DNA of 60,599 nucleotides from a virus (lineage: Duplodnaviria; Caudoviricetes): positions 1 to 60,599 of the IMG/VR virus record IMGVR_UViG_3300048856_000135; one strand, given 5' to 3'. Below are positions 1 through 60,599 of this stretch, one piece after another. The notes under the pieces were generated by a model. That model worked only from the letters and a program-made list of their open reading frames with translations, ran no database searches and was not told the origin of the DNA. A program made the position numbers and the translations under genes. Numbering within the stretch: position 1 is the first letter of the stretch; each line of letters starts with the position of its first letter.

Positions 1-897
1 TTAGCACCTTATTTTTTCGTCAAGAATATCACAGAAGTCAAATTCGTGTATGATCATGATCGGATGACCTTTCTTGCGTAAATTAACTGCTTCCTCAACT
101 TTTCGCCCGTAACAGGCGAATGCCCAAGCTTGATTTCCGCTGTCTCCTACCACTAAATAATCTGTTTTAGAACTGACAGAGTTCACAGGTATCCCGTTCA
201 ATTGCGATATCTCAGAATGGATAACAGAACGGCCACAACGCTTTAATGCACCCGTGATACAAAAACTTTTGGAGTCGAAATCTACAATAGGATCGTTCGT
301 ACAGAGCCCTGAAATAGGCAAATGGTTTACTTCACTATTAATGTTATCTGCTATAGCCTGATTCTTCAAGTCAATAAATTGGCTTAAGAAACATTTTAGC
401 ATTATGCGTTCAGTGTTATCGATAATGCCATCTTGTAGCACTTTTTCCAGAACCATCCTAATCTCATCATAAGGATAGTACCTCTTCAGATGTTCATTTT
501 GCTCTAGCCATTGATTCAATGCTAAAATCTCTGCATCATTGATAACTCCATCCGCTAAAATCCCATGACATATACCCTGAAGTACCTGCAAGTCTGAAGT
601 TAAAGCATTGTAGTAGTGAGCATCTGACTCATACTTTTGAGCTAACCAATATAGATCCTCTACAGCCTCCAAAGGAGGTATTCGTCCAGATGTAGCCTCT
701 GCAATAATTGTGATGAATTCGTTGAATGGATTTTTGTTGATTAAGTGTTTGTGTTCCAGAGCCCATTTATTGAGCTCTAGATTTTCCAATTCATTCACTT
801 CTCCATCCAAAATGATTCCATGAAGAATGCCTTTAAGTGTCTGAATTGCTTTGTCTGATCTTGATTTGGCAGTTAAAATAGATAGTTGGAAGTCCAT
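1..897 (-). CDS. BRCT-domain protein with duplicated TerB-like helical N-terminal repeats
   Basis: Internal repeat LKGILHGIILDGEVN / LQGICHGILADGVIN; C-terminal FCITG...SKTDYLVVG...GRKVEEA BRCT signature. Confidence 0.75.
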   Translation of the reverse strand: MDFQLSILTAKSRSDKAIQTLKGILHGIILDGEVNELENLELNKWALEHKHLINKNPFNEFITIIAEATSGRIPPLEAVEDLYWLAQKYESDAHYYNALTSDLQVLQGICHGILADGVINDAEILALNQWLEQNEHLKRYYPYDEIRMVLEKVLQDGIIDNTERIMLKCFLSQFIDLKNQAIADNINSEVNHLPISGLCTNDPIVDFDSKSFCITGALKRCGRSVIHSEISQLNGIPVNSVSSKTDYLVVGDSGNQAWAFACYGRKVEEAVNLRKKGHPIMIIHEFDFCDILDEKIRC

Positions 898-982
898 TAT
901 GTTGTATTTGAGTTCGTCAATTCGTGTAAACCGGGGAGTATCACACTCCCCGGGCTTACTATTTATAAAGGTTGGGCTCTAC

Positions 983-1348
983 TTACTGCAGGATCAAGCC
1001 GTGCTTCTCGGCAACCTGCCCGACTTCCTTCAAGAAATCAGACACATGATCAAGCTTAGTCCTGGACACAGAAACATTCAATGCTAAGCTAATCGCAGCC
1101 GCTTCAGCAGAATACTTTTCAGCGGGTTCGCGCAAAACACCATCTTCTAAGCCCTGCTCGTACAACTCAAAAAAATTGTAATTCAGAACGTTTGAAATTG
1201 TCTTCAACATTTCTGCACTGATGTCTCGGCGCTTGAAAATTGAATAAACATTTCGTTCACCAGTATTGATCTTGTCAGCAAAAACATTAAGCTTAAGTCC
1301 TGAATCCTGAAACTTTCTTTCAATTTCCTGTCCTATGTGCACATCCAT
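983..1348 (-). CDS. XRE/HTH prophage repressor (CI-like, no S24 peptidase domain)
   Basis: MDVHIGQEI...NVYSIFKRRDI...ISNVLNYNFFELY HTH pattern; divergent from cro-like gene; start reassigned to ATG 1348. Confidence 0.8.
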   Translation of the reverse strand: MDVHIGQEIERKFQDSGLKLNVFADKINTGERNVYSIFKRRDISAEMLKTISNVLNYNFFELYEQGLEDGVLREPAEKYSAEAAAISLALNVSVSRTKLDHVSDFLKEVGQVAEKHGLILQ

Positions 1349-1519
1349 TGCACAAAAATTGAAAATATTATTCATCTGAATATCAAACAATTGTGTAATA
1401 TAAATTCCTGTTTTGCGATTTTGTATTGCATATTTGAATTAATAGTTCTTCATTTGTGTATGATTTGTGCGGACAAAGAACGGACAATACAAACAATCAC
1501 ACAATCACATAAAAATGTT
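1349..1519. promoter_or_regulatory. Divergent lysis/lysogeny switch region
   Basis: AT-rich gap between divergent HTH genes; TTTG elements on both strands; short ACAAT(C/A)CA-like repeats. Confidence 0.65.
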
Positions 1520-1753
1520 ATGCTAAAAATCAGCCCAACAGAACTTAAAACCTTAAGAGATCAGCTGCCTGAAGGAGGTTATAAAATAGTAGCATCAAAG
1601 CTTCCTAGAGTATCTGCAGAGACTGTACGGAAGGTATTGACCGATCCAAAGCGATACAACAGCGCAGTAATTGACGCTACAATTGAGGCAATCAGAGAAC
1701 AACGCGAAAAGCTTGAGGCACAACTTACAGCGATCAAGGAACTGGCGTCATGA
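1520..1753 (+). CDS. Cro-like small DNA-binding protein
   Basis: First gene of the early operon, HTH-like, ATGA overlap with next gene; start reassigned to 1520. Confidence 0.6.
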   Translation: MLKISPTELKTLRDQLPEGGYKIVASKLPRVSAETVRKVLTDPKRYNSAVIDATIEAIREQREKLEAQLTAIKELAS

Positions 1754-2322
1754 ACTTTGTAGACCGCAAGCAAACGCTTCCTCCCGGCTTGATGGATAAC
1801 TCGGTTGAGTTCTTCATTTACAAACACGAAATCTGGTGCCTTTACAAAGGGAATAAATATGCCTTTGAGGATTTCCCAGCCGAGATCATTGACATCGTAG
1901 ATGCAGATATGGCTGCAAATCCTAAAGCCATGAAAGCATTACATGATTGGGATATTACAGATCCAGACGAAAGAATGCGCCAGTACATCGCTTGCCGTTT
2001 TGGAGGGTTCGACAATACCCCAGATATATGTGACAACGGGATTATGCAGCCAGCGGAATATGTTGATTGTGGTCGTCGCGGAATCTGCGACTATGAAGGA
2101 AAGCTTTGCAGTTCTATCGTACTCCCTAATGGCACATTAACCAAGAAAGAAATAGAAGTGCTTCGCCAGATCGGCTTAGGATTATTGGATAAGGAGATCT
2201 GCGAGGTACTCAAAATTTCCCAGGACACCCTTAGAAATCATAAAGACAGCCTCTGCAACAAGGCTGATACCCAACGAAAGGCGGGGCTTTCAATACTCGC
2301 ATACAAATACAAACTGATTTAA
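1750..2322 (+). CDS. Transcriptional regulator with C-terminal LuxR-type HTH and a Cys cluster
   Basis: LTKKEIEVLRQIGLGLLDKEICEVLKISQDTLRNH; CGRRGICDYEGKLC. Confidence 0.8.
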   Translation: MNFVDRKQTLPPGLMDNSVEFFIYKHEIWCLYKGNKYAFEDFPAEIIDIVDADMAANPKAMKALHDWDITDPDERMRQYIACRFGGFDNTPDICDNGIMQPAEYVDCGRRGICDYEGKLCSSIVLPNGTLTKKEIEVLRQIGLGLLDKEICEVLKISQDTLRNHKDSLCNKADTQRKAGLSILAYKYKLI

Positions 2323-2407
2323 AGAGAGGCATTCCCCCCTTTCGGGATTCGTATGCCCATACATGAGAAAAAGTGTGAATTAACAGTGTAAATAATTATA
2401 AACCAAA

Positions 2408-2608
2408 ATGGAAAATCTTCAAGCAACAACTAACAACAACACCACGGCTATGGCCTCTGGCGCAGTACAACTAGCAGAAATGTTCAAAAGGGGCTACTCA
2501 ATAGGCAAAATGGCAAAGGAGTTTTTAAGCGATGAAAGCGCCAAGGCCCGCATGCACCGAATCCTTCAAAAAGCAATTCGAGAATACCCCTGCCTGTTCA
2601 AAAACTAA
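2408..2608 (+). CDS. Small protein homologous to the C-terminal domain of the replication protein (4280-5668)
   Basis: 24/45 ungapped identities by hand alignment; A-rich start context. Confidence 0.8.
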   Translation: MENLQATTNNNTTAMASGAVQLAEMFKRGYSIGKMAKEFLSDESAKARMHRILQKAIREYPCLFKN

Positions 2609-2682
2609 TCGACTTGTGACGATAACGCAAACGGGTGCTTTCTCCCGACTCAACTGAAGCGAGTTCTTTCTAATCACCAATT

Positions 2683-2712
2683 ACCCCTGCGGGGTTTCCG
2701 CAGGGGTTTATT
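2683..2712 (+). terminator. Hairpin, probable intrinsic terminator
   Basis: ACCCCTGCGG-ggttt-CCGCAGGGGT followed by TTATT. Confidence 0.55.
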
Positions 2713-2786
2713 AACCCAAGGTCAGACAATGGCTTGCACCCCATTCTTCTGTCAGAAAAAGGATTAAAAATCAACAATACAAATAT

Positions 2787-3212
2787 ATGATTATCGCAGA
2801 ACTAGTATCCCAAAATGAGAATGTCCTATTGATGAGATTCTCCAACCCGAACCAAGACTTCGGTAGAAACGAATTTTTCCCGGTAGCCAATCCGGAGGAA
2901 GCCAAACGAAAGATGTACTTCCAGAACCGCAAATATGTGGTAACAACCTTAGCCGCCTGGCTAAAACAACGCAGGCACACCCTGAACTACAGAACTGCAC
3001 ACCCAGTGGATCAGAGTACCCTCACCAGAATAGAAAATACGATATCCTGGATGTACGACATTGAAAAGCGAAGCTTCACGCATATCTGTAACACGATCAG
3101 GAATAAGAGAATGGATTTGGAAAGCATTGCACCGAGCGAGAAAAGCCGGTTCTACAGCTACTACATAAAGACGATTATACCAATACTCGACTTCTGTTCG
3201 AAGTACGAGTAG
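2787..3212 (+). CDS. Hypothetical phage protein
   Basis: 141-aa ORF in early operon with A-rich upstream. Confidence 0.65.
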   Translation: MIIAELVSQNENVLLMRFSNPNQDFGRNEFFPVANPEEAKRKMYFQNRKYVVTTLAAWLKQRRHTLNYRTAHPVDQSTLTRIENTISWMYDIEKRSFTHICNTIRNKRMDLESIAPSEKSRFYSYYIKTIIPILDFCSKYE

Positions 3213-3351
3213 AAAGAACCTCAACGGACGCAGTTTATTGAAAGGTTGGCTATTCCGGTGCCGTTGCCGGGATCTTAAAAGGTTTCTTCATCCCTTAATT
3301 GAAGTTCACCACCGGTCAGCCTGCACGCTGACCGGTTTAAAACTTACTCTA

Positions 3352-3543
3352 ATGAAAGTTAATCGACTCAACCCCCACCCTGCAGACCTCACCGCTAAGG
3401 TTGCATTTGGTACCAGGCTCATTGTTCTGCTGGCTGCCGCGATCGCTCTTCAACTGATTATCGCAAAAGTTGGAGAAACGGTACACGACTGCCATTTAAA
3501 GCAACAAAAACAACGCCAAGGCCAAATCAGCAAGCAGGATTAA
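3352..3543 (+). CDS. Small membrane protein
   Basis: Hydrophobic stretch LIVLLAAAIALQLIIA; start reassigned to ATG 3352. Confidence 0.5.
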   Translation: MKVNRLNPHPADLTAKVAFGTRLIVLLAAAIALQLIIAKVGETVHDCHLKQQKQRQGQISKQD

Positions 3544-3560
3544 CAAATAATTAACCAGCC

Positions 3561-4277
3561 ATGTCTGACCGTTTAAACCTTGAGAAATCAATTCTAGGAG
3601 CCATTATTCACTGTAATGGATACCCGCAAGTACTACACATCCTGTCTGCCAGCAACTTCAGCTCGCATCCAACAGCTGAAAACAGGGGTTTATACAGCGT
3701 AATTGCAGGGTTATACCCCGACCGCCCGATTGACTTCATTACCGTCTATTACGAGATTAAGTCAAAATATCCCCATGATGTGGCGCTAATGTCTACACTA
3801 CACAATGTGGGGCACGAAGTAAGCTCATCAGTCAACATCGTGAACTGGGCATTCATCCTGTTGCAAATAGATATCACCGGCAAGTTCCACAGGCAGCTGG
3901 CTGAGTGGCATGCAGAGCGTAAAGCAAACCATGATCACGTAGAAACCGGTGCCCTGCTTGAGATCATCGAAAACGTAACTGCAGGCGTCGACATCTTCTA
4001 CATCATCGACCAAGCCATCCTCTACTTCCAGGAGGAGAACATGCAAACGGAGCTCAAAGCCTGCATCGAGTTTTACCTGGCATTATCAAAAAAAGTAAGC
4101 AACATCAAGAAAATGAAATCAATAGATACCGCCCTCAGCTACGTGTTCCGTATCACTGACGCTACACCCGATATCGTGCAGATCAGCCAGACCCTTGCCA
4201 CCGCCATCGCTACCATGATCATCAGTAAAGAGATCAAGCCAGAATACATACAAGCCGCTAACCTCATCAATAAATAA
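3561..4277 (+). CDS. Protein with DnaB-helicase N-terminal-like domain
   Basis: LEKSILGAII...LSASNF...LYSVIAGLY...PIDFITV; no C-terminal ATPase. Confidence 0.65.
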   Translation: MSDRLNLEKSILGAIIHCNGYPQVLHILSASNFSSHPTAENRGLYSVIAGLYPDRPIDFITVYYEIKSKYPHDVALMSTLHNVGHEVSSSVNIVNWAFILLQIDITGKFHRQLAEWHAERKANHDHVETGALLEIIENVTAGVDIFYIIDQAILYFQEENMQTELKACIEFYLALSKKVSNIKKMKSIDTALSYVFRITDATPDIVQISQTLATAIATMIISKEIKPEYIQAANLINK

Positions 4278-4279
4278 CC

Positions 4280-5668
4280 ATGGGATTTAATGATTTTTTA
4301 AGAAACAAAAGTTCAGAGGTAAGCACAGCCAGTACTTCTGATATGATTGAGGAAATCCGCAAAAGAGAAGGTCCAAGAAATATTTTCCCCTTAGACATAT
4401 TCCATCCACGTATCAAACCTTACATACAGGAAATGCACACCAAGCTCGACATTCCCCGTGCCTACATCGGCTTGTCAATGTTGATGTCTTATAGCACAGC
4501 AATCGGTACCGCATACGCGGTTTCACGTAATGGATCCGACCGGGTGAATCTTTCCCTGTGGGGTTGCATGAACGGAATTTCCTCATCAGGTAAAACCTTC
4601 GCACTGGACACATGCATGAAACCACTCAATGACATCCAGGATGAGTTTGATCAGGAATGGGCAGAAGCTGTTAACGGACGGACCGACGAACAGAGGCAAC
4701 GACTACAGATTAAAGCTTTGATTTACCGTGACGCCTACATTCCAACGCTAATCAGAAGCATCATGCCCTTTAACCCAAAAGGTGTGATAAAGGAAAGTGA
4801 CGAAATCCTGGAGTGGATTAATGGTCTTAATGCCCTGGGTAAAAAGGAAAGTACCGATGAACAATTCTGGCTAAGCTCATGGAACGGTCGTAAGTACTCA
4901 GCAGTTCGTTCCGCCAACCAGGTTACCGTTATTCCTCGCGTTTTCACGAATGTTATTGGAGGTATTCAACCGGACTTGCTTTACAAGCTATTCAAGAATG
5001 ATCGTGGTACCAGCGGTTTCATTTTCCGCCTACTGTTTGCTCAACCCGAAGAATTCAGAATCGCACGACCGGTTCACGGCTACGACATTCCGATTGAATA
5101 CAAAGAGATCCATAAGCAACACATCACGAAGCTATACAAGGGCCTCCCCGTTACAGATCCTAATGCAGAGCAGAAAGTTTGTCCACTGACAAAGGAAGCA
5201 ACAATGGTGATTGCACGCTGGGAAGACGATAAATCCGAAATGATCAACCTTATCCCCGACCTGAGAGAAAGAAACGTCCACTCCGGTATCATGGGTAAAA
5301 TGAAAGAATACTCCTACCGTTTCGCTGGAATTCTTGCAGTTACAGATTACGCCTATGACCTGGCTAACACAGACGATTATTTCAGGAAATCTATTCCGGT
5401 GACAGAAGACATCATGAAAAGGGCCGTGAAAGCAGCTGACTACTTCTACAAATCAGCCGTTGCCATTTATGAAGCAGTAGACAACTCAGTAACCGCTCCA
5501 ATGGAAGTTCTGGAAATGGCCACCCACTTTAAGATGGGGACTTCAATAGCGAGAATGGCAGAAGTAATCCTGAAAGACAAGAAAGCGAAAGGGCAAATGC
5601 ACCGGAAGCTGCAGAAAGCAATTAAAGAGTATCCGAAGGTATTCGGAGCAATAATTCACAACCAATAA
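4280..5668 (+). CDS. DUF3987/YfjI-like replication protein (P-loop helicase-like) with C-terminal HTH-like domain
   Basis: FPLDIF, GISSSGKT, SDEILEWI, LSSWNG, IGGIQP, GFIFRLLF motifs. Confidence 0.8.
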   Translation: MGFNDFLRNKSSEVSTASTSDMIEEIRKREGPRNIFPLDIFHPRIKPYIQEMHTKLDIPRAYIGLSMLMSYSTAIGTAYAVSRNGSDRVNLSLWGCMNGISSSGKTFALDTCMKPLNDIQDEFDQEWAEAVNGRTDEQRQRLQIKALIYRDAYIPTLIRSIMPFNPKGVIKESDEILEWINGLNALGKKESTDEQFWLSSWNGRKYSAVRSANQVTVIPRVFTNVIGGIQPDLLYKLFKNDRGTSGFIFRLLFAQPEEFRIARPVHGYDIPIEYKEIHKQHITKLYKGLPVTDPNAEQKVCPLTKEATMVIARWEDDKSEMINLIPDLRERNVHSGIMGKMKEYSYRFAGILAVTDYAYDLANTDDYFRKSIPVTEDIMKRAVKAADYFYKSAVAIYEAVDNSVTAPMEVLEMATHFKMGTSIARMAEVILKDKKAKGQMHRKLQKAIKEYPKVFGAIIHNQ

Positions 5669-5679
5669 TTCAATACAGC

Positions 5680-5916
5680 ATGAGACAATTCTTATTAATG
5701 ACCAAGCGCGGTCCAAAACCCCCATCCTACGTGCACTCAAGCATTGAATCTGCACTTGCTGAAGCAACCCGGTTAAGCCTAACATATACTGAAGAGGTGC
5801 TCATTTTGGAGATCGTAGGTACTGTAAAGCAAGTAGAGGTACCTGTTACCCGATTGGAGACTAAAGTCACTCTAAAAGAAGGTATTTACAACGATAACGA
5901 TGATCTCCCTTTTTAA
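5680..5916 (+). CDS. Small phage protein ending in an SSB-like DDLPF tail
   Basis: PSYVHSSIESALAEATRL; C-terminus NDNDDLPF. Confidence 0.7.
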   Translation: MRQFLLMTKRGPKPPSYVHSSIESALAEATRLSLTYTEEVLILEIVGTVKQVEVPVTRLETKVTLKEGIYNDNDDLPF

Positions 5917-5948
5917 TCTTTTACCTCCTAAAAACGCTAATCCAAATG

Positions 5949-6234
5949 TGGAACGCTAAAAACAAGCTCAAAAACAGGATAATTACTTGTATATCAGTTA
6001 CATACACCGTTCCAAAATCGTTCCAAATCGTTCCAAATGTTGCGCACAGAGCATTTAAAGGCGGTTTTTGCGTTCCACCATTTGGAACGACAGCGTTCCA
6101 AATGGTGGAACGACAACCGCATTGATAATCAATAGGTTATCTGTCAAATGGAACGATTGTGGAACGGCGAAAACCCTTGTAAAGTGCTGATTTACTGTCC
6201 TTTGGAAGTTCAAGTATCAAAAAAAATCGTTCCA
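5949..6234. repeat. Iteron array, probable origin of prophage A
   Basis: 11 copies of CGTTCCA/TGGAACG in both orientations, including a perfect 19-bp inverted repeat (6071-6089 / 6094-6112); just downstream of replication genes. Confidence 0.75.
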
Positions 6235-6295
6235 CTCTGCAATTAGAGGCTGACCAATAACAAAGTAACACGCTCACAAACAAATCGGAAAGGAC

Positions 6296-6679
6296 ATGAA
6301 TCCAGCATTATACTCAAAATGGAGGTACCAGCATAATGGTCAATCATGCAGCATGAAGGTCGTAGGAATTTGGGGAAAGGGTTCGGGTGATCTGTACAGT
6401 ATATCGGCTTACGAACTGATGCAGGACAGCAAATTGGAAGTGGATCTGGTATCTGCGAGCAAGATGGCTGCGATGATCAAAGATGGAAGGCTGACGTACA
6501 TCGCTCCTGGTCCAGAGGTACCGGACAGTGACATTAACCGGCTGCTCGCCGGGCTTGAACCGGCTTTGGTTCGCTCCGAGCCGAACAATAGGCGATCAAT
6601 AGGCGGTCAAGAGGCGAAGAAGAAGCGGTCAGCATCCGAGGCTGTATCGACTCGAAACATAACAAGAATGGAATTTTAA
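6296..6679 (+). CDS. Hypothetical phage protein
   Basis: 127-aa ORF in operon orientation. Confidence 0.55.
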   Translation: MNPALYSKWRYQHNGQSCSMKVVGIWGKGSGDLYSISAYELMQDSKLEVDLVSASKMAAMIKDGRLTYIAPGPEVPDSDINRLLAGLEPALVRSEPNNRRSIGGQEAKKKRSASEAVSTRNITRMEF

Positions 6680-6699
6680 ACAATAGAAAAACTATAGAA

Positions 6700-7074
6700 A
6701 TGGAAAATCAGACGAAAACAAAAGCAAAAGACCTGATCATCATCGGGGCACAAGGATCAGGAAAAACAACGCTGGCTAACAAGCTTGCCTCAAAGCATCA
6801 CCGTTCACGGGTTATAGGGATTGATTTTGGTCGCCACAGCACCGAAACATGGAAACAGATAAAAGCTCAGCTGTCCATTCACCGCCAAGGCGTTGAGTTG
6901 ATAATTGTTGAAGGTGTTCGCTGTTGGCAAAATATCGAAGATTTAATCTTCCAGTTAGACACGCACTTCGAGGGTGATATGTCCCTGAGGCCCCGTCTGA
7001 TCTTCACTTCTTTAAGTAATCTGAACAACGCTCGGCTACTGCTCTCAGATAAATATGAAATAATCAGGCTGTAA
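6700..7074 (+). CDS. Small P-loop NTPase
   Basis: Walker A GAQGSGKTT, Walker B-like LIIVEG. Confidence 0.75.
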   Translation: MENQTKTKAKDLIIIGAQGSGKTTLANKLASKHHRSRVIGIDFGRHSTETWKQIKAQLSIHRQGVELIIVEGVRCWQNIEDLIFQLDTHFEGDMSLRPRLIFTSLSNLNNARLLLSDKYEIIRL

Positions 7075-7080
7075 TGTGTC

Positions 7081-7329
7081 ATGAGAACCTGGCTTATCTC
7101 CTACGACGGAAAGACCTGCCAACCGATCCTGATCACCGCACATGAGCAACAGGATACGCCAACGCTGAAGCTTAGCTATAACGACATCCCCTTCAGTGTA
7201 GAATTTCAAAATCGGTCAGACTACTTCGCTTCCAGGCACGGCAGCATTGCAGAAGTGATCATCGTGTCGGCAGGAAGAAAAAAGCTGATAAAAGGCACAG
7301 CAGCAAACGAACTAACCCCTAACAATTAA
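7081..7329 (+). CDS. Hypothetical protein
   Basis: ORF tightly packed in operon. Confidence 0.55.
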   Translation: MRTWLISYDGKTCQPILITAHEQQDTPTLKLSYNDIPFSVEFQNRSDYFASRHGSIAEVIIVSAGRKKLIKGTAANELTPNN

Positions 7330-7349
7330 TAATTATTAAAACTTAAAAC

Positions 7350-8396
7350 ATGATTTCATTTTTCGAAGCATCCCTACAATCGCTATCCGTCCACAGAGTT
7401 GGAAACAAAATTCATGACGAATCTAACCTCCTATCTAAAGAACCGGTGAAATTATCCGACGATGTTAAGCTCTGGCTTATGGAGTGTCTACTTGCTCCTT
7501 TCCAAAAAGTAAATGAGCAATATTCTTTTTACCATTCTTCAGGTGATCTATATCTTAACGAGGCATGGCGCGGCGTTAATGAGTCCTTTCATGGCAATCC
7601 TTATACGCATACTGGAAGCATGCGCCTTGCTGATCATCTGTATGAAGTTTCCAATCATCCGAAGATTAGATCTGGCGAGTTATGCGTGGCATACTTTAAG
7701 AATGTTCAGATTGAGGGCGAGCTGCTGGATGCTATAGGAATCTTTAAGTCGGAGAACAAGCATTCCTATCTACACATTAATAATGCTGACGGTGCATTTC
7801 ATCTATCTGTATCAGAAGGCGGAATAAACCTTCAGGGTTTCGATAAAGGTTGCTTGATCTTCAACACGAATGCCGATGCCGGCTTTAAGATCGTTTGCCT
7901 GCAGGAGAAAGATAAATTAGCTTCATACTGGCGGGATGAGTTTCTTGGACTGAAGGTGATCAACAACAGCTATCACCAGACCAACTCCATGATTGGTATC
8001 GTTAAATCGTTCATCACCGACAAATTGGACGATGAATTTGAGATCTCTACTGCTGACAAAGTGGATCTGCTGAATAAATCGGTGAAGTACCTGAAGGATA
8101 AAGAATCCTTTGATCTGGAAGAGTTCAGCCAGGAAGTGCTATCCAGTGAAAGTGCGATCCAAAGCTTTAAAAATTACAAAGCCAACTATGAAGATGAGTT
8201 CGACCAGGCGATCCCGGAAAGCTTTGATCTTTCTAGCGCTGCCGTTAAAAAATCGCTTTCATCACTGAAACGGACCATCAAGCTCGACCGGAACTTCCAG
8301 CTGCAGGTACACGGAGATCGTAACCTGATTGAGAAAGGATTCGACAGCGACAAGGCGCTTAACTACTACAAAGTTTATTTCAAAGAGGAAGCATAA
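7350..8396 (+). CDS. Nucleoid-associated protein, NdpA/YejK family
   Basis: LSVHRVGNK, HPKIRSGEL, GIFKSENK, DKGCLIFN, YWRDEFL, IKLDRNF motifs of the Bacteroidota family. Confidence 0.85.
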   Translation: MISFFEASLQSLSVHRVGNKIHDESNLLSKEPVKLSDDVKLWLMECLLAPFQKVNEQYSFYHSSGDLYLNEAWRGVNESFHGNPYTHTGSMRLADHLYEVSNHPKIRSGELCVAYFKNVQIEGELLDAIGIFKSENKHSYLHINNADGAFHLSVSEGGINLQGFDKGCLIFNTNADAGFKIVCLQEKDKLASYWRDEFLGLKVINNSYHQTNSMIGIVKSFITDKLDDEFEISTADKVDLLNKSVKYLKDKESFDLEEFSQEVLSSESAIQSFKNYKANYEDEFDQAIPESFDLSSAAVKKSLSSLKRTIKLDRNFQLQVHGDRNLIEKGFDSDKALNYYKVYFKEEA

Positions 8397-8449
8397 TCAT
8401 CAGCTGCAGCTGTCTTGCATGCAGTTGCAGCTATTCAAGTCAACAGAAT

Positions 8450-8791
8450 ATGAAAAAGATCGTATACATCGCACATCCAATTGGCGGAGACGTTCAAGGA
8501 AACGTCAAAAAACTTCAGGCCATCTACAGGCAGATTTCGCTGCAGGAGCCGCTTGTTACTCCCTTCATCCCTTACATCGCAACAGTTCAAAGCTTAGATG
8601 ATTCAGTACCTGCCGAGCGGAACATTGGCTTTGCCCACAACTTCGAGTTTTTCAAAAAAAACGTGATCGATGAACTGTGGTTATATGGACCGCACATCAG
8701 CGTAGGTATGCAGGTAGAGATACAGTGGGCAATGGAACTGGGCATCCCCGTGATTTCAAAAACAGCAGGAACCAGCCTACAAAAACACTAG
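8450..8791 (+). CDS. DUF4406-like / nucleoside deoxyribosyltransferase-fold protein
   Basis: VYIAHPIGG...DELWLYG..ISVGM..EI.WA.ELGIPV. Confidence 0.7.
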   Translation: MKKIVYIAHPIGGDVQGNVKKLQAIYRQISLQEPLVTPFIPYIATVQSLDDSVPAERNIGFAHNFEFFKKNVIDELWLYGPHISVGMQVEIQWAMELGIPVISKTAGTSLQKH

Positions 8792-8793
8792 CA

Positions 8794-9099
8794 ATGACAA
8801 AGAAAAACGCTGAACAATTTAACCGGATGAGAGATGCGCTACTAAGCATAGCAAACGACTCCCCCTCCTGTTTTAAGTTGAGATCTCAGGCAAAAGGTGC
8901 CGGTGAATACAAGAAGTCTTTAGAGAGGAAGTATTCTGAGATTGTAGATCGGGCAAAGTTGGCTGTCCTGTATGTGCAGGCCATCCCAAAGAAGGAACCC
9001 GGAAAACCCGGTCCAAAGCCTAAGAAGATCATCAAAACAAAGCGGGGGCAAACGTCTCTCACAACACCCCCACTTGTCACCAGGCCTACATGCCTATGA
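8794..9099 (+). CDS. Hypothetical basic protein
   Basis: ATG 2 nt after previous stop. Confidence 0.5.
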   Translation: MTKKNAEQFNRMRDALLSIANDSPSCFKLRSQAKGAGEYKKSLERKYSEIVDRAKLAVLYVQAIPKKEPGKPGPKPKKIIKTKRGQTSLTTPPLVTRPTCL

Positions 9100-9158
9100 A
9101 CCCGGATACTAACAGTATGCACCAGGATAAAAGTAAAAGCAAATAAATTTTAAAATAA

Positions 9159-9404
9159 ATGAACAACACTGTCCAAAGAATAGAAGAGATCGAGATCCAG
9201 CAGATACTAGCGCTTGATAGTAAAGTTAGCCTTGCGGAGGCAAGAGAGCTGCACAAAAAGAAAATGGATCTTCTGAATGAATATAAAAACGAGCAGCTGA
9301 TGAATAAAGTAGAATCACTATGGCCAAGATTTTCACGTTTGAAACGGCTGCAAAGAACGGTCCGGAGATTAACAAATAGATCAGATCCTGCCAGCAACTT
9401 ATGA
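9159..9404 (+). CDS. Hypothetical protein
   Basis: 81-aa helical ORF with A-rich upstream. Confidence 0.5.
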   Translation: MNNTVQRIEEIEIQQILALDSKVSLAEARELHKKKMDLLNEYKNEQLMNKVESLWPRFSRLKRLQRTVRRLTNRSDPASNL

Positions 9405-9608
9405 AATGCCTTTTAACACCAATTTCAGCGAACATATGTTACCATCTATTTCTAGAATTTGCTGTTCTACATCAAGAACGTCGTCCTTTTTTAAAGTCAG
9501 AAGTGTTTTGTATTGCTCAAATAGTCTAATGGATGCCCAGATCGATTTCTCAAATTGGTCAGCTTGACTCCCGTCTGGATTCATATTATTGTAAGTGAAG
9601 TTTGACAT
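9399..9608 (-). CDS. Hypothetical protein
   Basis: 69-aa ORF following the 75-aa cassette gene on the same strand. Confidence 0.5.
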   Translation of the reverse strand: MSNFTYNNMNPDGSQADQFEKSIWASIRLFEQYKTLLTLKKDDVLDVEQQILEIDGNICSLKLVLKGIS

Positions 9609-9636
9609 AGGGTAAATATACCATTAATGAACGTAT

Positions 9637-9864
9637 TTAAAGCTGGACGTAATCTTTGTCAAACAGGTGATGGTCAATCCTATCCATATGCATAAGGAAA
9701 TCAGTGCTTTTGTTAGATACAATTTTATTTCCAAAATCGATAATGCAGATAACTGCAGCATCTGCGCTCTTTAAAGAGACTTCTAACAATAGGATCTCTT
9801 CGTGTGTGCAACGGTCCTGGATCCTGTAGCCTAAATCAGGTCTGTGATAAATTATTCTTACCAT
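9637..9864 (-). CDS. Conserved 75-aa hypothetical protein, copy 1
   Basis: 54/75 aa identical to 55569-55796 with many synonymous changes; ATG directly after TAAACTTTG promoter-like element. Confidence 0.8.
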   Translation of the reverse strand: MVRIIYHRPDLGYRIQDRCTHEEILLLEVSLKSADAAVICIIDFGNKIVSNKSTDFLMHMDRIDHHLFDKDYVQL

Positions 9865-10157
9865 GGCAAAGTTTACGGAGAGTTTTGCAAAAACGATGCG
9901 AAACCTTCGTGTTGAACTACGTAAAAAGTGAATTATAAACCTCGGAAAAGATGGGGGCCCACTGATATAAGCCCCCGTAAGTCCCATAATAAACTTTGGA
10001 AATGTAACGCTAGTTTTTGCCCAAAGTAAATAATCCAGCCATCCGGCTTTCTAACGACAAGATAAGAACGATGGGGCTTGGTTGCAAAAAAAATAAAAAG
10101 AAAAGGGCAACCAATGCTGGCTGCCCAATCCCATTAACGCTCTCACGACAAATGTAG
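9851..10157. repeat. ~307-nt mostly non-coding block, copy 1 (copy 2 at 55783-56089)
   Basis: About 10 differences by hand alignment (~97% identity), same orientation. Confidence 0.95.
10090..10145 (-). ncRNA. Candidate ~55-nt small RNA (GAGAGCGUUA... plus terminator hairpin)
   Basis: Minus-strand TACATTTG (TAnnTTTG) at 10149-10156, no ORF, then GGGCAGCCA-gcat-TGGTTGCCC and a U-tract; the copy-2 substitution keeps pairing as U-G. Confidence 0.55.
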
Positions 10158-10248
10158 AAAAACAGTTTATAAATTGGCTATTTACTGCTTGTTCGTGTAA
10201 GAAAATGTAAATGTTTGCTCAATAGCCACAATTAAGGGCTTAGGTTCA

Positions 10249-10261
10249 CTAATAATATTAG
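10249..10261. promoter_or_regulatory. CTAA-N5-TTAG palindrome, putative Bacteroidota LexA/SOS box
   Basis: CTAAtaataTTAG ending 27 nt before ATG 10288; same motif and spacing before paralog 56721. Confidence 0.65.
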
Positions 10262-10287
10262 CAATTTCACCCCGTTAACGTATCATC

Positions 10288-10620
10288 ATGCAAGACGATT
10301 TAAAGGACAAAACCAGCAAAGCGTGCAAGGATAAGCTCAATGTTGCCATGAAGGCTTTTAATGCTGGATGCATCATCTATTCACAGGATAGAAAATGCTG
10401 GTACACGCCCTGGGAGTTCATGGAGTGTGACGAACGTGTTGTGTTTGGAGGTTTGGGATTAGAAAAACACATAAACTTTACCCTGATGTATCCGAACCAC
10501 GCAATTGCAAGAAAGTTTGAGGACCTGCAAAGAGCCCAGGCAGCTTGTGACGCTTTCATCAAAAAGGTGCTTACAGCGTTTGAATTTAAATACAAGCCCG
10601 CAGACGAAAAGGAAGGCTAA
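10288..10620 (+). CDS. Conserved 110-aa hypothetical protein, copy 1, putatively SOS-controlled
   Basis: 69/110 aa identical to 56721-57053. Confidence 0.85.
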   Translation: MQDDLKDKTSKACKDKLNVAMKAFNAGCIIYSQDRKCWYTPWEFMECDERVVFGGLGLEKHINFTLMYPNHAIARKFEDLQRAQAACDAFIKKVLTAFEFKYKPADEKEG

Positions 10621-10672
10621 ATCAATGGCATGACGTCAAATACGGGGATGTAATTTACCCCTATTTATTTTA

Positions 10673-10706
10673 CTAAATCCTTGAGTATTTATACTAAGAT
10701 TTTTAC
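10673..10706. promoter_or_regulatory. Two degenerate CTAA-N5-TTAG boxes
   Basis: CTAAatcctTGAG (10673-10685) and CTAAgatttTTAC (10694-10706), one mismatch each, upstream of 10771. Confidence 0.4.
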
Positions 10707-10770
10707 TATTTTTACATCAGCCCTCAATACATAACCTTTCTAAAAATGAACTGCGCTAATCATCTGCACA

Positions 10771-11280
10771 ATGAGCGCTAGAATTCTATTGCCAGTTTGG
10801 CCACACATCAAGAAGTACCTTATGGTACAGTACGGAAAGGAAATGATCTTGAGCAATCGGGGCATGCCTTCCTGTCTATTGTTAAACATGCTTGAGAAGC
10901 ATAAAAAAGGTGATCCTGCAACGATCCGCCCTAGTCAGAAACTGATCGACAACGTGAAGTATCTGCCTTATCCCGTTTTCATTGGTGATACTATCCAGCA
11001 GAAGCGAGGTTTATATTGGAGCCAGGAAAAGATAAAGCACTTCAATGAAAGCGTAGATGATATGTTCCGCGAAGAGATGTACCGCTGGTGCAATCATCCA
11101 AACTCAACAGATCAGGTCATTGACTTTCAAATCGTGCGCTTCCGTGATCAGTACAACATCTCTGAAGACGAGCTTCCATTTGATAACCTAAAACGCTGGT
11201 ACTACCGCGAACGCCAGCGCCTTGTAGACCGTGCCACGGTTGAAGTTGAACGCCCCGCTCAATTAGAATTAGCTTATTAA
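10771..11280 (+). CDS. Hypothetical protein, candidate late-gene activator
   Basis: Sits between early and structural modules; C-terminal FRDQYNISEDELPFDNLKRWYYRER HTH-like segment. Confidence 0.5.
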   Translation: MSARILLPVWPHIKKYLMVQYGKEMILSNRGMPSCLLLNMLEKHKKGDPATIRPSQKLIDNVKYLPYPVFIGDTIQQKRGLYWSQEKIKHFNESVDDMFREEMYRWCNHPNSTDQVIDFQIVRFRDQYNISEDELPFDNLKRWYYRERQRLVDRATVEVERPAQLELAY

Positions 11281-11289
11281 TCTACACGC

Positions 11290-11724
11290 ATGAATTATTA
11301 CGAGAACGATAACATTGGCAGCCTCAAGGCTGTTGAAATCATCAGGCATGATCTTCCGATCGCCTACGCCCCTATTTACCTACCTGTTGAATCCAGCTGG
11401 ACCAGCATCCCCATCAAGGAAGAAGCAGGTGAGCTGCTCTTGAAAACCGAGGGTTCAGACAATGGGCCCATTTACATTTACTCCGGATCTTTCTTCATCC
11501 ACAACATGCGCCATGAGGTGGATCAGGCGCTGCTCCCCTTCTGCGGTCGAGCAGTTGCGATTCTCCGGGTTACCGACATGAATGACCGTGTGTACATCCT
11601 CGGTACACCAGATGCACCGGTTACCCTGAACGTAGCTGCAGGTACTGGTAGAAAATACAGCAACGAAAACGGATCTGCCTTCAATTTTACGGTTGATCAA
11701 ACATCCCCTGCACCAGCTGCTTAG
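11290..11724 (+). CDS. Virion protein, tail-tube-like fold suspected
   Basis: Beta-rich; RVTDMNDRVYILGTPDAP resembles the FYQIGTVGMPA region of 14610-15167. Confidence 0.45.
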   Translation: MNYYENDNIGSLKAVEIIRHDLPIAYAPIYLPVESSWTSIPIKEEAGELLLKTEGSDNGPIYIYSGSFFIHNMRHEVDQALLPFCGRAVAILRVTDMNDRVYILGTPDAPVTLNVAAGTGRKYSNENGSAFNFTVDQTSPAPAA

Positions 11725-11726
11725 GC

Positions 11727-11762
11727 TGTCCTTTCGGCTCCCTTAATCAATGCGGAAGTTTG
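11727..11762 (+). promoter_or_regulatory. Putative late promoter TGTCCTTT-N24-TTTG, copy 1
   Basis: Same motif and spacing before four late operons. Confidence 0.75.
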
Positions 11763-11807
11763 TGATCACAAAGGCTAATAACCACGATCACAAACAATCC
11801 GTATTGC

Positions 11808-12914
11808 ATGAGCAAACCAATCTTCAATGTTGTAAAAAATGAAGCGGCCAATGAAGCCAGCATTTTCCTGTATGGGATTATCGGCGATTACTGGTACAGT
11901 GACAATCCCGTTACTGCTCGCGCACTGCAACGTCAACTCACCTACTTAAGCGATTACAAAAGAATCAATGTTCATCTGAACGGTCCTGGTGGCGATGTCC
12001 ACGAAGGCCTGCTCATCGTTAACACGATCCGTGCGGACAAAGGCGATCGCATTCACTTGTACAATGACGGTATCTGCGCAAGCATGATGGCTGTTATCCT
12101 TGCTTGTGTTCCCAAAGAACGCCGCCATGCTGCCAAAGCATCCTTAACCATGATCCACACGGCATCTACTTATGCCTGGGGAAATGCTGAAGATATGCGC
12201 GACACTGCCGATATGTTGGATAAACATGATGATGTGCTCGCGGGCATTATAGCCGATGGCTTAGGCATCACCATGGAGCAGGTTAAATCGAAATGGTTTG
12301 ACGGCAAGGATCACTGGCTTTCTGCCGCTGACGGCGAAGCTGAAGGCTTGTTTTCGGTTGAAGATTACGACATCTCAGACATTCCAGACAATGCAACCAA
12401 CCAGGCGCTGGATAAGATCGCGGCCTTCTACATCAAGCCTGTTGCCAACACCTCACAAAGTAAAATCACAAACACAGATACCATGGGATTATTATCCAAC
12501 AAATTTAAATCCATCTCTGCCCTGGCTAAAGTAGCAGCTGCAGATAGAACTGCTGCACATTTCGAAGCAGTTAAAGCCGAATTGGAAGCTGAAGGCCTTA
12601 CTGGCGTTACACTGGTTCCCGAAGACGAGCTTCAAGAGAAAGTTGATGCTGCCGAAAAGGTGCCGGCGCTTGAAACTCAGGTTACTGATCTTGGGACGCA
12701 GGTAAGCAATCTGACCACAGAGAAGGATTCTTTAACGCAAGAAGTAACTGCATTGAAAGCGACCGTTGCTGCTCAGGCCAAAGAACTTGGTAAGCCTGCA
12801 GAAGAGTTAAAAAAACCAGTCACAGACAAGATCGATACTGTAGGTGCCGAGACTGTAGTTGATGCGTTTGAAACATCTTTCGACCGTGAAGCTAGGCTTC
12901 GTTTTGCCAACTAA
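11808..12914 (+). CDS. ClpP-type head maturation protease with C-terminal coiled-coil scaffold
   Basis: VHLNGPGGDV, DGICASM, TMIHTAS, DHWLSA motifs; coiled-coil tail. Confidence 0.9.
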   Translation: MSKPIFNVVKNEAANEASIFLYGIIGDYWYSDNPVTARALQRQLTYLSDYKRINVHLNGPGGDVHEGLLIVNTIRADKGDRIHLYNDGICASMMAVILACVPKERRHAAKASLTMIHTASTYAWGNAEDMRDTADMLDKHDDVLAGIIADGLGITMEQVKSKWFDGKDHWLSAADGEAEGLFSVEDYDISDIPDNATNQALDKIAAFYIKPVANTSQSKITNTDTMGLLSNKFKSISALAKVAAADRTAAHFEAVKAELEAEGLTGVTLVPEDELQEKVDAAEKVPALETQVTDLGTQVSNLTTEKDSLTQEVTALKATVAAQAKELGKPAEELKKPVTDKIDTVGAETVVDAFETSFDREARLRFAN

Positions 12915-12967
12915 TCCACTAGTAACCATCTAAATTCCATAATCCAAAATCCCTTTATTCATTTAAA

Positions 12968-14056
12968 ATGAAAAACCTTAAGTTAAAAATCTCCCTGCTT
13001 GTGATCGGAATGATTGCTTATGCTGCAGGAACAATCTTCGCTAGCCCAGCGATTGGTTTAGGAACCGGTATGGGTCTAACTGCAATCGGTATGATCCCGC
13101 GTGTTGCTGGTGCCGCTTTCATGGCTACGCCGGACACATCCGCCTTGGCGGCTTATGCTGGCAAGTATGAGAATGCTCTATTCTCTACATTGAGGGCACG
13201 CTTGACCATCTTTAATGATGTAACCGTTATTCCTGGTGTTAAGAACATTTTGAAGTTAACCAAGCTTACTGTTGCAGATGGTGTACGCGGATACCGCGAA
13301 GACTTTGATGCTTCTGATTCAGATCTACAATATAGCGGGCGTGACCTTGCGACCACCCTATTGAAGCGTGACATGAAGATCAATCCCTTGAAGTACAGAA
13401 ATACTTGGATGAGCTAGGTAATGAAGCCAGGCGTTAACCCGAACGATATTCCTTTTGCTCAGTTTGTGAACAATGCCATCGTAGAACAGATCGCATCTGA
13501 GATTCAGCGTGGATCATACCTTGCGGTTAAAGGTGATGAATCTACCCTTGCAAAATCTTTTGATGGCTTAGGTACCATTATCGCTGCCGAGATCGCAAAA
13601 GAGGTTGCTAATGCAGGTACCGGTATTGTTCCAGTTGCTACTGGTGCTTTGACTGACTCTAATGCTGTTACCAAATTTGAAGAAATGGTAGCTTCTATGC
13701 CATCAGATTTCGTGGATGCTGGTTTTCCGATCTACGCTTCTGTAGAATCTGCTCGTAAGTACAACCACAACTATCGTGAGCTGTACGGTAAGTACCAGGA
13801 GAAAGATGAGAAAGGCAACTTGATCATTGACAACACTGCTGGTAATGTTTACATCAAGCCTGTAAGCTGGATGGGTAAATCTGGAAGGTTAATCGCTTCT
13901 CCTATGGAGAACCTATTAGCTGGTGTGGATGCCGTTGGAGATTCAGACAAAATCTACACTGATCTTGAATTAGAGATCATCAAGTACAGAGTGTTGTTTG
14001 CTCTTGGATTCCAGATCCGTGATAAGGACGCAATGCGCGTAAACGATCAGGCATAA
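12968..14056 (+). pseudogene. Major capsid protein interrupted by in-frame TAG at 13415-13417
   Basis: ORFs 12968-13417 and 13421-14056 share a frame (...W M S * V M K P G...), 362 codons in total; follows the protease; hydrophobic N-terminus. Confidence 0.75.
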
Positions 14057-14107
14057 TTAACAGATTCTTTAACGGTCCGGGTTCTGCCCGGGCCTTAATC
14101 ATTTACA

Positions 14108-14605
14108 ATGAGTAAGAAAAAAGCAACGGCGCAGGTTGATCATGTAGTTACCCAAGACACACTGGATCTTAATCCGGACTTAGCCGAGCAAGGCGTGAAA
14201 GTCGGAGAAACCATACAGTACCCCGCGGATCCTCAAGCGGCTAAGGCATCTGATGAGATCATTGCGGAGCTTCAAGCGGAAAATGAAGCTTTACGCGCTC
14301 AGTTGACGCAGTGTGAAGCTGACTATAAAGAGCAGCTTACACAGCAGGATCAGGAAACTGAAGACCTGCGCACTCAGCTTAAAGAGGCAATGGAAATCGT
14401 GGCGGATGCTACTGCAGGTTTCAATAAGACTGCTGCTATGGCACCCAACACGCTGGAAGCAGAAGTAAACGGTAAGAAATTCAAGGTAAACCATGGTGTT
14501 CACTTTGAAGGCAAGCAATACACCGCTCAGGACCTGGTAGAAGATACCGAGGTACTGGAAAAGCTGCTTGCCATTGGTTCAGGTTCAATCACATTAATCG
14601 ATTAA
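14108..14605 (+). CDS. Coiled-coil virion/assembly protein
   Basis: Follows capsid gene; central heptad repeats. Confidence 0.6.
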   Translation: MSKKKATAQVDHVVTQDTLDLNPDLAEQGVKVGETIQYPADPQAAKASDEIIAELQAENEALRAQLTQCEADYKEQLTQQDQETEDLRTQLKEAMEIVADATAGFNKTAAMAPNTLEAEVNGKKFKVNHGVHFEGKQYTAQDLVEDTEVLEKLLAIGSGSITLID

Positions 14606-14609
14606 TAAA

Positions 14610-15167
14610 ATGCAAAACTATTCAAGCATTACAGGCTTAGGGTTTCAGTTTGAAGACGGATTAGAGAATCCATCTGGTATCCAAGAGCAAGCCTACCTAA
14701 TTCCGGTAAGCTACATCAAGACAGAAGGCAAGCCGGTGGCTGTAGCAACAGACGCGGGTAGCTTGGCCACGATCGCAATTGCGCACGTACTTGCTGCAGG
14801 AAAGGCACCAATTTTGGTGAACCCCTTGAACGGTAAATCCGGTGCTAACTTTAAACTATCTGGAGAAGAAACGTCAAAGATATTTGAAACGGATCCGGAG
14901 TTATTTATTCCGCAGATTTCTGCAGCTACCTTGGGTAGTGCTGCCGCCATAAAGAACATGCGGTTTTTGTTGCTAGTTCGCAGACCAGGTCAGGATACCG
15001 GCTTCTACCAGATAGGTACAGTAGGTATGCCAGCAAAGGTTCAGGACATGCCAGGCGGATTAGGTGTAGGTCCAACCGGTGAGGTTGGTATCAAGATCAC
15101 TTTGAAAGCGTTCAACACCGTAGCGATGTATGAGTACACCGCTGAGCTTCCGGTTGCTGGTGTTTAA
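14610..15167 (+). CDS. Probable major tail (tube) protein
   Basis: 185 aa, Gly/Ala/Thr-rich beta protein, ENPSGI motif, position in structural operon. Confidence 0.55.
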   Translation: MQNYSSITGLGFQFEDGLENPSGIQEQAYLIPVSYIKTEGKPVAVATDAGSLATIAIAHVLAAGKAPILVNPLNGKSGANFKLSGEETSKIFETDPELFIPQISAATLGSAAAIKNMRFLLLVRRPGQDTGFYQIGTVGMPAKVQDMPGGLGVGPTGEVGIKITLKAFNTVAMYEYTAELPVAGV

Positions 15168-15176
15168 TTGGTTCCA

Positions 15177-15362
15177 ATGAAAGCAAACTTTCAATTAAGC
15201 CCAGAACTAGTCGGAAAGTTCAAAGTCGTTAACACAACCCTTCCTGCTCTGCACAGCAGGATCGGTTATGTCGATTTCAGAACAATGACACTCGACCAGG
15301 CAGAAGCACTGGTAAAAGCTGGCACTCGCTATTTGAGGGCAGTACCGGTGAAGAAAAAGTAA
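15177..15362 (+). CDS. Small hypothetical virion-associated protein
   Basis: GYVDFRTMTLDQAEALVKAG; last gene before terminator. Confidence 0.6.
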   Translation: MKANFQLSPELVGKFKVVNTTLPALHSRIGYVDFRTMTLDQAEALVKAGTRYLRAVPVKKK

Positions 15363-15392
15363 ACGTCAGTTCGTTTAATAGTAGGTTAGGCT

Positions 15393-15424
15393 AAAAAGCG
15401 GTTCAGAGATGGACCGCTTTTTTT
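15393..15424 (+). terminator. Intrinsic terminator
   Basis: AAAAAGCGGTTC-agagat-GGACCGCTTTTTTT. Confidence 0.8.
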
Positions 15425-15565
15425 ATATTCCTGTGAATATCTGAGATTAATGGTGCCTATATTTAACATTTTTTTACATTCCATTATCAATGTATTTATG
15501 AAATTTCTTTCCATATTTGTAAACTTTTAACTTTATCACTTGTATTTAATACATCAATAAAATAT

Positions 15566-15913
15566 ATGCGCAAACCGAACAAGCTTTATACCTTTAAGAA
15601 TGTAAAAAATGTTGACTTTAGAACAGTTTGGGCAAGCGGAGTTTTTGGTGGTATGACGGCTAAGGGCCAATTAAATATGAATTTTTTTCTTGATACGCTC
15701 GAATTACCGAAGTCTGTACAACACGAAATCATTGGCAATGATCTTGCTATAAATCCATTGCCGGCTCCTCCGGTTGAACCTTCTTCAGTCAGAGAGGTTC
15801 AGTTTGGCTTGCTACTTGACTTAGAAGTTGCCAAGACTGTTGTAAAGTGGATGCAAGAACATATTAACGAATTCGAGCAAAGGTTTGGAGATATTAATAA
15901 AGAAAGAGGATAG
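15566..15913 (+). CDS. Moron gene 1, DUF3467-like small protein
   Basis: AT-rich; WASGVFGG...NFFLD...REVQFGLLL...AKTVVKWM pattern. Confidence 0.6.
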   Translation: MRKPNKLYTFKNVKNVDFRTVWASGVFGGMTAKGQLNMNFFLDTLELPKSVQHEIIGNDLAINPLPAPPVEPSSVREVQFGLLLDLEVAKTVVKWMQEHINEFEQRFGDINKERG

Positions 15914-15915
15914 TC

Positions 15916-16485
15916 ATGGGAGTTCCAGCAGATATAAAAGAAAAAGCAGATGCAACGTTCTTGAACGGTGTAATTCCTGCAGTGACATGTTCGTACAATA
16001 TGATAAACACTTCTAATTTTGTTGGGGGATTTTATTTCTTACCGCAAGAAGTGGCTCTTAAATCATTTAAAGAAAATCAATTGGTTGAACGTTTTTTCCG
16101 AATTTTAAATAAAGACCGGGTTAGCTATCATGCTCTCACAACAAGCTCGGATGAAAGATTGAGACGTCAAATTGAAGAACTATCAGAGTTAATTTCAAAG
16201 TTGAATCCTGCTACTTTTACTATTCAACCTACCTACGACGGAAGCGTTTTGTATTCGTTTACATTAGATGACACTAATTATTATTTAGAACATTTTTTAG
16301 ATTATAAAACCGCTGATGTAGATGAGGTTGTAATCACTGCGTTTCAGGGTAATTCCATGACTGTTGATTATTCAGGTAGCTTAGAAGAAGCTTATTCTCA
16401 TTTTATCCCAAAAAGTAAACGGTTCGTTCAACAACAAACAACTAAAATTAATGCCTCAAGTGTATCCAGACACGCTTTTACCTAA
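15916..16485 (+). CDS. Moron gene 2, antitoxin-like hypothetical
   Basis: AT-rich; IQPTYDGSVLYSF motif; overlaps gene 3. Confidence 0.55.
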   Translation: MGVPADIKEKADATFLNGVIPAVTCSYNMINTSNFVGGFYFLPQEVALKSFKENQLVERFFRILNKDRVSYHALTTSSDERLRRQIEELSELISKLNPATFTIQPTYDGSVLYSFTLDDTNYYLEHFLDYKTADVDEVVITAFQGNSMTVDYSGSLEEAYSHFIPKSKRFVQQQTTKINASSVSRHAFT

Positions 16486-17092
16486 GAAGGAGTATAAGTT
16501 CATAGACTGCGATATAACAGAAGAATTTTTAATCCGATATGTTGACAGATCAAACGTCAACGACTCGATTTTAGACGAATCGGGCAAGCTTGCTGTTAGT
16601 CGTATTTGTAGTCCCAAAGATCATATTAACGATTTATCTACATGTTTGCTTGGATGGTATAAAACTGAACATACTAAAATTGAATTTACCCAATCAGGCA
16701 AAGCTCTTTTTAACCCGTATTGCAGTCCGGATGAGGAAGGTCCTACCCCCACATACCCTGACCATTTCGACCTTAATCAAGCCCGAACCTATTGGGGAAT
16801 AAAAATAGCTTCGCTAAGTAATATAACTCCTTCTATCAAACTTGAAGATGTTTCATACAAGGTGAGCTGCTTCGCTAAGCATACTCCGACAAGAGGCAAT
16901 TTTTGGCATTTTTCAATTCTATGGAATGTGGAAGGAAAGACATTAGAGGAATTCGCTAATAATGATCCGCGCCTAATTAAAAAAATTGCAACAAAGATTG
17001 GCGCAAATGCAAGAGCTGCTTTTGCAAACTATGCTACAGTTGAAGTCTTCGATCATCCCGGGCTGAATGAACCCTGTTTTTGTAAGAATTAA
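16451..17092 (+). CDS. Moron gene 3, candidate toxin/effector
   Basis: FLIR...DLST...HTPTRGNFWHFSI pattern reminiscent of ART/RES-like toxins. Confidence 0.5.
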   Translation: MPQVYPDTLLPKKEYKFIDCDITEEFLIRYVDRSNVNDSILDESGKLAVSRICSPKDHINDLSTCLLGWYKTEHTKIEFTQSGKALFNPYCSPDEEGPTPTYPDHFDLNQARTYWGIKIASLSNITPSIKLEDVSYKVSCFAKHTPTRGNFWHFSILWNVEGKTLEEFANNDPRLIKKIATKIGANARAAFANYATVEVFDHPGLNEPCFCKN

Positions 17093-17093
17093 C

Positions 17094-17119
17094 CTCTGCA
17101 CATCGCAGAGTTTTTTTTT
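17094..17119 (+). terminator. Intrinsic terminator closing the moron
   Basis: CTCTGC-acatc-GCAGAG-T9. Confidence 0.75.
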
Positions 17120-17132
17120 GCCCTATTTTCCC

Positions 17133-17168
17133 TGTCCTTTCCCACTTTCCCTGTTATGATCACCTTTG
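17133..17168 (+). promoter_or_regulatory. Putative late promoter, copy 2
   Basis: TGTCCTTT-N24-TTTG-N4-ATG(17173). Confidence 0.75.
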
Positions 17169-17172
17169 AATC

Positions 17173-17865
17173 ATGCAGGAAATCAACGCATGGCTGCGAT
17201 CAGGTAAAGATTTTGAAACAGGGAAAGCGCTGTACATCAAATACGGCAAGAACTCCCTATTCAAATCCCTACTGAATACCCAGGGAGCCACGCCGTACAA
17301 CATAAAGAAGCTCGGAGCAGATCTTAAGGATCTGGCTCCGGCTCCACCTGCCATAAGCACCGATGCACCCCCCATCTCTATAGTTGCCACCGTACCCCCT
17401 CCTGCCAACGAGCAAGAGGGGGAAAAAGCGGAACCGTCCAATCCGTATACGGCACCAACAAACAACACTTCCGAGTATCCAAAGTACCTGCAGCTAAAAG
17501 ATTACATCCAGAAGCTGTATCGTCAGATCGAGCGAAACCGAACTGAACTTGATTTGGGCACCAATCCTGCATTCTTGCACCAAACGGCCAAGCAAATACT
17601 TTCCCTGCACGGAAAGTTGCAGGATGCTTGGAAAACGGTAGACTATTACGATGAACACGGTCGCTTCCCTGCATTAAAACCTACAACAGAAGAGGTTCGC
17701 GCAGAACTATCACCGGCAGACGAGATCCAGCTTCTACGCCAAAGTACTTCCAAGGCAAAAACCCGCCTTAAAAATCCAAAATGCCGAGATGTGGAAGCCA
17801 CAAAGGCGCTGATCCAAAAGAATATCCAACGAATCAAAGAATTAGGAGGAACAGTTAAAGAATGA
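17173..17865 (+). CDS. Hypothetical protein at head of packaging operon
   Basis: 230 aa with Pro-rich linker; ATGA overlap with next gene. Confidence 0.7.
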   Translation: MQEINAWLRSGKDFETGKALYIKYGKNSLFKSLLNTQGATPYNIKKLGADLKDLAPAPPAISTDAPPISIVATVPPPANEQEGEKAEPSNPYTAPTNNTSEYPKYLQLKDYIQKLYRQIERNRTELDLGTNPAFLHQTAKQILSLHGKLQDAWKTVDYYDEHGRFPALKPTTEEVRAELSPADEIQLLRQSTSKAKTRLKNPKCRDVEATKALIQKNIQRIKELGGTVKE

Positions 17866-18524
17866 GTGTCCCAATGCTTGCAGGGCTACTGAAGCCGCGC
17901 GATATCAAGAAAGAAACCACTTACGACATTATTTTGCGTGCATGGCTGGAACATCAGGTTGATGAATTGCCTGAGCAATTACAAAATATGCTGAAGCGTT
18001 GGCAGAAAGCCGATAGCTTGCTTCGTGATGGTTACCTGGTTGTTAAGGGTGGTAAAGAGATCACACAACCTTATACATTCAACAAGCTTGCTGCCTACTT
18101 GGTGCAAGAATTTGGTGTATCATATCGTACCGCTTATGATGATATTGCCAACGCAAAGAAGTTCTTTCTCTCTACCTACTCGAAAGACGATCGCGATTTT
18201 GCGCGTGGGGTAATGATCGAGTGGGGCGAGCAAATGATGTTCGAAGCAAAAAGCCTTGGTGACTTCAAGAGTGCTGCTGCATTTTACAAAGCACTAGCCG
18301 AGATCAAGGGATTACTGAAGGAAGAGCAAGAACGTCCGGATTACGAAAACATCCACCTGCCATCATTCAACCTGGTGGTAGATCCTTCAGAACTTGGCTT
18401 CCCTAAAGTGGATGATCCGGAAGCAGCTGTTGCGCGTATCCTGGCTAAACGTAAAAAGAGTAAGATTGACATGATCATCTCGGAAAGTGAGTCCGTAAAC
18501 TATACTCAAGAGCATGGAGGTTAA
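17862..18524 (+). CDS. Probable terminase small subunit
   Basis: HTH-like LVQEFGVSYRTAYDDIANAK; helical; overlaps large subunit start. Confidence 0.6.
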   Translation: MSVPMLAGLLKPRDIKKETTYDIILRAWLEHQVDELPEQLQNMLKRWQKADSLLRDGYLVVKGGKEITQPYTFNKLAAYLVQEFGVSYRTAYDDIANAKKFFLSTYSKDDRDFARGVMIEWGEQMMFEAKSLGDFKSAAAFYKALAEIKGLLKEEQERPDYENIHLPSFNLVVDPSELGFPKVDDPEAAVARILAKRKKSKIDMIISESESVNYTQEHGG

Positions 18525-20199
18525 GAATATTTGGCTAAACAAGCCTCAAAAGCTTTCACAGCTGATCATGGCTCCGGAAGAATATGGCGTCTGGGGCCGT
18601 GCTACTGGTAAGACTGACGGTCCTATAGGTACACGCTCCGCGCACGGTGCCAATCAAATGCCACGAGGCACAACTGGCGTTATTGCACAAACCTATATGC
18701 AGCTGCTGGATCGTACGCTTCCACCACTATTTAAATCATGGGAGGCAAAAGGCTACCGCCGTGGCGTGCACTACTGGGTACGGGAGAAACCGCCTGCAAA
18801 GTTCGAGATTGATGATCCGATTTATAAGGCGCTAGATCCATCCCACTACATCTACTGGTATAACGGGCACGTATTCTACTTGGTTAGCCAGGACAGGCAG
18901 GGTTTGGCTAATGCCAAGTCCTTTGATGCAATTGTCAATGATGAGAACAAGTTCTTGAATCATGATCAGTACTTGGAAGAGGTTGTTCCGGCAAATCGCG
19001 GTAACGATGAACTTTTCGGGCACATGTGGGAACATCACATGGTTACCATGTATACCGACATGCCTACAACCAAGAAAGCGCGACACATCTTAGAGAAAGC
19101 CAAGCAGGTAGATATGGAGAAGGTTACCCTGATCATCACACTGCAGGTGGAATTCAATAAAATGAAAGCGGAATATGATCATCCGCGAACCACCAAGCCA
19201 CGTAAGGATTACCTGCACCGCAAGCTGTGCAACTACTATCTCGCCATCAATGAAATAAAGATGGGTGAAGTTAATGAAGATGGCGACCGGGAAAGTTTAG
19301 TCTGGTACTCTGAAGCTTCTACCCTGGATAACATACAGATCCTTGGCGAACGTAAGTTTCACCAGTGGTTACGGGAGTTGAAGGATCATGTGTTCGATAC
19401 CTCCATTCTTAACATGAAGAACCTTGCCGTTGAAGACGGCTTCTTTCATTTGCTGGATCCACAGGTACATTGTTATCATTCATACGACTACGATTACATT
19501 GATTCTCTCGGTTTGTACCTGCCTGAAGGGGTGGTGAAAGATTCCAGGAAAGATGCTGACCTGATTAAGAATAAGCCGCTGGACATCGCTTTCGACTACA
19601 ACGGTTCAATTAAATCTTTGGTGATTGGACAGGATTCGGCTAAGCATTACCGTATTGTGAAAAGCATGTTCGTGCTCGGTGCGGATAAGAAGATTCTTAG
19701 TGATTTGGTTGATGACTTTAAGAAGTATTACGAGCATTACCCCTGCAAGGTGGTGCACTACTACTTTGACAACACCGCTACTGCAGTAGCCGCGGATCGG
19801 CTTGAAAGCTACTCTCAGCAGATCATCAATCAACTTCGTGGCACCGATAACAACCGTGTTGCATGGCAAGTGATTGCTCACCACATCGGTGGGCAGCCTA
19901 ACCAGACCACCAGGTACCGCCTATGGGAATCTGTATTCAAGGAGCAGGATCCGCGGTTTAAACCGGTTAGGTTCAACCATGACAATGCGGAATCCGTACT
20001 GAACTCTATGCAGCTCACTGGTGCACGTCAGGTTGGCAACAATCTTTACGAGAAGGATAAACGCCCAGAGCGTTCAAAGCTGATTGCACCAGAGGATGCA
20101 CCGCACCTTGGCGATGCCTTCGAAACCCTGTACATTGGTCGCTTCAAGGAGGAATACGGCTACACCAGCAACCAAGAGATGGACATCATCATCGGATAA
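18514..20199 (+). CDS. terL: Terminase large subunit
   Basis: WGRATGKT Walker A, IVNDE Walker B, IAFDYN and HLGDAFE nuclease motifs. Confidence 0.85.
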   Translation: MEVKNIWLNKPQKLSQLIMAPEEYGVWGRATGKTDGPIGTRSAHGANQMPRGTTGVIAQTYMQLLDRTLPPLFKSWEAKGYRRGVHYWVREKPPAKFEIDDPIYKALDPSHYIYWYNGHVFYLVSQDRQGLANAKSFDAIVNDENKFLNHDQYLEEVVPANRGNDELFGHMWEHHMVTMYTDMPTTKKARHILEKAKQVDMEKVTLIITLQVEFNKMKAEYDHPRTTKPRKDYLHRKLCNYYLAINEIKMGEVNEDGDRESLVWYSEASTLDNIQILGERKFHQWLRELKDHVFDTSILNMKNLAVEDGFFHLLDPQVHCYHSYDYDYIDSLGLYLPEGVVKDSRKDADLIKNKPLDIAFDYNGSIKSLVIGQDSAKHYRIVKSMFVLGADKKILSDLVDDFKKYYEHYPCKVVHYYFDNTATAVAADRLESYSQQIINQLRGTDNNRVAWQVIAHHIGGQPNQTTRYRLWESVFKEQDPRFKPVRFNHDNAESVLNSMQLTGARQVGNNLYEKDKRPERSKLIAPEDAPHLGDAFETLYIGRFKEEYGYTSNQEMDIIIG

Positions 20200-20225
20200 A
20201 CGCACCACTTTCCCTATATCTACCT

Positions 20226-20264
20226 GCAAAACCACCTTTAATTAGCTTTAAAGGTGGTTTTTGC
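20226..20264 (+). terminator. Intrinsic terminator
   Basis: AAAACCACCTTTAA-ttagct-TTAAAGGTGGTTTTT. Confidence 0.8.
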
Positions 20265-20488
20265 GTTAAAAAGGCGCTATCATATATCCCCAAAGTCGGC
20301 CCGGGACTTTCCCTCCCCCCTCAGTGCGTGGCGTGCTCAATCGTGTGGCAGTGTAAGTGATTTTTCCTAAATGTTGGTTTTTGTGGTTGATTTTGAGCGC
20401 ATTAGCGTTTTTACCGCTTCATTGAAATGCGTTGAAAAATTTCAAGGAAAGTAAGCGCTTATAAAAGGTAGTTCCTATGCCCTTTACC

Positions 20489-20524
20489 TGTCCTTTCGCA
20501 CGCGCGTATATCTGGGGATTTTTG
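20489..20524 (+). promoter_or_regulatory. Putative late promoter, copy 3
   Basis: TGTCCTTT-N24-TTTG-N4-ATG(20529). Confidence 0.75.
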
Positions 20525-20528
20525 ATGC

Positions 20529-20834
20529 ATGGATGATATAATCAGAATTCCGGATATGTTGAATGTAATGAGCCAGCGAGATGCAAACGGCGAGTTCATT
20601 CCTTTCGGTTCAATCACCTGGGTAACTAACAGTCAGTCCCGGAACACGGGAGGCGAAAAGATCACGCTGGAAAATGCCGTGCTGGTTGGGAAACCGAGTA
20701 AGAACGATCGCAAATACAATCCACGTCACCATGCCAATTACACCCGTAACATCCGCGCTGTGGATGGAAATCGGATAATGAAAATAAAAGTCCTGCTGGT
20801 AACCCGGTTCATGGGCTTAACGACAACCCTATAA
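20529..20834 (+). CDS. Hypothetical phage protein
   Basis: NPRHHANYTRNI motif; directly before portal. Confidence 0.7.
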   Translation: MDDIIRIPDMLNVMSQRDANGEFIPFGSITWVTNSQSRNTGGEKITLENAVLVGKPSKNDRKYNPRHHANYTRNIRAVDGNRIMKIKVLLVTRFMGLTTTL

Positions 20835-20837
20835 TTT

Positions 20838-22196
20838 ATGAGTAGTACAGTTAATCAACTTGAGTTCCGCGGGGATGATGTAGCGATCTATAACGATATC
20901 ATTATCGATATGTGGACTCCGGACCCTGCCGTTCCGATGAAATCTCCGCGCCCGAGGGAAACCGGAAGCGTGGAATATTCTCCTTGGGGGGAAGGAAACG
21001 ACTTTCCTCAACAGACCATCGCGAAAGTGGAAGCAGATACCGAACTCGGTGCTTTGCTCAATTGGCTAGGCCGATTGCTGCAAGGCAAGCAGGTTGTTGC
21101 GATGCAGGAAGTGTGGAATGAGGAGAAGAAAAAGTTCGACATTGTAGAGGTTAAGGATCAGGAAATAAAAGATTTTCTTTCCAGCATCAGCTGGAAACGG
21201 TACTGGCGGGAAGCATGTGTGGATTTTACCTGGTTCCAGAACATATTTCCAAATATGTTCAAGAGCAAAGACGGAAAGTCTATCGCTACAATATCCTGCC
21301 ATCACGCCGCCTGGACAAGGCTAGGCAAAATGAATGGAAGCGGCACAGTAGAGAAAGCATACGTTTCGGCTATGTGGCCGGATGCAAAGGTAGGTGATGA
21401 ATACACCCAGGAACATAAGGTTGTAGATCCTTATGATGCATCGCTGATCGAAAACCTTAAGGCAGACACGAAACTTACCAGGTTCATTTACCCTGTTAAC
21501 TACCCTTCACCGGGGAAGGCTTATTACTCCCTTTCACCTTGGATTGCATTCATAAATTCCGACTGGTATAAGATCAAGAATCTCATTCCGAAGTGGAAGC
21601 TCAGGTTTATGGAGCGCCTTTTATCGGCAGCCAAACTCCTCACCATCCATCCAAACTACTGGCGTACGGCCTATAAAGATTGGGATGCCTTGGGCAGAGA
21701 TGAGCAGCTTATACTAAAAAAAGCCAAGGTTAAGGAGATCAGCGCGAGTTTGAGCGGCATTGAAGGTGCCGGGGCAACCATCCTTACCGAAATGGTTACC
21801 GATAACGACGGAAAACCTGTTCCCGGATTCACACTGACGAGCATTGAAAGCGGATTTAAGGACGGACAAAACCTTGAAGATTCGCAAGAAGCTTCGCAAC
21901 ACTTGATGCGAGCAATGAACGTGGATCCTACGCTAGTCGGTAATGGTCCGGGCAGAGGTAAAGACGCTGGCTCTGGCTCGGATAAGCGGATTGCCATGAA
22001 CATCGCTACAGCTATCCTTACACCTTATCGCGACGTGATCCTCGAACCTTTAGTGCTGAAGGCTATGTACGACGGGTGGAAAGATCGTATTCAAAATCTA
22101 TTCTTCTCCGTGGTTGAAGTTGATCTGCAAACCCTCGACGAAGGCTCAACCTCTAAAGATTCTATCGCTGTAAACACTCAACCTACCTCGAAATAA
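20838..22196 (+). CDS. Portal protein
   Basis: PWGEGNDFP, YPSPGKAYYSLSPW, VDPTLVG, SGSDKR motifs; 452 aa downstream of terL. Confidence 0.75.
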   Translation: MSSTVNQLEFRGDDVAIYNDIIIDMWTPDPAVPMKSPRPRETGSVEYSPWGEGNDFPQQTIAKVEADTELGALLNWLGRLLQGKQVVAMQEVWNEEKKKFDIVEVKDQEIKDFLSSISWKRYWREACVDFTWFQNIFPNMFKSKDGKSIATISCHHAAWTRLGKMNGSGTVEKAYVSAMWPDAKVGDEYTQEHKVVDPYDASLIENLKADTKLTRFIYPVNYPSPGKAYYSLSPWIAFINSDWYKIKNLIPKWKLRFMERLLSAAKLLTIHPNYWRTAYKDWDALGRDEQLILKKAKVKEISASLSGIEGAGATILTEMVTDNDGKPVPGFTLTSIESGFKDGQNLEDSQEASQHLMRAMNVDPTLVGNGPGRGKDAGSGSDKRIAMNIATAILTPYRDVILEPLVLKAMYDGWKDRIQNLFFSVVEVDLQTLDEGSTSKDSIAVNTQPTSK

Positions 22197-23161
22197 TGGC
22201 ACTACTCGACACTATACTTGACATTAAACGTCACAACAGCGCTATATCCGCCAATATTAGACTTGACAACCTACAATCTTTCATTGATGAGGGGCTAGAC
22301 CGACATGTTTACCACGCCATCGGTTATGATCAGGTTACAGAGCTAATCACCGCAAAACAAACTGCTACACCTAAACAAAAGCGTGTGCTGGATCTACTGC
22401 AGAAAGCTACTGTAGCCTTTATGGTCTACTACTGGGCGGATCAGGGTGCAGTACAGTTCAGTGATCTGGGCATCCACGTAGCAAAGGATAATACCAAGCT
22501 ACCGGCTTCCGATAAGAAGATCATCGCACTTAAAAAGCAGAATATATCTTCCGGATACACGGCACTTGAAACCGCTGTTTCTTTCTTGGAGGACAATATT
22601 AACGACTTCCCTATCTACAAGGGAAGCGCTGAGCACGAAAGCAACCGTGCGCTGCTGATCAATACCGCTACGGAATTTCAAGGATCTGGAGTGAATATCA
22701 ACCAGGATGCCCGATTGTATGCGACACTTCGCACGTATCAGGAAACCATCGAATCTACCTACATCGAACCGGTGCTCCTATACGACATCAAAGAGGCATT
22801 GCATCAGGCTATTATGAATAACAGCCTATCTCCTGAGCAGCAACAATTGCTCAAGAGGGTTCGTAAGGCTGTTGCCGCCTTTACCATGGCAGAGGCCATA
22901 CCTTATATGGTGCTGAGCATGGATGCATCCGGTATCTTCCAGCTGAGCGAGACTGTCGGCGGTATCTCCGGTAACGTGGAAAACCGATCATCCGCCAGCG
23001 ACAAGCGGCTTGCTATAGCAATGAACCGCTACCAGATGAGCGCTGAGCAACACCTCGAAGTTGTACGCAAATACCTGGTTTCTCACCGGGAGCAATTCGG
23101 CTACACTGCCGCTGAGTCAATCAACATCAACGACAATTATCAAAACGTATTTTATCTATGA
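22196..23161 (+). CDS. Head-tail adaptor-like protein (DUF6712-like, internally duplicated)
   Basis: Two similar halves (LQKATVAFM / VRKAVAAFT); follows portal. Confidence 0.6.
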   Translation: MALLDTILDIKRHNSAISANIRLDNLQSFIDEGLDRHVYHAIGYDQVTELITAKQTATPKQKRVLDLLQKATVAFMVYYWADQGAVQFSDLGIHVAKDNTKLPASDKKIIALKKQNISSGYTALETAVSFLEDNINDFPIYKGSAEHESNRALLINTATEFQGSGVNINQDARLYATLRTYQETIESTYIEPVLLYDIKEALHQAIMNNSLSPEQQQLLKRVRKAVAAFTMAEAIPYMVLSMDASGIFQLSETVGGISGNVENRSSASDKRLAIAMNRYQMSAEQHLEVVRKYLVSHREQFGYTAAESININDNYQNVFYL

Positions 23162-23703
23162 GACAAGAAGGATTTAAACTGAGCGTAGAAGCTACGCCTG
23201 CAGCAATTATATCGTATGCACGCTGGTACATCGGCAGATTAGAGAAAAAAGGAAACGCAGGATTTCAGGATCCGAAGTTCGAAAAGGAAATGGCTGATGC
23301 TGGATGGCGCAAGGGTGATGCCTGGTGTGCAACCTTCGCCAAAATGGTGTGGCGTAAAGCTTTCGACGGCGACTTGCTGATCGCGATAAACAGGAGCCTT
23401 AACCCGGGTGCAAAAGCATCTGCAGATAACATGCGAAAGGCTGGAAAACTTGAGACCGGTACCGTTCCTGAACCAGGTGCAATTGTGATCTGGCAGCATG
23501 GCTATGGTCCAGCCGGACACGCAGGTATTGTAGAAAAGGTGGATTTTAAAACCAACACAATGCACTGCATCGAAGGCAACACCAATGCGTCAGGTTCCCG
23601 TGAAGGTGACCGCGTTGCTGCCAAGCCACGCACGATTACCCGTCCTTTCACTAAAGATGGTCTGAACGTCTATTTGTACATATATCCAAGGCTAAAGAAA
23701 TAA
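23158..23703 (+). CDS. CHAP-domain endolysin
   Basis: DAWCATF...PGAIVIW...GHAGIV...IEGNT catalytic Cys/His. Confidence 0.88.
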   Translation: MRQEGFKLSVEATPAAIISYARWYIGRLEKKGNAGFQDPKFEKEMADAGWRKGDAWCATFAKMVWRKAFDGDLLIAINRSLNPGAKASADNMRKAGKLETGTVPEPGAIVIWQHGYGPAGHAGIVEKVDFKTNTMHCIEGNTNASGSREGDRVAAKPRTITRPFTKDGLNVYLYIYPRLKK

Positions 23704-24047
23704 TGAAGGTAGACGCGAATGAAAAGGAATTGTCTGTGTGGGGTTTCGCTGGCGGATTAAGAACAGGACTGATCACTTTCATTCTTGCACTGCTAATCAT
23801 GTCAAACATTTACCTGTACATCGACCGGGCACGTGCCGACAAAGAAAAGGCGTTGTCGGAAGCTGAAAAATTGATCCTGCAGGAAAAGCTTTATGAGCGA
23901 ATGATTCAGTACATCAAGCCGACGACCGACCGCATGAATACTGTGGCTGACAAGGTAGATACCGCGGCCACCAGGGCAATCAATAGCGCTAACGCGGTTG
24001 ATAGCATAACCAATAGAAACAACAAGCCTAAACCCCTTAAAAGATGA
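23703..24047 (+). CDS. Single-TM lysis-module protein (holin/antiholin or spanin-like)
   Basis: One N-terminal TM followed by coiled coil, next to endolysin. Confidence 0.55.
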   Translation: MKVDANEKELSVWGFAGGLRTGLITFILALLIMSNIYLYIDRARADKEKALSEAEKLILQEKLYERMIQYIKPTTDRMNTVADKVDTAATRAINSANAVDSITNRNNKPKPLKR

Positions 24048-24223
24048 AAGCATTTGTAGCACTTCTTATTGTCGTTTTCCTTTTTACCGGTGCAAAACCT
24101 GCGAGCAAGTCTTCAGCGATTAAGCCAGTAGATCACCTGGACAGATACGAGCATCTTCCTGAGCGCCTTGATCAGTTGTCTGAAAAAATGGAATCGGTAT
24201 CCAACAAAGTAAAATCCCTGTAA
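24044..24223 (+). CDS. 59-aa exported/membrane peptide, absent from ORF track
   Basis: MKAFVALLIVVFLFTGAKP...; ATGA overlap upstream, ends 1 nt before next ATG. Confidence 0.65.
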   Translation: MKAFVALLIVVFLFTGAKPASKSSAIKPVDHLDRYEHLPERLDQLSEKMESVSNKVKSL

Positions 24224-24224
24224 C

Positions 24225-24803
24225 ATGAAAAAGCTTATAAAATCTGTTTTGATGGTTTGCGCCATCCCGATGATCATCTGCAGCTGTAGCGTGATGAAAC
24301 ATAAGAAGGAAAGCCATACGGCAAGTTCCACCGCCATTACCCAGGGATCATCTTCCAGTGCTGCTTCATTGGATACTTCCAAGACCACCACCAATGAGTA
24401 CCTGAGAATTTTCTTTCCAGGAGCAAAGCTGAATACACAGCCAACAGCCCAAACGTTTTTGCCGCTGATAATGCCGGATCTCTCTGGTGCTAGCGATGAG
24501 CAGCGCCAAGCGGCTATTGAGATGCAAACACAATTTAATGAACTTCGAAATGCTTTTAATAGCCAGGGTGAAGCGTTAAGTGCTGCACGTGCAGGAGAAT
24601 CAGGCTTTCTGCTGGAATTGATGAGGCAGAAGCAGGAAAACTCCGGTAAATCCACCAGCGAGCAAAAGCAGGATAGCACCAATTATAAGCATACCGAGCA
24701 GCAGGATACCCAGGAAAAGGATAAAACTGAAAGGTTCAGTGGCTGGCAGCTTATCGCAATTCTTGGAATAATAGCTTATGTGGTTACCAAAGTTTTCAAA
24801 TAA
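24225..24803 (+). CDS. Lipoprotein with C-terminal TM, unimolecular-spanin architecture
   Basis: Lipobox-like IICSC and C-terminal WQLIAILGIIAYVVTKVF. Confidence 0.65.
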   Translation: MKKLIKSVLMVCAIPMIICSCSVMKHKKESHTASSTAITQGSSSSAASLDTSKTTTNEYLRIFFPGAKLNTQPTAQTFLPLIMPDLSGASDEQRQAAIEMQTQFNELRNAFNSQGEALSAARAGESGFLLELMRQKQENSGKSTSEQKQDSTNYKHTEQQDTQEKDKTERFSGWQLIAILGIIAYVVTKVFK

Positions 24804-25561
24804 TGCACAAGATCTACATCGACCGGGTGCTGAAAGAAGCGCCATCGGCGTGGCACGAACTGACCGCTGATCAGCTGATCATCTGGATGAAAATCTGCGC
24901 GAAAGATATCGGCATTGAGAAAGCATTGATGTTTGCAAGTTCGGTGTTCCTTGGCCTCCCAAAACGGGAATACTTTAAACTGAATGCAGCACAGCAGATC
25001 CAGCTTGCAGATCAATTTAAGTACCTACTGGATAACAAGCTTTTTGCCTGGTTAATTCCAGTGATCAAAGTTGGCCTGCTTGGAAAATTTCACGGCCCGA
25101 AGGATCACCTGCACACCTCCACCATTGAAGAGTTTAATGCCGCTGAAAGCTATTTCCACGAATATCAAAGAACCGGCAAAGAAGCCTTCCTTGATATGCT
25201 AATTGCAGTGCTATACCGGCCAATTTCCAAACACAACAACGGAAAGGATGAGCGCAAGAACTTTACTGAGATTGATGTGATCCGCAATGCTCCTCGCATG
25301 CGCAAACTGGATAAGCACCTAAGAGCAGCGATCCTTTTTAATTTCGAAGGCTGCAGGCGGCACGTTGTGTCCTGGTACCCGACCATTTTCATCCCGGGCA
25401 AAGAAGGCGAAAAATCAAAATTTACCAACCTGACACCGCTGATCAAGACCGTAGCCGGTGGAACCGGAAAGTTCGGATCCTTCAGGGAAACGGAGCAAAC
25501 CAATTTATACCTCTTTTTAGACCATCTGCGTGATGAGATAGAGGAATCAAACCGAAAGTAA
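24803..25561 (+). CDS. Tail assembly chaperone-like protein
   Basis: PSAWHELT, LIAVLYRP, FGSFRETEQTNLYLFL patterns; tail operon. Confidence 0.5.
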   Translation: MHKIYIDRVLKEAPSAWHELTADQLIIWMKICAKDIGIEKALMFASSVFLGLPKREYFKLNAAQQIQLADQFKYLLDNKLFAWLIPVIKVGLLGKFHGPKDHLHTSTIEEFNAAESYFHEYQRTGKEAFLDMLIAVLYRPISKHNNGKDERKNFTEIDVIRNAPRMRKLDKHLRAAILFNFEGCRRHVVSWYPTIFIPGKEGEKSKFTNLTPLIKTVAGGTGKFGSFRETEQTNLYLFLDHLRDEIEESNRK

Positions 25562-26076
25562 TGTTAACAGAAGATCAATTCATCAGCTATTTTGAAAAGC
25601 TTGCCAATGCACACCGCACGATTGCGCACAACCTTGATGGTCAGCAATCCTTTTTTGAGGTCGAGGATCCCGATGAGCTGAGCGCGTTTAATGAAGCGCT
25701 TCGCTATGCCACCGGATCTACCGTGATGCTGCTAGTTGCAGGTGAAGGCGAACTGGATGATAACAATTCTGAAAATCATGTTCAGGTTGTGGACTTCCAG
25801 ATATACATACTGCAGAAAAAGGAAACCGATGTTAAAACCTCGGATATCCGATCAGTGTGCATTGAAGTAATAAAATCAATAGTTGGACGCACAAAGCATG
25901 ATTGCCGTAGAGGAAGAATTGTGCCAGGTAAGTCCGTCAATTTTCGAATTGAGAATGTTCCCATCCGGATGGTTGGACCCATTGAACTAAACTGGTACGG
26001 TTACACAACACAGCTGTCGTTTACCTGTCCTTTTGGTTGGAGCGTGGATTCCGGAACTTGGACAGATATTCCATAA
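25561..26076 (+). CDS. Tail terminator/completion-like protein
   Basis: 171 aa; size, position and alpha/beta pattern. Confidence 0.45.
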   Translation: MLTEDQFISYFEKLANAHRTIAHNLDGQQSFFEVEDPDELSAFNEALRYATGSTVMLLVAGEGELDDNNSENHVQVVDFQIYILQKKETDVKTSDIRSVCIEVIKSIVGRTKHDCRRGRIVPGKSVNFRIENVPIRMVGPIELNWYGYTTQLSFTCPFGWSVDSGTWTDIP

Positions 26077-26082
26077 CAGTCC

Positions 26083-27840
26083 ATGAGTGTAAGTTTAACC
26101 TTAAGTCCCCCCCCATTTGCTTTCAGTGGTGATAAAATCACAGCAGGGTTCACCTGTACCAGTTTAAATGAACAGGACGGGGAAAGTTCGGTGAACGAAC
26201 TATCTATCAAATATCCGCTAAGCATCGGAGCAACATTGGTTATCGCTTACGGACAAAAAACAACAACACTGGTAGTATCTGCCGGGCCTGATAACGATGG
26301 AACCTTTATTCTTCCTTCCATTACAAACAACACCATGTTCATCGCGTGGGTACGCTCAAACTATGATCTAAGCACAGACTTTGATTTTCAAGAAGTGGCC
26401 GGCCGAGTGCGTTTCATCTCAAAAGAGAAAACCACCGGCTTCGATATGCTGCCTTTTGTAAATGATACTTTCAATCTGCAGAATATCAATACAGGCAAAA
26501 GAGAACGTCCGAAGGCGAATTATAAGATAGCATTCAGGTTATTTATCGAAAACATTGCTAATGATGGGTATGACCTTATCTATGACGCTCCCCTTTCGGT
26601 ACGCTATGGTAGTGCCGGAAAAGCTGAGGCATTCATCGGCGATAAGCTAAACGCTGTGATCAGCAATGACATTCGCAACCTGTTGCCAGAACGGCCCGGA
26701 ACTGACCCTTTGCTTTGCGCAGTAAGCTGTAGGAGGTATTATTTTGAGTTTGCGGAAAGTTATGGCGATCCAAGCAGGAACTACAGAAATCAGCGCTCAC
26801 CGGTATACACCGTAATCCAAGGTGGCTTAAGCTTTTTAGGTCAAAAGACGAAATCATTGCAGGAGTTGGTTGCTCCAGCTCTACCTGAGACTGATCGGTT
26901 CTTGAAGCAGGGAACAACTCAGCTTATCACCCGGTATGATTCGCCACAGTACCTTTATTTTTTCAACGCACGTGCAGATCGCAACCTAAAGATGTTCTGC
27001 CAGCTTTACTTCAGCGATGGCACCAGTTCACTGATCATTCCTTATACCCTTTCAGCCAAGGCCCTAAGGAAATACGCGTTTAATGTTTCTGTACAGCAGA
27101 TATTCATTCCTGAGAATTACCCGGGGAAGATCCTAAGCAGCTTCAGTGTATTTCTAAAGAACGATGCGCTGCAGCCTGTTAGTGAAACGATCACCTACAC
27201 CATCGACTACCAGTATAAGCGGTTTATAAGAACCTTTATGAATTGGAGCAGCTGGGGAACCTTCGACACCAGATACTTTTACGGGATGGGCGCTATGGAG
27301 TTCGACCAGGTGCAGCAGGTTGCTGAACGTGCTGTGCTGGCGGGCGAATCGATCATGAAAGGGAAATCTATGGTCTATGATATTACCCTGCAGACTAAGT
27401 TCTCCCTAAGTACAGGTTTTACCACCCGAAAAAATTTGCTCTTCAATAAGGATTTCTTTGCCTCAGCGCTAAAGTATCGGTTTGTAAATGGTCAATACCT
27501 GCCTATTCAGGTAACCTCCAAATCAATCCCTGAAGTTAATGATGAGGAAAATGGCAAGTATGCCCAGCGGTTCGAGTATCAGTATCTATTCGATGACAGC
27601 GCCTATACAGAGCTTGATTTTGACGAATCCGCGCCTGACAATGTTCCCCCTGGTGCCGGTGGATTACCTCCGGGCACAATCAATCCCGGTAGTGGTGGTA
27701 TTGTAAAGATCATCAACCAGAACAATGAAGTAATCCAGTCTATTGCTGCCCCCGGTGAATACAAAGTTATTCAGTTCTCAGGCATCATCGATGATGGTAA
27801 TGGCAACTATACAGATTCAATAATCGACAACTCAATATGA
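26083..27840 (+). CDS. Tail tip/baseplate structural protein
   Basis: FMNWSSWGTFDT and LSTGF motifs; beta-rich; tail operon. Confidence 0.6.
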   Translation: MSVSLTLSPPPFAFSGDKITAGFTCTSLNEQDGESSVNELSIKYPLSIGATLVIAYGQKTTTLVVSAGPDNDGTFILPSITNNTMFIAWVRSNYDLSTDFDFQEVAGRVRFISKEKTTGFDMLPFVNDTFNLQNINTGKRERPKANYKIAFRLFIENIANDGYDLIYDAPLSVRYGSAGKAEAFIGDKLNAVISNDIRNLLPERPGTDPLLCAVSCRRYYFEFAESYGDPSRNYRNQRSPVYTVIQGGLSFLGQKTKSLQELVAPALPETDRFLKQGTTQLITRYDSPQYLYFFNARADRNLKMFCQLYFSDGTSSLIIPYTLSAKALRKYAFNVSVQQIFIPENYPGKILSSFSVFLKNDALQPVSETITYTIDYQYKRFIRTFMNWSSWGTFDTRYFYGMGAMEFDQVQQVAERAVLAGESIMKGKSMVYDITLQTKFSLSTGFTTRKNLLFNKDFFASALKYRFVNGQYLPIQVTSKSIPEVNDEENGKYAQRFEYQYLFDDSAYTELDFDESAPDNVPPGAGGLPPGTINPGSGGIVKIINQNNEVIQSIAAPGEYKVIQFSGIIDDGNGNYTDSIIDNSI

Positions 27841-29408
27841 ATTTAAACGGCAGCATCCAGCTTCCATATAAAACACTTCAGGAATGGACCTCTTTAAATC
27901 CGATTTTAAAGATGGGCCAGGTTGCTGTTGTTGTTTTCCCGGAAGAAAAGGTCAACGTCAAGTACGGCGATGGCGTGAAACGTTTTTTACAACTGCCTTA
28001 TGCAGGTAGTATCTCCGAAGAATTTGGAGCATGGACAGATGTTCCATTTAAGTCTGCGTTCATCGTAAACGAGGCGCTGGACTTTCAGTACAAGGCAGAT
28101 TTGCTGACTACGGCAGATAAAAGCACCATTTATATCGCGGGGCAATTTGATCTAAGCCCTGACTTTACAGGTACAGAAATAACCCTTGGCATCATGCCGG
28201 TATTCTGCAGGCCAGTGAATCAGCTGAAGCGTTGGTTTGCAAGCCAGGCAACCGAGATGTTTTGGGTTTTAGAACCAACTGGCGAACTTAAGATTGTAAG
28301 TAAAGATGGCTTTAACCTTCCGGTAGTGGACGATCAGTTGAGCCAACCCTATTTCCTGAACTTGTTTTTTAAGGTGCCAACTCTTTTTACAGCTACGCGC
28401 ACAGGTAGCTTTAGTCGCTTATCATGCGACGAAAATGAAGTTGGCTCAATCGTGCACTTTAGCAAAACATATCTTGCATTCAGTTTATATGATGCGCAGG
28501 TCTTATCTCTGCAGGATCCTGACTTTGATCAGCAGGGCCAGCAATACGCAAATGATCCAATAAACGGAGGCGTTTGCGTATTCAATCCACCGCCAGTGGA
28601 ATATAGATTTACCAGATCAGCACCTTTCACCAATATCAATTGTGGTCCTGGCGGCATAGGTTCTGCAGTAACGTTTTCAAAGGAATACACCTCACTTTTG
28701 AGTGAAGCAGATGCCAAGTTCACTGCCGAGAATGATCCAGAGTTTCCCGTGCTCGGGCAAGCATTCGCGAATGATCCTGCAAATGGCGCTACCTGTACCT
28801 ACATCCCGGAAATTATTACATACACCAAAAAGCGTACAGGTGAGTTTAGCCGTAACAACTGTGGACCTGATATGAAGGGATCTGCGGTTTCCTTTAGTAA
28901 AACTTACTATTCGACCGTGAGCCAGGCTGACGCAGACCGGAAAGCAGCGAATGATACCATAAACTTTAATGCCCTTGGCCAACAGTTCGCGAATGATCCG
29001 GCAAATGGAGCCACTTGTACGTTAGAACGATACTACATCTGGGGTAAGATTTCAGAAGAAAACCTTCAAACAATAACCGGTGCCTGGTATGCTGACATCA
29101 TGCTCAGAACGTACAAAGGCTATTCTGCCACTGTCCCGCCACAAACTAGCCCAGGCAATGAGATTGCCTGCACAGCGATTGATATACGTCTTAACTACCG
29201 CACAGAAGGCACCTATCCCGCAGGACCGAATAACTATGCTGTAAACCTGAACAACAGCAAGTCAACAAGGCTTGTGGCTCCAAATACCCAAAGGTTTAAT
29301 CCAGTGTATCCAAAGCAAATTATATCACTTCCGGACGGAACGTACTTCTATGTGGCGTTTGACGGCAAAGCAAGAAACGAAATGATACTACTTCAAACAA
29401 TAAATTAA
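27837..29408 (+). CDS. Tail fibre with Mtd_N-like N-terminus and three DUF5977-like repeats
   Basis: EWTSLNPIL...KYGDG...LPY; 3x (FSRxxC...GS.V.FSK.Y...GQ..ANDP.NG..C). Confidence 0.75.
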   Translation: MNLNGSIQLPYKTLQEWTSLNPILKMGQVAVVVFPEEKVNVKYGDGVKRFLQLPYAGSISEEFGAWTDVPFKSAFIVNEALDFQYKADLLTTADKSTIYIAGQFDLSPDFTGTEITLGIMPVFCRPVNQLKRWFASQATEMFWVLEPTGELKIVSKDGFNLPVVDDQLSQPYFLNLFFKVPTLFTATRTGSFSRLSCDENEVGSIVHFSKTYLAFSLYDAQVLSLQDPDFDQQGQQYANDPINGGVCVFNPPPVEYRFTRSAPFTNINCGPGGIGSAVTFSKEYTSLLSEADAKFTAENDPEFPVLGQAFANDPANGATCTYIPEIITYTKKRTGEFSRNNCGPDMKGSAVSFSKTYYSTVSQADADRKAANDTINFNALGQQFANDPANGATCTLERYYIWGKISEENLQTITGAWYADIMLRTYKGYSATVPPQTSPGNEIACTAIDIRLNYRTEGTYPAGPNNYAVNLNNSKSTRLVAPNTQRFNPVYPKQIISLPDGTYFYVAFDGKARNEMILLQTIN

Positions 29409-29410
29409 CG

Positions 29411-29698
29411 ATGGACAGATTTGCCAGACTTACTGATATAAAGAGCGTAAAAACAACCATTGAGTTGTCCAGTACAGATCCAGTGGTAATTGGGTGGAAT
29501 AATCAGGTACCAGGTGAAGACCGGACCTACGCAGAGAAACACGGCCAGCATATTCCTGTAGTAAAAGCCGGGTATATCCAAGGCGGCCTTGTTAGCACCT
29601 ACGAACCAAATGTTCAATATTCTTTAAACGCCGGAGAAATCGATATTCTACATATTTCTGATTTATTAGACGGCACCATAATCTTAACACTTATATAA
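29411..29698 (+). CDS. Hypothetical tail-associated protein
   Basis: Tightly packed between fibre genes. Confidence 0.6.
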   Translation: MDRFARLTDIKSVKTTIELSSTDPVVIGWNNQVPGEDRTYAEKHGQHIPVVKAGYIQGGLVSTYEPNVQYSLNAGEIDILHISDLLDGTIILTLI

Positions 29699-29699
29699 A

Positions 29700-31313
29700 A
29701 TGAAAAACCAATTATTATTAATGCTCCTGTTGGTAGCCTCGGTTTCCGCTTTTTCCCAAACGCAAACAAGTCTGCCTGCAGGCAGCAAGTCTTACGGAAA
29801 TCAATTATACCTGGATCCGAATGGAAAAATCTGGGGCGGTACCGGTTCAGCCAAGTTTCGTGCGATTGACACAAAGGAAAGGGTTGATAGTCTTTTGTCT
29901 AAGAAAGCTAATGCTGGTCTTCGCTCATCTTTAGTCCCTGCCGGAGAATCTACCACATTTTCGTTGTTCAATAAGGAAATACAAGGCATGGCAACAGATA
30001 GCCAGGGCAATAATTATCTAATAGGCACGGATGCTCTCAGGAAATATAACAGTGATTTCACTTCGGTTATAGCCACGAACAGCACCCCTTTTACAGGCGT
30101 ACCACAGGGTAAGTTCAATGATGGAGATATCTATAATGGCAAATTGTACGTCCCTGCTAACGTTATTGGTGGTGGAAATTACTCAATACTTGTCTACGAC
30201 CTAAATACCTTAGAACGAATTGAGGCACATCCAGTCGAATCGCCACGCGGAAGCATTACTGCTATTACGATCGAAGATGGTATTGCCTACACCTCGGGGT
30301 ATTTAAAAGCAAATGAATTTGGTCGATACAGAGTCTCCGACTGGGCATTTTTGGGGTATACCGAGTTTGCAACCTCTAATGATATCGACATGGTGCAAGG
30401 GTGTAAAGTTGTTAATGGCACTCTTTATTTGGGCACTAATCAAGGGCTACTCTACAGTGTAAAAACAGACGGTAAAGATTTCAGGTTCTTAACTAGAACA
30501 CGGTATGTCTCAAATACCTATGCATACAATGGAATCGACTACTACAATAATCAACTCCGCGCGCTGCGAGACAGTACAGATCTAGGCCGTGCAAAAATCC
30601 TGTTTTTCAACCATTCAGTAGAGCCAGTATTAGAGAATGATAATTCAGGCAAGATCACTGTTAACGGCCTGTCGGAGCTGAAGGGAAACGCAACCCTTGG
30701 TGCAGACTTAAATGTAATGAGCCGGTCGAGGATCATGTTCCGGCAAGATCCAAGCTCTCTTAGAGAAGATTTCAGTATCCAACAACTAAACAGAGAAGAT
30801 TTTATAAGAATTGCGGACAGTACAGAGTTCCGAGGTGTATTTGTCTATAAAGGAGGAAAGGTGATAGTAGGTGGTTCATTTATGGATGAGGGCAACGGCG
30901 AGCGGTTCCAGGTCAATGGTGGCGGTGTGTTCACCAATTATCGCGTAAAGAGTTCTTCCGGTTCGGCTTACGAGCCAATGATTACCTATGGGTTTTCCAA
31001 TGGTGGAGCAAGTACCGCTTTCGCTGGCATGTATGCAACCAACAACTATCTAGCAAACTATCGTGCTGGTCTTGCGCTCTACACCGTAACTGCTGCAAAC
31101 ACAAAGTTGAAAGCTTTAGAGCTAAACTATGATGGGTCGGCAGTATTCAATAATAAAGTCACATCAGGACAATACGCTTTGTCGGCTTTGAACACGGCAC
31201 CTGCTTCAGCAACAGCGGCAGGGACAGCCGGAGAAATCCGGATCACGTCGACACATATCTATGTATGTACAGCAACCAATACGTGGGTAAGAACCCCTTT
31301 AACAACCTGGTAG
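29700..31313 (+). CDS. Tail fibre/receptor-binding-like protein with N-terminal signal peptide
   Basis: MKNQLLLMLLLVASVSAFSQ; propeller-like middle; C-terminal GTAGEIRI...IYVCTATNTWVR fibre motif. Confidence 0.65.
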   Translation: MKNQLLLMLLLVASVSAFSQTQTSLPAGSKSYGNQLYLDPNGKIWGGTGSAKFRAIDTKERVDSLLSKKANAGLRSSLVPAGESTTFSLFNKEIQGMATDSQGNNYLIGTDALRKYNSDFTSVIATNSTPFTGVPQGKFNDGDIYNGKLYVPANVIGGGNYSILVYDLNTLERIEAHPVESPRGSITAITIEDGIAYTSGYLKANEFGRYRVSDWAFLGYTEFATSNDIDMVQGCKVVNGTLYLGTNQGLLYSVKTDGKDFRFLTRTRYVSNTYAYNGIDYYNNQLRALRDSTDLGRAKILFFNHSVEPVLENDNSGKITVNGLSELKGNATLGADLNVMSRSRIMFRQDPSSLREDFSIQQLNREDFIRIADSTEFRGVFVYKGGKVIVGGSFMDEGNGERFQVNGGGVFTNYRVKSSSGSAYEPMITYGFSNGGASTAFAGMYATNNYLANYRAGLALYTVTAANTKLKALELNYDGSAVFNNKVTSGQYALSALNTAPASATAAGTAGEIRITSTHIYVCTATNTWVRTPLTTW

Positions 31314-31316
31314 ATC

Positions 31317-31658
31317 ATGGAAAAATTCTTAAATCAATTTCTTGGAACAACGGACGTTCCCACATACGCTGCAGCCCTGATCTTGGCGCTGATTGGTGCA
31401 ATACTGCAGCTGCGAATAAAGGCCACCAAACGCAACGTGCTAAGCACTGCTACGCCTGTTAAATTCTCCTTCTGGTTTATGGTACAGGACAATCTGCAGC
31501 AGTTGTTCACCGGCTTTCTGATCACGTTTGTGGTTTTAAGGTTTTCAAACGAGCTGTTAGGGCAAACGCTTACAATGTGGCTGGCCTTTCTAATCGGCAT
31601 GTTCAACAGTTCTTTTGCCGGAATAATTCAAAAATTCGAAATCAAAGCAAGGGGTTAA
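31317..31658 (+). CDS. Holin-like multi-TM protein
   Basis: Three hydrophobic segments in 113 aa. Confidence 0.6.
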   Translation: MEKFLNQFLGTTDVPTYAAALILALIGAILQLRIKATKRNVLSTATPVKFSFWFMVQDNLQQLFTGFLITFVVLRFSNELLGQTLTMWLAFLIGMFNSSFAGIIQKFEIKARG

Positions 31659-31685
31659 AGCCCCTTTGCTTTTTTAGTCACAAGC

Positions 31686-33590
31686 ATGATCCAAATCATA
31701 AACAAAGCCGGGCTTATCTTAGACTTGGAAAGCACGTCGGCAATTCCGGTAGAACTTAACAATCCCCTTTTCTCTACTGAAGACAGCTTGTTTCAGGAGG
31801 TAGTATATTCAGCGCAAACTGGCTGGACCGACAACAATAAAGCCTTTACCGGTTACGGGTACCTCATCGATGCCAGTAACAAGGTATTCGTTCAGGATGT
31901 GCAGGTGCTGATTGGCGGTAATCCGCTCTATGCTGGAACTTTCACGCATAAGAACCTGAACAATAAGCTTAGCTTCAATCTAAAGGTAAACTTCGGCTCG
32001 GTGGCACTTAAAGTTAAAAACACGATTATTCGTGATATCAGAGGCTTTGATTCTATTACTACCGAAAACACTACAGCAAAGATGGCGGCACTGATGATAA
32101 ACAGTTGCATGCATCCTGAGCAGTACCCATTTGCATTTTTTCCGGTGTTCAATGATGCATGGTCAAGCCAAACCGAAACAATTGGTATATCCTACCCTTG
32201 GATGAATAATTGGGATCATCAGGCACAAGCCTTCCACGTGGAGATGGTCAGAACCACATTCGACACCAGAAGCACCATACAGGTCCCGTTCTTTAAGCTT
32301 TCCTACATCATTAAAAAGGTGTTCGAATATCTTGAATTCAATCTTGAAGGCGAGCTGCTGGATGATCCGGAGTTCAATTCCCTATACCTGTATACCAGGC
32401 GTGCGCTTAAGGACTTTCAGATCCTTCCAAGCCTCGCATATCTGCCTGCAGAATTAACGATTTCCGATTTCCTAAAGCAGATATCCGACCGCCTAAAGAT
32501 AAATTTCACGTTTAATGTGCTTAACAATACCGTGACCATTTATAGTGCTTTTAATACGCTTCAGCAATCCCGTTGCACGGATTTATCTGCCTATGTTCAG
32601 TCAATCGATGAAATTTCCACAGATGAAGGAAAAGGCTACACGGTAACGCTAAAGGTTGACCAAGACGATGAGGCAATGAATATTGCACCGGAGGATAAGC
32701 AGGCCGCTTTTAAACCTACCTACACCCTTATTGTTGGTGGAGGGGAGAATCCTGTCGAACTACAAGTATCTACTTTGAAAAGCAAAAGTTCCGATGGTTA
32801 TGCCTATCCGGTAACCAGCCAGCGTGTGGATTTAGTCGGAGAAGAAGTAAATACGATCACCTGGCCGATTAAACTTCTTCGCTTCACCGGCATGAAGCAG
32901 CTACTATCGGGAAAGGTGTTCCCTCAAGCCGATCCGGTAGATCTCTCCGATCGTGATGCCGTTTGGTACAGATTTTTAAACGACAGCAAAAGAGTTGTGG
33001 CGATTGCAAAGGTGCCCGACACTGTTCTTCCGGATTTAACTACACTGGGCAAAATCGGATTGGTATCGCGGGAACAAACATTCACATATGCCCTTCCGAA
33101 GCAAATCAGCTACAGTTTAACGAATAGGGTTTCCGAGCGAACGCCTGTAAAAATAGATTGCCGCACCCTGGTGCACGGCTACACTACGCCGTATTCAATT
33201 AAGGCTGCCGTTTACTCGGATGAGGAAGAAAATGGCACCCAGTTTTATAAAGCATATTTCAGTGAAGCCCCTGGCATTAACAAAGTTGATTTTGAGCTCT
33301 ACTATGAAAAGAAGCGCACCGGAACAGATGCTACTACTGGCGTTCCATTTACCGAATATGCATCAATTCTCGAGAGCACAGACAAGTTCGGTGTTGGTGG
33401 ATCCAAGACCTATATTCCGCTGGCTGACACCGTAAGGCGAAGCATTGAAGAACTACGTATCCGAACTGGATTACCGAAATACATTGTGCGAAATGGTAAA
33501 CAGGTTTTCTTCATTAAGGGTGATGGATACTACTATGTCAGTATTAAGGAAGCAGCTGTGGACGGTCAGGGTGTCTGGATAGTTTTCTAA
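31686..33590 (+). CDS. Minor tail protein
   Basis: ELNNPLF, FAFFPVFN, VPFFKLSYII, LPAELTISDFL motifs. Confidence 0.65.
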   Translation: MIQIINKAGLILDLESTSAIPVELNNPLFSTEDSLFQEVVYSAQTGWTDNNKAFTGYGYLIDASNKVFVQDVQVLIGGNPLYAGTFTHKNLNNKLSFNLKVNFGSVALKVKNTIIRDIRGFDSITTENTTAKMAALMINSCMHPEQYPFAFFPVFNDAWSSQTETIGISYPWMNNWDHQAQAFHVEMVRTTFDTRSTIQVPFFKLSYIIKKVFEYLEFNLEGELLDDPEFNSLYLYTRRALKDFQILPSLAYLPAELTISDFLKQISDRLKINFTFNVLNNTVTIYSAFNTLQQSRCTDLSAYVQSIDEISTDEGKGYTVTLKVDQDDEAMNIAPEDKQAAFKPTYTLIVGGGENPVELQVSTLKSKSSDGYAYPVTSQRVDLVGEEVNTITWPIKLLRFTGMKQLLSGKVFPQADPVDLSDRDAVWYRFLNDSKRVVAIAKVPDTVLPDLTTLGKIGLVSREQTFTYALPKQISYSLTNRVSERTPVKIDCRTLVHGYTTPYSIKAAVYSDEEENGTQFYKAYFSEAPGINKVDFELYYEKKRTGTDATTGVPFTEYASILESTDKFGVGGSKTYIPLADTVRRSIEELRIRTGLPKYIVRNGKQVFFIKGDGYYYVSIKEAAVDGQGVWIVF

Positions 33591-33596
33591 GATTCC

Positions 33597-33632
33597 TGTC
33601 CTTTCCAGCGCCATCCTGAAAGGGGATTTTCG
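33597..33632 (+). promoter_or_regulatory. Putative late promoter, copy 4
   Basis: TGTCCTTT-N24-TTCG-N4-ATG(33637). Confidence 0.7.
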
Positions 33633-33636
33633 TAGA

Positions 33637-34104
33637 ATGGCAGAGAAAACATTGTTCGATCAAATTGAGATCCGCGGGTATGTCGATGGTTGGGCACGCC
33701 TGACCATCGAAACCTGGAGAAAGGAACTTCGAAAACATAAAATCGGGGTAACTGAAGAATTATATCGATCATTTACACATCAACTCAAACGCGATCGCGA
33801 AGAGCTGCTGGGCGTGATGCTGAAATTCAAGTTCTACGGTCGCTTGCGAGACATGGGTGTCGGCAAGGGCATTTCAGCACACGAGCGATTCACCAATAAG
33901 CAAAACCTTTCTGCCAATAAACTATACGGCACCAACCTTTCTGCAGTATCGCGCAAACCTGCCCGGTGGTTCAATAAACGCAAGGTTAACCAGGTACACC
34001 GCCTGCGCGAGCTGCTTGCAGTTAGAACCAATACCGCAGTGTCCAAACACGTCTCAGAGATCATGACCAACCAATCAGAATATAACATTACTTTCAATGG
34101 CTAA
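33637..34104 (+). CDS. HK97-gp10-like neck/tail completion protein
   Basis: TEELYRSF...YGRLRDMGVGKG...RKPARWFNK. Confidence 0.55.
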   Translation: MAEKTLFDQIEIRGYVDGWARLTIETWRKELRKHKIGVTEELYRSFTHQLKRDREELLGVMLKFKFYGRLRDMGVGKGISAHERFTNKQNLSANKLYGTNLSAVSRKPARWFNKRKVNQVHRLRELLAVRTNTAVSKHVSEIMTNQSEYNITFNG

Positions 34105-37100
34105 TAGAACCGATACCGAAGCAGTAGTAAAACTCGTCATCAACGGAAAGCAGGCTGACGCTTCCCTTAAAGAATTAACTGATACCCAACGAAAGCTGAA
34201 TGCTGAACTCCGGAACATGAAACCGGCAGATCCGGGCTATAAGAAAATGGAAGAGGATTGTATTGCTGTAACCCGTGCGGCAATGGAATTGCGACGCCAA
34301 CAGCAGGGCCTATCAAACGAATCGAAAGGTTTAGCACTTTCCTGGAAGGGGATTGCTGCCGGTATTGTTTCTGCTGGTCTGGTAGAAAAAGGGATTGACC
34401 TGGTAACAGGCAGTATTGGTAAAATGAAAGAAGCGCTTGGAGAAGCGAGCATGAACCGTGCGGTATTAACCAATGCACTTGGTGGTGATGCGAAAGCAGC
34501 GAACGAATCCTTGAAGATGCTGTTGAACTTTGCCGCGAAAACTCCGGAAGGTTTGCAACAGGCCACTGACGGTTTCCTGAAATTGGTAAATCGTGGTATC
34601 AAACCAGCAAGGGAAGAAATGGTGAACCTCGGTGATGTGGCTGCTTCTCAAAAGAAAAGCATGGATCAATGGATTGAAGCCATACTTGATGCTACCACTG
34701 GGGAAAATGAACGTTTAAAGGAATTCGGTATCCAAGCTAAAAAGAATGGCGATACTGTTGCTTTTTCCTTCAAGGGGGTAACCAAAGAAGTAGAAAACAC
34801 CGAAGATGCGATTTATAAGGCACTCCTTTCCTTTGGGCAAATGGATGGTGTAAAAGGGACCATGGAGGTCATGGCCAAAGAACTGAACGGTATATCTTCA
34901 AACATCGATGATACTTGGGACCAGATATTCACTAAAATGGGTCAGAAATCCGAAGGTTTTATCTACGGGTTCTACAACACATACAGCAAAGTGCTCAGTT
35001 GGATCAATGAGGATCTACTCAGTACAGAAACCAGCGCGGAAAAGCTTACCAATAAATTCAAGGAGCAAGCCGCTGAGGTGAACAACCTCGAAAAGAATGT
35101 CAATCCCCTACTGGATCGATACGATGAACTTACGGCAAAAGGGAAATTGAATAAGGATGAGCAGACTGAGATCAACAGTATCCTGAAGCAAGTTGCTAAC
35201 ACCATTCCCGGTGCGGTCACCCAGTGGAATAATTTGGGCGAAGCAATGTCATTAAACACCACGAAGGCTAGGGAGTTTGTGGATATCCAAAAGGCCCTCC
35301 TTAAAAACCAGAATAAAGATGCAATCTCTGAAGCGAGGAAAGAACTTGCCGAATTCAAAAAGATGCGCGACATGTACCAGGCACAAATTAACCGTGGTAC
35401 TGTGACTGTGAATTACCAGGGCGGTGGATCTGAGGTCAAGAAGCTTGATGATGAAGGAATCCGGTACACCCGGGAGCAGCTGATCAAGTATAGTGAGTTA
35501 GCAAAAGAACGGGAGTTGTTAATTAAAGGTTTAAACGGCGATTTTATGGACGAAATCAACAAGAAACCAACTGCTGCACCGAAAGCCAGTACCGCCCGTA
35601 CAGAAGGAGTAATAGGTAAAGAGATCGATGTACTGAAAGATCAAATGAAGGACCTGGATGTGCATTCGAAGGAATATGCAATCATTGTCGCCAAGATCAA
35701 AAAACTACAAGACGAACTTTCCGGAGCAAAGGGTAAAACCTCTGCAGGTGAGAAAACCCAGATATCGGAGCGCAAAAAAGCACTGCAGGAATTCACTCAA
35801 CTGAATAAGGAGTACGAGAAACTTGAACTCGATCGCCTGGATGATCAGCTATCCAAGAACCAGAAGGAACTCGAACAGGAAGGTCGCAAGTATGATGAAT
35901 TAATAGCCAAGGAGCGCGAGTTTCTTAAAATGAAGGGTGTTACCCCAGAGCAGAAAAAAGCTACAGAAGATAAGATTACAAAGCTTGAAGCAAACAAGAA
36001 AACTGCTGTCAATGATCTTACAGTAAGGCAGGAAGCCGAGATGAACGCTAAGATCAAGGAACTGAGATCACAACTGTCCCAGATCAAAGAACATGAGCTG
36101 CAAAAAGAACAGAACACCATTAATAAGTTCTACGATGAACAGGAAAAGCTTTTTGCCGGCAATGAGACGAAACTCTCTGAACTTAGGATTGCCAGAACAA
36201 AAGATCTTTCAGATGCTGAGATTCGAGAAAAGGAACGCCTTGAAAAAGAGAAGCAGCGTATTGAAGCGGAATATGAAACCATAGTTGGCACCAAGCCAGA
36301 ACAGAAGCTTGCCAAGATCAAAAAGCAGTACGATGATGAACTGATCGCACTTAAAGAGAAGTTTAGCAACGAACTCATTGCATCTGCCGAGTTTGAAGAG
36401 GCAAAAGCCGCCATTGCACGAAACCGGCAGGCCGCCACGCAAAATGCGGAAAAGGAAATCGCAGACAAGCAAAAGGAGAAAGATCAGAAGGTAAAAGAAA
36501 CGGCCCTCGAAAGTGCTCAGGCTGTAGCTGATGCAGTGTTTCAGATTGCGGCCAACAACCGCCAACGCGAAACCGACATCAAGCTTAATGCCCTTGATAA
36601 AGAGCGTGAGAAGGAACTCAGTCAAAAGAATCTCTCAGAAAAGCAGAAAGCGGCCATCAATAAAAAGTTCGATGCTCAGGAGAAAGCGATAAAGCTGAAA
36701 GCATGGGAAGACGAAAAGAAGGCTGCTATCGGTCAGGCCCTGATCAATGGTGCAATCGCTGTTACCAAAGCTTTGCCGAATATTCCGTTAGCCATCGCCA
36801 CCGGTGTAGCTGCAGCTGCTCAGCTTGCTGTGATCGTAGCGCAGAAACCACCTGAATTTGCCACAGGTGTCCGAAATTTCAAAGGTGGACCTGCCATCGT
36901 CGGTGAAGCCGGAACCGAGTTGATCGAAGAGCAGGGGAAATTGTGGCTTGCAGAAAAGGCTACGCTCGCAAATCTCGCACCTGGTGCTAACGTGTACAAC
37001 GCCGAGGAAACAGCATCGATGGTGAATGCTTCGCTCGGTGAAAAACTGTACACTCCAGTAAATTATTCCGTGGATTATGCCAGCGCACGTTCTGCAGAGA

Positions 37101-37339
37101 ATCAGTACCGGTCTACCAGCACCGCTCCTGCTCTACCTCCCACCTCGCCAGTTTCGACTTCTAGCAGGAATGATGGTGTCAGCACGAAGGATCAACTGGA
37201 AACGCTCAGCCGTACACTGGCCACATTTATCGAAAAGCAAAGCGCCATTAATGAACTCCCAGTTACGTTAAATTATAAGCTGGTGGAAGAAAAAGCCGAC
37301 GAGTTGAAGGCAGTAAGGCTCAGCCAAGGACAGCGATAG
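34097..37339 (+). CDS. Tape measure protein, 1080 aa
   Basis: Long coiled coil; GENERLKEFGI; hydrophobic Ala-rich segment; FATG...IVGEAGTE. Confidence 0.88.
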   Translation: MANRTDTEAVVKLVINGKQADASLKELTDTQRKLNAELRNMKPADPGYKKMEEDCIAVTRAAMELRRQQQGLSNESKGLALSWKGIAAGIVSAGLVEKGIDLVTGSIGKMKEALGEASMNRAVLTNALGGDAKAANESLKMLLNFAAKTPEGLQQATDGFLKLVNRGIKPAREEMVNLGDVAASQKKSMDQWIEAILDATTGENERLKEFGIQAKKNGDTVAFSFKGVTKEVENTEDAIYKALLSFGQMDGVKGTMEVMAKELNGISSNIDDTWDQIFTKMGQKSEGFIYGFYNTYSKVLSWINEDLLSTETSAEKLTNKFKEQAAEVNNLEKNVNPLLDRYDELTAKGKLNKDEQTEINSILKQVANTIPGAVTQWNNLGEAMSLNTTKAREFVDIQKALLKNQNKDAISEARKELAEFKKMRDMYQAQINRGTVTVNYQGGGSEVKKLDDEGIRYTREQLIKYSELAKERELLIKGLNGDFMDEINKKPTAAPKASTARTEGVIGKEIDVLKDQMKDLDVHSKEYAIIVAKIKKLQDELSGAKGKTSAGEKTQISERKKALQEFTQLNKEYEKLELDRLDDQLSKNQKELEQEGRKYDELIAKEREFLKMKGVTPEQKKATEDKITKLEANKKTAVNDLTVRQEAEMNAKIKELRSQLSQIKEHELQKEQNTINKFYDEQEKLFAGNETKLSELRIARTKDLSDAEIREKERLEKEKQRIEAEYETIVGTKPEQKLAKIKKQYDDELIALKEKFSNELIASAEFEEAKAAIARNRQAATQNAEKEIADKQKEKDQKVKETALESAQAVADAVFQIAANNRQRETDIKLNALDKEREKELSQKNLSEKQKAAINKKFDAQEKAIKLKAWEDEKKAAIGQALINGAIAVTKALPNIPLAIATGVAAAAQLAVIVAQKPPEFATGVRNFKGGPAIVGEAGTELIEEQGKLWLAEKATLANLAPGANVYNAEETASMVNASLGEKLYTPVNYSVDYASARSAENQYRSTSTAPALPPTSPVSTSSRNDGVSTKDQLETLSRTLATFIEKQSAINELPVTLNYKLVEEKADELKAVRLSQGQR

Positions 37340-37376
37340 ACTGTGTAGAAACTTATCCAAATTGTATATTAGAGAT

Positions 37377-37793
37377 ATGGAACCCATAAACCTTGTCATT
37401 GCCTTTGCTGGATTAGTTATTGCATATTTAACATACATAAAGGTATTTCAGAATGAGCCAAAGGAGGATATGCAGTATTTGCTTAATCAGGCTCAATTTG
37501 CACGCAAGTCCACGAAAGACTTGAAGGCAAAGTTAGGCCTATATGCTTTTGAAAATGATTGTTTTGCTGCCGAACTAATGCAAGGTTTAAGCTTTAGAAA
37601 GTCAATAAGAATCTTAGATAAAGCGCTTACAGATATTTTTTCCCAAGAAAATGAAGAAATTTTGAAAAAAGTTCGACTCCCAAAAAAAGAATTTGAGAAT
37701 ATGGACAGACGAATTACAGCAATGATTAACCACATTCAGGAAATAAATACATATTTCGAATTTTACATCAAGAAAGGTGATCCATTCAGTTAG
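37377..37793 (+). CDS. Membrane-anchored hypothetical protein (moron)
   Basis: AT-rich, N-terminal TM, converges on integrase; start reassigned to 37377. Confidence 0.6.
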   Translation: MEPINLVIAFAGLVIAYLTYIKVFQNEPKEDMQYLLNQAQFARKSTKDLKAKLGLYAFENDCFAAELMQGLSFRKSIRILDKALTDIFSQENEEILKKVRLPKKEFENMDRRITAMINHIQEINTYFEFYIKKGDPFS

Positions 37794-37805
37794 AACAATC
37801 AAAAA

Positions 37806-39011
37806 TTAGCTAACTAGCCGCATAAAGCCCGCATTACACATAAATGAATCGTTCATAATATCCATACCGGTCCGCTTGTCCTGCTCGTTGACGTGAACAT
37901 AAATCATTGTGGTGGTAATTTTCGAGTGCCCCATGATCTTCTGCAACGCCACCACATCTTTAGTTTGCCGGTAGTAGTGCGTGCCGAAAGTGTGCCGCGC
38001 AACGTGGAAGGTCAGCTTCTTTCTAATGTTCACTCCGTCCATAGCGGCAATGTCTTTCAGCGACCGGTTCATTTCTTGCTCCGTAGGGAGATTAAAGAAC
38101 TTACCAGTTTTCCGCTCGATTAAGTTCTGAGCGATCCTGGATAATGGTATCTGTACTTCCTTTTTGAAGCGCCTGTTCTTCCATGGAATAAAATGCATTT
38201 CATTATTTAGCTGCACCCAGCCCCATTCAGCACGATAGACGTCCGAAACGCGGATTGAGGTAAAACAGCTAAACAGGAAAGCTCTAAGCGTTTGCTGTCT
38301 AAGATCATCCAGGCGGTTCGACAGATATAATCCTGTAAGCCGGTTTATTTCGTCCTCTTCCAGATAGATCAGTGATGGAGCCGGAGGAGTATTAACATAA
38401 TTTTCAAAATCTTTATTCAAGCTGATACCTTCCTCCATCGCTAGATGCAGATATGTTTTGATGTCTTTAATCCTGCCCCAGATAGTCGCATCATCATTCT
38501 TATGCCTTGTGCTTAGATGTACCTTAAAACGCTGCAGCAATTTCCTATCAGTAGCGTAAAACGGAATTGAAGTTTTGAATTTCTTGAGCCGGTTCAAAGT
38601 GCCAATATTGTTCAGTCGGGTTCTATTGGAAATTTCCTTGTATTTGAATCGATCTGCAATCTTATGCTCCATGTAGGCAAGAAAATCCTTTCGCAAGTCA
38701 ATGTTCCGGAGTTCATCAATAAATAAGTCCATGGACAAAACCTTATCCTGGATGCGGTAGACCTTGAAAATCTCATTTACTTTCTGCAGCTCATTGGCGA
38801 TGATCAACTGATAGTCATTGAAATCAGCATCGCGCTTGCTGCGCGGCTTCATGGTGCCAGCCTTGTTATCAACAAGGTGTGCTGGCCACGACAGATTCAA
38901 AGGGATTGGTTTGCTTTCCCGATTGATGATCACTAGCAAATAAAGGGAAGCATTCCCGTTTTTCTGGACCCGGTTAGAATTGCATTTAAGTTTTACGGAA
39001 TAGCTTACCAT
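37806..39011 (-). CDS. int: Tyrosine integrase of prophage A
   Basis: Arm-binding N-terminus; FSCFTSIRVSD, FHVARHTF, MGHSKITTTMIY. Confidence 0.95.
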   Translation of the reverse strand: MVSYSVKLKCNSNRVQKNGNASLYLLVIINRESKPIPLNLSWPAHLVDNKAGTMKPRSKRDADFNDYQLIIANELQKVNEIFKVYRIQDKVLSMDLFIDELRNIDLRKDFLAYMEHKIADRFKYKEISNRTRLNNIGTLNRLKKFKTSIPFYATDRKLLQRFKVHLSTRHKNDDATIWGRIKDIKTYLHLAMEEGISLNKDFENYVNTPPAPSLIYLEEDEINRLTGLYLSNRLDDLRQQTLRAFLFSCFTSIRVSDVYRAEWGWVQLNNEMHFIPWKNRRFKKEVQIPLSRIAQNLIERKTGKFFNLPTEQEMNRSLKDIAAMDGVNIRKKLTFHVARHTFGTHYYRQTKDVVALQKIMGHSKITTTMIYVHVNEQDKRTGMDIMNDSFMCNAGFMRLVS

Positions 39012-39088
39012 AAAGATTGGTGTGTGTTTTTTTGATGTTAAAACAATGTTGAAACAAAGTGTAACTAATCACCAATTTTATGCTTTTA

Positions 39089-39123
39089 AAAAACGGCCTC
39101 TACGTGATGTAAAGGCCGTTTTT
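39089..39123. terminator. Bidirectional hairpin terminator
   Basis: AAAACGGCCT...AGGCCGTTTTT. Confidence 0.6.
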
Positions 39124-39154
39124 AGGTTTTTCCCTCTAAAGGTATCAGAGGGGG

Positions 39155-39172
39155 TGTACCCAGCGCCGGAGT
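39155..39172 (-). other. Probable att core, tRNA-Leu 3'-end fragment
   Basis: Reverse complement ACTCCGGCGCTGGGTACA resembles T-arm/acceptor 3' end of Bacteroidota tRNA-Leu; lies between two integrases; arm-like direct repeats at 39036/39047 and 39299/39311. Confidence 0.6.
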
Positions 39173-39331
39173 ACATAATCTTATACTTGTATATATCATA
39201 TTATACTTGAATATTGCCGTAAATCATTGTTAAACAGCGTTCTTTACCACCTACACGTGATAGCAACATATATTAAGATATATTAGAATATACACCGATT
39301 TGTATATATATTTGTATATAAAATAAAGGTA

Positions 39332-40573
39332 ATGATCAATCCGAAGTTCCATTTACAAGCCCTAAAATCGGCTAACGAAGGCGACTATCCTATCCTGATG
39401 TTGTTCAGTGTAAATAAAGCCAGACTCCAGTATTATACTGGCATCCGAATGCCTAAAAAATACCATGCGAAAAATGGGAAGTATCCATTTTCAAATAAGT
39501 GGCTAGAAGCGCCAGGAGTTAAGATGAAACTTGATGCTTTACTTAGACACGCCTACTCTATTGAGTCGGATTTGATCAAAGAAGGTGTCACTCAAACGGT
39601 CGATATTTTCCGAGAGGAACTGGATAAAAGATTTAAAGGCAGACAAGCCGAGAAAGTGAAGTCGTCAACTCTGGAAGATCGTATTGCTGAATACCTTGAA
39701 TATGTAAAGAATAACTTGGCATACAATACCTTCAAGAATAATCAATCCGGCTTAAACCATTTCAGGACGTTTTTAAGCAAAAAAGCCACAACCCTAAAGG
39801 TTTCAGACGTGGATGAAAATCTAATTGAAGGCTTCAACGATTACCTGAAAGCAGGCAGATTAAATAACACCGTTGTAAAAGCAATGCAGGTACTCAGGAC
39901 CTTTTTGCAGTACTGCCTAAAGAAGAAATACATCGCATCTCTCCCGCTCTTAGAAACCGGCAGCCCCAACAACATAACGGTAATTCACTTGAGCCATGAA
40001 GAGGTATTACAAATGGCTAATACTGCTATGCCCAGCCCAACTTTAGAGCGTGTAAGAGACTTTTTTGTATTTGGGTGTTTTACTGGTATGCGGTACTCAG
40101 ACATTGCCGGGCTGAAGAAGAGCAACGTTTTTAAGGACCACATCAAGTTTTTTATCCAGAAAAGCGGTGCAACCCAGGCATTAACTGTGCCCTTCACGCC
40201 AATGAGTAAAATGATCATCGACAAATACAAAGACATACCTGGCGAATATGCATTGCCATCAATAAGCAACCAAAAGACAAACGACTACCTTAAAGAGGTT
40301 GCAGCCCTGGCAGGCATCAACTCAGTAGTTGAAATTGCTCATAAAACAGCGGCCGGCCGAATCGAAAAAATTGAAACAACGAAGGATCAGCTTATCAGTT
40401 GCCATACAAGCCGTAAAAGTTTCATCACTATAGCCATGACGCTTGGCATGCCTGAAAGCGTGATAGTATCAATAACGGGCCACACTAAAGGATCTAAAGC
40501 TTTCCACAAATACTATGATGTAGTCAACTCGACGAAGTTCGACCAGATGGCTAAAATTTTTAATACAAACTAA
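39332..40573 (+). CDS. int: Tyrosine integrase of element B
   Basis: FGCFTGMRYSD, SCHTSRKSF, ITGH...FHKY. Confidence 0.95.
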   Translation: MINPKFHLQALKSANEGDYPILMLFSVNKARLQYYTGIRMPKKYHAKNGKYPFSNKWLEAPGVKMKLDALLRHAYSIESDLIKEGVTQTVDIFREELDKRFKGRQAEKVKSSTLEDRIAEYLEYVKNNLAYNTFKNNQSGLNHFRTFLSKKATTLKVSDVDENLIEGFNDYLKAGRLNNTVVKAMQVLRTFLQYCLKKKYIASLPLLETGSPNNITVIHLSHEEVLQMANTAMPSPTLERVRDFFVFGCFTGMRYSDIAGLKKSNVFKDHIKFFIQKSGATQALTVPFTPMSKMIIDKYKDIPGEYALPSISNQKTNDYLKEVAALAGINSVVEIAHKTAAGRIEKIETTKDQLISCHTSRKSFITIAMTLGMPESVIVSITGHTKGSKAFHKYYDVVNSTKFDQMAKIFNTN

Positions 40574-40574
40574 G

Positions 40575-41576
40575 ATGAGCAACAACCACGACTACAAGTA
40601 TTTCATTGAGCTCTGTCATAAAATGTCTGATACGTTGGATGAAGTTCCTTATCCTGAAGTTGATATCTCATTTGATGAATGGGGAACCATAACTCATCAC
40701 GCAATTAAGGGGATTAAAGAAAATTTGTATAACCTTGCAAGTGATAAGCAGCGTGAATTTTTCTTATTGGACGTTTTTGAGAACATCTTCAATGAATTAA
40801 ATAATATATTTTACCTTGTTTCAAATGAATATTTGTTTAAGGACGATAAAATTCAAGAACAGGCAAATCAGATAATAGAGGAAAGGCGCAACACTCCTGA
40901 CTTTGACGCGGAACCTGAATGCTATGTGAAACCATGGGATCGATATTTTCTACATAATAAATCGACGGCGTATATAAATCGCTGTGGCCTCAGTGTTTAT
41001 ACATTTACAAGCGAGGTCTCAGAACTTTGTTATGACTATGGAATTAAATTTGAAGAAATTATTAATAAGGTCATGATTTGGAATAATGTATCAAGCGGTG
41101 ATATTCGTCCTTTTTTCCATTATAAAGTATCCTCAGGAGGTTATATGGTAATGGGTGATTATGAGCCAACAAATCAGCCTACCACCGAAGTATCTGCAAA
41201 AGTAATACAGCTTAGCAAGCGTAGTTCTGCTATTGAATTTTCAGACATCTTCCACAGTAAGTACAAAGATGATTATATGGCCTTTTTCGATGAGCTAAAG
41301 AAAGAGCAATTTGGGTTCATAACTTCTGACGATAAGTGGAAAACTAAAGCTCGTGCCTATCAATTCTATAAACTGCTACAAAAAGGGGAAATCAAGGTGA
41401 TTAGAGAAACACTACCTGATGGCAGAATTATTAACGATACGATTGTTAAAGACCTTTTCCATAATGTCTTTGGAATAGAACCTGAAAACTTTAGAGCAAG
41501 AACTGCTCTAACTAAAGACAATGAGGATAAGTTTAATAGTGCAATACGATCTGTTGCCAACAGAATCAAGGGATAA
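40575..41576 (+). CDS. AT-rich hypothetical protein coupled to integrase
   Basis: ATG 1 nt after int stop; terminator follows. Confidence 0.7.
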   Translation: MSNNHDYKYFIELCHKMSDTLDEVPYPEVDISFDEWGTITHHAIKGIKENLYNLASDKQREFFLLDVFENIFNELNNIFYLVSNEYLFKDDKIQEQANQIIEERRNTPDFDAEPECYVKPWDRYFLHNKSTAYINRCGLSVYTFTSEVSELCYDYGIKFEEIINKVMIWNNVSSGDIRPFFHYKVSSGGYMVMGDYEPTNQPTTEVSAKVIQLSKRSSAIEFSDIFHSKYKDDYMAFFDELKKEQFGFITSDDKWKTKARAYQFYKLLQKGEIKVIRETLPDGRIINDTIVKDLFHNVFGIEPENFRARTALTKDNEDKFNSAIRSVANRIKG

Positions 41577-41599
41577 GGCTATTTAATCATCTACCTCAC

Positions 41600-41627
41600 A
41601 AACCTGCTCAAGTAGCGGGTTTTTTTG
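41600..41627 (+). terminator. Intrinsic terminator
   Basis: AACCTGCT-caagt-AGCGGGTTTTTTT. Confidence 0.75.
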
Positions 41628-41793
41628 TGCTTTGTTATTTCTTAATGGCGAAAATATTCGTGCTTATTAAGACTATTTGATGTGTAAGTGATAATAACAT
41701 ACAACTATTTTCTTCCATTTTTTCCATTTATGGAAGCTTTGGAAGTTCTGGAAAACCGACCTGAGTACGTTTGTAACAACAAATCACAAACAC

Positions 41794-42111
41794 ATGGGCA
41801 TTAACATTTTAACAGAAGAACAAGCCAAAGCAATGGCAACCGAATGCGGCCTCGCTGCAGTGCAGATGTTCATTGAAAAATACCTGCCAGGCTTCCAAGA
41901 TTTTCAAAAAGCACCAACCCCGGCAGAGAAAGATCAAATGATGACTGTCAAAGAACTTGCAGAGTACTGGGGTTGCCACATCCAATCTATAAGACAGAAG
42001 AAGCGTAGCGGCGAGCTGCCTTTTTATCAGCATAAGCGAACCATCCTATTTAAAAAGTCTGAAATCGATGCGTTGACTGCCAATCCGCTTCCTAAAAAAA
42101 GAGGATACTAG
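41794..42111 (+). CDS. Excisionase/HTH_17 DNA-binding protein
   Basis: MTVKELAEYWG...GELPFYQ...ILFKKSEIDA. Confidence 0.85.
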   Translation: MGINILTEEQAKAMATECGLAAVQMFIEKYLPGFQDFQKAPTPAEKDQMMTVKELAEYWGCHIQSIRQKKRSGELPFYQHKRTILFKKSEIDALTANPLPKKRGY

Positions 42112-42114
42112 TTT

Positions 42115-43578
42115 ATGAGTGTCGAGGCGAAAAAAGTACTTATCTATAATCGGCTTGAACCGCTGTTACGGGAAAAAGTTCAAGACTCTCGAGATCCAGC
42201 GGAGAGGGTAATCTTTGAGGGCATTGAATACTCCTTGTATGAACTTCGTGGATTGATTAATGAAAACCAACGCGAGTACGGTGAACCTTCAATGAGCTTT
42301 GGCCCGGGCTTCAACAACAATTATGAAAACTATCCTCCACTAAAGCCAACAGCCGAATCTATCAGAGAAGTCGAAATTGATACTGACCGGAGTAAAGGTG
42401 CCGTAAAGAAAAATAGTTTACTAAATCCAAAGGCAGCTGAACAATTTGGAAGGGGAATTACGACAACCCAAGAAGAGCCCGCAAAAGTAGTCGAGTGGCT
42501 AACTGGTGAAGACCTGTTTAAAATGAGTGGTGAGAAGCCACCGATGCTTATCGACGGCATTGCACCGCAGGTAGGAATCCTTGCACTAGTAGGATCTAGC
42601 GACACCGGTAAAAGTATGCTTCTTAGGCAGCTGGCAATTTCATGTGTTCGAGGGTTTAACTTTTTAGGATTTAAGCTAAATGTTAGGTACGCGGCAGCCC
42701 TACTTGTAGTGACTGAAGATGAGGCGCAAAACCTAAGATGGATATATGGAAAGCAGACCGAAAATAATCCACAAGGTTTAGAAAACCTGCACTTCCTGTT
42801 TGACAGCGAAGACATCATTGCAAGGCTCGAGGAAAAGCTTATTCATATCAAAGTAGACATTATTATTGTTGACGCATGGGGTGATGCCTTTACTGGCAAC
42901 CAGGTGGATAGTGGTCAGATCAGACAAAAGCTCAACGAATACAAGGCGTTAGGCCAGAAGCATGATTGTGCCGTAGCGTTTTTACACCATACCGGAAAAC
43001 GAACCCAAAAGCTAGTGCCTTCAAAGGATAACATTCTAGCAGGTCAGGGCTTCGAAGCTAAGATGCGGTTAGTAATGGAACTTAGGGAAGACATTCAAGA
43101 CCCTGATTATAGACATCTCTGCATTGTAAAAGGCAACTACGTAGGCAAGGAAAACAAGAACAGCAGCTTTAAATTATTCTTCGATCCTGAAACTTTCTTG
43201 TTCTCAAACACTGGCGAGCGTGTACCATTTGAAGAACTCGCCACCATAACTGAAACCGGGTACCCAGCTAAGGTTCCTAGTAAAAAACCCTATGAGATTG
43301 AAGATTTTATTCATAAAGAATTACTCCTACAAGTATTCTCCGGAAAGTTTGCAAAACCAAAACTTAAAGATCTACTCACCCGCCTAAGCTCAAAATACGA
43401 AGCAAAATTCGGTGGCACATACGGCGGAAAAAGAGTGGACGCGCTTCTGGATTACCTATTAAATGATATAAACTTCATCGCTAAGCACGGGGTAGACAGA
43501 AGCCCTCAGGCATATTACTATTTAACATTTTTAACTACTGAGCACCCTACTGGCTACCCTGAAAATGGTGGTGAGTAG
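42115..43578 (+). CDS. AAA_25/RepA-like helicase
   Basis: GSSDTGKS, IIIVDA, FLHHTGK motifs. Confidence 0.88.
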   Translation: MSVEAKKVLIYNRLEPLLREKVQDSRDPAERVIFEGIEYSLYELRGLINENQREYGEPSMSFGPGFNNNYENYPPLKPTAESIREVEIDTDRSKGAVKKNSLLNPKAAEQFGRGITTTQEEPAKVVEWLTGEDLFKMSGEKPPMLIDGIAPQVGILALVGSSDTGKSMLLRQLAISCVRGFNFLGFKLNVRYAAALLVVTEDEAQNLRWIYGKQTENNPQGLENLHFLFDSEDIIARLEEKLIHIKVDIIIVDAWGDAFTGNQVDSGQIRQKLNEYKALGQKHDCAVAFLHHTGKRTQKLVPSKDNILAGQGFEAKMRLVMELREDIQDPDYRHLCIVKGNYVGKENKNSSFKLFFDPETFLFSNTGERVPFEELATITETGYPAKVPSKKPYEIEDFIHKELLLQVFSGKFAKPKLKDLLTRLSSKYEAKFGGTYGGKRVDALLDYLLNDINFIAKHGVDRSPQAYYYLTFLTTEHPTGYPENGGE

Positions 43579-43628
43579 TACTACTGACTACCCCCTAAAA
43601 TACCTTAGGTATTAGGGTGGTGAGTAGT
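43535..43628. repeat. Iteron cluster, probable origin of element B
   Basis: CTACTG..(T/C)ACCC x3, inverse-like GGTGGTGAGTAGT x2, palindrome AATACCT-T-AGGTATT; between helicase and primase. Confidence 0.6.
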
Positions 43629-43645
43629 GACCTAAATAATAACGA

Positions 43646-44653
43646 ATGATTATGCAATACATACCTGAAAAATGCAGCCTATTCAAACCATATCTCTACA
43701 ATGGACAATGGTGTATGGGAACAAAACCGGAAACAGTCGGTATACTGGACATGCTAACTTACCAGTGGCAACCTGAACTTATAGAAAAGGTTAGACAAAC
43801 AGCAGATAAAGATGAAAGGTCAGCACTTAAAAGACAATTATGGGCAATATCTCCCTCAAGCATACAAGAGAAAGGCCGGGGGGTAAAATATGTTGTCGAA
43901 CACAACTCTTTATTGCAGTTCGATATTGATCCAAAAGACAACCCTATCCTACTTGAATCAGGTGGCCTGCAGAAAGTTAAGGAATGCCTTATCAAGATTC
44001 CATATACTGTCTATTGTGGCTTATCATCTAGTGGTACCGGCATTTGGGGATTCTTTAGGATTAGCCATCCACATCTACATGAGCAGCATTTCAATGCCAT
44101 GGAAAAAGCATTTGATCAGATTGGGATTGTGATAGATCCCGCTCCCAAATCTACCGCGTCAATAAGGTTCGTTTGCCATGACCCTGATGCATTCTATAAC
44201 GATGATCCAAAAATCTTTGATCTCAGGCTTGAACCGGTCGTAAAAGAAAAGAAATCTCTAGTGACAGAAGGTAAAAGCTCCGATCAATCCGATGGGAAAG
44301 ATCTGATAGCAAACTTCAACACTAATTGTACGCCTGATTCGATTGATGAGATTCTTACAAACTTCGGATTCAATTATCATAGTCACCAAGGCAAATCATA
44401 CCGTTATACCCGGCCCGGCAAGGACACGAAAGCAGGGTTAAGTGTAGACTACCATGAAGATAAACGAACACTGTATTGCTTCTCAAGTGAAGTGCCTGGT
44501 CTTGAACACTGGAAGAATGATAAAGCTGGATGGAGTTGTAGCCCCTTGACGGCGCTAAGGGTTTATGGGTTTGGTATGCCCTCCGAAAATGACGACGCCA
44601 AGCGAGAACATTGGGCAAATGTATTTAACTACATAAAGTCAAAGCTTCCATAA
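43646..44653 (+). CDS. BT4734/BF3469 (VirE N-terminal) primase-like protein
   Basis: LLQFDID, SSSGTGI, IDPAPKS...RFVCHDP; C-terminal YTRPGKD. Confidence 0.8.
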   Translation: MIMQYIPEKCSLFKPYLYNGQWCMGTKPETVGILDMLTYQWQPELIEKVRQTADKDERSALKRQLWAISPSSIQEKGRGVKYVVEHNSLLQFDIDPKDNPILLESGGLQKVKECLIKIPYTVYCGLSSSGTGIWGFFRISHPHLHEQHFNAMEKAFDQIGIVIDPAPKSTASIRFVCHDPDAFYNDDPKIFDLRLEPVVKEKKSLVTEGKSSDQSDGKDLIANFNTNCTPDSIDEILTNFGFNYHSHQGKSYRYTRPGKDTKAGLSVDYHEDKRTLYCFSSEVPGLEHWKNDKAGWSCSPLTALRVYGFGMPSENDDAKREHWANVFNYIKSKLP

Positions 44654-44904
44654 CATTTAATAATTGGAGAAATAATGAAAATACCCCTGTTTCCGCCCCG
44701 TGTCCGCTTCGGGGTAAAATGTTCGAAAATGAGCCGTTACGGGAAAATCCCGTATCGATGCACCGGCGACCAGGATGCGTCAGGCTAAACGACCGAAAAA
44801 TAGCATTGGTATTCTGATCAGGAGTACATTAAGCACGTCCAACTATTTGAAAAACAACTTATTAGAATACATCAAAGGAATTTATATACAAAATCATACA
44901 CACA

Positions 44905-45279
44905 ATGGATAAAAATGAACCTAAAAAGCCCGATAAACCAAACCTATTTAAGCCGGGTATGGTGGCTAATCCGAATGGTAGACCGAAAGGATCGCCAAAT
45001 AAGATAAATGCTCGCGTCAAAAACTTAATTGAGAAGTTCTACTTCGACAATGAAGAAACTATGCAGGCTGATTTCGATTCATTAGATGCTAAAGACCGCT
45101 GGGCAGTACGGCTTAGAATGCTTCCTTTCATAACACCAACTATGATGGCATCTAAAGAGGAAAAGACGATCAACCATACCGGCTTTGAGCATATGAGTAC
45201 AAAACAGCTAAGAGACATATTACTAAAATTCAACCCATCCAAAGATGCAGAAGACATTGACCATACAGAAACAGAATAA
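44905..45279 (+). CDS. Small-terminase-like protein 1 (DUF5681-like)
   Basis: FKPGMVANPNGRPKGSPNK; overlaps terL start. Confidence 0.75.
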   Translation: MDKNEPKKPDKPNLFKPGMVANPNGRPKGSPNKINARVKNLIEKFYFDNEETMQADFDSLDAKDRWAVRLRMLPFITPTMMASKEEKTINHTGFEHMSTKQLRDILLKFNPSKDAEDIDHTETE

Positions 45280-46693
45280 AGAGGAATTAGAAGCTATCAG
45301 GCGGGAGCTTATTATAAGAGAGAGCCGAGAGAACCTTTTAATGTTTACCCGTGCTACAATGCCATCGTTTGAGGCTACCTGGTTTCATCAGATGTATATA
45401 GGTAGATATTTGAATGACTTCGCTCATGGCAGGATTAAAAAGCTAATGATTTTTTGCCCCCCCCAACATGGTAAGTCTGAGGGATCAACCAGGAGGCTGC
45501 CAGCCTACCTTCTCGGTCTGAATCCAGATCTAAAGGTTGCAATCGTATCCCACACAGCATCACTAGCCAGTAAGTTCAATAAGGAAATCCAGCGGATTAT
45601 CGATGAGCCCTCCTATCAAGAGATATTCCCTTCAACAACGCTATCTAATGGTAACGACAATTATGCGAGGAACAATACCGAGCTTGAGGTTGTAGGCCGC
45701 AGAGGGGGTATAAGGTCGATCGGTGTTGAAGGTGGGTTAACTGGTGAAAGTGTGGATATCCTGATTATGGATGACTTGTATAAGGATGCAATGGATGCCT
45801 GGTCACCGATTGTACGGGCCAACGTTGAAGATTGGTACTCAACCGTAGCTGAGACACGCCTGCATAATGATAGCCAGCAGCTTATCGTATTTACCAGATG
45901 GCACCATGAAGATTTAGCAGGCAAGCTCCTATCCCACCCAGATCATGGATGGACAGTGATTGCCTATCCTGCTATCAAAGTTGGCGATCAGACCGAAGAT
46001 GATCCCCGCGAAGATGGTGAGGCTCTATATCCACAAAAGCACAGCATTGAGCGCCTTGAGGCCAAGCGGAATAGTGATGCATACGTCTTTGAATGCATGT
46101 ATCAGCAGAATCCACAACCAAAGGAAGGCTTGCTTTACCAGCCGTTTAAGACCTACACTGAGGTGCCTACCATCGGTGTTACTCGCAAAGCATTTGTGGA
46201 CACTGCGGACCTTGGCAAAGATTATTTATGCTCAATCGCATATGCTGAGACTAAGGATGGAATATTCGTGCTGGATATCATCTACACTCAGGAAGGTATG
46301 GAGATCACTGAACCTAAGACAGCGAAGCAGTTCTATGATCACCAGGTGCAATATGCAGTAATTGAATCCAATAATGGAGGACGTGGCTTTGCACGCAACG
46401 TAGAGGCTAAAAGCAAGGAGTTAGGCAATCACCGCACCCGAATTGAATGGTTTACTCAGTCGCTTAATAAGCTTGCCAGGATCAACACAAATTCGACAAC
46501 CGTCAACAACCTCGTGCACATGCCTGAAGGATGGAATACCATGTGGCCGCGGTTCTACAATCACATCACAAACTATTCAGCAATTGGCAAGAATGCCCAT
46601 GATGATTGTGCCGATACCTTGACCGGCATGGGTGAGCGCTTCAAAGGCGGCACTAAGCGTTCTAACTTCCGCGTATTCTCAAACATACATTAA
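45245..46693 (+). CDS. terL: Terminase large subunit
   Basis: PPQHGKS, LIMDD, FTRWHHEDL, YQQNP, FVDTA, IESNNGG, HDDCAD. Confidence 0.92.
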   Translation: MQKTLTIQKQNKEELEAIRRELIIRESRENLLMFTRATMPSFEATWFHQMYIGRYLNDFAHGRIKKLMIFCPPQHGKSEGSTRRLPAYLLGLNPDLKVAIVSHTASLASKFNKEIQRIIDEPSYQEIFPSTTLSNGNDNYARNNTELEVVGRRGGIRSIGVEGGLTGESVDILIMDDLYKDAMDAWSPIVRANVEDWYSTVAETRLHNDSQQLIVFTRWHHEDLAGKLLSHPDHGWTVIAYPAIKVGDQTEDDPREDGEALYPQKHSIERLEAKRNSDAYVFECMYQQNPQPKEGLLYQPFKTYTEVPTIGVTRKAFVDTADLGKDYLCSIAYAETKDGIFVLDIIYTQEGMEITEPKTAKQFYDHQVQYAVIESNNGGRGFARNVEAKSKELGNHRTRIEWFTQSLNKLARINTNSTTVNNLVHMPEGWNTMWPRFYNHITNYSAIGKNAHDDCADTLTGMGERFKGGTKRSNFRVFSNIH

Positions 46694-46703
46694 CCCCAAA
46701 CAT

Positions 46704-46880
46704 ATGATAACAGAAGCAAAAAACACCCCGCTAGAATTAGTATTGACTCAGACAGATAAAGCTGATCTCATCAAGTTAATCATCGAAATCGAACAGATCA
46801 ACAGTGCAAACCCCAAGGATGCCAGGTACCAGATTAACCAAGTGATTCTTGACAGCATTCCTAACTACGTATTCATTTAA
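46704..46880 (+). CDS. Small hypothetical protein, 58 aa
   Basis: ATG 46704 shortly after terL. Confidence 0.5.
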   Translation: MITEAKNTPLELVLTQTDKADLIKLIIEIEQINSANPKDARYQINQVILDSIPNYVFI

Positions 46881-46891
46881 ACCCTACAGCT

Positions 46892-47071
46892 ATGACAAGA
46901 GAACAACTACACGATCAGATTGGTGACTACATAGAGTTAGCCGCCACAGACATCACAGCTGCGCACCGCATGATTGAACTTTATGCCCAGTTAGCATTGA
47001 TGTTAGGTAAGGACATTAAAGAACTTACCGCCGAAAACATAAGACTTAAACAACATCTGAAGAACAAATAA
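46892..47071 (+). CDS. Small hypothetical protein, 59 aa, absent from track
   Basis: MTREQLHDQIGDYIELAA... fills operon gap. Confidence 0.5.
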   Translation: MTREQLHDQIGDYIELAATDITAAHRMIELYAQLALMLGKDIKELTAENIRLKQHLKNK

Positions 47072-47090
47072 ACAAACTTAATACAAGATC

Positions 47091-47345
47091 ATGAAACAAA
47101 TCGCAGAAACCCCTACTCACACCGTTCACCTTGATTATTTTCAAGGCCAACAGATGAGAATGCACCGGAATAAATTAACCGGCGAAGTATCATTTAACAC
47201 TGATGATGTGGCGAAAGTATTAGGCTACAAGGACCACAATGATATGATGAGTGATCCAAAAGTCCAGGCTAAGCTAATAGAGTTTGAGACTTTGACTGGA
47301 AAGTCTGCTATCAAGGAGTCCCTTATTAACAGTCACTTGAATTAA
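47091..47345 (+). CDS. BRO-N-like/antirepressor-like DNA-binding protein
   Basis: FQGQQMRM...GEVSFNTDDVAKVLGY. Confidence 0.6.
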   Translation: MKQIAETPTHTVHLDYFQGQQMRMHRNKLTGEVSFNTDDVAKVLGYKDHNDMMSDPKVQAKLIEFETLTGKSAIKESLINSHLN

Positions 47346-47359
47346 CAACCCCTAACATT

Positions 47360-47587
47360 TTGAAGATTATCAAGCTGAAAGCGCCGGTGCCGGAGTTTAA
47401 GGCCAGCCAAGAAATGGAGAACTTCTTTAAAGCGGTGATCCTCATTCATCAGTGTGATTCCTTTATTGAATTAGATGGTGCTGCATCCGTCATTGACGGT
47501 TCATCAGGAACTTTCGATTCGATCGACTACAGTCAACTTAAAAGTATGATTACCAATCACCGAAACAGAATTTCAAGAAACACATAG
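47360..47587 (+). CDS. Hypothetical protein
   Basis: ORF with TTG start in operon. Confidence 0.4.
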   Translation: MKIIKLKAPVPEFKASQEMENFFKAVILIHQCDSFIELDGAASVIDGSSGTFDSIDYSQLKSMITNHRNRISRNT

Positions 47588-47591
47588 CAAC

Positions 47592-47747
47592 ATGAGCAAA
47601 AAAGTAGATAAAGAAATGATCAGAATCCTGGAGCAGGAGATCAAGAACGTATACGCCAATAGGCATATGGACAAGGATTACAAGCAAGCTAAAATCAAGG
47701 AGCTTAAATCACTAATTGAAGAAGAAAGGGAAAAGTCCTATGCATAA
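47592..47747 (+). CDS. Small hypothetical protein, 51 aa, absent from track
   Basis: MSKKVDKEMIRILEQEIK...; overlaps next ATG 47740. Confidence 0.5.
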   Translation: MSKKVDKEMIRILEQEIKNVYANRHMDKDYKQAKIKELKSLIEEEREKSYA

Positions 47748-48144
47748 TATTAAAGTCGCCCGGCCTATTCAACATTTAGGATATATCAAGCTGAAATATC
47801 CTGAAATATTTAACGAAGCAGACCAAGTAGTAAAGCAAAAACATTTGAAGGACTGGAGTTTAGTCAAACCAATTTATGAGCTGATGTACGAAACAACTGA
47901 GAACCCTGCAGAACAACGACACTTTTTTTTAGCCGTGTTAGTTGAACTGTTTTACCCGACTAGACGAACATGTGGAGTAAAGTTCAAGCCAGGCCTAAGA
48001 GATGTGATTTCAGAAGCTATGGGATACAAAAACCCAGAAATGGTGAACTATGTAGGCGAGCCGATTGAAGCGCACATGAAAAACCCCAGATTCTGCAACA
48101 GAGTAAAAGAGACTGCGGAATACTTTCTAAACGAGTACCAATAA
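47740..48144 (+). CDS. Hypothetical protein
   Basis: FFLAVLVELFYP...GLRDVISEAMG; start reassigned. Confidence 0.6.
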   Translation: MHNIKVARPIQHLGYIKLKYPEIFNEADQVVKQKHLKDWSLVKPIYELMYETTENPAEQRHFFLAVLVELFYPTRRTCGVKFKPGLRDVISEAMGYKNPEMVNYVGEPIEAHMKNPRFCNRVKETAEYFLNEYQ

Positions 48145-48217
48145 AAAAGGAGCCTAAGCTCCTGTTTTCCCTGCTTATTCTTAAGCGGGTTTTTGTTTTT
48201 AGGCAGATTCTGCCTTA

Positions 48218-48460
48218 CTATCTTTTAATTGCCTTGATCGCGGCAGCATTCTTTGCTCTTTTTGCGTCTTGGACTGCTTTAAATTGCTCCTTGGATAATA
48301 GTTCACTTTCTTCAAACTCGTCATATCCGAAGATTTCATTAATCAAAAATCTACACTTGTACTTTCCCCCGGTAATTTTCTTAACAACAAACAAGTCAAT
48401 CTCATTGAAGCCTGGGTATACATGTTTAACAATGTCTCCAGGATTAATTAATTCATTCAT
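48218..48460 (-). CDS. YodC/DUF2158-like small protein
   Basis: PGDIVK...YKCRF...EFEESEL. Confidence 0.55.
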   Translation of the reverse strand: MNELINPGDIVKHVYPGFNEIDLFVVKKITGGKYKCRFLINEIFGYDEFEESELLSKEQFKAVQDAKRAKNAAAIKAIKR

Positions 48461-48592
48461 ACAATTTGCTTTTTAGGTTTACAAGATATAAAAAATTCGT
48501 GCTGATGTACTAACCTACCATAGTAAATGCAACTGCTTTTCAGCGCCTTATCAACGGGGTATCTTTATGTTATCAACAAAAAGGCAGAAAAT

Positions 48593-48808
48593 ATGGCATT
48601 CACAAAAGGCAAAAGCGGTAATCCTTCAGGCAAGCCGCCCGGAACAAAAAACCGCAACAAACAACCCCTACACAATCGTATTGAATCCTTACTCCTTAAA
48701 AATTTCGATCAGATCGAGAAGGACTTTGAGGTAGTAGCGCCTGAAGTAAGGCTGGAAATGATCGCAAACCTTGCCGGATTAGTTAACCTAAACAAACAGA
48801 CAGTATAA
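48593..48808 (+). CDS. Small-terminase-like protein 2 (DUF5681-like)
   Basis: MAFTKGKSGNPSGKPPGTKN; paralogous to 44905; start reassigned. Confidence 0.7.
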   Translation: MAFTKGKSGNPSGKPPGTKNRNKQPLHNRIESLLLKNFDQIEKDFEVVAPEVRLEMIANLAGLVNLNKQTV

Positions 48809-49026
48809 TGGAACACAGAGAAAGAATGGCTGCGCAGCGTGCATACGTTGAGACCACACTAGCAGGCTACAAGCAACGTCAAAGACAAGAGATTATCTCA
48901 CAAATCCCCTATATGAGGTTAGATGAAAATGAGCTTGCTGAGTACGTCGCTACAAAAAAGCAGGAGTTCGACAATGAGGCCCCCGAAGAAGAAGTAAATG
49001 AAGTACTTAAAAACTTCATGATCTAA
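48808..49026 (+). CDS. Hypothetical protein
   Basis: TAATG coupling to previous gene. Confidence 0.6.
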   Translation: MEHRERMAAQRAYVETTLAGYKQRQRQEIISQIPYMRLDENELAEYVATKKQEFDNEAPEEEVNEVLKNFMI

Positions 49027-49044
49027 CCTTAACACCTACACACA

Positions 49045-49767
49045 ATGGAATCTACAACTACTGAACAAAGGATCTTAATACACCAGGATGATGCTCTATT
49101 GAATGACATACTGAGGGATTTAAATGTTTATATCACTCCGCTCAACAATTTGAAAGATGCTTATGAGGCGCTTCAATTAGGGGACTTCTCTGATAAAGTA
49201 CTCAAACAGCTTACGACGAAAGGCATCGATGAAATTGTAACAACTTATCGAAAAAGCTTAAACGATAACCTGGATAGTACCGGAGTCGTAAACACCATCC
49301 TCAGAACAATAGCTTTGCAAGGTTCAGAAGAACCAGTATCGAACCTTCATCGCGCATTAAAGGAGGCGCTTAATGCAAAGCCTGAGCCTAAGGGAGGTAT
49401 TAGTTCAAGCGCGCGGACTCAACTGCTTTTACTCCCGGATATATCCTTCAAGAACGGTCAATTCGGAGTATTCGATCAGGAGTCAATCTTGGAACGACAC
49501 TGCCGAATTTATGTCGAGGATAAAAAGTCCAGAGAAATCTATTTCAATCTCTTGAAGGTCCAAGAATCACTACAGGACTATGTAAAATGGGTGAATGACT
49601 TAGGATTACCTAGAGGAATATTCGGCGGTTCTTTTACCGACAATCTTAAAGAGTTTTTCAGCTACAACCCTGAAACTTTCGAAATAGCGATTAGACCTAC
49701 ATCTATTAAGTGGGCAGTCAATCTCAAGGGAGAAAGAGAAAGAATGCAGGCCCGATTTAACCGATAA
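49045..49767 (+). CDS. Hypothetical protein, 240 aa
   Basis: Long ORF in operon. Confidence 0.7.
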   Translation: MESTTTEQRILIHQDDALLNDILRDLNVYITPLNNLKDAYEALQLGDFSDKVLKQLTTKGIDEIVTTYRKSLNDNLDSTGVVNTILRTIALQGSEEPVSNLHRALKEALNAKPEPKGGISSSARTQLLLLPDISFKNGQFGVFDQESILERHCRIYVEDKKSREIYFNLLKVQESLQDYVKWVNDLGLPRGIFGGSFTDNLKEFFSYNPETFEIAIRPTSIKWAVNLKGERERMQARFNR

Positions 49768-49778
49768 AGGAAACTATC

Positions 49779-49934
49779 ATGGAAGAAAACATTGAAGGCC
49801 AAAAAGCCACAGAACAAAAAGTAAATGAAATACTTGATGTGATCGGCGGTTTTCCAAAACCTAGTTCAAAGCCGGTTGAACCAACTGAAGAAAGCAAGGT
49901 GATTGATGATATATGTAGAAACCTCGGAATTTAA
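49779..49934 (+). CDS. Small hypothetical protein, 51 aa, absent from track
   Basis: MEENIEGQK...; TAATG coupling to next gene. Confidence 0.5.
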   Translation: MEENIEGQKATEQKVNEILDVIGGFPKPSSKPVEPTEESKVIDDICRNLGI

Positions 49935-50278
49935 TGAAAGGCGCAATTCCAATTAGCATAAACGACAAAAGCGTTCCTAAGGTTATCCGCAGGAAAGCAA
50001 AGCTTATAGCAGAACTATGGGCCAAAGGTAAGTTTGATAAGCTGCGGGCACTTAGAGATAGTTCAAGGAGCTTTGATATTCAAATCTACCATCATTCTCA
50101 GGGCACTGATAGCTACTATCATGATACTGAAGGCAGGTACTACACCTGGGCACAGATTGAAGCTATGGACGCTCGTAGACTGGATGCAGGTGAACATTTC
50201 TCAACAGTTGTAATTCCCTACAAAGCAGGAATTCATTTCACGAAGAGCAGTCTTGCTCCAAATCCCTCCCTAAACTAA
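49934..50278 (+). CDS. Hypothetical protein
   Basis: 114-aa coupled ORF. Confidence 0.6.
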   Translation: MKGAIPISINDKSVPKVIRRKAKLIAELWAKGKFDKLRALRDSSRSFDIQIYHHSQGTDSYYHDTEGRYYTWAQIEAMDARRLDAGEHFSTVVIPYKAGIHFTKSSLAPNPSLN

Positions 50279-50282
50279 CAGC

Positions 50283-50747
50283 ATGCTCAACATCACCGCT
50301 GATTTCAATTTAAAAGCTCTGAATAGTCACCTTGAGAACTTTATCGAGGACAAAAAAAACAACCTGGTTGAAATCTTGAAAAAAGCCGGCGAAGAAGCGG
50401 TTGATCGCTCAAGAGCTAAAGCTAAGACAGGCCCATTTACAGGTGGGGGTTTTGGAAACATCACCTGGAATCTAAGGGGATCTATTGGATATGTGATCGT
50501 AAAGGATCACCAGATCATCGACAGATACTTCCCGCCCCTTCCAGATGGAGATCAAGGGACCGCCAAAGGTATAAAGTACGCCGAAGAAATTGCACTACTG
50601 CTAGACGATGGTGATATAATGCTGATAGTCGTTGCAGGCGAAGAGTACGCGTACTTCGTGGAAGCTAAAGGCTACGATGTTATATCTGGATCGGAGGCTC
50701 ACATGGAATCAGAATTAAGAACGGCATTAACATACTCAAGAAAATAA
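50283..50747 (+). CDS. HK97-gp10-like neck/tail completion protein
   Basis: TWNLRGSIGYVI...VAGEEYAYFVEAKGYDV. Confidence 0.7.
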   Translation: MLNITADFNLKALNSHLENFIEDKKNNLVEILKKAGEEAVDRSRAKAKTGPFTGGGFGNITWNLRGSIGYVIVKDHQIIDRYFPPLPDGDQGTAKGIKYAEEIALLLDDGDIMLIVVAGEEYAYFVEAKGYDVISGSEAHMESELRTALTYSRK

Positions 50748-50751
50748 TAAA

Positions 50752-53700
50752 ATGGCTGGAGAATTAAACTATAAGGCTGGACTTGACATCAGCAACTTTA
50801 TTAAAAGCAGGGATGAGATACTAAAATCTTTCAAACAGCTAAAAGACGTAGGTGGAGTATCCCTTTTCGATAATAAACCTTTAACTGCATTCAAACAGGC
50901 TCAATTGAGGATGCAGGAATCTTTAAGGGATGCAAGGCTTGAAACCCAACGCTTAAAGAACGAGCAGTTGGAACTGAAGAAACAGCTTGAAGCTGGTAAA
51001 GTAACGGCACAAGCATATCGTACCGAAACAGCAAAACTCACAGCACAGCAAGCAGCTCTAAGAAGCGCTACAAAGTTAGCTAGAGACTCCCAGGGAGCAG
51101 TGAATGGATCGTATAAAGAGGCTCAATCACGTTTGGCAGCATTAGGAAGAGAGATCCGGAATACCACAGGAGGATTCACCAGCCAGTCACCAGCATTGAA
51201 GGCGCAAATACGCGAGTATAATGAACTTAATGACAAGCTAAAGAGCTTCGATGCCAGTATGGGTAATCATCAGCGTAACGTTGGTAATTACGGTGGTGTC
51301 TTAGGTGGTGTAGTTGGCAAACTTTCCGGGCTTGCTGCAGGGTTCTTATCTGCCCAGGCATTACTTACATCCTCATTTGATACCGCCCTAAGAACTGATG
51401 CAATCAAAACATCATTGGAATTCACATTTGATAGTGTTGATGTAGCAAAAGAGAAGATGGATGGCTTACGTGCAACATCCGAAAGATTAGGGCTTGAATA
51501 CATTGGTCTTGCTGATGCTTACAGAGCCTTTGCTGGTGCTGCAGTCGCTTCTAACTTTCCACTGACTGAAACAGACCGGATATTTAACGCGGTTGCCAAC
51601 GCCGGCGCTAAATTGAAGTTATCATCTGATCAGGTCAGTGGTGCTTTAACCGCATTGCAGCAAATGATTAGTAAAGGTAACGTGCAGGCAGAAGAATTGA
51701 GAGGGCAATTAGGTGAGCGTTTACCTGGCGCCTTTGCAATTGCAGCCCGGGCAATGGGTGTTACGCAGCAGGAACTAGGGGAATTGATGAAGGCGGGGAA
51801 GATTACTGCTGATGAACTTCTCCCAAAGCTTGCCACTGAACTTGATAAAACATTTAAGAATGATACCACCGAAAAGGTTTCAAGCCTTCAAGGGGCTGTA
51901 AATAGGCTTAAGAACGCATTTACCGAAGTTGTAGAAACCAAAGGTGCAGTGAGCGCATTCTTTGAATTTGTAGTCGATAAGGCTGGTGCAACAGTTCGGG
52001 CAATTGGAGTACTTAGTAAAGCACTTGGAATCTTCTATGACCTAGCATCTGATCCAAAAAAGCTAATTGGCGACAGCGCGAGAGATTCCAGGAACAAAAC
52101 GAATACTGCAATAACCAGTAAAGCTAATTCCAGCGCCTCAACGGTAGCTAAGGATCTTGGCAAGTCGGAGTTGGTTGACCGGATCAATGCCGAGGTTACT
52201 GCGTTGAGAAGGATTAATGCCGAATATGAAAAATCCAAAAAGGTGTATGAAAGCGTTCGCGCCAGTGACAGGAGTTTAGCAGACACAAAACGTATACAAG
52301 CTGTTGAAGCAAATCTAAAGTACCAGCAGGCATTCGTGACCGGCTTAAAGAATGAGTTTGGGACCTTGTTTCCTGCCATTCAAAAATCAACACGGGAATT
52401 GAGTTCGATTGCTGCAATCCGGGCCGAAATCACCAGGTTATCCAAAATGGATGGATCCGCGACTAAGGGCAGTGATTCCTGGAAGAAGATACAGGACCTA
52501 AAAACGCAATTAAAGGAAGCGGCGGGTACTAGCGATAATTCTAAATCAGAAGCAAGAGAACATGAAAGCATGTTAAAGCGCCAACGTGCTTTACAATCAG
52601 AAATCGAAACCTTGCACGTAAATGCCGTTAAAAAGCAGAAAACTCAAGATGAACAGGAGATTGAAGCTGTTGAGATAAAGTATGATGCTATCCGGAAAAA
52701 GATCGCTGACTTCTATAGTGATCCGCGTAATACCGGTAGACAATATAAGGTCAACGTTTCGACCGTTAACAAAGATCAGTCTATTGAGACAGAAAATATC
52801 CTTGCTGATCAGCGGCTTAAAAAAGAACAGCAGACAATTGATGCTCAAAAAGTTTTGTTTAAAGAGTACGAGCAGTATAAGCTTGAAGTCGGTGTGCAGA
52901 TGGCAGATGATAGATTCAGTAGCGATTTAAAGGGTTACAAGACATTTGTTGATTATTTGAAAGGTCTTATGCCCTCAGAGAAAGATACATCAGCATACGC
53001 GAACAGAATGCGTGATATGTTAAGCAAAACTATCCCCGCCGCGACAAACGAGCAGTCAGAACAGCAGGAAAAGCGATTCAGCCAACTTCTCGTCGACACT
53101 CAGTCCTTTGAAACTCAAAGAAACCTACTGATTGAAAGATACACGAAGCAAGCATCTGATCTAAGAGCTAAGGGTTATGATAACCAGGCTGCCATGGCAA
53201 TTGCTTATGGCAATAAGGAATTAGAGCAGTTTGATTCTAATACCATTCAGCAAATCGAAGGCTATCGTTTTCTATTCGAAGGGTTCACTAGAATGTCAAC
53301 AGAGGCTATCGATCAGTACATTCAGAAAGCTAAACAGAAAGCCGACACGGATCTGGCACTAGGTCTTATCACGCAGAAAGCCTACGATCAGGTAATTGAA
53401 GCCATCAACAACTCTAAAGGTGCTTTAAATAGCGCAATACCAACTCAACTACGTGGTTTTGCTCAAATCTTCAAAGACCTTGCCTCCTCTACTGACGGTT
53501 TATCTAAGGGATTGACAAATGTTCTCAATATCCTAGGTGATATGGTTAATGCTGCAGCTGACGTGAAGCAAGGTATTTCCGACACAAAAAGTGCTATCGC
53601 CAATTACAAGGATAACAAAGCTGATGCGGGGGGTGGTCTACTTGGTACGCTTTCAGCAGGGCTCGCTATTGCTGGACCTGCTGGAAAAGCAATAAGTGCA

Positions 53701-54840
53701 GTTGTTGGTGTAGTAAAAGGCATTACAGGATTTTTCAAAGCTGCTAAGGAAAGTGCGAAACAGGCAGCTGCTGAATTGCAGGCTTATCAAGATAATGCTT
53801 TCAAGGGAGAAATTGCCTACAACCAGCTGTTACGTGAACGTGCAAGGACAATGAAGAGTATAGGCGATTTGTCGTTGTCAGAATTGAAAACCCAACAAGC
53901 AATCCTTGCAGCACAGAAAGGTCAGTCTCAGACCGATGCCGATAGATTACTTGCAAAAATTAGACTGTCAGGTCAGCAGATAACTGGAACCCATATTGAG
54001 AAAAAAGGTGGTTTCCTCGGTATAGGCAAAAAGAGCTACACCGTTCAGGATACTGCAGGTTTAGCGGGAGCCACCTACGAGCAACTAGAAGAGCTTTATA
54101 CTAGAGGTAAATTGACTGACGCTACTAAAGCCTGGTTCGAGGAATTGAAGAAAGCAAAAGAAGAAACCGATGGTATTGTTGATGCTGCAAAAGAAGCTCA
54201 AAACGCAATCAATCAAGCTTTGACCGGAACAACAGCAAACAGTATTGCTGATGCCATTATTAACGGTTTTAAGCAGGGCAAAAGAACAGCAGCAGACTTT
54301 GCAGATGATTTCAAAACATTGATGAGTGATGCTATGTACCGCGCATTGAGTGAAGACTTTTTAAATGAAGCGATCGCCGAGTTCTACAAAAAATTTGCTG
54401 AGGCTTCAAAAGATGGGCTAACTGAAACCGAAATAAAAACGCTCCGAGATAGTTATGCCGGAATAATCCAAGAAGGAGCCAGACAAGCAGAGAACATTGA
54501 GAAGGTTATTGGACCTTCTGCGGCCTCATCAGGCACCAAGCCAACAGGCATAACAGCCGAAATTGCAGACAAGATCACTCAGCAACAAGCTAGCGAACTA
54601 GCAGGATTATACCGGGCACAATATGACGTGAGTAAGAAGACAATGGCCTACACATTGGACGGCAATAAAGTGCGCATTGATTGCTTTAATATTGCCCGTC
54701 AGCATTTAGAGGTGGCTGTACAAAATGAGCGGAATACCTTTCGGACAGCCAATAACACGGAAAGACTAGCGGCTATGGAGGCCTCCTTGAAGGCAATAGC
54801 GAACAACACTTACTCACAATCAAGTAGAGCGTTGTTATAA
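50752..54840 (+). CDS. Tape measure protein, 1362 aa
   Basis: HQRNVGNY; tape-measure domain ALQQMISKGNVQAEELRGQLGERLPGA; long coiled coils. Confidence 0.9.
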   Translation: MAGELNYKAGLDISNFIKSRDEILKSFKQLKDVGGVSLFDNKPLTAFKQAQLRMQESLRDARLETQRLKNEQLELKKQLEAGKVTAQAYRTETAKLTAQQAALRSATKLARDSQGAVNGSYKEAQSRLAALGREIRNTTGGFTSQSPALKAQIREYNELNDKLKSFDASMGNHQRNVGNYGGVLGGVVGKLSGLAAGFLSAQALLTSSFDTALRTDAIKTSLEFTFDSVDVAKEKMDGLRATSERLGLEYIGLADAYRAFAGAAVASNFPLTETDRIFNAVANAGAKLKLSSDQVSGALTALQQMISKGNVQAEELRGQLGERLPGAFAIAARAMGVTQQELGELMKAGKITADELLPKLATELDKTFKNDTTEKVSSLQGAVNRLKNAFTEVVETKGAVSAFFEFVVDKAGATVRAIGVLSKALGIFYDLASDPKKLIGDSARDSRNKTNTAITSKANSSASTVAKDLGKSELVDRINAEVTALRRINAEYEKSKKVYESVRASDRSLADTKRIQAVEANLKYQQAFVTGLKNEFGTLFPAIQKSTRELSSIAAIRAEITRLSKMDGSATKGSDSWKKIQDLKTQLKEAAGTSDNSKSEAREHESMLKRQRALQSEIETLHVNAVKKQKTQDEQEIEAVEIKYDAIRKKIADFYSDPRNTGRQYKVNVSTVNKDQSIETENILADQRLKKEQQTIDAQKVLFKEYEQYKLEVGVQMADDRFSSDLKGYKTFVDYLKGLMPSEKDTSAYANRMRDMLSKTIPAATNEQSEQQEKRFSQLLVDTQSFETQRNLLIERYTKQASDLRAKGYDNQAAMAIAYGNKELEQFDSNTIQQIEGYRFLFEGFTRMSTEAIDQYIQKAKQKADTDLALGLITQKAYDQVIEAINNSKGALNSAIPTQLRGFAQIFKDLASSTDGLSKGLTNVLNILGDMVNAAADVKQGISDTKSAIANYKDNKADAGGGLLGTLSAGLAIAGPAGKAISAVVGVVKGITGFFKAAKESAKQAAAELQAYQDNAFKGEIAYNQLLRERARTMKSIGDLSLSELKTQQAILAAQKGQSQTDADRLLAKIRLSGQQITGTHIEKKGGFLGIGKKSYTVQDTAGLAGATYEQLEELYTRGKLTDATKAWFEELKKAKEETDGIVDAAKEAQNAINQALTGTTANSIADAIINGFKQGKRTAADFADDFKTLMSDAMYRALSEDFLNEAIAEFYKKFAEASKDGLTETEIKTLRDSYAGIIQEGARQAENIEKVIGPSAASSGTKPTGITAEIADKITQQQASELAGLYRAQYDVSKKTMAYTLDGNKVRIDCFNIARQHLEVAVQNERNTFRTANNTERLAAMEASLKAIANNTYSQSSRALL

Positions 54841-54912
54841 CCTTGCAGTTATATAAAAACCAAATGTTGGCAAAAAAGCATTAAATTAAACCACACCAAG
54901 AAAGCATATTAC

Positions 54913-55188
54913 ATGAATGAACATCAAGAAATGAAAGACATCCTTGAAGGCTTAAGGAAAAATAACAACGAGCTGCAATATCAGGCAATCATAATTTCCA
55001 CAGATTTCCCAGACCTGCCCGAGGAAGTTAAATTGCTTCTTACATCTTACGCGATCGATCAAGAAGCCAACAGAGCTATAATTCGTGAGTTAGGAGCAAA
55101 TATCGTAGCTAAGGACAAGTTGATTGCAGTTCTACAAGAACTTACAAATCGTCAAGAGGAGATAATCAACGGGAATGAGGAAGATTAA
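54913..55188 (+). CDS. Hypothetical coiled-coil protein
   Basis: 91-aa ORF. Confidence 0.55.
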   Translation: MNEHQEMKDILEGLRKNNNELQYQAIIISTDFPDLPEEVKLLLTSYAIDQEANRAIIRELGANIVAKDKLIAVLQELTNRQEEIINGNEED

Positions 55189-55230
55189 AATATCCTAATT
55201 GACCAAAGCTCAAACCAAACTACCTTCAAT

Positions 55231-55542
55231 ATGGATTTCAATTTAAGCGCACTGCAGAAAGCGGTTAATCAAAAGTTTGTCGAACCAGAAAATGAACCGG
55301 TCGAGTTTCATTTGACTGATGATTCCACAATCAAGGCTAAGTTCGGCAATGTTGTATATTTCTTCACTTATCAAAAGCTGGAAGTAGTGCTATATTTCAA
55401 CGGTTTCACTCATTACTACAAGGAGGACACTCAGGAGCAACTTACCGAACTGCTGAGCAGACATATAATGAACCAAATAAATGCTGGCAGAGGGAAAAAA
55501 TTGTATCCCGAGATAAAGTCCGCACCAGGGGATTTGATTTAG
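55231..55542 (+). CDS. Hypothetical protein
   Basis: 103-aa ORF. Confidence 0.55.
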   Translation: MDFNLSALQKAVNQKFVEPENEPVEFHLTDDSTIKAKFGNVVYFFTYQKLEVVLYFNGFTHYYKEDTQEQLTELLSRHIMNQINAGRGKKLYPEIKSAPGDLI

Positions 55543-55568
55543 AAGACATTTGCTTGCATTTACGATTG

Positions 55569-55796
55569 CTATAGCTGAACGAAGCTTTCTTCAAACAATA
55601 TCTCATCCATTCTGTCCAGATGTTCTAGAAAATCGGAGCTCTTATTAGACACCACCTTGTTTTTGAAATCAACTATGCATATAACATCTGCCTTTGCATT
55701 CTTCAATGAAATTTCCAGAAGTAAAATGTCTTCGTGTGTGCTCCGGTCCTGAATTCTATAACCCAAGTCCGGAGTATAATATATTATTCTTACCAT
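55569..55796 (-). CDS. Conserved 75-aa hypothetical protein, copy 2
   Basis: Paralog of 9637-9864. Confidence 0.8.
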   Translation of the reverse strand: MVRIIYYTPDLGYRIQDRSTHEDILLLEISLKNAKADVICIVDFKNKVVSNKSSDFLEHLDRMDEILFEESFVQL

Positions 55797-56089
55797 GGCA
55801 AAGTTTACGGAGAGTTTTGCAAAAACGATGCGAAACCTTCGGGTTGAACTACGTAAAATGTGAATTATAAACCTCGGAAAAGATGGGGGCCCACTGATAT
55901 AAGCCCCCGTAAGTCCCATAATAAACTTTGGAAATGTAACGCTAGTTTTTGCCCAAAGTAAATAATCCAGCCATCCGGCTTTCTAATGACAAGATAAGAA
56001 TGATGGGGGCTTGGTTGCAAAAAAAAATAAAAAGAAAAGGGCAACCAATGCTGGCTACCCAATCCCTTACGCTCTCACGAGAAATGTAG
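55783..56089. repeat. ~307-nt mostly non-coding block, copy 2
   Basis: ~97% identical to 9851-10157. Confidence 0.95.
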
Positions 56090-56309
56090 TGGTTGAGAAG
56101 TAAGATCACGAATAGTATTGTAAAGTATGCCAACGCTTACTCATTCTCTGTCTAACGGAGTCAACAAGCGGGGGCTGACTAAATTAACGCTCTCATTATA
56201 GATTTGTACCCCCGCCCTCAAACTATACGGCAATGATAGTTACCGGCCATCCGACCTTCGTAAGTATAGTATACCATGGTAGTGATCAAGGGTGGTAATT
56301 TATTTTGAA

Positions 56310-56348
56310 ATAAATAACCCCGACTGCATAACGTAGCCGGGGTTATTT
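56310..56348. terminator. Bidirectional terminator
   Basis: AAATAACCCCG...CGGGGTTATTT. Confidence 0.7.
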
Positions 56349-56350
56349 GT

Positions 56351-56575
56351 TTACTTGCTGGTTCGTAACACCGCCATCACTTCTTCCAAAAGTTCAGGAT
56401 CATCGACATGAACATCTGCACCTGACTTCATTACATCCATCTTAATTGTTCCACCGGCTTCCAAGAATCTTTCTCCTAGTTCAGCAGGTAATCTGCCTAG
56501 TAACGCCTTGTCTGACGCTTTGTTGGCTTCTTTAACCAGTTTCTTAAAAAAATCGTTTGAGTTGAATTTTCCCAT
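56351..56575 (-). CDS. Hypothetical protein
   Basis: 74-aa ORF ending at terminator. Confidence 0.6.
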   Translation of the reverse strand: MGKFNSNDFFKKLVKEANKASDKALLGRLPAELGERFLEAGGTIKMDVMKSGADVHVDDPELLEEVMAVLRTSK

Positions 56576-56681
56576 ATAAGTATAATTTTTAGATTTCTAC
56601 TAATGTACGTAAAATGTTACAATAGGATCCTTCACAATCACGCAAGTTCTCCACATCAAAAGTAAGGTTTTCACCATATTA

Positions 56682-56694
56682 CTAATATTTTTAG
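56682..56694. promoter_or_regulatory. CTAA-N5-TTAG palindrome, putative SOS box
   Basis: TACTAAtatttTTAGTA; core ends 27 nt before ATG 56721. Confidence 0.7.
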
Positions 56695-56720
56695 TAAATT
56701 TACGCCATTAATCTACCCTA

Positions 56721-57053
56721 ATGCAAAACGATCTAAAGGATAAGAACAGTGAAGCGTATAAGAACAAGCTGAAAGTAGCTATGAAAGCCTTTGAAGCAGG
56801 CTGTATCATCTATTCTCATGAATCTAAGCAATGGTACACGCCCAGGGAATTCATGGACTGTGACGAGCGTGTGGTGTTTAAAGCAATGGGAATGGAAAAG
56901 CATACTAACTTTACGCTCCTTTGTCCTGAGCATGCCATCAAGAAGAAACTGGAAGATTTACACAGGGCCGAGCAGGAGTTTGATGCTTTTGTGCGAAAGA
57001 TGCTGACTGCATTTAAGTTTAACCCAGTTAGGTTGGATGGAAAAAAGAACTAA
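56721..57053 (+). CDS. Conserved 110-aa hypothetical protein, copy 2
   Basis: Paralog of 10288-10620. Confidence 0.85.
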   Translation: MQNDLKDKNSEAYKNKLKVAMKAFEAGCIIYSHESKQWYTPREFMDCDERVVFKAMGMEKHTNFTLLCPEHAIKKKLEDLHRAEQEFDAFVRKMLTAFKFNPVRLDGKKN

Positions 57054-57108
57054 GGTGTGCTAAAAATATTTGGGATGGATTCTAAATGAAAAAAGCCCCG
57101 TTTGGGGC

Positions 57109-57393
57109 TTATTTATTCTTTTTAGCAATCTGGTCCTTGTGATGTTCAAGTATGTGGAGCACGACTTTCTCCGCCTCTTTACATTCAGGCGGTATCTCAA
57201 TGCCTAATCCGTGACAAACTCTACAAACCGTGATTGGCTTAATAACTTTGGATTTATCTGTGTAAGTAATAGTAACTTTTAAGGAGTCACCAATCTTACC
57301 TCTTCTCTTAAACTGCAACACCTCGCAATTATAATCTCTTGCAATGTCGCAGTCATTGTCAAGAACATACTCTATAAATCCACCTAGTGTCAT
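57109..57393 (-). CDS. HicA-like toxin (divergent)
   Basis: ATGA-coupled to HicB-like gene; ...IKPITVCRVCHGLGI ending; canonical GSH motif absent. Confidence 0.5.
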   Translation of the reverse strand: MTLGGFIEYVLDNDCDIARDYNCEVLQFKRRGKIGDSLKVTITYTDKSKVIKPITVCRVCHGLGIEIPPECKEAEKVVLHILEHHKDQIAKKNK

Positions 57394-57647
57394 GCCTCAG
57401 CTAATTTCAGAGAATAGGTTTTTTCAACTACTACTCCATCGTTAATAAAGTTAATTTCAGATTTTGCATCTTCTTTATTAAAACTAACCATGTAGTTTAA
57501 GGCTTTAAAGAGATTGTTTTCAACTTCTTCCTGAGTATCCCCTTCTGCAACCGCGCCGGGGAATTCTGCAAAGAAACCGGTGTAACCATTGTCATTCGGA
57601 TCCTGCACGTAGTAGGCCGTAAGTGGCAATTCGTTTGGGCTTTTCAT
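57390..57647 (-). CDS. hicB: HicB-family antitoxin
   Basis: GYTGFFAEFPGAVAEGDTQEEVENNL. Confidence 0.85.
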   Translation of the reverse strand: MKSPNELPLTAYYVQDPNDNGYTGFFAEFPGAVAEGDTQEEVENNLFKALNYMVSFNKEDAKSEINFINDGVVVEKTYSLKLAEA

Positions 57648-58119
57648 TTTATTTGGGCTTTAGGTTTTTTATATTGGTATTGCAATATACAACATCAGTA
57701 TAATATCTAATGTTTATATAATAAATTTTATTTTAAACTTTATTATAAAACGCATTTGCAATTACAGTACCACAAAGATACGCGTATTTAATATCATCTA
57801 TTGTAACAGGAGTATAATTAACACAACTATCTAGTATAGTACCTCCCTACAGAAAGGCATTCGCAAGACAACCTGCGAGGAACCAAAAAGGTGTATTTTC
57901 TACACCATGTGGAATCACTTCCCTGTTATTTAGTCCTCAACAACCTGCACTCAGACATTGAAGGCCTATTTTTCCACTGGCACCATGGTTGCTTAATGGA
58001 TTGTGTAAATAAATTTGGATTATGGGTTTGGTTGTTCTACATTAGTGATGCGAACCAAAATCAACAGATTCATTTACTTAACAGAGACTTTCTATAAGCA
58101 AACATTTTTTTAACAATAT

Positions 58120-58194
58120 TCTCAGGTGAACGGCTTAGACCCGTATCTCATTATTTCTCTGTAAAGAGTTGATGTTGGTTCGCAGCACCTGGGA
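58120..58194 (+). ncRNA. Candidate CI/C4-like antisense immunity RNA
   Basis: Closing stem TCTCAGGTG/CACCTGGGA, two internal hairpins; segment 58168-58184 complementary to 58049-58065 and to 58213-58225. Confidence 0.65.
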
Positions 58195-58211
58195 TTCATT
58201 TATTCAATGTT

Positions 58212-58529
58212 ATGCGAACCAACATTAGAAAAAACCAGAACAATCAGCTCCCTACTCAGGTTGAAGCTGTACAAATCACTATCAATGAGGATGACGTTAA
58301 CTACGCTATCAAGAAGCTAAGCCTTTACGACGATAGCTACTCTAGGGGGATTGTCACTGTATTCACTAGCTATCTTTCTCATAAGGAGTTCAAGAAAATG
58401 CGTGATGAACTTGATGAGGTGCCAAGAGTCAACGTATCCACCTATAAGCTGTGGGACTTTAGTACTCATGCAGGTTTTTTAGAGGTGATCTACCCAGTTA
58501 CAGAGAAAGGGGGTTGTGATGACAAGTAA
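58212..58529 (+). CDS. Hypothetical protein, putative antisense-RNA target
   Basis: Start region tgcgaaccaacat is complementary to the upstream RNA. Confidence 0.65.
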   Translation: MRTNIRKNQNNQLPTQVEAVQITINEDDVNYAIKKLSLYDDSYSRGIVTVFTSYLSHKEFKKMRDELDEVPRVNVSTYKLWDFSTHAGFLEVIYPVTEKGGCDDK

Positions 58530-58890
58530 GCACCGAATTAGCACCAGCAGCAGTGCTGTATCAAAAAAGCCACAGCGGATTACAATCGATCTTCAGTACC
58601 TAAATGCCGCTCAAGCTCAGCAGCTGATTAAAATGTTTGATGACCCTGAAGCATACGCTGAAAACTTCAGTGCATTGAAAGCAATCACAAAGGGCTTGTA
58701 TAAGATCATACTTGAGAGCAAGCCTGATCCAGATAGTCCACTTCCTCGGATGTTCCATACCGTAAACAACCTTCAGGGCATACTACTATTGGACGACATG
58801 CAGGAGGTTGATAGGATAACCCGTAATAGCGGATTAATGCCATACGTTGGATTTGGGGATCGTTCGCAGAAAGGAGCAGGTGATGAATAA
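58516..58890 (+). CDS. Hypothetical protein
   Basis: Overlap-coupled; ends KGAGDE. Confidence 0.6.
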   Translation: MMTSKHRISTSSSAVSKKPQRITIDLQYLNAAQAQQLIKMFDDPEAYAENFSALKAITKGLYKIILESKPDPDSPLPRMFHTVNNLQGILLLDDMQEVDRITRNSGLMPYVGFGDRSQKGAGDE

Positions 58891-59101
58891 GGCGCTAAAA
58901 CTATCTACAATCACGCTGGCTGCAGCATGCATATTCATGTTGCTTCATGTATGGGGGGCTCTGTAATGACCAGAGAAGTATTAATTTCATACGCAAGGTT
59001 CAGGTTAGCCATTTACATTGCTTGGCTTGACACCAATCCTCCTATAAGTGAGATAATTAAAGAGAACAATAAATTAGCTAAACAACTTAATAAAATAGAA
59101 A

Positions 59102-59377
59102 ATGGAAGGAGTATCAATCGTACCAACAAATGTACTTCAGGATTTGATCACCGAAGTGAAAGAAACCAGGGCCTACATCACCAAAATCAAAGAGGAACTG
59201 GAAATAGCTAGTTCAAAATACATGACCACCGCTCAAGTCTGCAAATACATAAACAAGTCTGAAAACTGGGTCCTGCTTCACAAGCACGATTTAGGTAGCA
59301 GCAAGAGATCCGGCACTCTCCTTTTCAAACGTGCTGACATAGACGAATTCATTAACTCCGATTACTTCAAAAAATAA
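59102..59377 (+). CDS. HTH_17/excisionase-like protein
   Basis: YMTTAQVCKYI...LLFKRADIDEFI. Confidence 0.8.
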   Translation: MEGVSIVPTNVLQDLITEVKETRAYITKIKEELEIASSKYMTTAQVCKYINKSENWVLLHKHDLGSSKRSGTLLFKRADIDEFINSDYFKK

Positions 59378-59382
59378 CAACC

Positions 59383-59670
59383 ATGGAAGAAAACACAGGT
59401 TTAAACCAAGGAATACTCGAACTTAAAACCATGGTTGGTGATCTGCAAGGACAGGTAAACCAATTGCAATACCAGATCGCGAAGATCACTAATCCTGTTT
59501 TAGATAAGCTGATGAACACAAAAGAAGTTGCAGACTACTTGCAGGTGACTACACAATGGGTGATTCTACACAGGCACGAAATAGGTTCGAGTAAGCGCAC
59601 TGGCAAATTAACATTTAAACGCTCTGACGTCGAGGTATTTTTGAAATCCGATTACTACAAGAAAAAATAA
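59383..59670 (+). CDS. HTH_17/excisionase-like protein, tandem paralog
   Basis: LMNTKEVADYL...LTFKRSDVEVFL; shares GSSKR.G and SDY.KK with previous gene. Confidence 0.8.
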   Translation: MEENTGLNQGILELKTMVGDLQGQVNQLQYQIAKITNPVLDKLMNTKEVADYLQVTTQWVILHRHEIGSSKRTGKLTFKRSDVEVFLKSDYYKKK

Positions 59671-59691
59671 GAATTCTCTCCTGGTAAACTT

Positions 59692-59718
59692 AACCCCTGC
59701 AGAAATGTGGGGGTTTTC
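59692..59718 (+). terminator. Intrinsic terminator
   Basis: AACCCCTGCA-gaaa-TGTGGGGTTTTC. Confidence 0.65.
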
Positions 59719-59796
59719 TCTTTGAGACTTGCTATCTAGAAAAAGTAGAATCCCCATCTTAGTAAATTGCGGGCTGAATATCAACCCGCAATACTA

Positions 59797-59997
59797 TTAT
59801 CTTCCGCAACAAGGGCATTCATTATTCCCTGTGGGGCCAAGGCTCTTATTGGTAGCTCCCCTTGCTCTTTCAGAAAGGTTAATTTTACCTGTATAACTTG
59901 ACTGCTCATACTCGTTGATAAATCTTATTACATCTTGTCTCTCTGCATCACTTAATTCGGTGTAGCCGCTTTTTACTTTATCAGATTTTACGCTCAT
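59797..59997 (-). CDS. Small protein ending in CPCCGR
   Basis: ATGA-coupled to upstream gene. Confidence 0.7.
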   Translation of the reverse strand: MSVKSDKVKSGYTELSDAERQDVIRFINEYEQSSYTGKINLSERARGATNKSLGPTGNNECPCCGR

Positions 59998-60599
59998 TGA
60001 TTAAAAAATTTATGTTTAAATGAAAAATTGCCACATACGTCGCAATCCGTTGATTTATGATTGTAAGCTATTTGTTTGCATTTAACACAAGCTTTTTGAT
60101 ATTCTCTTAAAGCAGTTCGCATGCCGTATCTACGTTCCCATTCTTGTATATTGTGTTTTCCATCCTGCTGACTACGATGATCATTTTCCGCATCTAACAT
60201 AATGAATGAGGCTTTCAACTCCTCGATATTGGGGGCAGAGAATGATGCTAGGTTTTTAAATCTAGTATTTAATGATGAATGATGGGCACCTGCTTCAATC
60301 GCGTATGAGTATTCGTCATCCCATTTGCTTAATGATGCCCATAAAGAAAGAATGAATTGAGCTAAACTTAAAGGAACGAATATGTATAAGATATTTTTAA
60401 AGTCCTCATCTATCCCGTATGCTAATGCGTAGCCACCAAGTACCCCAGGAAGAAGAAATCCTATTTTCGAAATCCAATTTAGCCTACTGCTATATCTGTT
60501 AGCCCGTTTTTCGAAAATCTTAGAATAGCCAAATGCGTGAAATTTTCGATCATGCGCGGTGTTACGCAGGATTTGTTCCGTAGTGTGTTGATCTTGCAA
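59994..60599 (-). CDS. Mobilome CxxCx(11)CxxC protein (2-TM, SLATT-like); start may lie outside window
   Basis: Two TM segments; C-terminal CVKC-x11-CDVC. Confidence 0.8.
   Translation of the reverse strand: MQDQHTTEQILRNTAHDRKFHAFGYSKIFEKRANRYSSRLNWISKIGFLLPGVLGGYALAYGIDEDFKNILYIFVPLSLAQFILSLWASLSKWDDEYSYAIEAGAHHSSLNTRFKNLASFSAPNIEELKASFIMLDAENDHRSQQDGKHNIQEWERRYGMRTALREYQKACVKCKQIAYNHKSTDCDVCGNFSFKHKFFNQ

What the first reader, a model, noticed from the sequence alone, without database searches (positions are those of the whole stretch)
2408..2608. Stand-alone copy of the replication protein's C-terminal domain
Seen: VQLAEMFKRGYSIGKMAKEFLSDESAKARMHRILQKAIREYPCLF aligns without gaps, 24/45 identical, to the end of the DUF3987-like protein (LEMATHFKMGTSIARMAEVILKDKKAKGQMHRKLQKAIKEYPKVF). 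It sits earlier in the operon, before a terminator. Inference: a decoy origin-binding domain that competes for iterons, giving replication timing control or exclusion of related phages.
Basis: partly seen in the sequence, partly recalled or inferred. Interest (0 to 1): 0.7.

Follow-up and report, generated by a model that had tools for sequence, protein, structure and literature searches.

The report
Stand-alone copy of helicase HTH domain
A prophage of a soil bacterium carries a small, conserved gene that encodes only the helix-turn-helix end piece of its own replication helicase; this free piece probably sits on the phage's replication origin and tunes or blocks its firing, but that has not been tested.

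Summary
ORF 2408-2608 (66 aa) aligns without gaps, 24/45 identical, to the last residues of the DUF3987 helicase at 4280-5668 (BLASTP 28/60, E 5e-15). It is a real gene. Five distinct homologues of 65-66 aa keep its start, length and end. The same gene order recurs in another contig. dN/dS is about 0.13 over the domain.

The shared piece folds as a compact three-helix HTH (pLDDT 92), and its best structural matches are LuxR/sigma-region-4-type DNA-binding domains. The same domain ends 35 of 36 related helicases. Almost all of these lie next to an iteron array, and the iteron core differs between clades. The third helix, the likely recognition helix, is the best-kept part between the two window copies (10/14).

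A second, free copy is rare (4 of 36 loci) and takes two forms. One is this short upstream form. The other is a coiled-coil+HTH protein beside the origin.

The "origin-reader copy" reading is therefore well supported by inference. The "decoy/competitor" and "exclusion" readings are plausible but untested. The closest functional analogue is phage P4 Cnr acting on gpα, with no sequence relation. Verdict: a new variant of a known kind, of moderate interest.

The parts
2408..2608 (+). Small gene, 66 aa: variable N-terminal tail (residues 1-19) plus HTH domain (residues 20-64)
   Evidence: ORF. Homologues of 65-66 aa with the same MEN start: P0002 81%, P0007 55%, P0032, P0033. dN/dS is about 0.13 over the domain and about 1.1 over the tail, against L007. 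No Pfam or PHROG family.
2465..2599 (+). HTH domain of the small protein, the part shared with the helicase
   Evidence: 24/45 identical, no gaps. AF2 with a 9-row alignment: pLDDT 92.2, helices 2-12, 17-25, 31-44, 46-49 of the 51-aa segment. VIA-align best match DosR, Z 6.8, rmsd 1.8, 44 aligned; the rows below it are LuxR/NarL, sigma region 4, AsnC and DeoR HTH domains.
2629..2682 (+). Conserved non-coding block just after the stop codon (GGGTGCTTnCTCCC...TGAAG..AGTTCTT)
   Evidence: 92% identical to L007 over 62 nt, while the ORF itself is 69% identical. Also found in L006, L003 and L012, at other positions in their early regions. No Rfam match.
2683..2712 (+). Stable hairpin (10 bp, loop GGUUU) plus UUAUU; a likely terminator or RNA element separating the small gene from the replication genes
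   Evidence: -21.2 kcal/mol, z -4.5. Hairpins of different sequence stand at the same place in L007, L006 and L012 (-16.7 to -18.9 kcal/mol), and 10 of 18 predicted pairs show double changes. The U-tract is weak or absent in L007 and L012. Not listed by the consensus scan.
4280..5668 (+). DUF3987 (SF6, MCM-related) replicative helicase, 462 aa, with the C-terminal HTH
   Evidence: PF13148, E 1.4e-34. PHROG 2373 'DNA helicase', E 7e-30. AF2 pLDDT 73.6; the best Foldseek rows are MCM chains but none is significant (E >= 0.35). Literature: DUF3987 proteins are SF6 helicases with a C-terminal wHTH (PMC4889955 passage), and one member is a 5'-3' helicase (PMC11724360 passages).
5510..5644 (+). C-terminal HTH of the helicase (residues 411-455), paralogue of the small protein
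   Evidence: The profile built from the domain matches the C-terminus of 35 of 36 related helicases.
5949..6234 (.). Origin-like iteron array: 10 exact CGTTCCA sites arranged as a dyad (three direct, two 19-bp palindromes, two direct on the other strand, and two outer sites)
   Evidence: The same kind of array stands directly downstream of the helicase gene in nearly all related loci, with clade-specific cores.
1750..2322 (+). LuxR/GerE-type regulator gene directly upstream of the small gene (context: early rightward operon)
   Evidence: PF00196, E 1.3e-7. PHROG 10300.
2787..3212 (+). 141-aa gene directly downstream. In relatives that lack the small gene it follows the LuxR-type gene directly.
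   Evidence: 86% identical in L007, just after that contig's small ORF. In L003, L005, L009 and L012 the LuxR-type gene and the p141 homologue are adjacent, with no small ORF between them.

Best explanation
ORF 2408-2608 is a genuine gene. It arose by an old duplication of the 3' end (linker plus HTH) of the phage's DUF3987/SF6 helicase-initiator gene. It encodes a free 'reader head': a flexible 19-residue tail and a three-helix HTH whose probable recognition helix is almost unchanged (KxxMHRxLQKAIxE).

Inferred target: it most likely recognises the same TGGAACG/CGTTCCA iterons of the dyad-symmetric origin at 5949-6234 that the helicase's own C-terminal HTH reads.

Inferred action: it has no ATPase and no evident oligomerisation part, so it can only occupy sites, or pair with helicase HTHs on the palindromic iterons. 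The simplest outcome is that it restrains or delays helicase assembly at the origin, as a dominant-negative modulator.

Inferred timing: it is the third gene of the early rightward operon and lies upstream of a conserved hairpin that separates it from the replication genes. It would therefore be made before the helicase, or in excess of it. The same activity would act in trans on incoming relatives that use the same iterons.

Shown: paralogy, conservation, purifying selection, a predicted HTH fold, the position in the operon, and the iteron array.

Inferred only: DNA binding, the target, the sign of the effect, and the timing.
For: - Paralogy: 28/60 identical, E 5e-15; 24/45 without gaps.
- A real gene: five distinct 65-66-aa homologues with the same start and end. 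The same order, small ORF then p141 then DnaB-N-like gene, recurs in L007. Over the domain dN is 0.28 against a saturated dS of 2.1.
- HTH fold: pLDDT 92.2. The best structural rows are DNA-binding HTH domains (DosR Z 6.8; NarL, RhlR, sigma region 4, AsnC, DeoR). Profile positions 5-38 also match the classical HTH repeats of P0030.
- The helicase HTH as iteron reader: the domain ends 35 of 36 related helicases. In most loci the most repeated 6-7-mer lies just downstream of the helicase gene, and its core differs between clades (CGTTCCA, CGTTTCA, GTGCCA, GTAACA, GTCTCA, CGGAACA, ACGGACG, TCCGACA and others). L018/L020 and L023 differ in helix 3 only by N to S, and their iterons differ by CGGAACA against CGTAACA.
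- Kept specificity: helix 3 is 10/14 identical between the two window copies, against 7/20 for helices 1-2. The 'HR' signature is shared by the free copies and the CGTTCC-group helicases and differs in other clades.
- Domain tree: the small family is one clade (97/95) inside an 18-row group (90/94). That group holds the closest helicase HTHs, the coiled-coil forms and four other non-helicase proteins that carry the domain.
- Only one target cluster: with up to 1 mismatch there are 11 sites in 6001-6500 and none in 2001-3000.
- A stable hairpin follows the gene.
- Precedent that a copied initiator DNA-binding domain keeps its iteron specificity: ICP1 Odn and PLE RepA_N (PMC8263062 passages).
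Against: - There is no direct evidence that either copy binds DNA.
- A monomeric HTH would bind weakly against a hexameric helicase that carries six heads.
- The free copy is rare (4 of 36 loci), so it is dispensable for this replicon type.
- Helices 1-2 have diverged and the stem branch of the small family is long (0.71), so its specificity or partner may have changed.
- No simple residue-to-base code emerged: S, K, W and R all go with GTAAC, and H, Q, N and R all go with GGAAC. The covariation is also confounded by relatedness.
- C-terminal winged-helix domains of cellular MCM helicases are known mostly as regulatory or protein-binding modules (recalled, not from a call).
- The coiled-coil relatives beside the origin and the HTH+p78 fusion P0012 fit a helper role as well.
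- U-tracts after the homologous hairpins are weak or absent, and the consensus scan missed the hairpin, so termination is not established.
- There are no expression data for the ORF.
Confidence: 0.4

Rival explanations
1. Positive origin accessory. The free HTH binds the iterons and helps origin firing, by marking, bending or organising the origin or by recruiting other factors. It would work like a replisome organiser (lambda O type) or like papillomavirus E2 helping E1.
For: In L004, L005 and L009 the second copy is a 135-143-aa protein with a long helical N-terminal part. It is encoded right after the helicase/p78 genes and directly before the iterons. P0012 fuses the HTH to a homologue of p78 (E 6e-7). 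p78 is the small protein encoded between helicase and origin and ends in DDLPF, which resembles the acidic tip of bacterial SSB (that resemblance is recalled). These architectures suggest delivering something to the origin rather than blocking it.
Against: The 66-aa form has no second domain with which to recruit or bridge anything. Its tail evolves neutrally (dN/dS about 1.1). It is encoded far from the origin, in the earliest part of the operon. Most relatives (32 of 36) initiate without any free copy.
Confidence: 0.2
2. A transcription factor with its own operator. The HTH was copied from the helicase but has since acquired a different DNA target and regulates early or late phage genes or host genes.
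For: The fold class (LuxR / sigma region 4 type) is typical of transcription factors. The gene sits among early regulators: a cI-like HTH_3 gene, a Cro-position gene and the LuxR-type gene. Helices 1-2 have diverged and the stem branch is long.
Against: The recognition helix is the most conserved part between the two copies. No repeated operator-like motif related to the iterons lies near early promoters. There is no effector or dimerisation part.
Confidence: 0.15
3. A protein-level regulator. The domain is mainly a protein-interaction module, as in MCM winged-helix domains or P4 Cnr. The free copy would bind the helicase core, the helicase's own HTH or a host replisome protein, and so modulate helicase activity without competing for DNA.
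For: P4 Cnr controls copy number (PMC8628076 passage). It is reported to act through the origin-binding domain of gpα (recalled: Yeo et al. 2002, not seen here). C-terminal winged-helix domains of MCMs are regulatory (recalled).
Against: The iteron arrays and their clade-specific cores argue that something in these helicases reads DNA, and the HTH is the only recognisable DNA-reading module.
Confidence: 0.1
4. A non-functional remnant of a partial helicase duplication, or a spurious ORF.
For: The ORF is short, belongs to no curated family and is rare.
Against: Start, length and stop are conserved in five distinct sequences down to 55% identity. dN/dS is about 0.13 over the domain with saturated dS. 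Third-position identity to the helicase copy is only 31% while the protein similarity is retained. The fold is predicted with confidence.
Confidence: 0.03

Closest known systems
Phage P4 Cnr (ORF106) acting on the gpα primase-helicase
   Same: A small protein encoded upstream of the helicase-initiator gene in the same operon. It restrains replication of an iteron-type origin that the initiator reads through a C-terminal (winged) HTH domain. The cnr copy-number role comes from a PMC8628076 passage. The P4 gene order and iterons come from record X51522. That ORF106 is cnr, and that Cnr acts through the gpα origin-binding domain, are recalled.
   Different: There is no sequence relation. The small ORF against ORF106 gives no alignment at E <= 100. 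ORF106 against gpα gives E 14. The domain profile against the gpα C-terminus gives probability 0.7%. Here the small protein is a clear sequence paralogue (47% identical) of the initiator's domain, the helicase is SF6/DUF3987 rather than an SF3 primase-helicase, and the host is Bacteroidota.
ICP1 Odn (origin-directed nuclease) and PLE RepA
   Same: A second protein carries a copy of a replication initiator's iteron-binding domain (42% identical) and keeps its specificity for the origin iterons. The initiator's DNA-binding domain and the origin covary between elements (PMC8263062 passages).
   Different: Odn fuses the copy to a T5orf172 nuclease and is encoded by the enemy phage to cut the satellite's origin. 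Here the copy is a bare HTH with no catalytic domain, encoded by the same element as the initiator.
DBD-only or truncated initiator forms that repress replication (papillomavirus E2-TR/E8^E2; short pi protein of plasmid R6K); recalled, no call
   Same: A protein that keeps the origin/DNA-binding part but lacks the effector part and competes with, or poisons, the full-length form.
   Different: Those forms come from the same gene by internal starts or splicing. Here the copy is a separate, long-diverged gene at another place in the operon. The function here is untested.
C-terminal (winged) HTH of SF6/MCM-type helicases, including DUF3987
   Same: [quoted passage not shown] The characterised member AgaPH has a 'C-terminal small domain' (PMC11724360 passage).
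   Different: Neither paper's passages that I read mention a free-standing paralogue. The model here shows helices only, with no beta wing.
LuxR/GerE and sigma-70 region 4 HTH domains
   Same: They are the best structural matches (Z 5-6.8 over 44-48 of 51 residues) and share the layout: helix, short turn, 'S-x-x-x-hAxxh', turn, long basic helix.
   Different: No Pfam match to GerE or Sigma70_r4 for any of 9 members at E <= 10; HTH_38 at 0.092 in 1 of 9. A Z under 8 may reflect only a common arrangement (tool note).

Membership tests
DUF3987 (PF13148) SF6 helicase; applies to the large protein 4280-5668 | Pfam model match above the gathering score | tested here: met
   120.3 bits against a cut-off of 27, E 1.4e-34
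DUF3987 (PF13148) SF6 helicase; applies to the large protein 4280-5668 | Walker A and Walker B ATPase motifs | tested here: met
   GISSSGKT (residues 99-106) and the hydrophobic-DE motif ..SDEILEW.. read directly in the translation. These columns are invariant in the 10-row alignment: G99, S101, S102, G104, K105, E175.
DUF3987 (PF13148) SF6 helicase; applies to the large protein 4280-5668 | MCM-like AAA+ fold | tested here: inconclusive
   The top Foldseek rows are MCM chains, but E >= 0.35 and TM 0.2-0.3. No PDB relative by sequence.
C-terminal HTH domain of this helicase clade; applies to the small protein | Significant sequence similarity over the whole domain | tested here: met
   E 5e-15 pairwise. 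The profile scores the small ORF at 95 bits, E 8.5e-28. Caveat: the small ORF's own domain is one of the 9 rows the profile was built from, so only the pairwise figure is independent.
Helix-turn-helix DNA-binding domains (LuxR/GerE, sigma-70 region 4 type) | Tri-/tetra-helical HTH fold | tested here: met
   AF2 pLDDT 92.2 with four helices. Z 6.8 to 4.5 against DosR, NarL, RhlR, SigL region 4, FliA, GerE and others. Foldseek found nothing significant.
Helix-turn-helix DNA-binding domains (LuxR/GerE, sigma-70 region 4 type) | Match to the curated sequence family (PF00196, PF04545/PF08281) | tested here: not met
   0 of 9 members match at E <= 10, so it is not filed as a member of these Pfam families.
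Helix-turn-helix DNA-binding domains (LuxR/GerE, sigma-70 region 4 type) | Sequence-specific DNA binding | not testable with these tools
   Only indirect evidence: iteron arrays beside every helicase, with clade-specific cores
Winged-helix domain (as stated for DUF3987 C-termini in PMC4889955) | Beta-hairpin wing after the recognition helix | tested here: not met
   DSSP on the model shows helices only; the residues after helix 3 form a short helix 46-49
DBD-only negative regulators of replication (Cnr-like or E2-TR-like by function) | Shares the initiator's DNA-binding domain and lacks its effector (ATPase) part | tested here: met
   66 aa, of which residues 20-64 are the domain; there is no other domain
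DBD-only negative regulators of replication (Cnr-like or E2-TR-like by function) | Binds the same origin sites or the initiator, and lowers replication | not testable with these tools
   Needs EMSA and copy-number assays
P4 Cnr family (by sequence) | Sequence similarity to P4 ORF106 | tested here: not met
   No alignment at E <= 100
Odn-type origin-directed nuclease | Nuclease domain fused to the copied DNA-binding domain | tested here: not met
   The protein has only 66 residues and no Pfam domain
Intrinsic terminator (for 2683-2712) | GC-rich hairpin followed by a U-tract | tested here: inconclusive
   The hairpin is strong and conserved in structure. The tail is UUAUU here but weak or absent in L007 and L012. 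Not listed by the scan.

The most novel reading that the evidence does not exclude
The free HTH is an iteron-specific replication-immunity factor. By occupying, or poisoning helicase assembly on, TGGAACG-type origins, it would make the lysogen or the infected cell refractory to replication of related phages of the same 'iteron group'. The coiled-coil form would be a second solution to the same problem. This would drive the diversification of iteron cores and helicase reader heads seen across this phage clade, an origin-level arms race like PLE RepA against Odn but without a nuclease.
Probability: 0.12. Interest if true: 0.7.

Novelty: new variant of a known kind. Interest (0 to 1): 0.45.

Why it matters
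Replication control in phages of Bacteroidota is almost unstudied, and DUF3987/SF6 helicases have only recently been shown to be helicases (PMC11724360). This locus offers a compact, testable system. It has one helicase with a built-in reader head, a dyad-symmetric iteron origin, and a natural free copy of the reader head.

If the free head binds the iterons, it gives three things:
- a direct handle on how SF6 helicase-initiators recognise origins;
- a natural example of replication control, or exclusion, by a separately encoded DBD-only paralogue;
- a small specificity module, with clade-specific iterons, that could be used to build orthogonal replicons for Bacteroidota.

If it does not bind the iterons, the finding is just a small HTH regulator with an unusual ancestry.

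Tried and rejected
- Pfam, PHROGs: no family for the small protein, nor for 9 domain members at E <= 10 beyond chance-level rows. PHROG and Pfam scans of the coiled-coil and other forms gave only weak coiled-coil noise.
- Foldseek against PDB: nothing at E <= 0.001 for either model.
- PDB by sequence: nothing meaningful.
- ESM Atlas: no usable feature hit, and structure rows under the bar.
- Rfam on 900-7000: no match.
- Cultured-phage collection: no tblastn match for the small protein, and only two 23-25% matches for the helicase.
- More free copies were sought in IMG/VR with the single protein and with the 3-row alignment: none. In genome contigs: none. In metagenome contigs: only L007, plus a false positive, L008, which is a phosphoglucosamine-mutase-like gene sharing 'GKMAKEFL'. 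The coiled-coil form turned up only in the two IMG/VR records already known. The context of P0002 could not be obtained.
- Complex prediction of helicase residues 1-400 with the HTH domain: no verdict (score 0.00). This is no evidence either way.
- Sequencing runs: contigs of the one RNA library (X4) lie on 977-1328 and 3226-3480 and not on 2408-2608. Contigs of the related DNA runs X2, X3 and X5 did not cover the small ORF either. Absence of cover is not evidence.
- A strict Bacteroidota-type promoter pattern (TTTG..TAnnTTTG, recalled consensus) has no match anywhere in the window, which is uninformative. The sigma-70-type scan is at chance level (10 found, 10.1 expected).
- One-residue recognition code (the residue before the invariant Arg of helix 3 against the iteron core): rejected as too simple after the extra loci L036-L043.
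- Xis/excisionase reading: no HTH_17-type match, and the paralogy to the helicase argues against it.
- Relatives by kinship and earlier findings were not available.

Full report
CONTEXT. The window is an IMG/VR provirus record of 60.6 kb. Genes run almost entirely on the + strand from about 1.3 kb. A tyrosine integrase lies at 37806-39011 (-). Relatives of its replication helicase occur in prophages of Pedobacter and other Sphingobacteriaceae, and more distantly in Cytophagales genomes.

The left end is a lysogeny/early module:
- a cI-like HTH_3 gene at 983-1390 (-);
- a small Cro-position gene;
- a LuxR/GerE-type regulator at 1750-2322;
- the ORF in question at 2408-2608;
- a 141-aa gene at 2787-3212;
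- a DnaB-N-terminal-domain-like gene at 3561-4277;
- the DUF3987 helicase at 4280-5668;
- a 78-aa gene at 5680-5916;
- a non-coding iteron array at 5949-6234.

The 66-aa ORF is as quoted. The 45-residue strings align without gaps at 24/45. BLASTP gives 28/60, E 5e-15, and the alignment extends into the linker (..TTA.. against ..VTAP..). Only these two places in the record match. At the DNA level the two stretches are 57% identical, with third positions at 31%. This is an old duplication kept similar by selection on the protein.

IT IS A REAL GENE. A search of 5.8 billion clustered proteins found the window's own cluster and P0002 (65 aa, 81%). The profile search added P0007 (66 aa, 55%). The window's cluster holds two further variants. 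All five start MEN.., are 65-66 aa long and end ..LF(K/N)(N/H).

P0007's contig (L007) has the same order: small ORF, then the p141 homologue (86% identical), then the DnaB-N-like gene. Against L007, the domain (residues 20-66) has dN 0.28 and dS 2.1 (saturated), a ratio of about 0.13. The N-terminal tail has a ratio of about 1.1. The neighbouring p141 gene has 0.07 (Nei-Gojobori, one pair, few sites). In L003, L005, L009 and L012 the LuxR-type gene and p141 are adjacent. The small gene with its downstream block is therefore an insertion or accessory cassette at that point.

WHAT THE DOMAIN IS. AlphaFold2 on a 9-row alignment gives pLDDT 92.2 with helices 2-12, 17-25, 31-44 and 46-49 and no strands. 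Foldseek finds nothing significant. The exhaustive VIA-align search ranks DosR first (Z 6.8, rmsd 1.8, 44 aligned). Below it come NarL, RhlR, ChrA, GerE, sigma region 4 of several sigma factors, and AsnC/Lrp and DeoR HTH domains. The tool warns that a Z under 8 can be a common arrangement, so I take this as 'HTH fold, LuxR/sigma-4-like', not as membership. No member matches those Pfam families.

A profile search of 1.84 billion representatives found 30 proteins at E <= 0.001. By my reading of their sequences they sort as follows:
- 5 full-length DUF3987-type helicases;
- 10 N-terminally cut pieces of such helicases, one of them identical to the window's last 55 residues;
- 2 stand-alone 65-66-aa proteins;
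- 3 coiled-coil+domain proteins of 135-137 aa;
- 6 other small architectures, including P0012, where the domain precedes a p78-like part (E 6e-7);
- 4 repeat proteins matched only in pieces, one of which (P0030) is made of classical HTH repeats.

The literature already states that DUF3987 proteins are SF6 (MCM-related) helicases with a C-terminal winged HTH (PMC4889955, passages). It also states that a PriCT-DUF3987 protein is a 5'-3' helicase with a small C-terminal domain (PMC11724360, passages). The helicase copy is therefore known. In those passages and in searches I found no mention of a free paralogue.

IS THE HELICASE HTH THE ORIGIN READER? I collected 36 helicase loci: the window, L003-L006, L009-L031 and L036-L043. 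The domain profile hits the helicase C-terminus in 35 of them, with no hit in L031.

In most loci the most repeated 6-7-mer lies immediately downstream of the helicase gene, typically 8-14 copies within 300-1300 bp. The cores differ by clade:
- CGTTCCA: window, L003, L006, L012;
- CGTTCCG: L004, L009;
- CGTTTCA: L010;
- GTGCCA: L011;
- GTAACA types: L013, L016, L023, L026, L028, L036, L037, L040-L042;
- GTCTCA: L014;
- CGGAACA: L017-L020, L029;
- ACGGACG: L021;
- TCCGACA: L038, L039;
- others.

A few loci gave no clear array in this crude k-mer count (L005, L015, L025, L027, L043). By eye L005 has CGTTCC sites.

The closest informative pair is L018/L020 against L023. Their helix 3 differs only by Asn to Ser before the invariant Arg, and their iterons differ by CGGAACA against CGTAACA. 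A one-residue code did not survive the extra loci, and relatedness confounds all of this. The statement that the HTH reads the iterons is a reasoned inference, not a result.

The window's array is dyad-symmetric: three direct sites, two perfect 19-bp palindromes, two direct sites on the other strand, and outer sites. That layout is expected for head-to-head loading of two hexamers, which is again an inference.

DOES THE FREE COPY KEEP THE SPECIFICITY? Helix 3 is 10/14 identical between the two window copies, against 3/11 and 4/9 for helices 1 and 2. The ..MHR..L.KAI.. signature is shared by the free copies, the coiled-coil copies and the helicases of the CGTTCC group, and it differs in other clades.

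In a 57-column tree the small family is one clade (97/95). It lies on a long stem (0.71) inside an 18-row group (90/94, unresolved within). That group holds the closest helicase HTHs, all the coiled-coil copies and four other non-helicase proteins that carry the domain. The tree has too few columns to say more.

Sites matching CGTTCCA with up to one mismatch are at background outside the origin, with none in 2001-3000. If the specificity is kept, the origin is the only clustered target.

HOW COMMON IS A SECOND COPY? It occurs in 4 of 36 loci: the window (short form, upstream) and L004, L005 and L009 (135-143-aa form, helical N-terminal part plus HTH). In those three it is encoded after the helicase/p78 genes and ends a few bases before the first iteron. 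Whole-record searches of ten IMG/VR records confirm this: two matches in the records of L004 and L005 and one in each of the other eight. In L006 the record starts inside the p141 homologue, so the place where the window has its small ORF is not on record. None of the four has both forms. The free copy is thus a dispensable accessory restricted to the CGTTCC-iteron phages.

SURROUNDINGS OF THE GENE. A 54-nt non-coding block follows the stop. It is 92% identical in L007, more conserved than the ORF at 69%. It also occurs, at other places in the early region, in L003, L006 and L012. A stable hairpin follows it (-21.2 kcal/mol, z -4.5). Its counterparts have other sequences but similar stability, and 10 of 18 predicted pairs show double changes. 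The U-tract is UUAUU here and weak or absent elsewhere. 'Terminator' is therefore plausible but not proven, and the block may be an RNA or protein-binding element of its own.

No promoter could be assigned. An RNA-library run holds contigs identical to 977-1328 and 3226-3480 only, which says nothing about the small ORF.

MECHANISM. My best reading (confidence 0.4) has three parts:
- The protein is a free iteron-reader head that modulates origin firing.
- It most simply does so by occupying iterons, or by pairing with helicase heads on the palindromes without contributing an ATPase, so it acts as a dominant-negative.
- It is made early, upstream of the hairpin.

The helper reading (0.2) is kept alive by the coiled-coil forms at the origin and by the HTH-p78 fusion. 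A transcription-factor reading (0.15) and a protein-level regulator reading (0.1) cannot be excluded. A dead remnant is very unlikely (0.03). The complex prediction gave no verdict and is not used.

COMPARISON WITH WHAT IS KNOWN.
- Phage P4 Cnr with gpα works most like this: a small regulator encoded upstream of the helicase-initiator, controlling the copy number of an iteron origin (PMC8628076 passage; P4 record; mechanism recalled). There is no sequence relation, and in P4 the regulator is not a recognisable paralogue of the initiator domain.
- ICP1 Odn shows that a copied initiator DNA-binding domain keeps iteron specificity, but it carries a nuclease and belongs to the opponent.
- DBD-only repressors made from the same gene (papillomavirus E2 short forms, R6K pi) are recalled analogies.

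The new points are three: a separately encoded, long-maintained, sequence-paralogous reader head of an SF6 helicase; its two alternative architectures; and the modular use of this HTH in several small proteins.

VERDICT. The finding is a new variant of a known kind, and I score interest at 0.45.

Noticed in passing
window 2629-2712; L007:231-318; L006:698-790; L003:1559-1660; L012:8527-8625: A conserved non-coding block (GGGTGCTTnCTCCC..TGAAG..AGTTCTT) is followed by a stable hairpin whose sequence varies. It occurs once per phage in the CGTTCCA-iteron group, at different places in the early region. It has no Rfam family. It could be a terminator/antiterminator module, a small RNA or a protein-binding site.
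   Followed up: partly
window 5680-5916 (also L004:3414-3644, L006:3210-3443, L009:11389-11616): The 78-aa protein encoded between the helicase and the origin ends in ..NDDLPF. This resembles the acidic C-terminal tip of bacterial SSB (resemblance recalled), so the protein may recruit SSB-binding host replisome proteins. P0012 and P0035 fuse the HTH domain to a p78-like part (E 6e-7).
   Followed up: partly
window 5949-6234: The origin is dyad-symmetric. It has three direct CGTTCCA sites 10-11 bp apart, two perfect 19-bp palindromes (6071-6089, 6094-6112), two direct sites on the other strand, and outer sites at 5949 and 6228. This suggests head-to-head loading of two helicase hexamers.
   Followed up: partly
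L003-L006, L009-L031, L036-L043, just downstream of each helicase gene: Iteron cores differ between helicase clades, with at least a dozen different cores. L018/L020 (helix 3 ..KANRQ.., CGGAACA) and L023 (..KASRQ.., CGTAACA) differ by one helix-3 residue and one iteron base. This is a natural data set for the recognition code of this HTH.
   Followed up: partly
L004:3653-4063; L005:6067-6474; L009 about 11620-12035: Proteins of 135-143 aa with a long helical (coiled-coil-like) N-terminal part and the same HTH. They are encoded directly before the iterons and represent an alternative form of the second copy (also P0005, P0006, P0009).
   Followed up: partly
window 977-1328 and 3226-3480: A soil metatranscriptome run (X4) holds contigs identical to these two stretches only: the cI-like repressor gene, and the region upstream of the DnaB-N-like gene. 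These may be transcripts made in lysogens, but DNA carry-over is not excluded.
   Followed up: no
window 3352-3543 (also L003:2023-2175, L004:1153-1296, L005:3694-3936): A small ORF with one hydrophobic, membrane-helix-like stretch (judged by eye) is kept by position just upstream of the DnaB-N-like gene, although its sequence varies.
   Followed up: no
window 37806-39011 (-) and 39332-40573 (+): Two tyrosine-integrase genes lie back to back. The prophage probably ends near 39 kb, and a second integrative element or remnant follows it.
   Followed up: no
P0016, P0018, P0029: Repeat proteins of 266-321 aa have units of roughly 45-65 residues that end in a ..(K/R)xxPELF(A/G)H.. motif. They match the last 17 profile positions four to five times. 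This may be a distant repeated relative of the domain, or chance.
   Followed up: no
L027: The record title assigns this contig to a Bifidobacterium MAG. Its helicase HTH sits with L024, from a Bacteroidetes MAG, in the tree at 100/99 and shares its helix-3 segment with L024 and L025. This is probably a binning error.
   Followed up: no

Follow-up and report, generated by a model that had tools for sequence, protein, structure and literature searches.

A probable helper-dependent phage satellite with its own large terminase, neck protein and tape measure protein

Positions 39156 to beyond 60599 of the analyzed stretch of viral DNA (hereafter the window: 60,599 nt, the full IMG/VR record IMGVR_UViG_3300048856_000135 at positions 1–60599, with sequence readable up to 60599) hold an element of at least 21.4 kb that encodes a large terminase (TerL), a neck protein and a tape measure protein (TMP). 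This element is probably an integrated phage satellite of a Sphingobacteriaceae-type host, dependent on a helper whose heads and tails it would use. It likely belongs to a family built on a common core of integrase, regulator, primase/helicase module, DUF5681 protein and a 240-aa marker (p240), to which subsets add virion parts derived from siphoviruses, and for which we infer helper dependence and packaging.

The gene set read by the initial annotation, from the integrase to the TMP, was confirmed gene for gene and position for position (Table 1). The order of integrase, HTH_17 protein, AAA_25 protein and BT4734-like primase is that of PICIs, and the iteron-like repeat cluster may act as the replication origin. 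The 333-aa protein shares 26% identity with an ORF in the equivalent position of the related element G033, while the primase is 43–54% identical to its counterparts in G033, G185, and L076. Judged by its DUF5681 match and its position, the protein encoded upstream of TerL is putatively TerS-like; its gene extends 35 nt into that of TerL, and the two would correspond to the TerS plus TerL pair that cf-PICIs carry. The P-loop, DD, TRW, and nuclease Asp columns of TerL are conserved in an 8-sequence alignment.

Table 1. Features of the element, with positions in the window
Feature	Position	Strand	Evidence
attL-like core	39156..39170		reverse complement resembles tRNA 3' end
Tyrosine integrase, 413 aa	39332..40573	+	PF13102 1e-13, PF00589 2e-8, phrog_1 9e-30
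333-aa protein	40575..41576	+	no Pfam, PHROG or NCBIfam match
HTH_17, excisionase/regulator-like	41794..42111	+	PF12728 4.5e-9; phrog_66 'excisionase and transcriptional regulator' 2e-8
AAA_25 helicase-like replication protein	42115..43578	+	PF13481 7e-20; PHROG primase/helicase families
Iteron-like repeat cluster, candidate origin	43534..43628		two 13-nt and two 14-nt copies, inverted orientation
Primase, BT4734-like N-terminal domain	43646..44653	+	PF08800 1e-11
DUF5681, TerS-like (putative)	44905..45279	+	PF18932 1.4e-5, 26 bits, just under 27.5-bit cut-off
Large terminase TerL, intact	45245..46693	+	phrog_38 1e-96
Bro-N/Ant-like small protein	47091..47345	+	phrog_2899 'anti-repressor Ant' 1e-5; PF02498 0.006, below cut-off
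142-aa satellite-specific protein (p142)	47716..48144	+	no family match
Second DUF5681 (DUF5681b)	48527..48808	+	PF18932 4e-7, 30.9 bits, above cut-off
p240, 240-aa family marker	49045..49767	+	249 representative clusters at E ≤ 1e-3
114-aa satellite-specific protein (p114)	49934..50278	+	no family match
Neck protein ('gp10-like' in the initial annotation)	50283..50747	+	phrog_5377 3e-29
Tape measure TMP, 1362 aa, uninterrupted	50752..54840	+	PF20155 1e-27; phrog_18891 2.5e-88, residues 51–699
Two small ORFs, 91 and 103 aa	54913..55542	+	no PHROGs, Pfam or PADLOC match
Cassette common to element and prophage 1	55569..57053		small minus-strand gene, block 55781–56089, 110-aa plus-strand gene
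Two small genes, second HicB-like (weak)	57109..57647	-	phrog_497 1e-3; no PADLOC match
Small terminal genes common to related elements	58212..59670	+	homologues in G185, P. cryotolerans
Mobilome CxxCx(11)CxxC protein, cargo	59994..60599	-	TIGR04402, 187 bits (cut-off 70), whole profile covered

The attL-like core lies 161 nt 5' of the integrase start, is followed by GTACATAA, and agrees in spacing and context with attL of the element in Pedobacter cryotolerans (P. cryotolerans). As no second copy of the core (≤ 3 mismatches) and no att repeat of the element were found within the window, we place the right end beyond 60599. The end first proposed, at 55542, was too early: homologues of 58212–59670 sit at the tRNA-proximal end of related elements, with 58516–58890 encoding a protein 58% identical to an ORF near the tRNA end of G185, and 59102–59377 and 59383–59670 matching the tRNA-proximal ORF of the P. 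cryotolerans element at 30–31% identity; the mobilome gene takes up 59994–60599. No tblastx match was obtained between window positions 1–2800 and the host flanks of G001 and G185. Capsid genes are absent within 39012–60599, with 60599 as the limit of this statement for the present copy, and they are also absent from both att-bounded relatives (P. cryotolerans, G185).

The claim that the structural genes are missing was upheld, since neither tblastn nor 12 phage-gene HMMs recovered a portal, capsid, tail-tube or chaperone gene, or a remnant of one, in 39012–60599. Searches of this region by tblastn, with ORFs from three related phages and from the neighboring prophage (prophage 1) as queries, returned only the integrase, TerL, neck and one shared cassette, and among the HMMs only TerL and neck matched the element. 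The same profiles applied to 11 satellite-like loci gave TerL (2), neck (11) and tail completion (4), and nothing else; two phage loci run in parallel matched 11 and 8 families, but both were also among the sources of the profiles. Of the traits of a complete siphovirus (portal, MCP, tail tube, tail tip, lysis) none was detected in 39012–60599. The MCP and portal expected of a cf-PICI had no HMM or tblastn match, and its head-tail adaptor/connector was likewise not found, the adaptor and head-closure HMMs being blank and the neck family alone matching. No family indicating a P4-like Psu/Delta/Sid operon or a P4-type primase occurred among the element ORFs screened (20 against Pfam, 29 against PHROGs; E cut-offs 0.01 to 0.1).

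In P. cryotolerans, a syntenic element of 21.4 kb is flanked by 15-nt repeats that correspond to the 3' end of tRNA-Leu(GAG). Its genes follow the same order, with protein identities of 58% (integrase), 53% (HTH), 36% (DUF5681), 76% (TerL), 28% (p142), 42% (DUF5681b), 44% (p240), 54% (p114), 47% (neck), and 33% (TMP; 33–37% over the full length). The 20-kb element of G185 occupies a tRNA-Leu(GAG) site as in P. cryotolerans, with a 19-nt repeat, and comprises TerS (phrog_51), p240, neck, tail completion, and a 1428-aa TMP, without TerL. A third TerL-bearing relative was found in public runs X2 and X3 (one study), where one 10,548-nt contig is colinear with the window from the neck gene to 59692 and depth over the assembled contigs is even across the element. 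A survey covering 12 retrieved contexts together with 80 of the 474 metagenome matches brought the related elements with neck and TMP and no capsid genes to at least eight, only three of them with TerL; they have in common genes, such as p240, that are absent from phages. Scanning genome contigs with TerL gave one relative, and searching IMG/VR with TerL and a 4-row p240 alignment gave only the P. cryotolerans provirus, besides more distant phages.

Between TerL and TMP no ORF exceeds 240 aa. The Bro-N/Ant-like protein has a counterpart in L106 (41% identity), p142 has blastp homologues in G001, G033, G185, L076, L078, and L106, and the second DUF5681 gene adjoins p240 in most related elements. 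At 53–55% identity, p114 recurs in G001, L076, L078, and L106, always 5' of the neck gene: directly before it in the G185-type loci L076 and L078, separated from it by a 157-aa ORF in G001 and by about 3 kb in L106. The AF2 model of p240 (pLDDT 94.3) had no Foldseek match at E ≤ 1e-3 in PDB or BFVD and sub-threshold leads only in the ESM Atlas; a tblastn search of 50,697 phage records with p240 returned no match, and the protein is present in 16 of 401 genomes of the Sphingobacteriaceae family.

The neck protein shares 30% identity with a protein of Porphyromonas phage005b that is annotated as 'neck protein', and homologues of it are encoded just 3' of the MCP gene in 26 of the 32 informative metagenome loci; in phage loci with labelled head-closure and tail-completion genes, the neck gene lies between the two. 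Its model gave no Foldseek match at E ≤ 1e-3 in PDB. Homologues share 89–65% identity among the matches listed. In the neck tree, the clade of the window has nine members (seven from satellite contexts, two from unknown contexts, none from phages; SH-aLRT 85), and its sister comprises 11 phage and six unknown sequences (support of the join 99). Placing the satellite necks on this tree takes at least four label changes, which means that the wider 'family' does not form a single clean lineage. TerL, which resembles that of phage005/B40-8, and the neck protein, which is related to a soil-phage clade, may have been acquired from separate phage lineages; in L082, a phage locus of the sister type, the place expected for TerL is occupied by an unlabelled ORF of 450 aa. 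All five TMP-bearing host genomes contain the satellite's copy of the neck gene only, hence no resident helper of that neck type.

From the neck to the TMP gene the distance is 1.7–3.9 kb in phages (17 MCP-positive loci), and 4 nt (window), 381 nt (L106), and 721 nt (L076) in satellite contexts. The initial annotation had set the 1362 aa of this TMP against the 1080 aa of the TMP of prophage 1 and proposed an altered tail length. This idea was not supported, as the structural genes of the neighboring prophage come from an unrelated lineage and the TMP length is typical of phages with this neck family: TMPs of the relatives have 1322–1697 aa and those of phages with this neck family 932–1977 aa, a range that includes the present TMP and argues for matching the tail length of the helper, not altering it.

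The element could also be read as a decaying prophage, i.e., a phage005/B40-8-like siphovirus with its head and tail genes deleted and TerL, neck, and TMP left behind without function; these three genes are phage-derived and follow, together with the TerS-like gene, the order of related phages. We regard this as improbable, given that the same gene-poor layout exists in P. cryotolerans at 33–76% protein identity with saturated dS (dN 0.21 for TerL and 0.68 for TMP, for which the saturation leaves no dN/dS ratio), that the long ORFs are all intact in at least eight elements, and that the supposedly lost genes left no traces for tblastn or HMMs. Moreover, conserved genes in tight succession occupy the stretch from TerL to neck, and none of nine satellite markers, p142 included, has a label in any of 26 phage loci. 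Synteny with P. cryotolerans, dN set against saturated dS, the satellite-only neck clade, and the satellite-specific genes together bear out a conserved satellite-like family, not a one-off deletion.

The cargo genes at the distal end of the element would suit a non-transmissible anti-phage island in which TMP, neck, and TerL serve as decoys or poisons of siphovirus assembly, and interference with tail assembly is known on mobile elements (as described in PMC11364771 and, for Rta, in PMC12987554). Such an island seems quite unlikely, since a poison needs neither a conserved TMP length (1322–1697 aa) nor conserved catalytic columns in TerL, nor a replication module and a TerS-like gene of its own, and PADLOC returned nothing for the 10 downstream ORFs examined. 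An element could both interfere with phages and be transferred as a satellite.

Prophage 1 encodes its own, unrelated TerL and portal, plus a protease and a TMP. By blastp, no counterpart of the TerL or neck protein of the element was found in it, and the 12 HMMs were all blank on it; the blastp matches between the two consist of a weak local one between the element TMP and the portal ORF (25.8% over 93 aa), two cassette genes and a 22%-identical integrase. The shared cassette of 1.45 kb resembles positions 9638–10589 (84.5% over 523 nt, 70% over 344 nt), with an internal block of ~310 nt that is about 98% identical to the prophage 1 copy and over which Logan depth is doubled. Rfam gave 0 matches in the window at gathering score, with sub-threshold ones near this block only; folding of the block gave borderline z-scores of −2.9 and −2.6, one per strand, and the cassette was not found in five other host genomes. 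A composite of ~60 kb formed by the element and the upstream prophage, or a role of prophage 1 as the helper whose 1080-aa TMP gets replaced, is highly unlikely: the adjacency, in which the two integrases point away from one core at distances of 145 and 161 nt, the shared cassette with its near-identical block, and the single provirus in IMG/VR speak for it, but against it stand the separate structural genes of prophage 1 and the small sequence overlap, the relatives that stand alone between att repeats, the failure to find a prophage-1-type TerL in five other host genomes (a search without positive control), and a GC content that differs between the two (about 0.45–0.47 vs. 0.38–0.44).

For the satellite that we favor, induction would lead to excision by the integrase and the HTH_17 protein, followed by replication from the repeat cluster with the element's own helicase and primase. 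The DUF5681 protein and TerL would then recognize satellite DNA and package it into procapsids of a helper siphovirus, while the element's neck protein and TMP would be built into helper-made tails, by analogy with the TMP of PLEs; a TMP whose length fits the helper type would leave tail length unchanged. As helper we predict a siphovirus from the lineage in which this neck family occurs, rather than the adjacent prophage. Any TerL must engage a portal, and neither a cognate portal nor a helper was found, which counts against the satellite reading.

On a broader scale, these elements might form an undescribed large satellite superfamily in Sphingobacteriaceae, possibly in Bacteroidota, recognizable by p240 and DUF5681 and hijacking siphoviruses by supplying interchangeable low-copy interface parts of the virion, a proposal that we make only tentatively. 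The division of labor is equally speculative: TerS or TerS plus TerL would serve the portal, neck and tail completion the head-tail joint, and TMP the tube, with the bulk supplied by the helper. If true, the form with TerL, neck, and TMP would be more self-sufficient than any other capsid-less satellite known. Should the satellite reading of the present element be right, the p240 family would be a marker gene for the whole group, a packaging motor of its own would be possible in a capsid-less satellite, and the range of satellite tape measures, so far Vibrio and mycobacteria, would extend to Bacteroidota of soil. Phage epidemics and gene flow are shaped by satellites, and the natural series of TerS only, TerS plus TMP, and TerL plus TMP bears on which virion interfaces a parasite must own.

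Among the known systems, the phage005 and Bacteroides B40-8 siphoviruses have the closest TerL proteins (55% and 46% identity), the same neck family and the order TerS, TerL ... neck ... TMP; in contrast to the element, they have portal, minor capsid protein, MCP, adaptor, and head closure, as well as tail completion, major tail protein, and chaperone. As for satellites, the premise that no TMP is known in them proved outdated, given those described for PLEs, EPIPs and some cf-PICIs (PMC12987554, PMC12822802). The combination of TerL and TMP without capsid or portal was unreported in the literature searched, in which no TMP-encoding satellites of Bacteroidota were found described either. cf-PICIs are similar in having their own TerS and TerL, head-tail joining genes and, in some cases, a predicted tmp (as described in PMC10085698 and PMC12987554), but are defined there by their own capsid, portal, and head-tail adaptor/connector (PMC10085698), none of which was found in the element. 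The likeness to PICIs and SaPIs lies in the order of integrase, regulator, primase/replication and packaging genes, the size of about 20 kb, the few structural and no lysis genes, and the relatives with TerS only (G185, L106). However, PICIs are described as lacking tail genes, which SatelliteFinder treats as forbidden (PMC10085698), whereas the element has a neck gene and a 1362-aa TMP. More than 99.9% of PICIs were found in Proteobacteria or Firmicutes, according to the same source (PMC10085698). Since this standard detector, as described there, rejects candidates with tail genes (PMC10085698), elements of such type are filed as prophages. IMG/VR merged the present element with the neighboring prophage.

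The EPIPs of Mycolicibacterium are likewise small satellites that carry a TMP, TerS, and head-to-tail connector genes, with tails that differ from those of the helper (as described on bioRxiv, PMC12822802); they differ in their host phylum (Actinomycetota), in a serine integrase, in the isolation of free particles, and in a gene content that lists scaffold and MCP and, as given in that source, does not report TerL (PMC12822802). The PLEs of Vibrio cholerae (PLE11 and others), with which the element was compared by description, are integrated and have a TMP of their own and no tail-tube or capsid genes, as far as PMC12987554 describes them. According to that source, they encode TMP and chaperone and build chimeric tails from proteins of satellite and helper, incorporation of the TMP was shown experimentally, and tmp genes are predicted in PLE-like elements and some cf-PICIs (PMC12987554). 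PLEs belong to another phylum; as described there, a tail assembly chaperone accompanies their TMP and TerL is lacking (PMC12987554), whereas the element pairs its TMP with a neck protein (in relatives also with tail completion) and adds TerL. The likeness between the two is a functional one, a tape measure protein encoded by a satellite.

Two elements lie back to back inside one 60,599-bp record, namely prophage 1 (window positions up to ~39,080) and a satellite-like integrated element, whose integrase gene begins 320 nt past that of prophage 1. The element is real, conserved and satellite-like, and belongs to a family rather than being an accident. All genes listed for it in the initial annotation (int, HTH, helicase, primase, terL, a gp10-like gene and the tape measure protein, TMP) were recovered by Pfam or PHROG matches, and a repeat cluster at 43534–43628 fits the proposed origin. 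TerL is intact and has the conserved columns common to seven phage and satellite TerLs in the alignment (which we take to be the P-loop, acidic, TRW and nuclease-aspartate motifs), and the TMP ORF is likewise intact. The gp10-like gene is homologous to the Porphyromonas phage005b gene annotated as neck protein (hereafter neck), and the interval between TerL and neck holds only short, tightly packed ORFs. The claimed absence of structural remnants was borne out: no portal, capsid, tail-tube or chaperone sequence turned up in 39012–60599 when all ORFs ≥ 80 aa of phage005b, of two related phage contigs and of prophage 1 were run as tblastn queries, and twelve profile HMMs from related phages matched only TerL and neck in the element.

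Features of the element and of the neighbouring prophage 1
Feature	Position	Match or remark
Element integrase	39332-40573	PF00589/PF13102
HTH_17	41794-42111	PF12728
AAA_25 helicase-like	42115-43578	PF13481
BT4734-type primase	43646-44653	PF08800
DUF5681	44905-45279	PF18932, 26 bits (cut-off 27.5); overlaps TerL start
Element TerL	45245-46693	phrog_38, 1e-96
p142 (142 aa)	47716-48144	
p240 (240 aa)	49045-49767	
p114 (114 aa)	49934-50278	
Neck	50283-50747	
Element TMP	50752-54840	PF20155, phrog_18891; 1362 aa, uninterrupted
Prophage 1 DUF3987 primase/helicase		
Prophage 1 ClpP-type protease		
Prophage 1 TerL	18514-20199	38% identity to Microcystis phage TerL
Prophage 1 portal	20838-22196	
Prophage 1 tail genes		
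Prophage 1 TMP-like protein	34097-37339	1080 aa
Prophage 1 integrase	37806-39011	minus strand

The reading was limited to 1–60599, the complete IMG/VR 'provirus' record. An att-like context (GTACCCA, eight bases, then GTACATAA) was found at 39156–39170, exactly 161 nt upstream of int and with identical spacing in a related element of Pedobacter cryotolerans, and no second copy of this core is present in the window. Homologues of the genes at 58212–59670 sit at the tRNA-proximal end of related elements, and the last ORF encodes a 'mobilome CxxCx(11)CxxC' protein (TIGR04402). The element therefore spans ~39156 to beyond 60599, with its right end outside the record, and the end at 55542 proposed in the initial annotation was too early. 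The distal cargo-like genes, i.e., the TIGR04402 protein (59994–60599, minus strand, 187 bits) and a pair of weakly HicB-like genes (57109–57647, minus strand), had no match among the PADLOC defence models.

The 21.4-kb relative in P. cryotolerans is flanked on both sides by a 15-nt repeat corresponding to the tRNA-Leu(GAG) 3' end, and carries the same order of genes (int, HTH, DUF5681, TerL, p142, a second DUF5681, p240, p114, neck, TMP) with a different replication module. Identity to the window is 76% for TerL and 33% for TMP; in the dN/dS check proposed for these two genes synonymous sites were saturated, with dN of 0.21 and 0.68, respectively. A third relative, with TerL, p240 and a neck of ~89% protein identity, was found in contigs of two runs from one study of another organism, one 10.5-kb contig being colinear over neck, TMP and the terminal genes. 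The p240 profile recovered 249 representative clusters among 1.84 billion proteins and matched in 16 of 401 Pedobacter-family genomes. Twelve p240 contexts were inspected, omitting one too-short contig, three weak matches and another G159 locus that sat at the end of its contig. A clear integrase was nearby in eight, neck plus a TMP of 1342–1428 aa in five (G001, G185, G278, G061, G159) and TerL in one (G001), while several had int, replication genes, p240 and DUF5681 only, followed by genes without phage-family match. The 20-kb G185 element, bounded by 19-nt repeats at the same tRNA-Leu as in P. cryotolerans, has TerS (phrog_51) and lacks TerL. At locus L049 (G061:C21) the element with p240, neck and TMP adjoins a tmRNA gene, and a second giant ORF (1359 aa) lies upstream of p240. 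Two further loci, L037 (G316:C136; DnaB helicase, p240, minor-capsid-like protein, neck) and L148 (TerS, 1200-aa TMP-C-terminal-like protein, 242-aa ORF, neck, minor-capsid-like protein), arrange these parts differently and may represent a second satellite type.

Searching metagenomes with the neck profile yielded 474 relatives, from which 80 loci were kept; the neck gene was called in 58, and the other 22 were dropped because ORF calling had picked an opposite-strand ORF overlapping it. A major capsid protein (MCP) gene lay within 5 kb in 26 of the 32 neck loci having at least 3 kb upstream; the six without it comprised four with satellite markers, one phage by other markers and one of another type. 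In phages, the neck-to-TMP gap measured 1.7–3.9 kb (17 MCP-positive loci with TMP seen) and contained tail-completion, major-tail and chaperone genes, whereas in satellite contexts it was 4 nt (window), 381 nt (L106) and 721 nt (L076), with no gene other than, at most, a tail-completion gene. In a tree of 63 neck proteins, that of the window belonged to a nine-member clade made up of seven satellite contexts and two short contigs, without any phage (SH-aLRT 85), whose sister group held 11 phages and six unknowns (support at the join 99). The remaining satellite necks were scattered elsewhere, requiring at least four label changes, and the neck was therefore probably captured more than once. 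Phages that carry this neck family have TMPs of 932–1977 aa, so that the length of the element's TMP is ordinary and the argument built on 1362 vs 1080 aa is unsupported.

Any roles of p240 and neck are suggested by gene context only. The predicted fold of p240 (pLDDT 94.3) had no Foldseek match in PDB or BFVD, and the protein had none in 50,697 phage genomes. PDB likewise gave no match for the neck model (pLDDT 80.8).

At the protein level prophage 1 and the element have two small genes in common; beyond these there were only remotely similar integrases and a weak local match of the element's TMP to the portal ORF of prophage 1, and the phage-lineage profiles did not match prophage 1. Its TMP-like gene comes last, after tail-fibre-like genes and directly before the integrase, an arrangement uncommon among siphoviruses. 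A perfect 13-nt direct repeat (2670–2682 and 39065–39077; blastn-short E ~0.045) could be its att pair, giving ~36.4 kb and leaving 1–2670 outside. Between 39011 and 39332 a single 15-nt core resembling a tRNA 3' end separates the two divergent integrase genes (145 and 161 nt away), pointing to use of the same or an adjacent attachment sequence by both elements.

The two also share a 1.45-kb cassette, in which a non-coding block of ~310 nt (55781–56089 vs 9849–10157) is ~98% identical, the flanks 70–75% and the flanking homologous genes only 70–84%. Logan depth over the block was doubled in the source run, and contigs of the third relative matched only a 34-nt stretch of it at ≥ 80% likeness, a gap of little weight. 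Recent gene conversion between co-resident elements fits and is likely; alternatively, the block may be a conserved RNA or a shared cis-acting site. It folds moderately well in either orientation (z −2.9 and −2.6), and Rfam held no family for it. At the block edge, a terminator-like hairpin with U-run (56029–56089, minus strand) occurs in 9 of 401 Sphingobacteriaceae-family genomes (95% identity in G299), in two of them ~170 nt downstream of a tRNA gene.

We infer, on good grounds, that the element depends on a helper, that its own TerL would package it and that its TMP would be used in helper tails; more speculatively, its small Bro-N/Ant-like protein might act on the helper's repressor. Full-text literature searches for satellites in Bacteroidota/Bacteroidetes returned nothing relevant, and a candidate paper described none either. 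The word 'Bacteroid' is absent from the main text of the SatelliteFinder paper, in which tail genes are forbidden and PICIs are almost confined to Proteobacteria and Firmicutes (PMC10085698). Satellite-encoded TMPs are described in other reports: the TMP and chaperone of PLEs go into chimeric tails, with tmp genes predicted in PLE-like elements and some cf-PICIs (PMC12987554), and in Mycolicibacterium the EPIPs, which have a TMP, show altered tails (PMC12822802).

Follow-up and report, generated by a model that had tools for sequence, protein, structure and literature searches.

A structured leader RNA in Bacteroidota with antisense targets upstream and at the start codon, comparable in layout to P4 CI and P1 c4

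The c4 RNA of the phages P1 and P7 (immI, c4-icd-ant) is about 77 nt long and is processed from a leader, its 5' end being produced by RNase P. It has two short antisense stretches and is complementary to sequences before and after itself; the downstream target spans the region where ribosomes bind to the first gene. Different antisense bases in the c4 RNAs of P1 and P7 give the two phages different immunities. RNAs of the C4 family are stable species of about 77-80 nt from prophage or satellite immunity regions, where they act on antirepressor or replication genes. The CI RNA of P4 with seqA and seqC is treated in published summaries (PMC4825925, PMC3632133), according to which it works through transcription termination with an established action in trans (PMC4825925), and the systems of P1, P7 and N15 are structurally similar to it (PMC3632133). 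IsrK of Salmonella Gifsy-1 is summarised as both an mRNA leader and a short RNA acting on the same mRNA via alternative structures, which activates translation and occurs as short and read-through isoforms (PMC4825925). Immunity based on RNA alone, as with P4 CI and P1 c4, is described in the sources consulted for phages and satellites of enterobacteria, and our literature search found no counterpart of it in Bacteroidota.

The locus analysed here lies near the end of a 60.6-kb stretch of DNA (60,599 nt, hereafter the window), in which the initial annotation had noticed an antisense sequence flanked by two targets, a multi-hairpin of about 75 nt around it and a resemblance to P4 CI and P1 c4. 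The antisense stretch, site 2 (GTTGATGTTGGTTCGCA, 58168-58184, plus strand as all sites below unless indicated), forms the junction strand between the second hairpin of the structure and the 3' strand of its closing stem. Its reverse complement matches an upstream site 1 (58045-58065, an imperfect "decoy") at 16 of 17 positions in the matched part 58049-58065, and a downstream site 3 (58213-58225) perfectly, at 13 of 13 positions. The ATG of a 105-aa ORF is located at 58212; with site 3 it makes up 58212-58225, a stretch comprising the start codon and codons 2-5. On re-measurement all coordinates given in the initial annotation were right, and the upstream and downstream complementarity of 58168-58184 was confirmed exactly and lay above chance in shuffled sequences. 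A search of the 60.6-kb window for the site-2 17-mer with up to three mismatches returned just three places, which were the three sites themselves, and no further target; none of 100 dinucleotide shuffles contained three matches (mean 0.22). A perfect 10-mer with its reverse complement both upstream and downstream appeared in 2 of 5000 shuffles of the region 57648-58260. The three-site complementarity in the window is therefore exact and not a product of chance, and decisive support for its reality came from comparison, since the same sites and the same fold, with compensatory changes, recur in 56 distinct related modules. These modules constitute the set used below. A covariance model, R1, was built from three loci; two remnants with the 105-aa gene family and without an intact leader (L007 and L008) were left out.

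The multi-hairpin at 58120-58194 corresponds exactly to a three-way junction, in which a closing stem P1 of 9 bp (58120-58128 with 58186-58194) surrounds hairpin 1 (58130-58144) and hairpin 2 (58157-58168, with a GTAA loop). Its folding energy is mildly unusual (-23.9 kcal/mol and z -2.2 for an 86-nt stretch, -44.6 kcal/mol and z -3.1 for a 201-nt stretch), and the window copy scored 108.6 bits against R1. Conservation of the fold is much more telling. The three founding loci alone have 51 of 51 core cells paired, with seven pairs changed on both sides. When the 56 modules were aligned blindly to structure (alignment A7), 97.3% of 951 cells were paired and 10 of the 17 core pairs were changed on both sides (110 cells), a result not reached in any of 500 shuffles, and slid controls gave 35-50% pairing. 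In a model-fitted alignment, 99.0% of 776 cells were paired and 14 of 17 pairs were changed on both sides. One hairpin-1 pair is a G.U in 19 of the 56 modules. Bases in the junction and in the loops of the core are strongly conserved across the family, in an aptamer-like manner. P1 is followed by a U-rich spacer (58195-58211) that may act as a terminator or define the 3' end of a short RNA; at least five of eight bases are T, in a stretch starting 0-3 nt past P1, in 55 of the 56 modules.

Covariation of the three sites in homologs, which had been named as a check on the proposal, was found as well: the core stem and hairpins, the site 1:site 2 helix and the site 2:site 3 helix are all kept by compensatory change. 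The 12 proximal site 2:site 3 pairs are formed in essentially all 56 modules, and seven of them are changed on both sides, each in 12-30 sequences except for one changed in a single sequence. A perfect run of 13-15 nt starting at the U of the AUG was present in 48 of 54 parsed copies, RNAalifold predicted this helix unprompted, and in all 56 modules site 3 lies at the start codon at a fixed distance of 14-20 nt from P1. The 17-pair site 1:site 2 helix is 92.9% paired over the 56 modules, with eight pairs changed on both sides, and it has a peculiar asymmetry: at two positions where site 2 has a G, site 3 has C in 24/24 and 30/30 sequences, while site 1 has U opposite the same G in 20/24 and 22/30. 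G.U pairing requires RNA or single strands, and it is possible on this strand only, which argues that the pairing acts at the RNA level. Together, the compensatory changes show a leader with a three-way-junction RNA in which site 2 can pair either with the wobble-weakened site 1 or, perfectly, with site 3.

Several additional pairings were considered and rejected. A longer site 1:site 2 helix (with 58077-58087 paired to 58156-58166) was dropped, as the added part is just 59% paired over the family, and pairing of GTG (58045-47) into the P1 3' strand was confined to the subclass of the window copy. A CAGCT/AGCTG stem, sought by eye in the conserved part of the ORF, was not compensated in L002-type sequences, and RNAalifold placed two pairs only in this part.

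The same data bear on two explanations at the DNA level. Repeated sites around a promoter and a start codon are typical of operators, and the two direct and one inverted copies might be recognised by a sequence-specific protein, for example of the HTH_17 type encoded downstream in the window, whose altered specificity would be followed by concerted change of the sites. We nevertheless regard this as very improbable: in an operator of duplex DNA, the C-to-U changes of site 1 that preserve pairing with a site-2 G would make no sense, the covariation of P1 and hairpin 1 is that of RNA helices, G.U pairs included, and the downstream genes are wholly different between copies, with no common protein. 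Equally far-fetched in our estimate is a structure in single-stranded DNA, such as a single-strand promoter or initiation signal in the transfer or replication of mobile elements. The observed fold is specific to one strand, single-stranded DNA tolerates G.T wobbles, and some copies are found in mobile contexts, but this explanation fits poorly with the locking of site 3 to the start codon in 56 of 56 modules, with a module whose beginning is close to the probable transcription start and whose direction is that of the gene, and with the many copies without mobile context.

The comparison with the known RNAs gave a divided picture for the suggested P4 CI/P1 c4 likeness: the target-RNA-target arrangement is real, conserved and P4-like in topology, while membership in the corresponding Rfam families was not supported. 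C4 (RF01695) gave no match at its gathering score (45 bits) over the whole window, and neither C4 nor isrK (RF01394, the seqA element of P4) matched in 57600-58600 at E<=10, although phage P4, scanned in the same way as a positive control, was recovered by both (74.9 and 60.8 bits, respectively). None of the 4227 models of Rfam 15, including riboswitches and cis leaders, matched; the sole rows with E<=10 were eukaryotic miRNA, snoRNA and lncRNA models far under their cut-offs. Conversely, R1 found nothing in P4 (best score 7.7 bits). In P4, the C4 match occupies 8420-8507 on the minus strand, and its closing stem encloses two hairpins. The antisense stretch (8433-8455) is on the 3' junction side; one of its targets is found 212 nt upstream and the other 16 nt downstream. 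The Bacteroidota module resembles P4 CI in being an antisense RNA placed in the leader of an operon under its presumed control, in the same orientation, with an upstream and a just-downstream target on one transcript, and in having a closing stem, two hairpins and an antisense stretch at the 3' junction, as in the C4 consensus structure. It differs in the lack of sequence or profile likeness, in a P1 stem of 9 bp instead of the 17 bp of the C4 consensus, in a downstream target that is the start codon itself with codons 2-5, in an upstream target that is systematically weakened by wobbles, and in its Bacteroidota host, with up to five copies per genome and many of them outside prophages. In contrast to the two short stretches of c4, it has one antisense stretch of 13-17 nt. 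IsrK is an activator, and the complementarity of the present module, by including the start codon, would predict repression. An activator of the IsrK type, in which a short terminated RNA would open its own read-through mRNA in trans and switch translation on, is improbable; Gifsy-1 IsrK does so from the same kind of leader position according to PMC4825925, and the U-rich tract past P1 could yield short and read-through isoforms, but the stretch that the core exposes is a perfect complement of the start-codon region, so that its binding should block initiation, and the isrK model did not match.

The conserved sequence is a structured RNA family with a self-contained leader module (approximately 58041-58269 in the window), undescribed so far. 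Of 151 genomes of one genus, 32 carried matches to R1, 62 in total. The samples drawn from the family and from the phylum comprised 151 genomes each; 13 genomes of the former had matches, and in the latter only the query genome did. The design is kept in divergent members of the family (L076, L077, L078 with two copies, and L080). Protein search revealed no relatives of the 105-aa gene in viral or metagenome contigs, DNA-pattern scans were negative in the same two kinds of contigs, and blastn of the module against phages and plasmids gave no match. The module includes the first ~19 codons of the downstream ORF, and its part behind site 3 (codons 6-19, 58226-58269) ends with ...GCTG. Entropy in the ORF part is 0.28/0.43/0.33 by codon position, without a third-position excess, which indicates conservation at the nucleotide level, and sequences diverge sharply past nt ~58 of the ORF.

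The genes headed by the module belong to at least six families unrelated to one another, at varied places in the chromosome; a genome can have as many as five copies, and some loci have tandem pairs. Many copies are outside prophages, and many are single chromosomal genes without mobile-element context. Among six extended loci, one is near a tape-measure gene, others are beside VgrG/DUF4280, SIR2/trypsin-like or housekeeping-type genes, and for two (L031 and L032) the surrounding ORFs have sparse Pfam annotation or none. Apart from the window copy, most of those examined do not belong to prophages. Pfam, PHROGs and PADLOC gave no match for the first genes of six classes, and the 178-aa class fell exclusively into "hypothetical protein" clusters of the protein atlas. 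A conserved repeat before variable accessory genes, one copy of which stands beside VgrG and DUF4280, recalls rAID-1 of Bacteroidales, presented as arrays that resemble integrons and have a repeated intergenic sequence (bioRxiv 10.1101/471110); this may serve as a lead, and unlike rAID-1 the six extended loci had no recombinase-linked array.

Site 2 is highly variable between copies, with 17 different versions of its 10-nt sequence among 64 copies. Copies within the same genome shared a version in 1 of 47 pairs, compared to 4.4 +/- 2.0 in shuffles; this test is borderline (P about 0.05) and confounded, because the address partly tracks gene family and locus.

In the window, the module sits in a prophage-like element ahead of two uncharacterised genes and two xis-like genes. 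Upstream of it, a TGGCAC-N5-TTGC motif (57978-57993), which we take to be a sigma-54-type -24/-12 consensus, is a candidate promoter for this subclass of modules and may serve as a lead: the window has no second match (0.16 expected), the motif is conserved in L002, L004 (as TGGCAT) and L013, and genes with a sigma-54 DNA-binding domain were present in all three carrier genomes checked. Closer to site 1, TAAATTTG (58010-58017) can be read from sequence as a putative -7 promoter element; it presumably corresponds to the Bacteroidota -7 consensus TAnnTTTG and is invariant in the window, L002 and L004. In a soil metatranscriptome run (X2), a small share of the window was represented, by three assembled contigs on 57120-57742, where a HicB-like pair lies with its leader on the minus strand; 58040-58230 had none. 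Being assembled contigs, they have no bearing on whether the core RNA is made.

The first gene (58212-58529, 105 aa) has eight relatives and matched no Pfam, PHROG or PADLOC family. Its AlphaFold2 model (pLDDT 69.9) has a helical core and low confidence for residues 1-22, mostly with pLDDT <50, and comparison of the model with the PDB produced no match at E<=0.001. The second gene (58516-58890, 124 aa) also follows the first one in L002. The two xis-like genes (59102-59377 and 59383-59670) match Pfam HTH_17 with E values of 6e-6 and 5e-5, both just below the curated cut-off, and have weak PHROG HTH/excisionase matches too. A terminator-like hairpin (59692-59715), the only plus-strand site of this kind in 58200-60100, is the likely end of the operon. 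The view of the initial annotation that the operon ends in the two xis-like genes held up, as both are downstream on the same strand with no terminator-like site before 59692-59715, and so did its remark that element B shows no CI-type repressor in the window: none of the HTH_3/S24 kind was seen among the approximately 25 element-B ORFs scanned.

The reading to which we give about an even chance is that of a non-homologous analogue of P4 CI/P1 c4 which controls translation and whose released core acts in trans. Translation in Bacteroidota starts without a Shine-Dalgarno sequence. Pairing of site 2 with site 3 would block translation initiation of the operon 58212-59670, and site 1, by holding site 2 off site 3 within the same transcript, would keep this transcript translatable. 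The P1-closed core would be released as a short RNA, with its 3' end at the U-rich tract and its 5' end cut free of site 1, so exposing site 2 for repression in trans of transcripts with a matching address; such logic would be that of P4 CI with seqA/seqC and of P1 c4. Both the action in trans and the immunity role are inferred. Folding energies are compatible with a released core: the P1 fold is the minimum-energy fold only without sites 1 and 3 (38 of 56 cores within 0.5 kcal/mol), and in transcripts of site 1 plus core the 1:2 state is favoured over P1 in 55 of 56. In the full leader, both the 1:2 and the 2:3 state are more stable than P1, by about 7 kcal/mol.

A serious rival, to which we assign a clearly smaller probability, is a bistable leader acting exclusively in cis, in which the 1:2 state is ON and the 2:3 state OFF on the same mRNA, with no trans RNA and with the balance set by folding order, temperature, or a protein or ligand bound by the three-way junction. 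In the full leader, the two states are near-isoenergetic over the 56 modules (medians -40.3 and -40.2 kcal/mol, with 1:2 preferred in 36 and 2:3 in 19). The cis site 2:site 3 helix is the one picked by RNAalifold, and the aptamer-like conservation of junction and loop bases, the single chromosomal genes without mobile-element context and the lack of extra site-2 targets in the window all fit such a switch, which accounts for the three-way covariation equally well. On the other hand, a simple 1:2/2:3 toggle needs no covariation of P1, the weakest of the three alternatives in the full leader. A pseudoknot that combines P1 with either long helix is, moreover, conceivable, and the covariation of P1 is therefore no proof of a free core. 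Concerted change into at least 17 versions, rarely shared within a genome, is easier to understand if the address matters between molecules, and the layout mirrors that of P4, for which the available summary gives trans action as established (PMC4825925).

The presence of at least six unrelated gene families and of many copies outside prophages speaks against "prophage immunity" as the general role. A broader proposal, which we put forward tentatively and hold to be less probable than the analogue itself, is a portable "addressable" riboregulator cassette, consisting of a promoter-proximal leader, an antisense core, a decoy and the first 19 codons, which would have been recombined before unrelated accessory genes. 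Its at least 17 orthogonal addresses would represent RNA immunity or incompatibility groups, and immunity of the P4/P1 type would have been independently invented in Bacteroidota and generalised beyond phages. If this is true, copies in the same cell would regulate only themselves, and matching incoming copies would be silenced.

The family would add to the P4 CI/P1 c4 type a non-homologous example from Bacteroidota, structurally convergent or very remote, with unusually clean three-way covariation and a built-in wobble-weakened decoy. Its many natural address variants can be directly tested for orthogonality and may provide ready-made parts for the control of gene expression in Bacteroidota. 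For the genes behind the module, it would mean that part of the ORF N-terminus is dictated by the RNA switch and not by the protein, which matters for their annotation.

The complete provirus record of 60,599 bases carried two integrase-bearing elements back to back, so that the "provirus" represents two elements in tandem: element A, reaching to about 39.1 kb, with a tyrosine integrase of 401 aa (37806–39011, minus strand), and element B, starting from about 39.3 kb, with a tyrosine integrase of 413 aa (39332–40573, plus strand). Element B also encoded an AAA_25 protein, a BT4734-like N domain and a large terminase, and its 1362-aa gene (50752–54840) was read, from length and position, as a putative tape-measure gene; the element is only about 21 kb long, yet possesses both the large terminase and this long tape-measure-like gene. 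The switch was located towards the right-hand end of element B, inside a 564-nt gap between a UPF0150/HicB-like gene (57390–57647, minus strand, 85 aa) and the first ORF of the operon (58212–58529, plus strand, 105 aa). The former overlaps by 4 nt with the gene of a 94-aa partner (together 57109–57647, minus strand), and its direction of transcription diverges from that of the switch; in sequencing run X2, metatranscriptome contigs spanned 57120–57742 with zero differences from the window.

On the plus strand, the 105-aa gene is followed by a 124-aa gene, a 212-nt gap and two HTH_17 xis-like genes, and a third HTH_17 gene of element B was found at 41794–42111. The initial annotation had placed the operon ending in the two xis-like genes under control of the switch, which was to explain the lack of a CI-type repressor in element B. 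The gene order was confirmed, and such control is plausible, since the genes follow on the same strand and 59692–59715 is the sole terminator-like site there. No HTH_3/S24-type repressor was present among the roughly 25 element B ORFs scanned, and the claim holds to that extent. A metagenome DNA contig (run X3) matched the window to 58372 and resumed at 58868, the two matches being separated by 131 nt of other sequence; in a relative, the second gene and the end of the first have therefore been replaced.

The annotated complementarity was exact: the antisense stretch (site 2, 58168–58184) was complementary at 16/17 positions to an upstream decoy (site 1, 58049–58065) and at 13/13 to the start-codon region (site 3, 58213–58225) of the 105-aa ORF, whose ATG is at 58212, and the multi-hairpin claimed at 58120–58194 proved to be a stem-closed, two-hairpin structure (the core) at precisely these positions. 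With up to 3 mismatches allowed, the 17-mer matched only the three sites in the window, three matches being reached in 0/100 shuffles, and a perfect 10-mer flanked by its reverse complement both upstream and downstream occurred in 2/5000 dinucleotide shuffles of the region; therefore, the three-site complementarity is not explained by chance.

The 105-aa protein had 8 relatives in a large protein collection, with variable N-termini (MRTNI, MQNNI and others). DNA of intact loci with this gene family was obtained in three cases: the window, L002 from a Bacteroidota MAG, and L004 from a search of 401 genomes of the L002 family; a search of 235 genomes of the L002 genus contributed only L007 and L008, both remnants that lack an intact leader. 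The site sequences of the window (CGAACCAACAT), L002 (CAGAACAACAT) and L004 (CGAAGTACCAAA) vary between the loci, yet agree within each of them. In the cores of these three founding sequences 51/51 cells were paired and 7/17 pairs changed on both sides, with the closing stem compensated. A covariance model (R1) built from them matched 32/151 genomes of a genus sample (62 matches, up to 5 per genome) and 13/151 of a family sample; in a phylum sample, only the query genome itself was found (1/151), which describes the sample rather than absence from the phylum. The 62 genus matches together with the window, L002, L004 and the locus L006 gave 65 aligned copies, 46 of them distinct. After removal of duplicates, contig-end copies and copies without ATGC within 25 nt 3' of the core, 59 references of the module (leader plus first codons) were kept, of which 56 were aligned with MAFFT (alignment A7), omitting an upstream tandem copy (L011:1055–1326), L068 and the weak match L071.

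In this structure-blind alignment, 97.3% of 951 core helix cells were paired and 10/17 pairs changed on both sides (110 cells), a value as high being reached in 0/500 shuffles, and slid controls gave pairing of only 35–50%. The model-fitted alignment, which is biased towards the structure, had 99.0% of 776 cells paired and 14/17 pairs changed on both sides. Since G.U pairs were frequent (e.g., 19/56 at one pair of hairpin 1), the structure belongs to the plus, sense strand.

Both site pairings were compensated across the 56 modules, in agreement with the covariation that the initial annotation had proposed to look for. Among the 16 pairs counted between sites 2 and 3, the 12 nearest the AUG were paired in essentially all modules, and 7 of these 12 changed on both sides (12–30 sequences each; a single sequence for one pair); the observed cells or covariation score were reached in 0/500 shuffles. 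Unguided RNAalifold on the 319-column alignment recovered both hairpins and the site 2:site 3 helix (14 pairs), and a perfect run of 13–15 nt starting at the U of AUG was present in 48/54 copies parsed by a regular expression (11 further copies were unparsed). The 17 pairs between sites 1 and 2 were 92.9% paired, and 8 changed on both sides. At two columns with G in site 2, site 3 had C in 24/24 and 30/30 sequences, and site 1 had U in 20/24 and 22/30. Site 1 is a systematically wobble-weakened copy of site 3, and therefore the pairing must be that of RNA, or of a single strand. The three-site design was kept in divergent members outside the genus sample but within the family (L076, L077, L078 with two copies, and L080); a site 3 match was absent from L081, and L079 had ATG TAG.

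The target-RNA-target layout had been likened to P4 seqA/seqB/seqC and to P1 c4, the latter known for its a'/b' stretches, RNase P and icd. The likeness did not extend to membership of Rfam C4/isrK, since the same Rfam scan found both RNAs in phage P4 (C4, 74.9 bits, 8420–8507; isrK, 60.8 bits, 8615–8692; both minus strand) and neither in the window, and R1 had no match in P4 (7.7 bits or less). Rfam 15 had no hit at gathering score anywhere in the window and, around the switch, no relevant hit even at E ≤ 10. The likeness in architecture was borne out: as in the Rfam C4 consensus, a closing stem surrounds two hairpins, with a single-stranded stretch before its 3' strand, and there are two flanking targets. 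In P4, 8433–8455, across the 3' junction, was complementary to 8661–8676 upstream (inside the isrK element, 212-nt gap) and to 8402–8420 just downstream (16-nt gap); the corresponding gaps in the window are 102 and 28 nt. According to PMC4825925, P4 CI arises by processing of an untranslated leader and causes termination by pairing with two flanking sites, seqA upstream and seqC downstream, and IsrK activates its own read-through mRNA; PMC3632133 assigns P4 seqA to the IsrK family and CI to the C4 family, and mentions similar systems in P1, P7 and N15. In the literature consulted, little of it from subscription journals, no such RNA was described for Bacteroidota. Overall, there is strong support for a real RNA family of three-site antisense design that is so far undescribed; in function and architecture it is analogous to P4 CI and P1 c4, and it is no detectable member of their family.

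Conservation started at about 58036–58041, two metagenome DNA contigs matching from 58041 on and differing upstream of it, and stopped sharply at ...GCTG, nt 54–58 of the ORF (58265–58269). Third positions in codons 7–19 did not vary more than first and second positions (entropy 0.28/0.43/0.33 by codon position), so that the constraint is on nucleic acid rather than on peptide; in keeping with this, residues 1–22 of the 105-aa protein had low confidence in the AlphaFold2 model, with pLDDT <50 at residues 5–19. The stretch 58226–58269 (codons 6–19) was nucleotide-conserved in all 56 modules up to an abrupt end at GCAGCTG, followed by unrelated proteins. No RNA helix accounting for it was found; a recombination joint and a translation-initiation element are possible explanations. 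Past the boundary, at least six unrelated ORF classes were distinguished (about 100, 105, 158, 164–183, 201–222 and 211–212 aa) with zero Pfam, PHROG or PADLOC families, and addresses (the versions of site 2) and gene classes were reassorted against each other. Such a conserved leader before variable genes may recall the repeated intergenic sequences of rAID-1 arrays (bioRxiv 10.1101/471110). The 105-aa homologue of L004 has an in-frame TAA at about 1640 (G299), with the leader RNA and all three sites intact. For L002 (2962–3000) and the protein relatives P0003, P0004, P0005 and P0007, the called ORF started at an ATG inside site 2, prepending MLFCS... or MLVRS...; this extension is probably an annotation artefact, because the same ATG is out of frame in the window, and it preserves the site 2 sequence of loci known from protein only.

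Outside the module, the promoter-side sequence differed between module classes. The window, L002, L004 and L013 have in common a palindrome (TTCTACAC-CATGTGGAA, window 57890–57914, overlapping a GGTGTA...TACACC hairpin) and, about 65–90 nt downstream, a TGGCAC-N5-TTGC motif of the sigma-54 type (-24/-12; 57978–57993), a candidate promoter; neither was present in other classes, and their joint conservation suggests an activator-dependent promoter in this subclass. Other classes have 21-nt tandem repeats upstream instead: in L029, of the class heading 178-aa genes, 19.6 copies (6039–6449) lie just upstream of the promoter region, and the repeat occupies the same position in L012, L014, L016, L017, L021, L023, L024 and L026. 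The genomic contexts were diverse and, apart from the prophage-like element of the window, included a locus with a TMP_3 tape-measure gene 5 kb away, one adjoining VgrG and DUF4280 genes, one adjoining SIR2-like and trypsin-like genes, and others among ordinary genes (LysR, GNAT, EamA; a PAS/HTH_18 regulator). In L033 (1317–5647), the module is divergent to VgrG (Phage_base_V/GPD), an unannotated 286-aa ORF and a 522-aa DUF4280 (PAAR-like) protein, a type VI secretion-type island. The RNA family extends beyond prophages. Five loci had two copies 300–600 nt apart (L011 1150–1591, L015 907–1591, L038 701–1104, L049 701–1094 and L050 701–1100), the upstream one being a remnant without a matching start site and with the gene lost, as if cassettes had been inserted or exchanged at the conserved leader.

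The alignments showed three mutually competing helix sets, all under selection, one of which covers the start codon. In the full leader, the computed 1:2 and 2:3 pairings were nearly isoenergetic (medians of -40.3 and -40.2 kcal/mol in 56 modules), the lowest state being 1:2 in 36 modules, 2:3 in 19 and the closing stem in 1; the nested closing-stem state, at -33.5 kcal/mol, fell short of their stability by about 7 kcal/mol. For the core by itself, the closing-stem fold was the minimum within 0.5 kcal/mol in 38/56, and in a transcript with site 1 and the core, 1:2 was more stable than the closing stem in 55/56; a U-rich tract follows the stem in 55/56 modules. For initiation, Bacteroidota use open, A/U-rich start regions and do not rely on a Shine-Dalgarno sequence. 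Masking of the AUG by site 2 would block translation initiation, and site 1 would keep site 2 of its own transcript engaged. A bistable leader acting only in cis would also account for most of these data, and we consider it a less likely but serious rival; by our own estimate, a pseudoknot of the closing stem with either long helix looks sterically possible, and no free core would then be needed. By analogy with P4 CI, we infer action in trans, in which site 2 would be exposed on a core released from site 1, and this core would repress transcripts with a matching address; this would give the covariation of the closing stem a reason. There were 17 addresses among 64 copies in 35 genomes (L070, without the GCAG anchor, was excluded), and the address was shared in 1/47 same-genome pairs, where shuffles gave 4.4 ± 2.0 (P about 0.05, confounded by address-locus linkage), which may lend slight support to action in trans. 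A role of the RNA in immunity would be a candidate reading.
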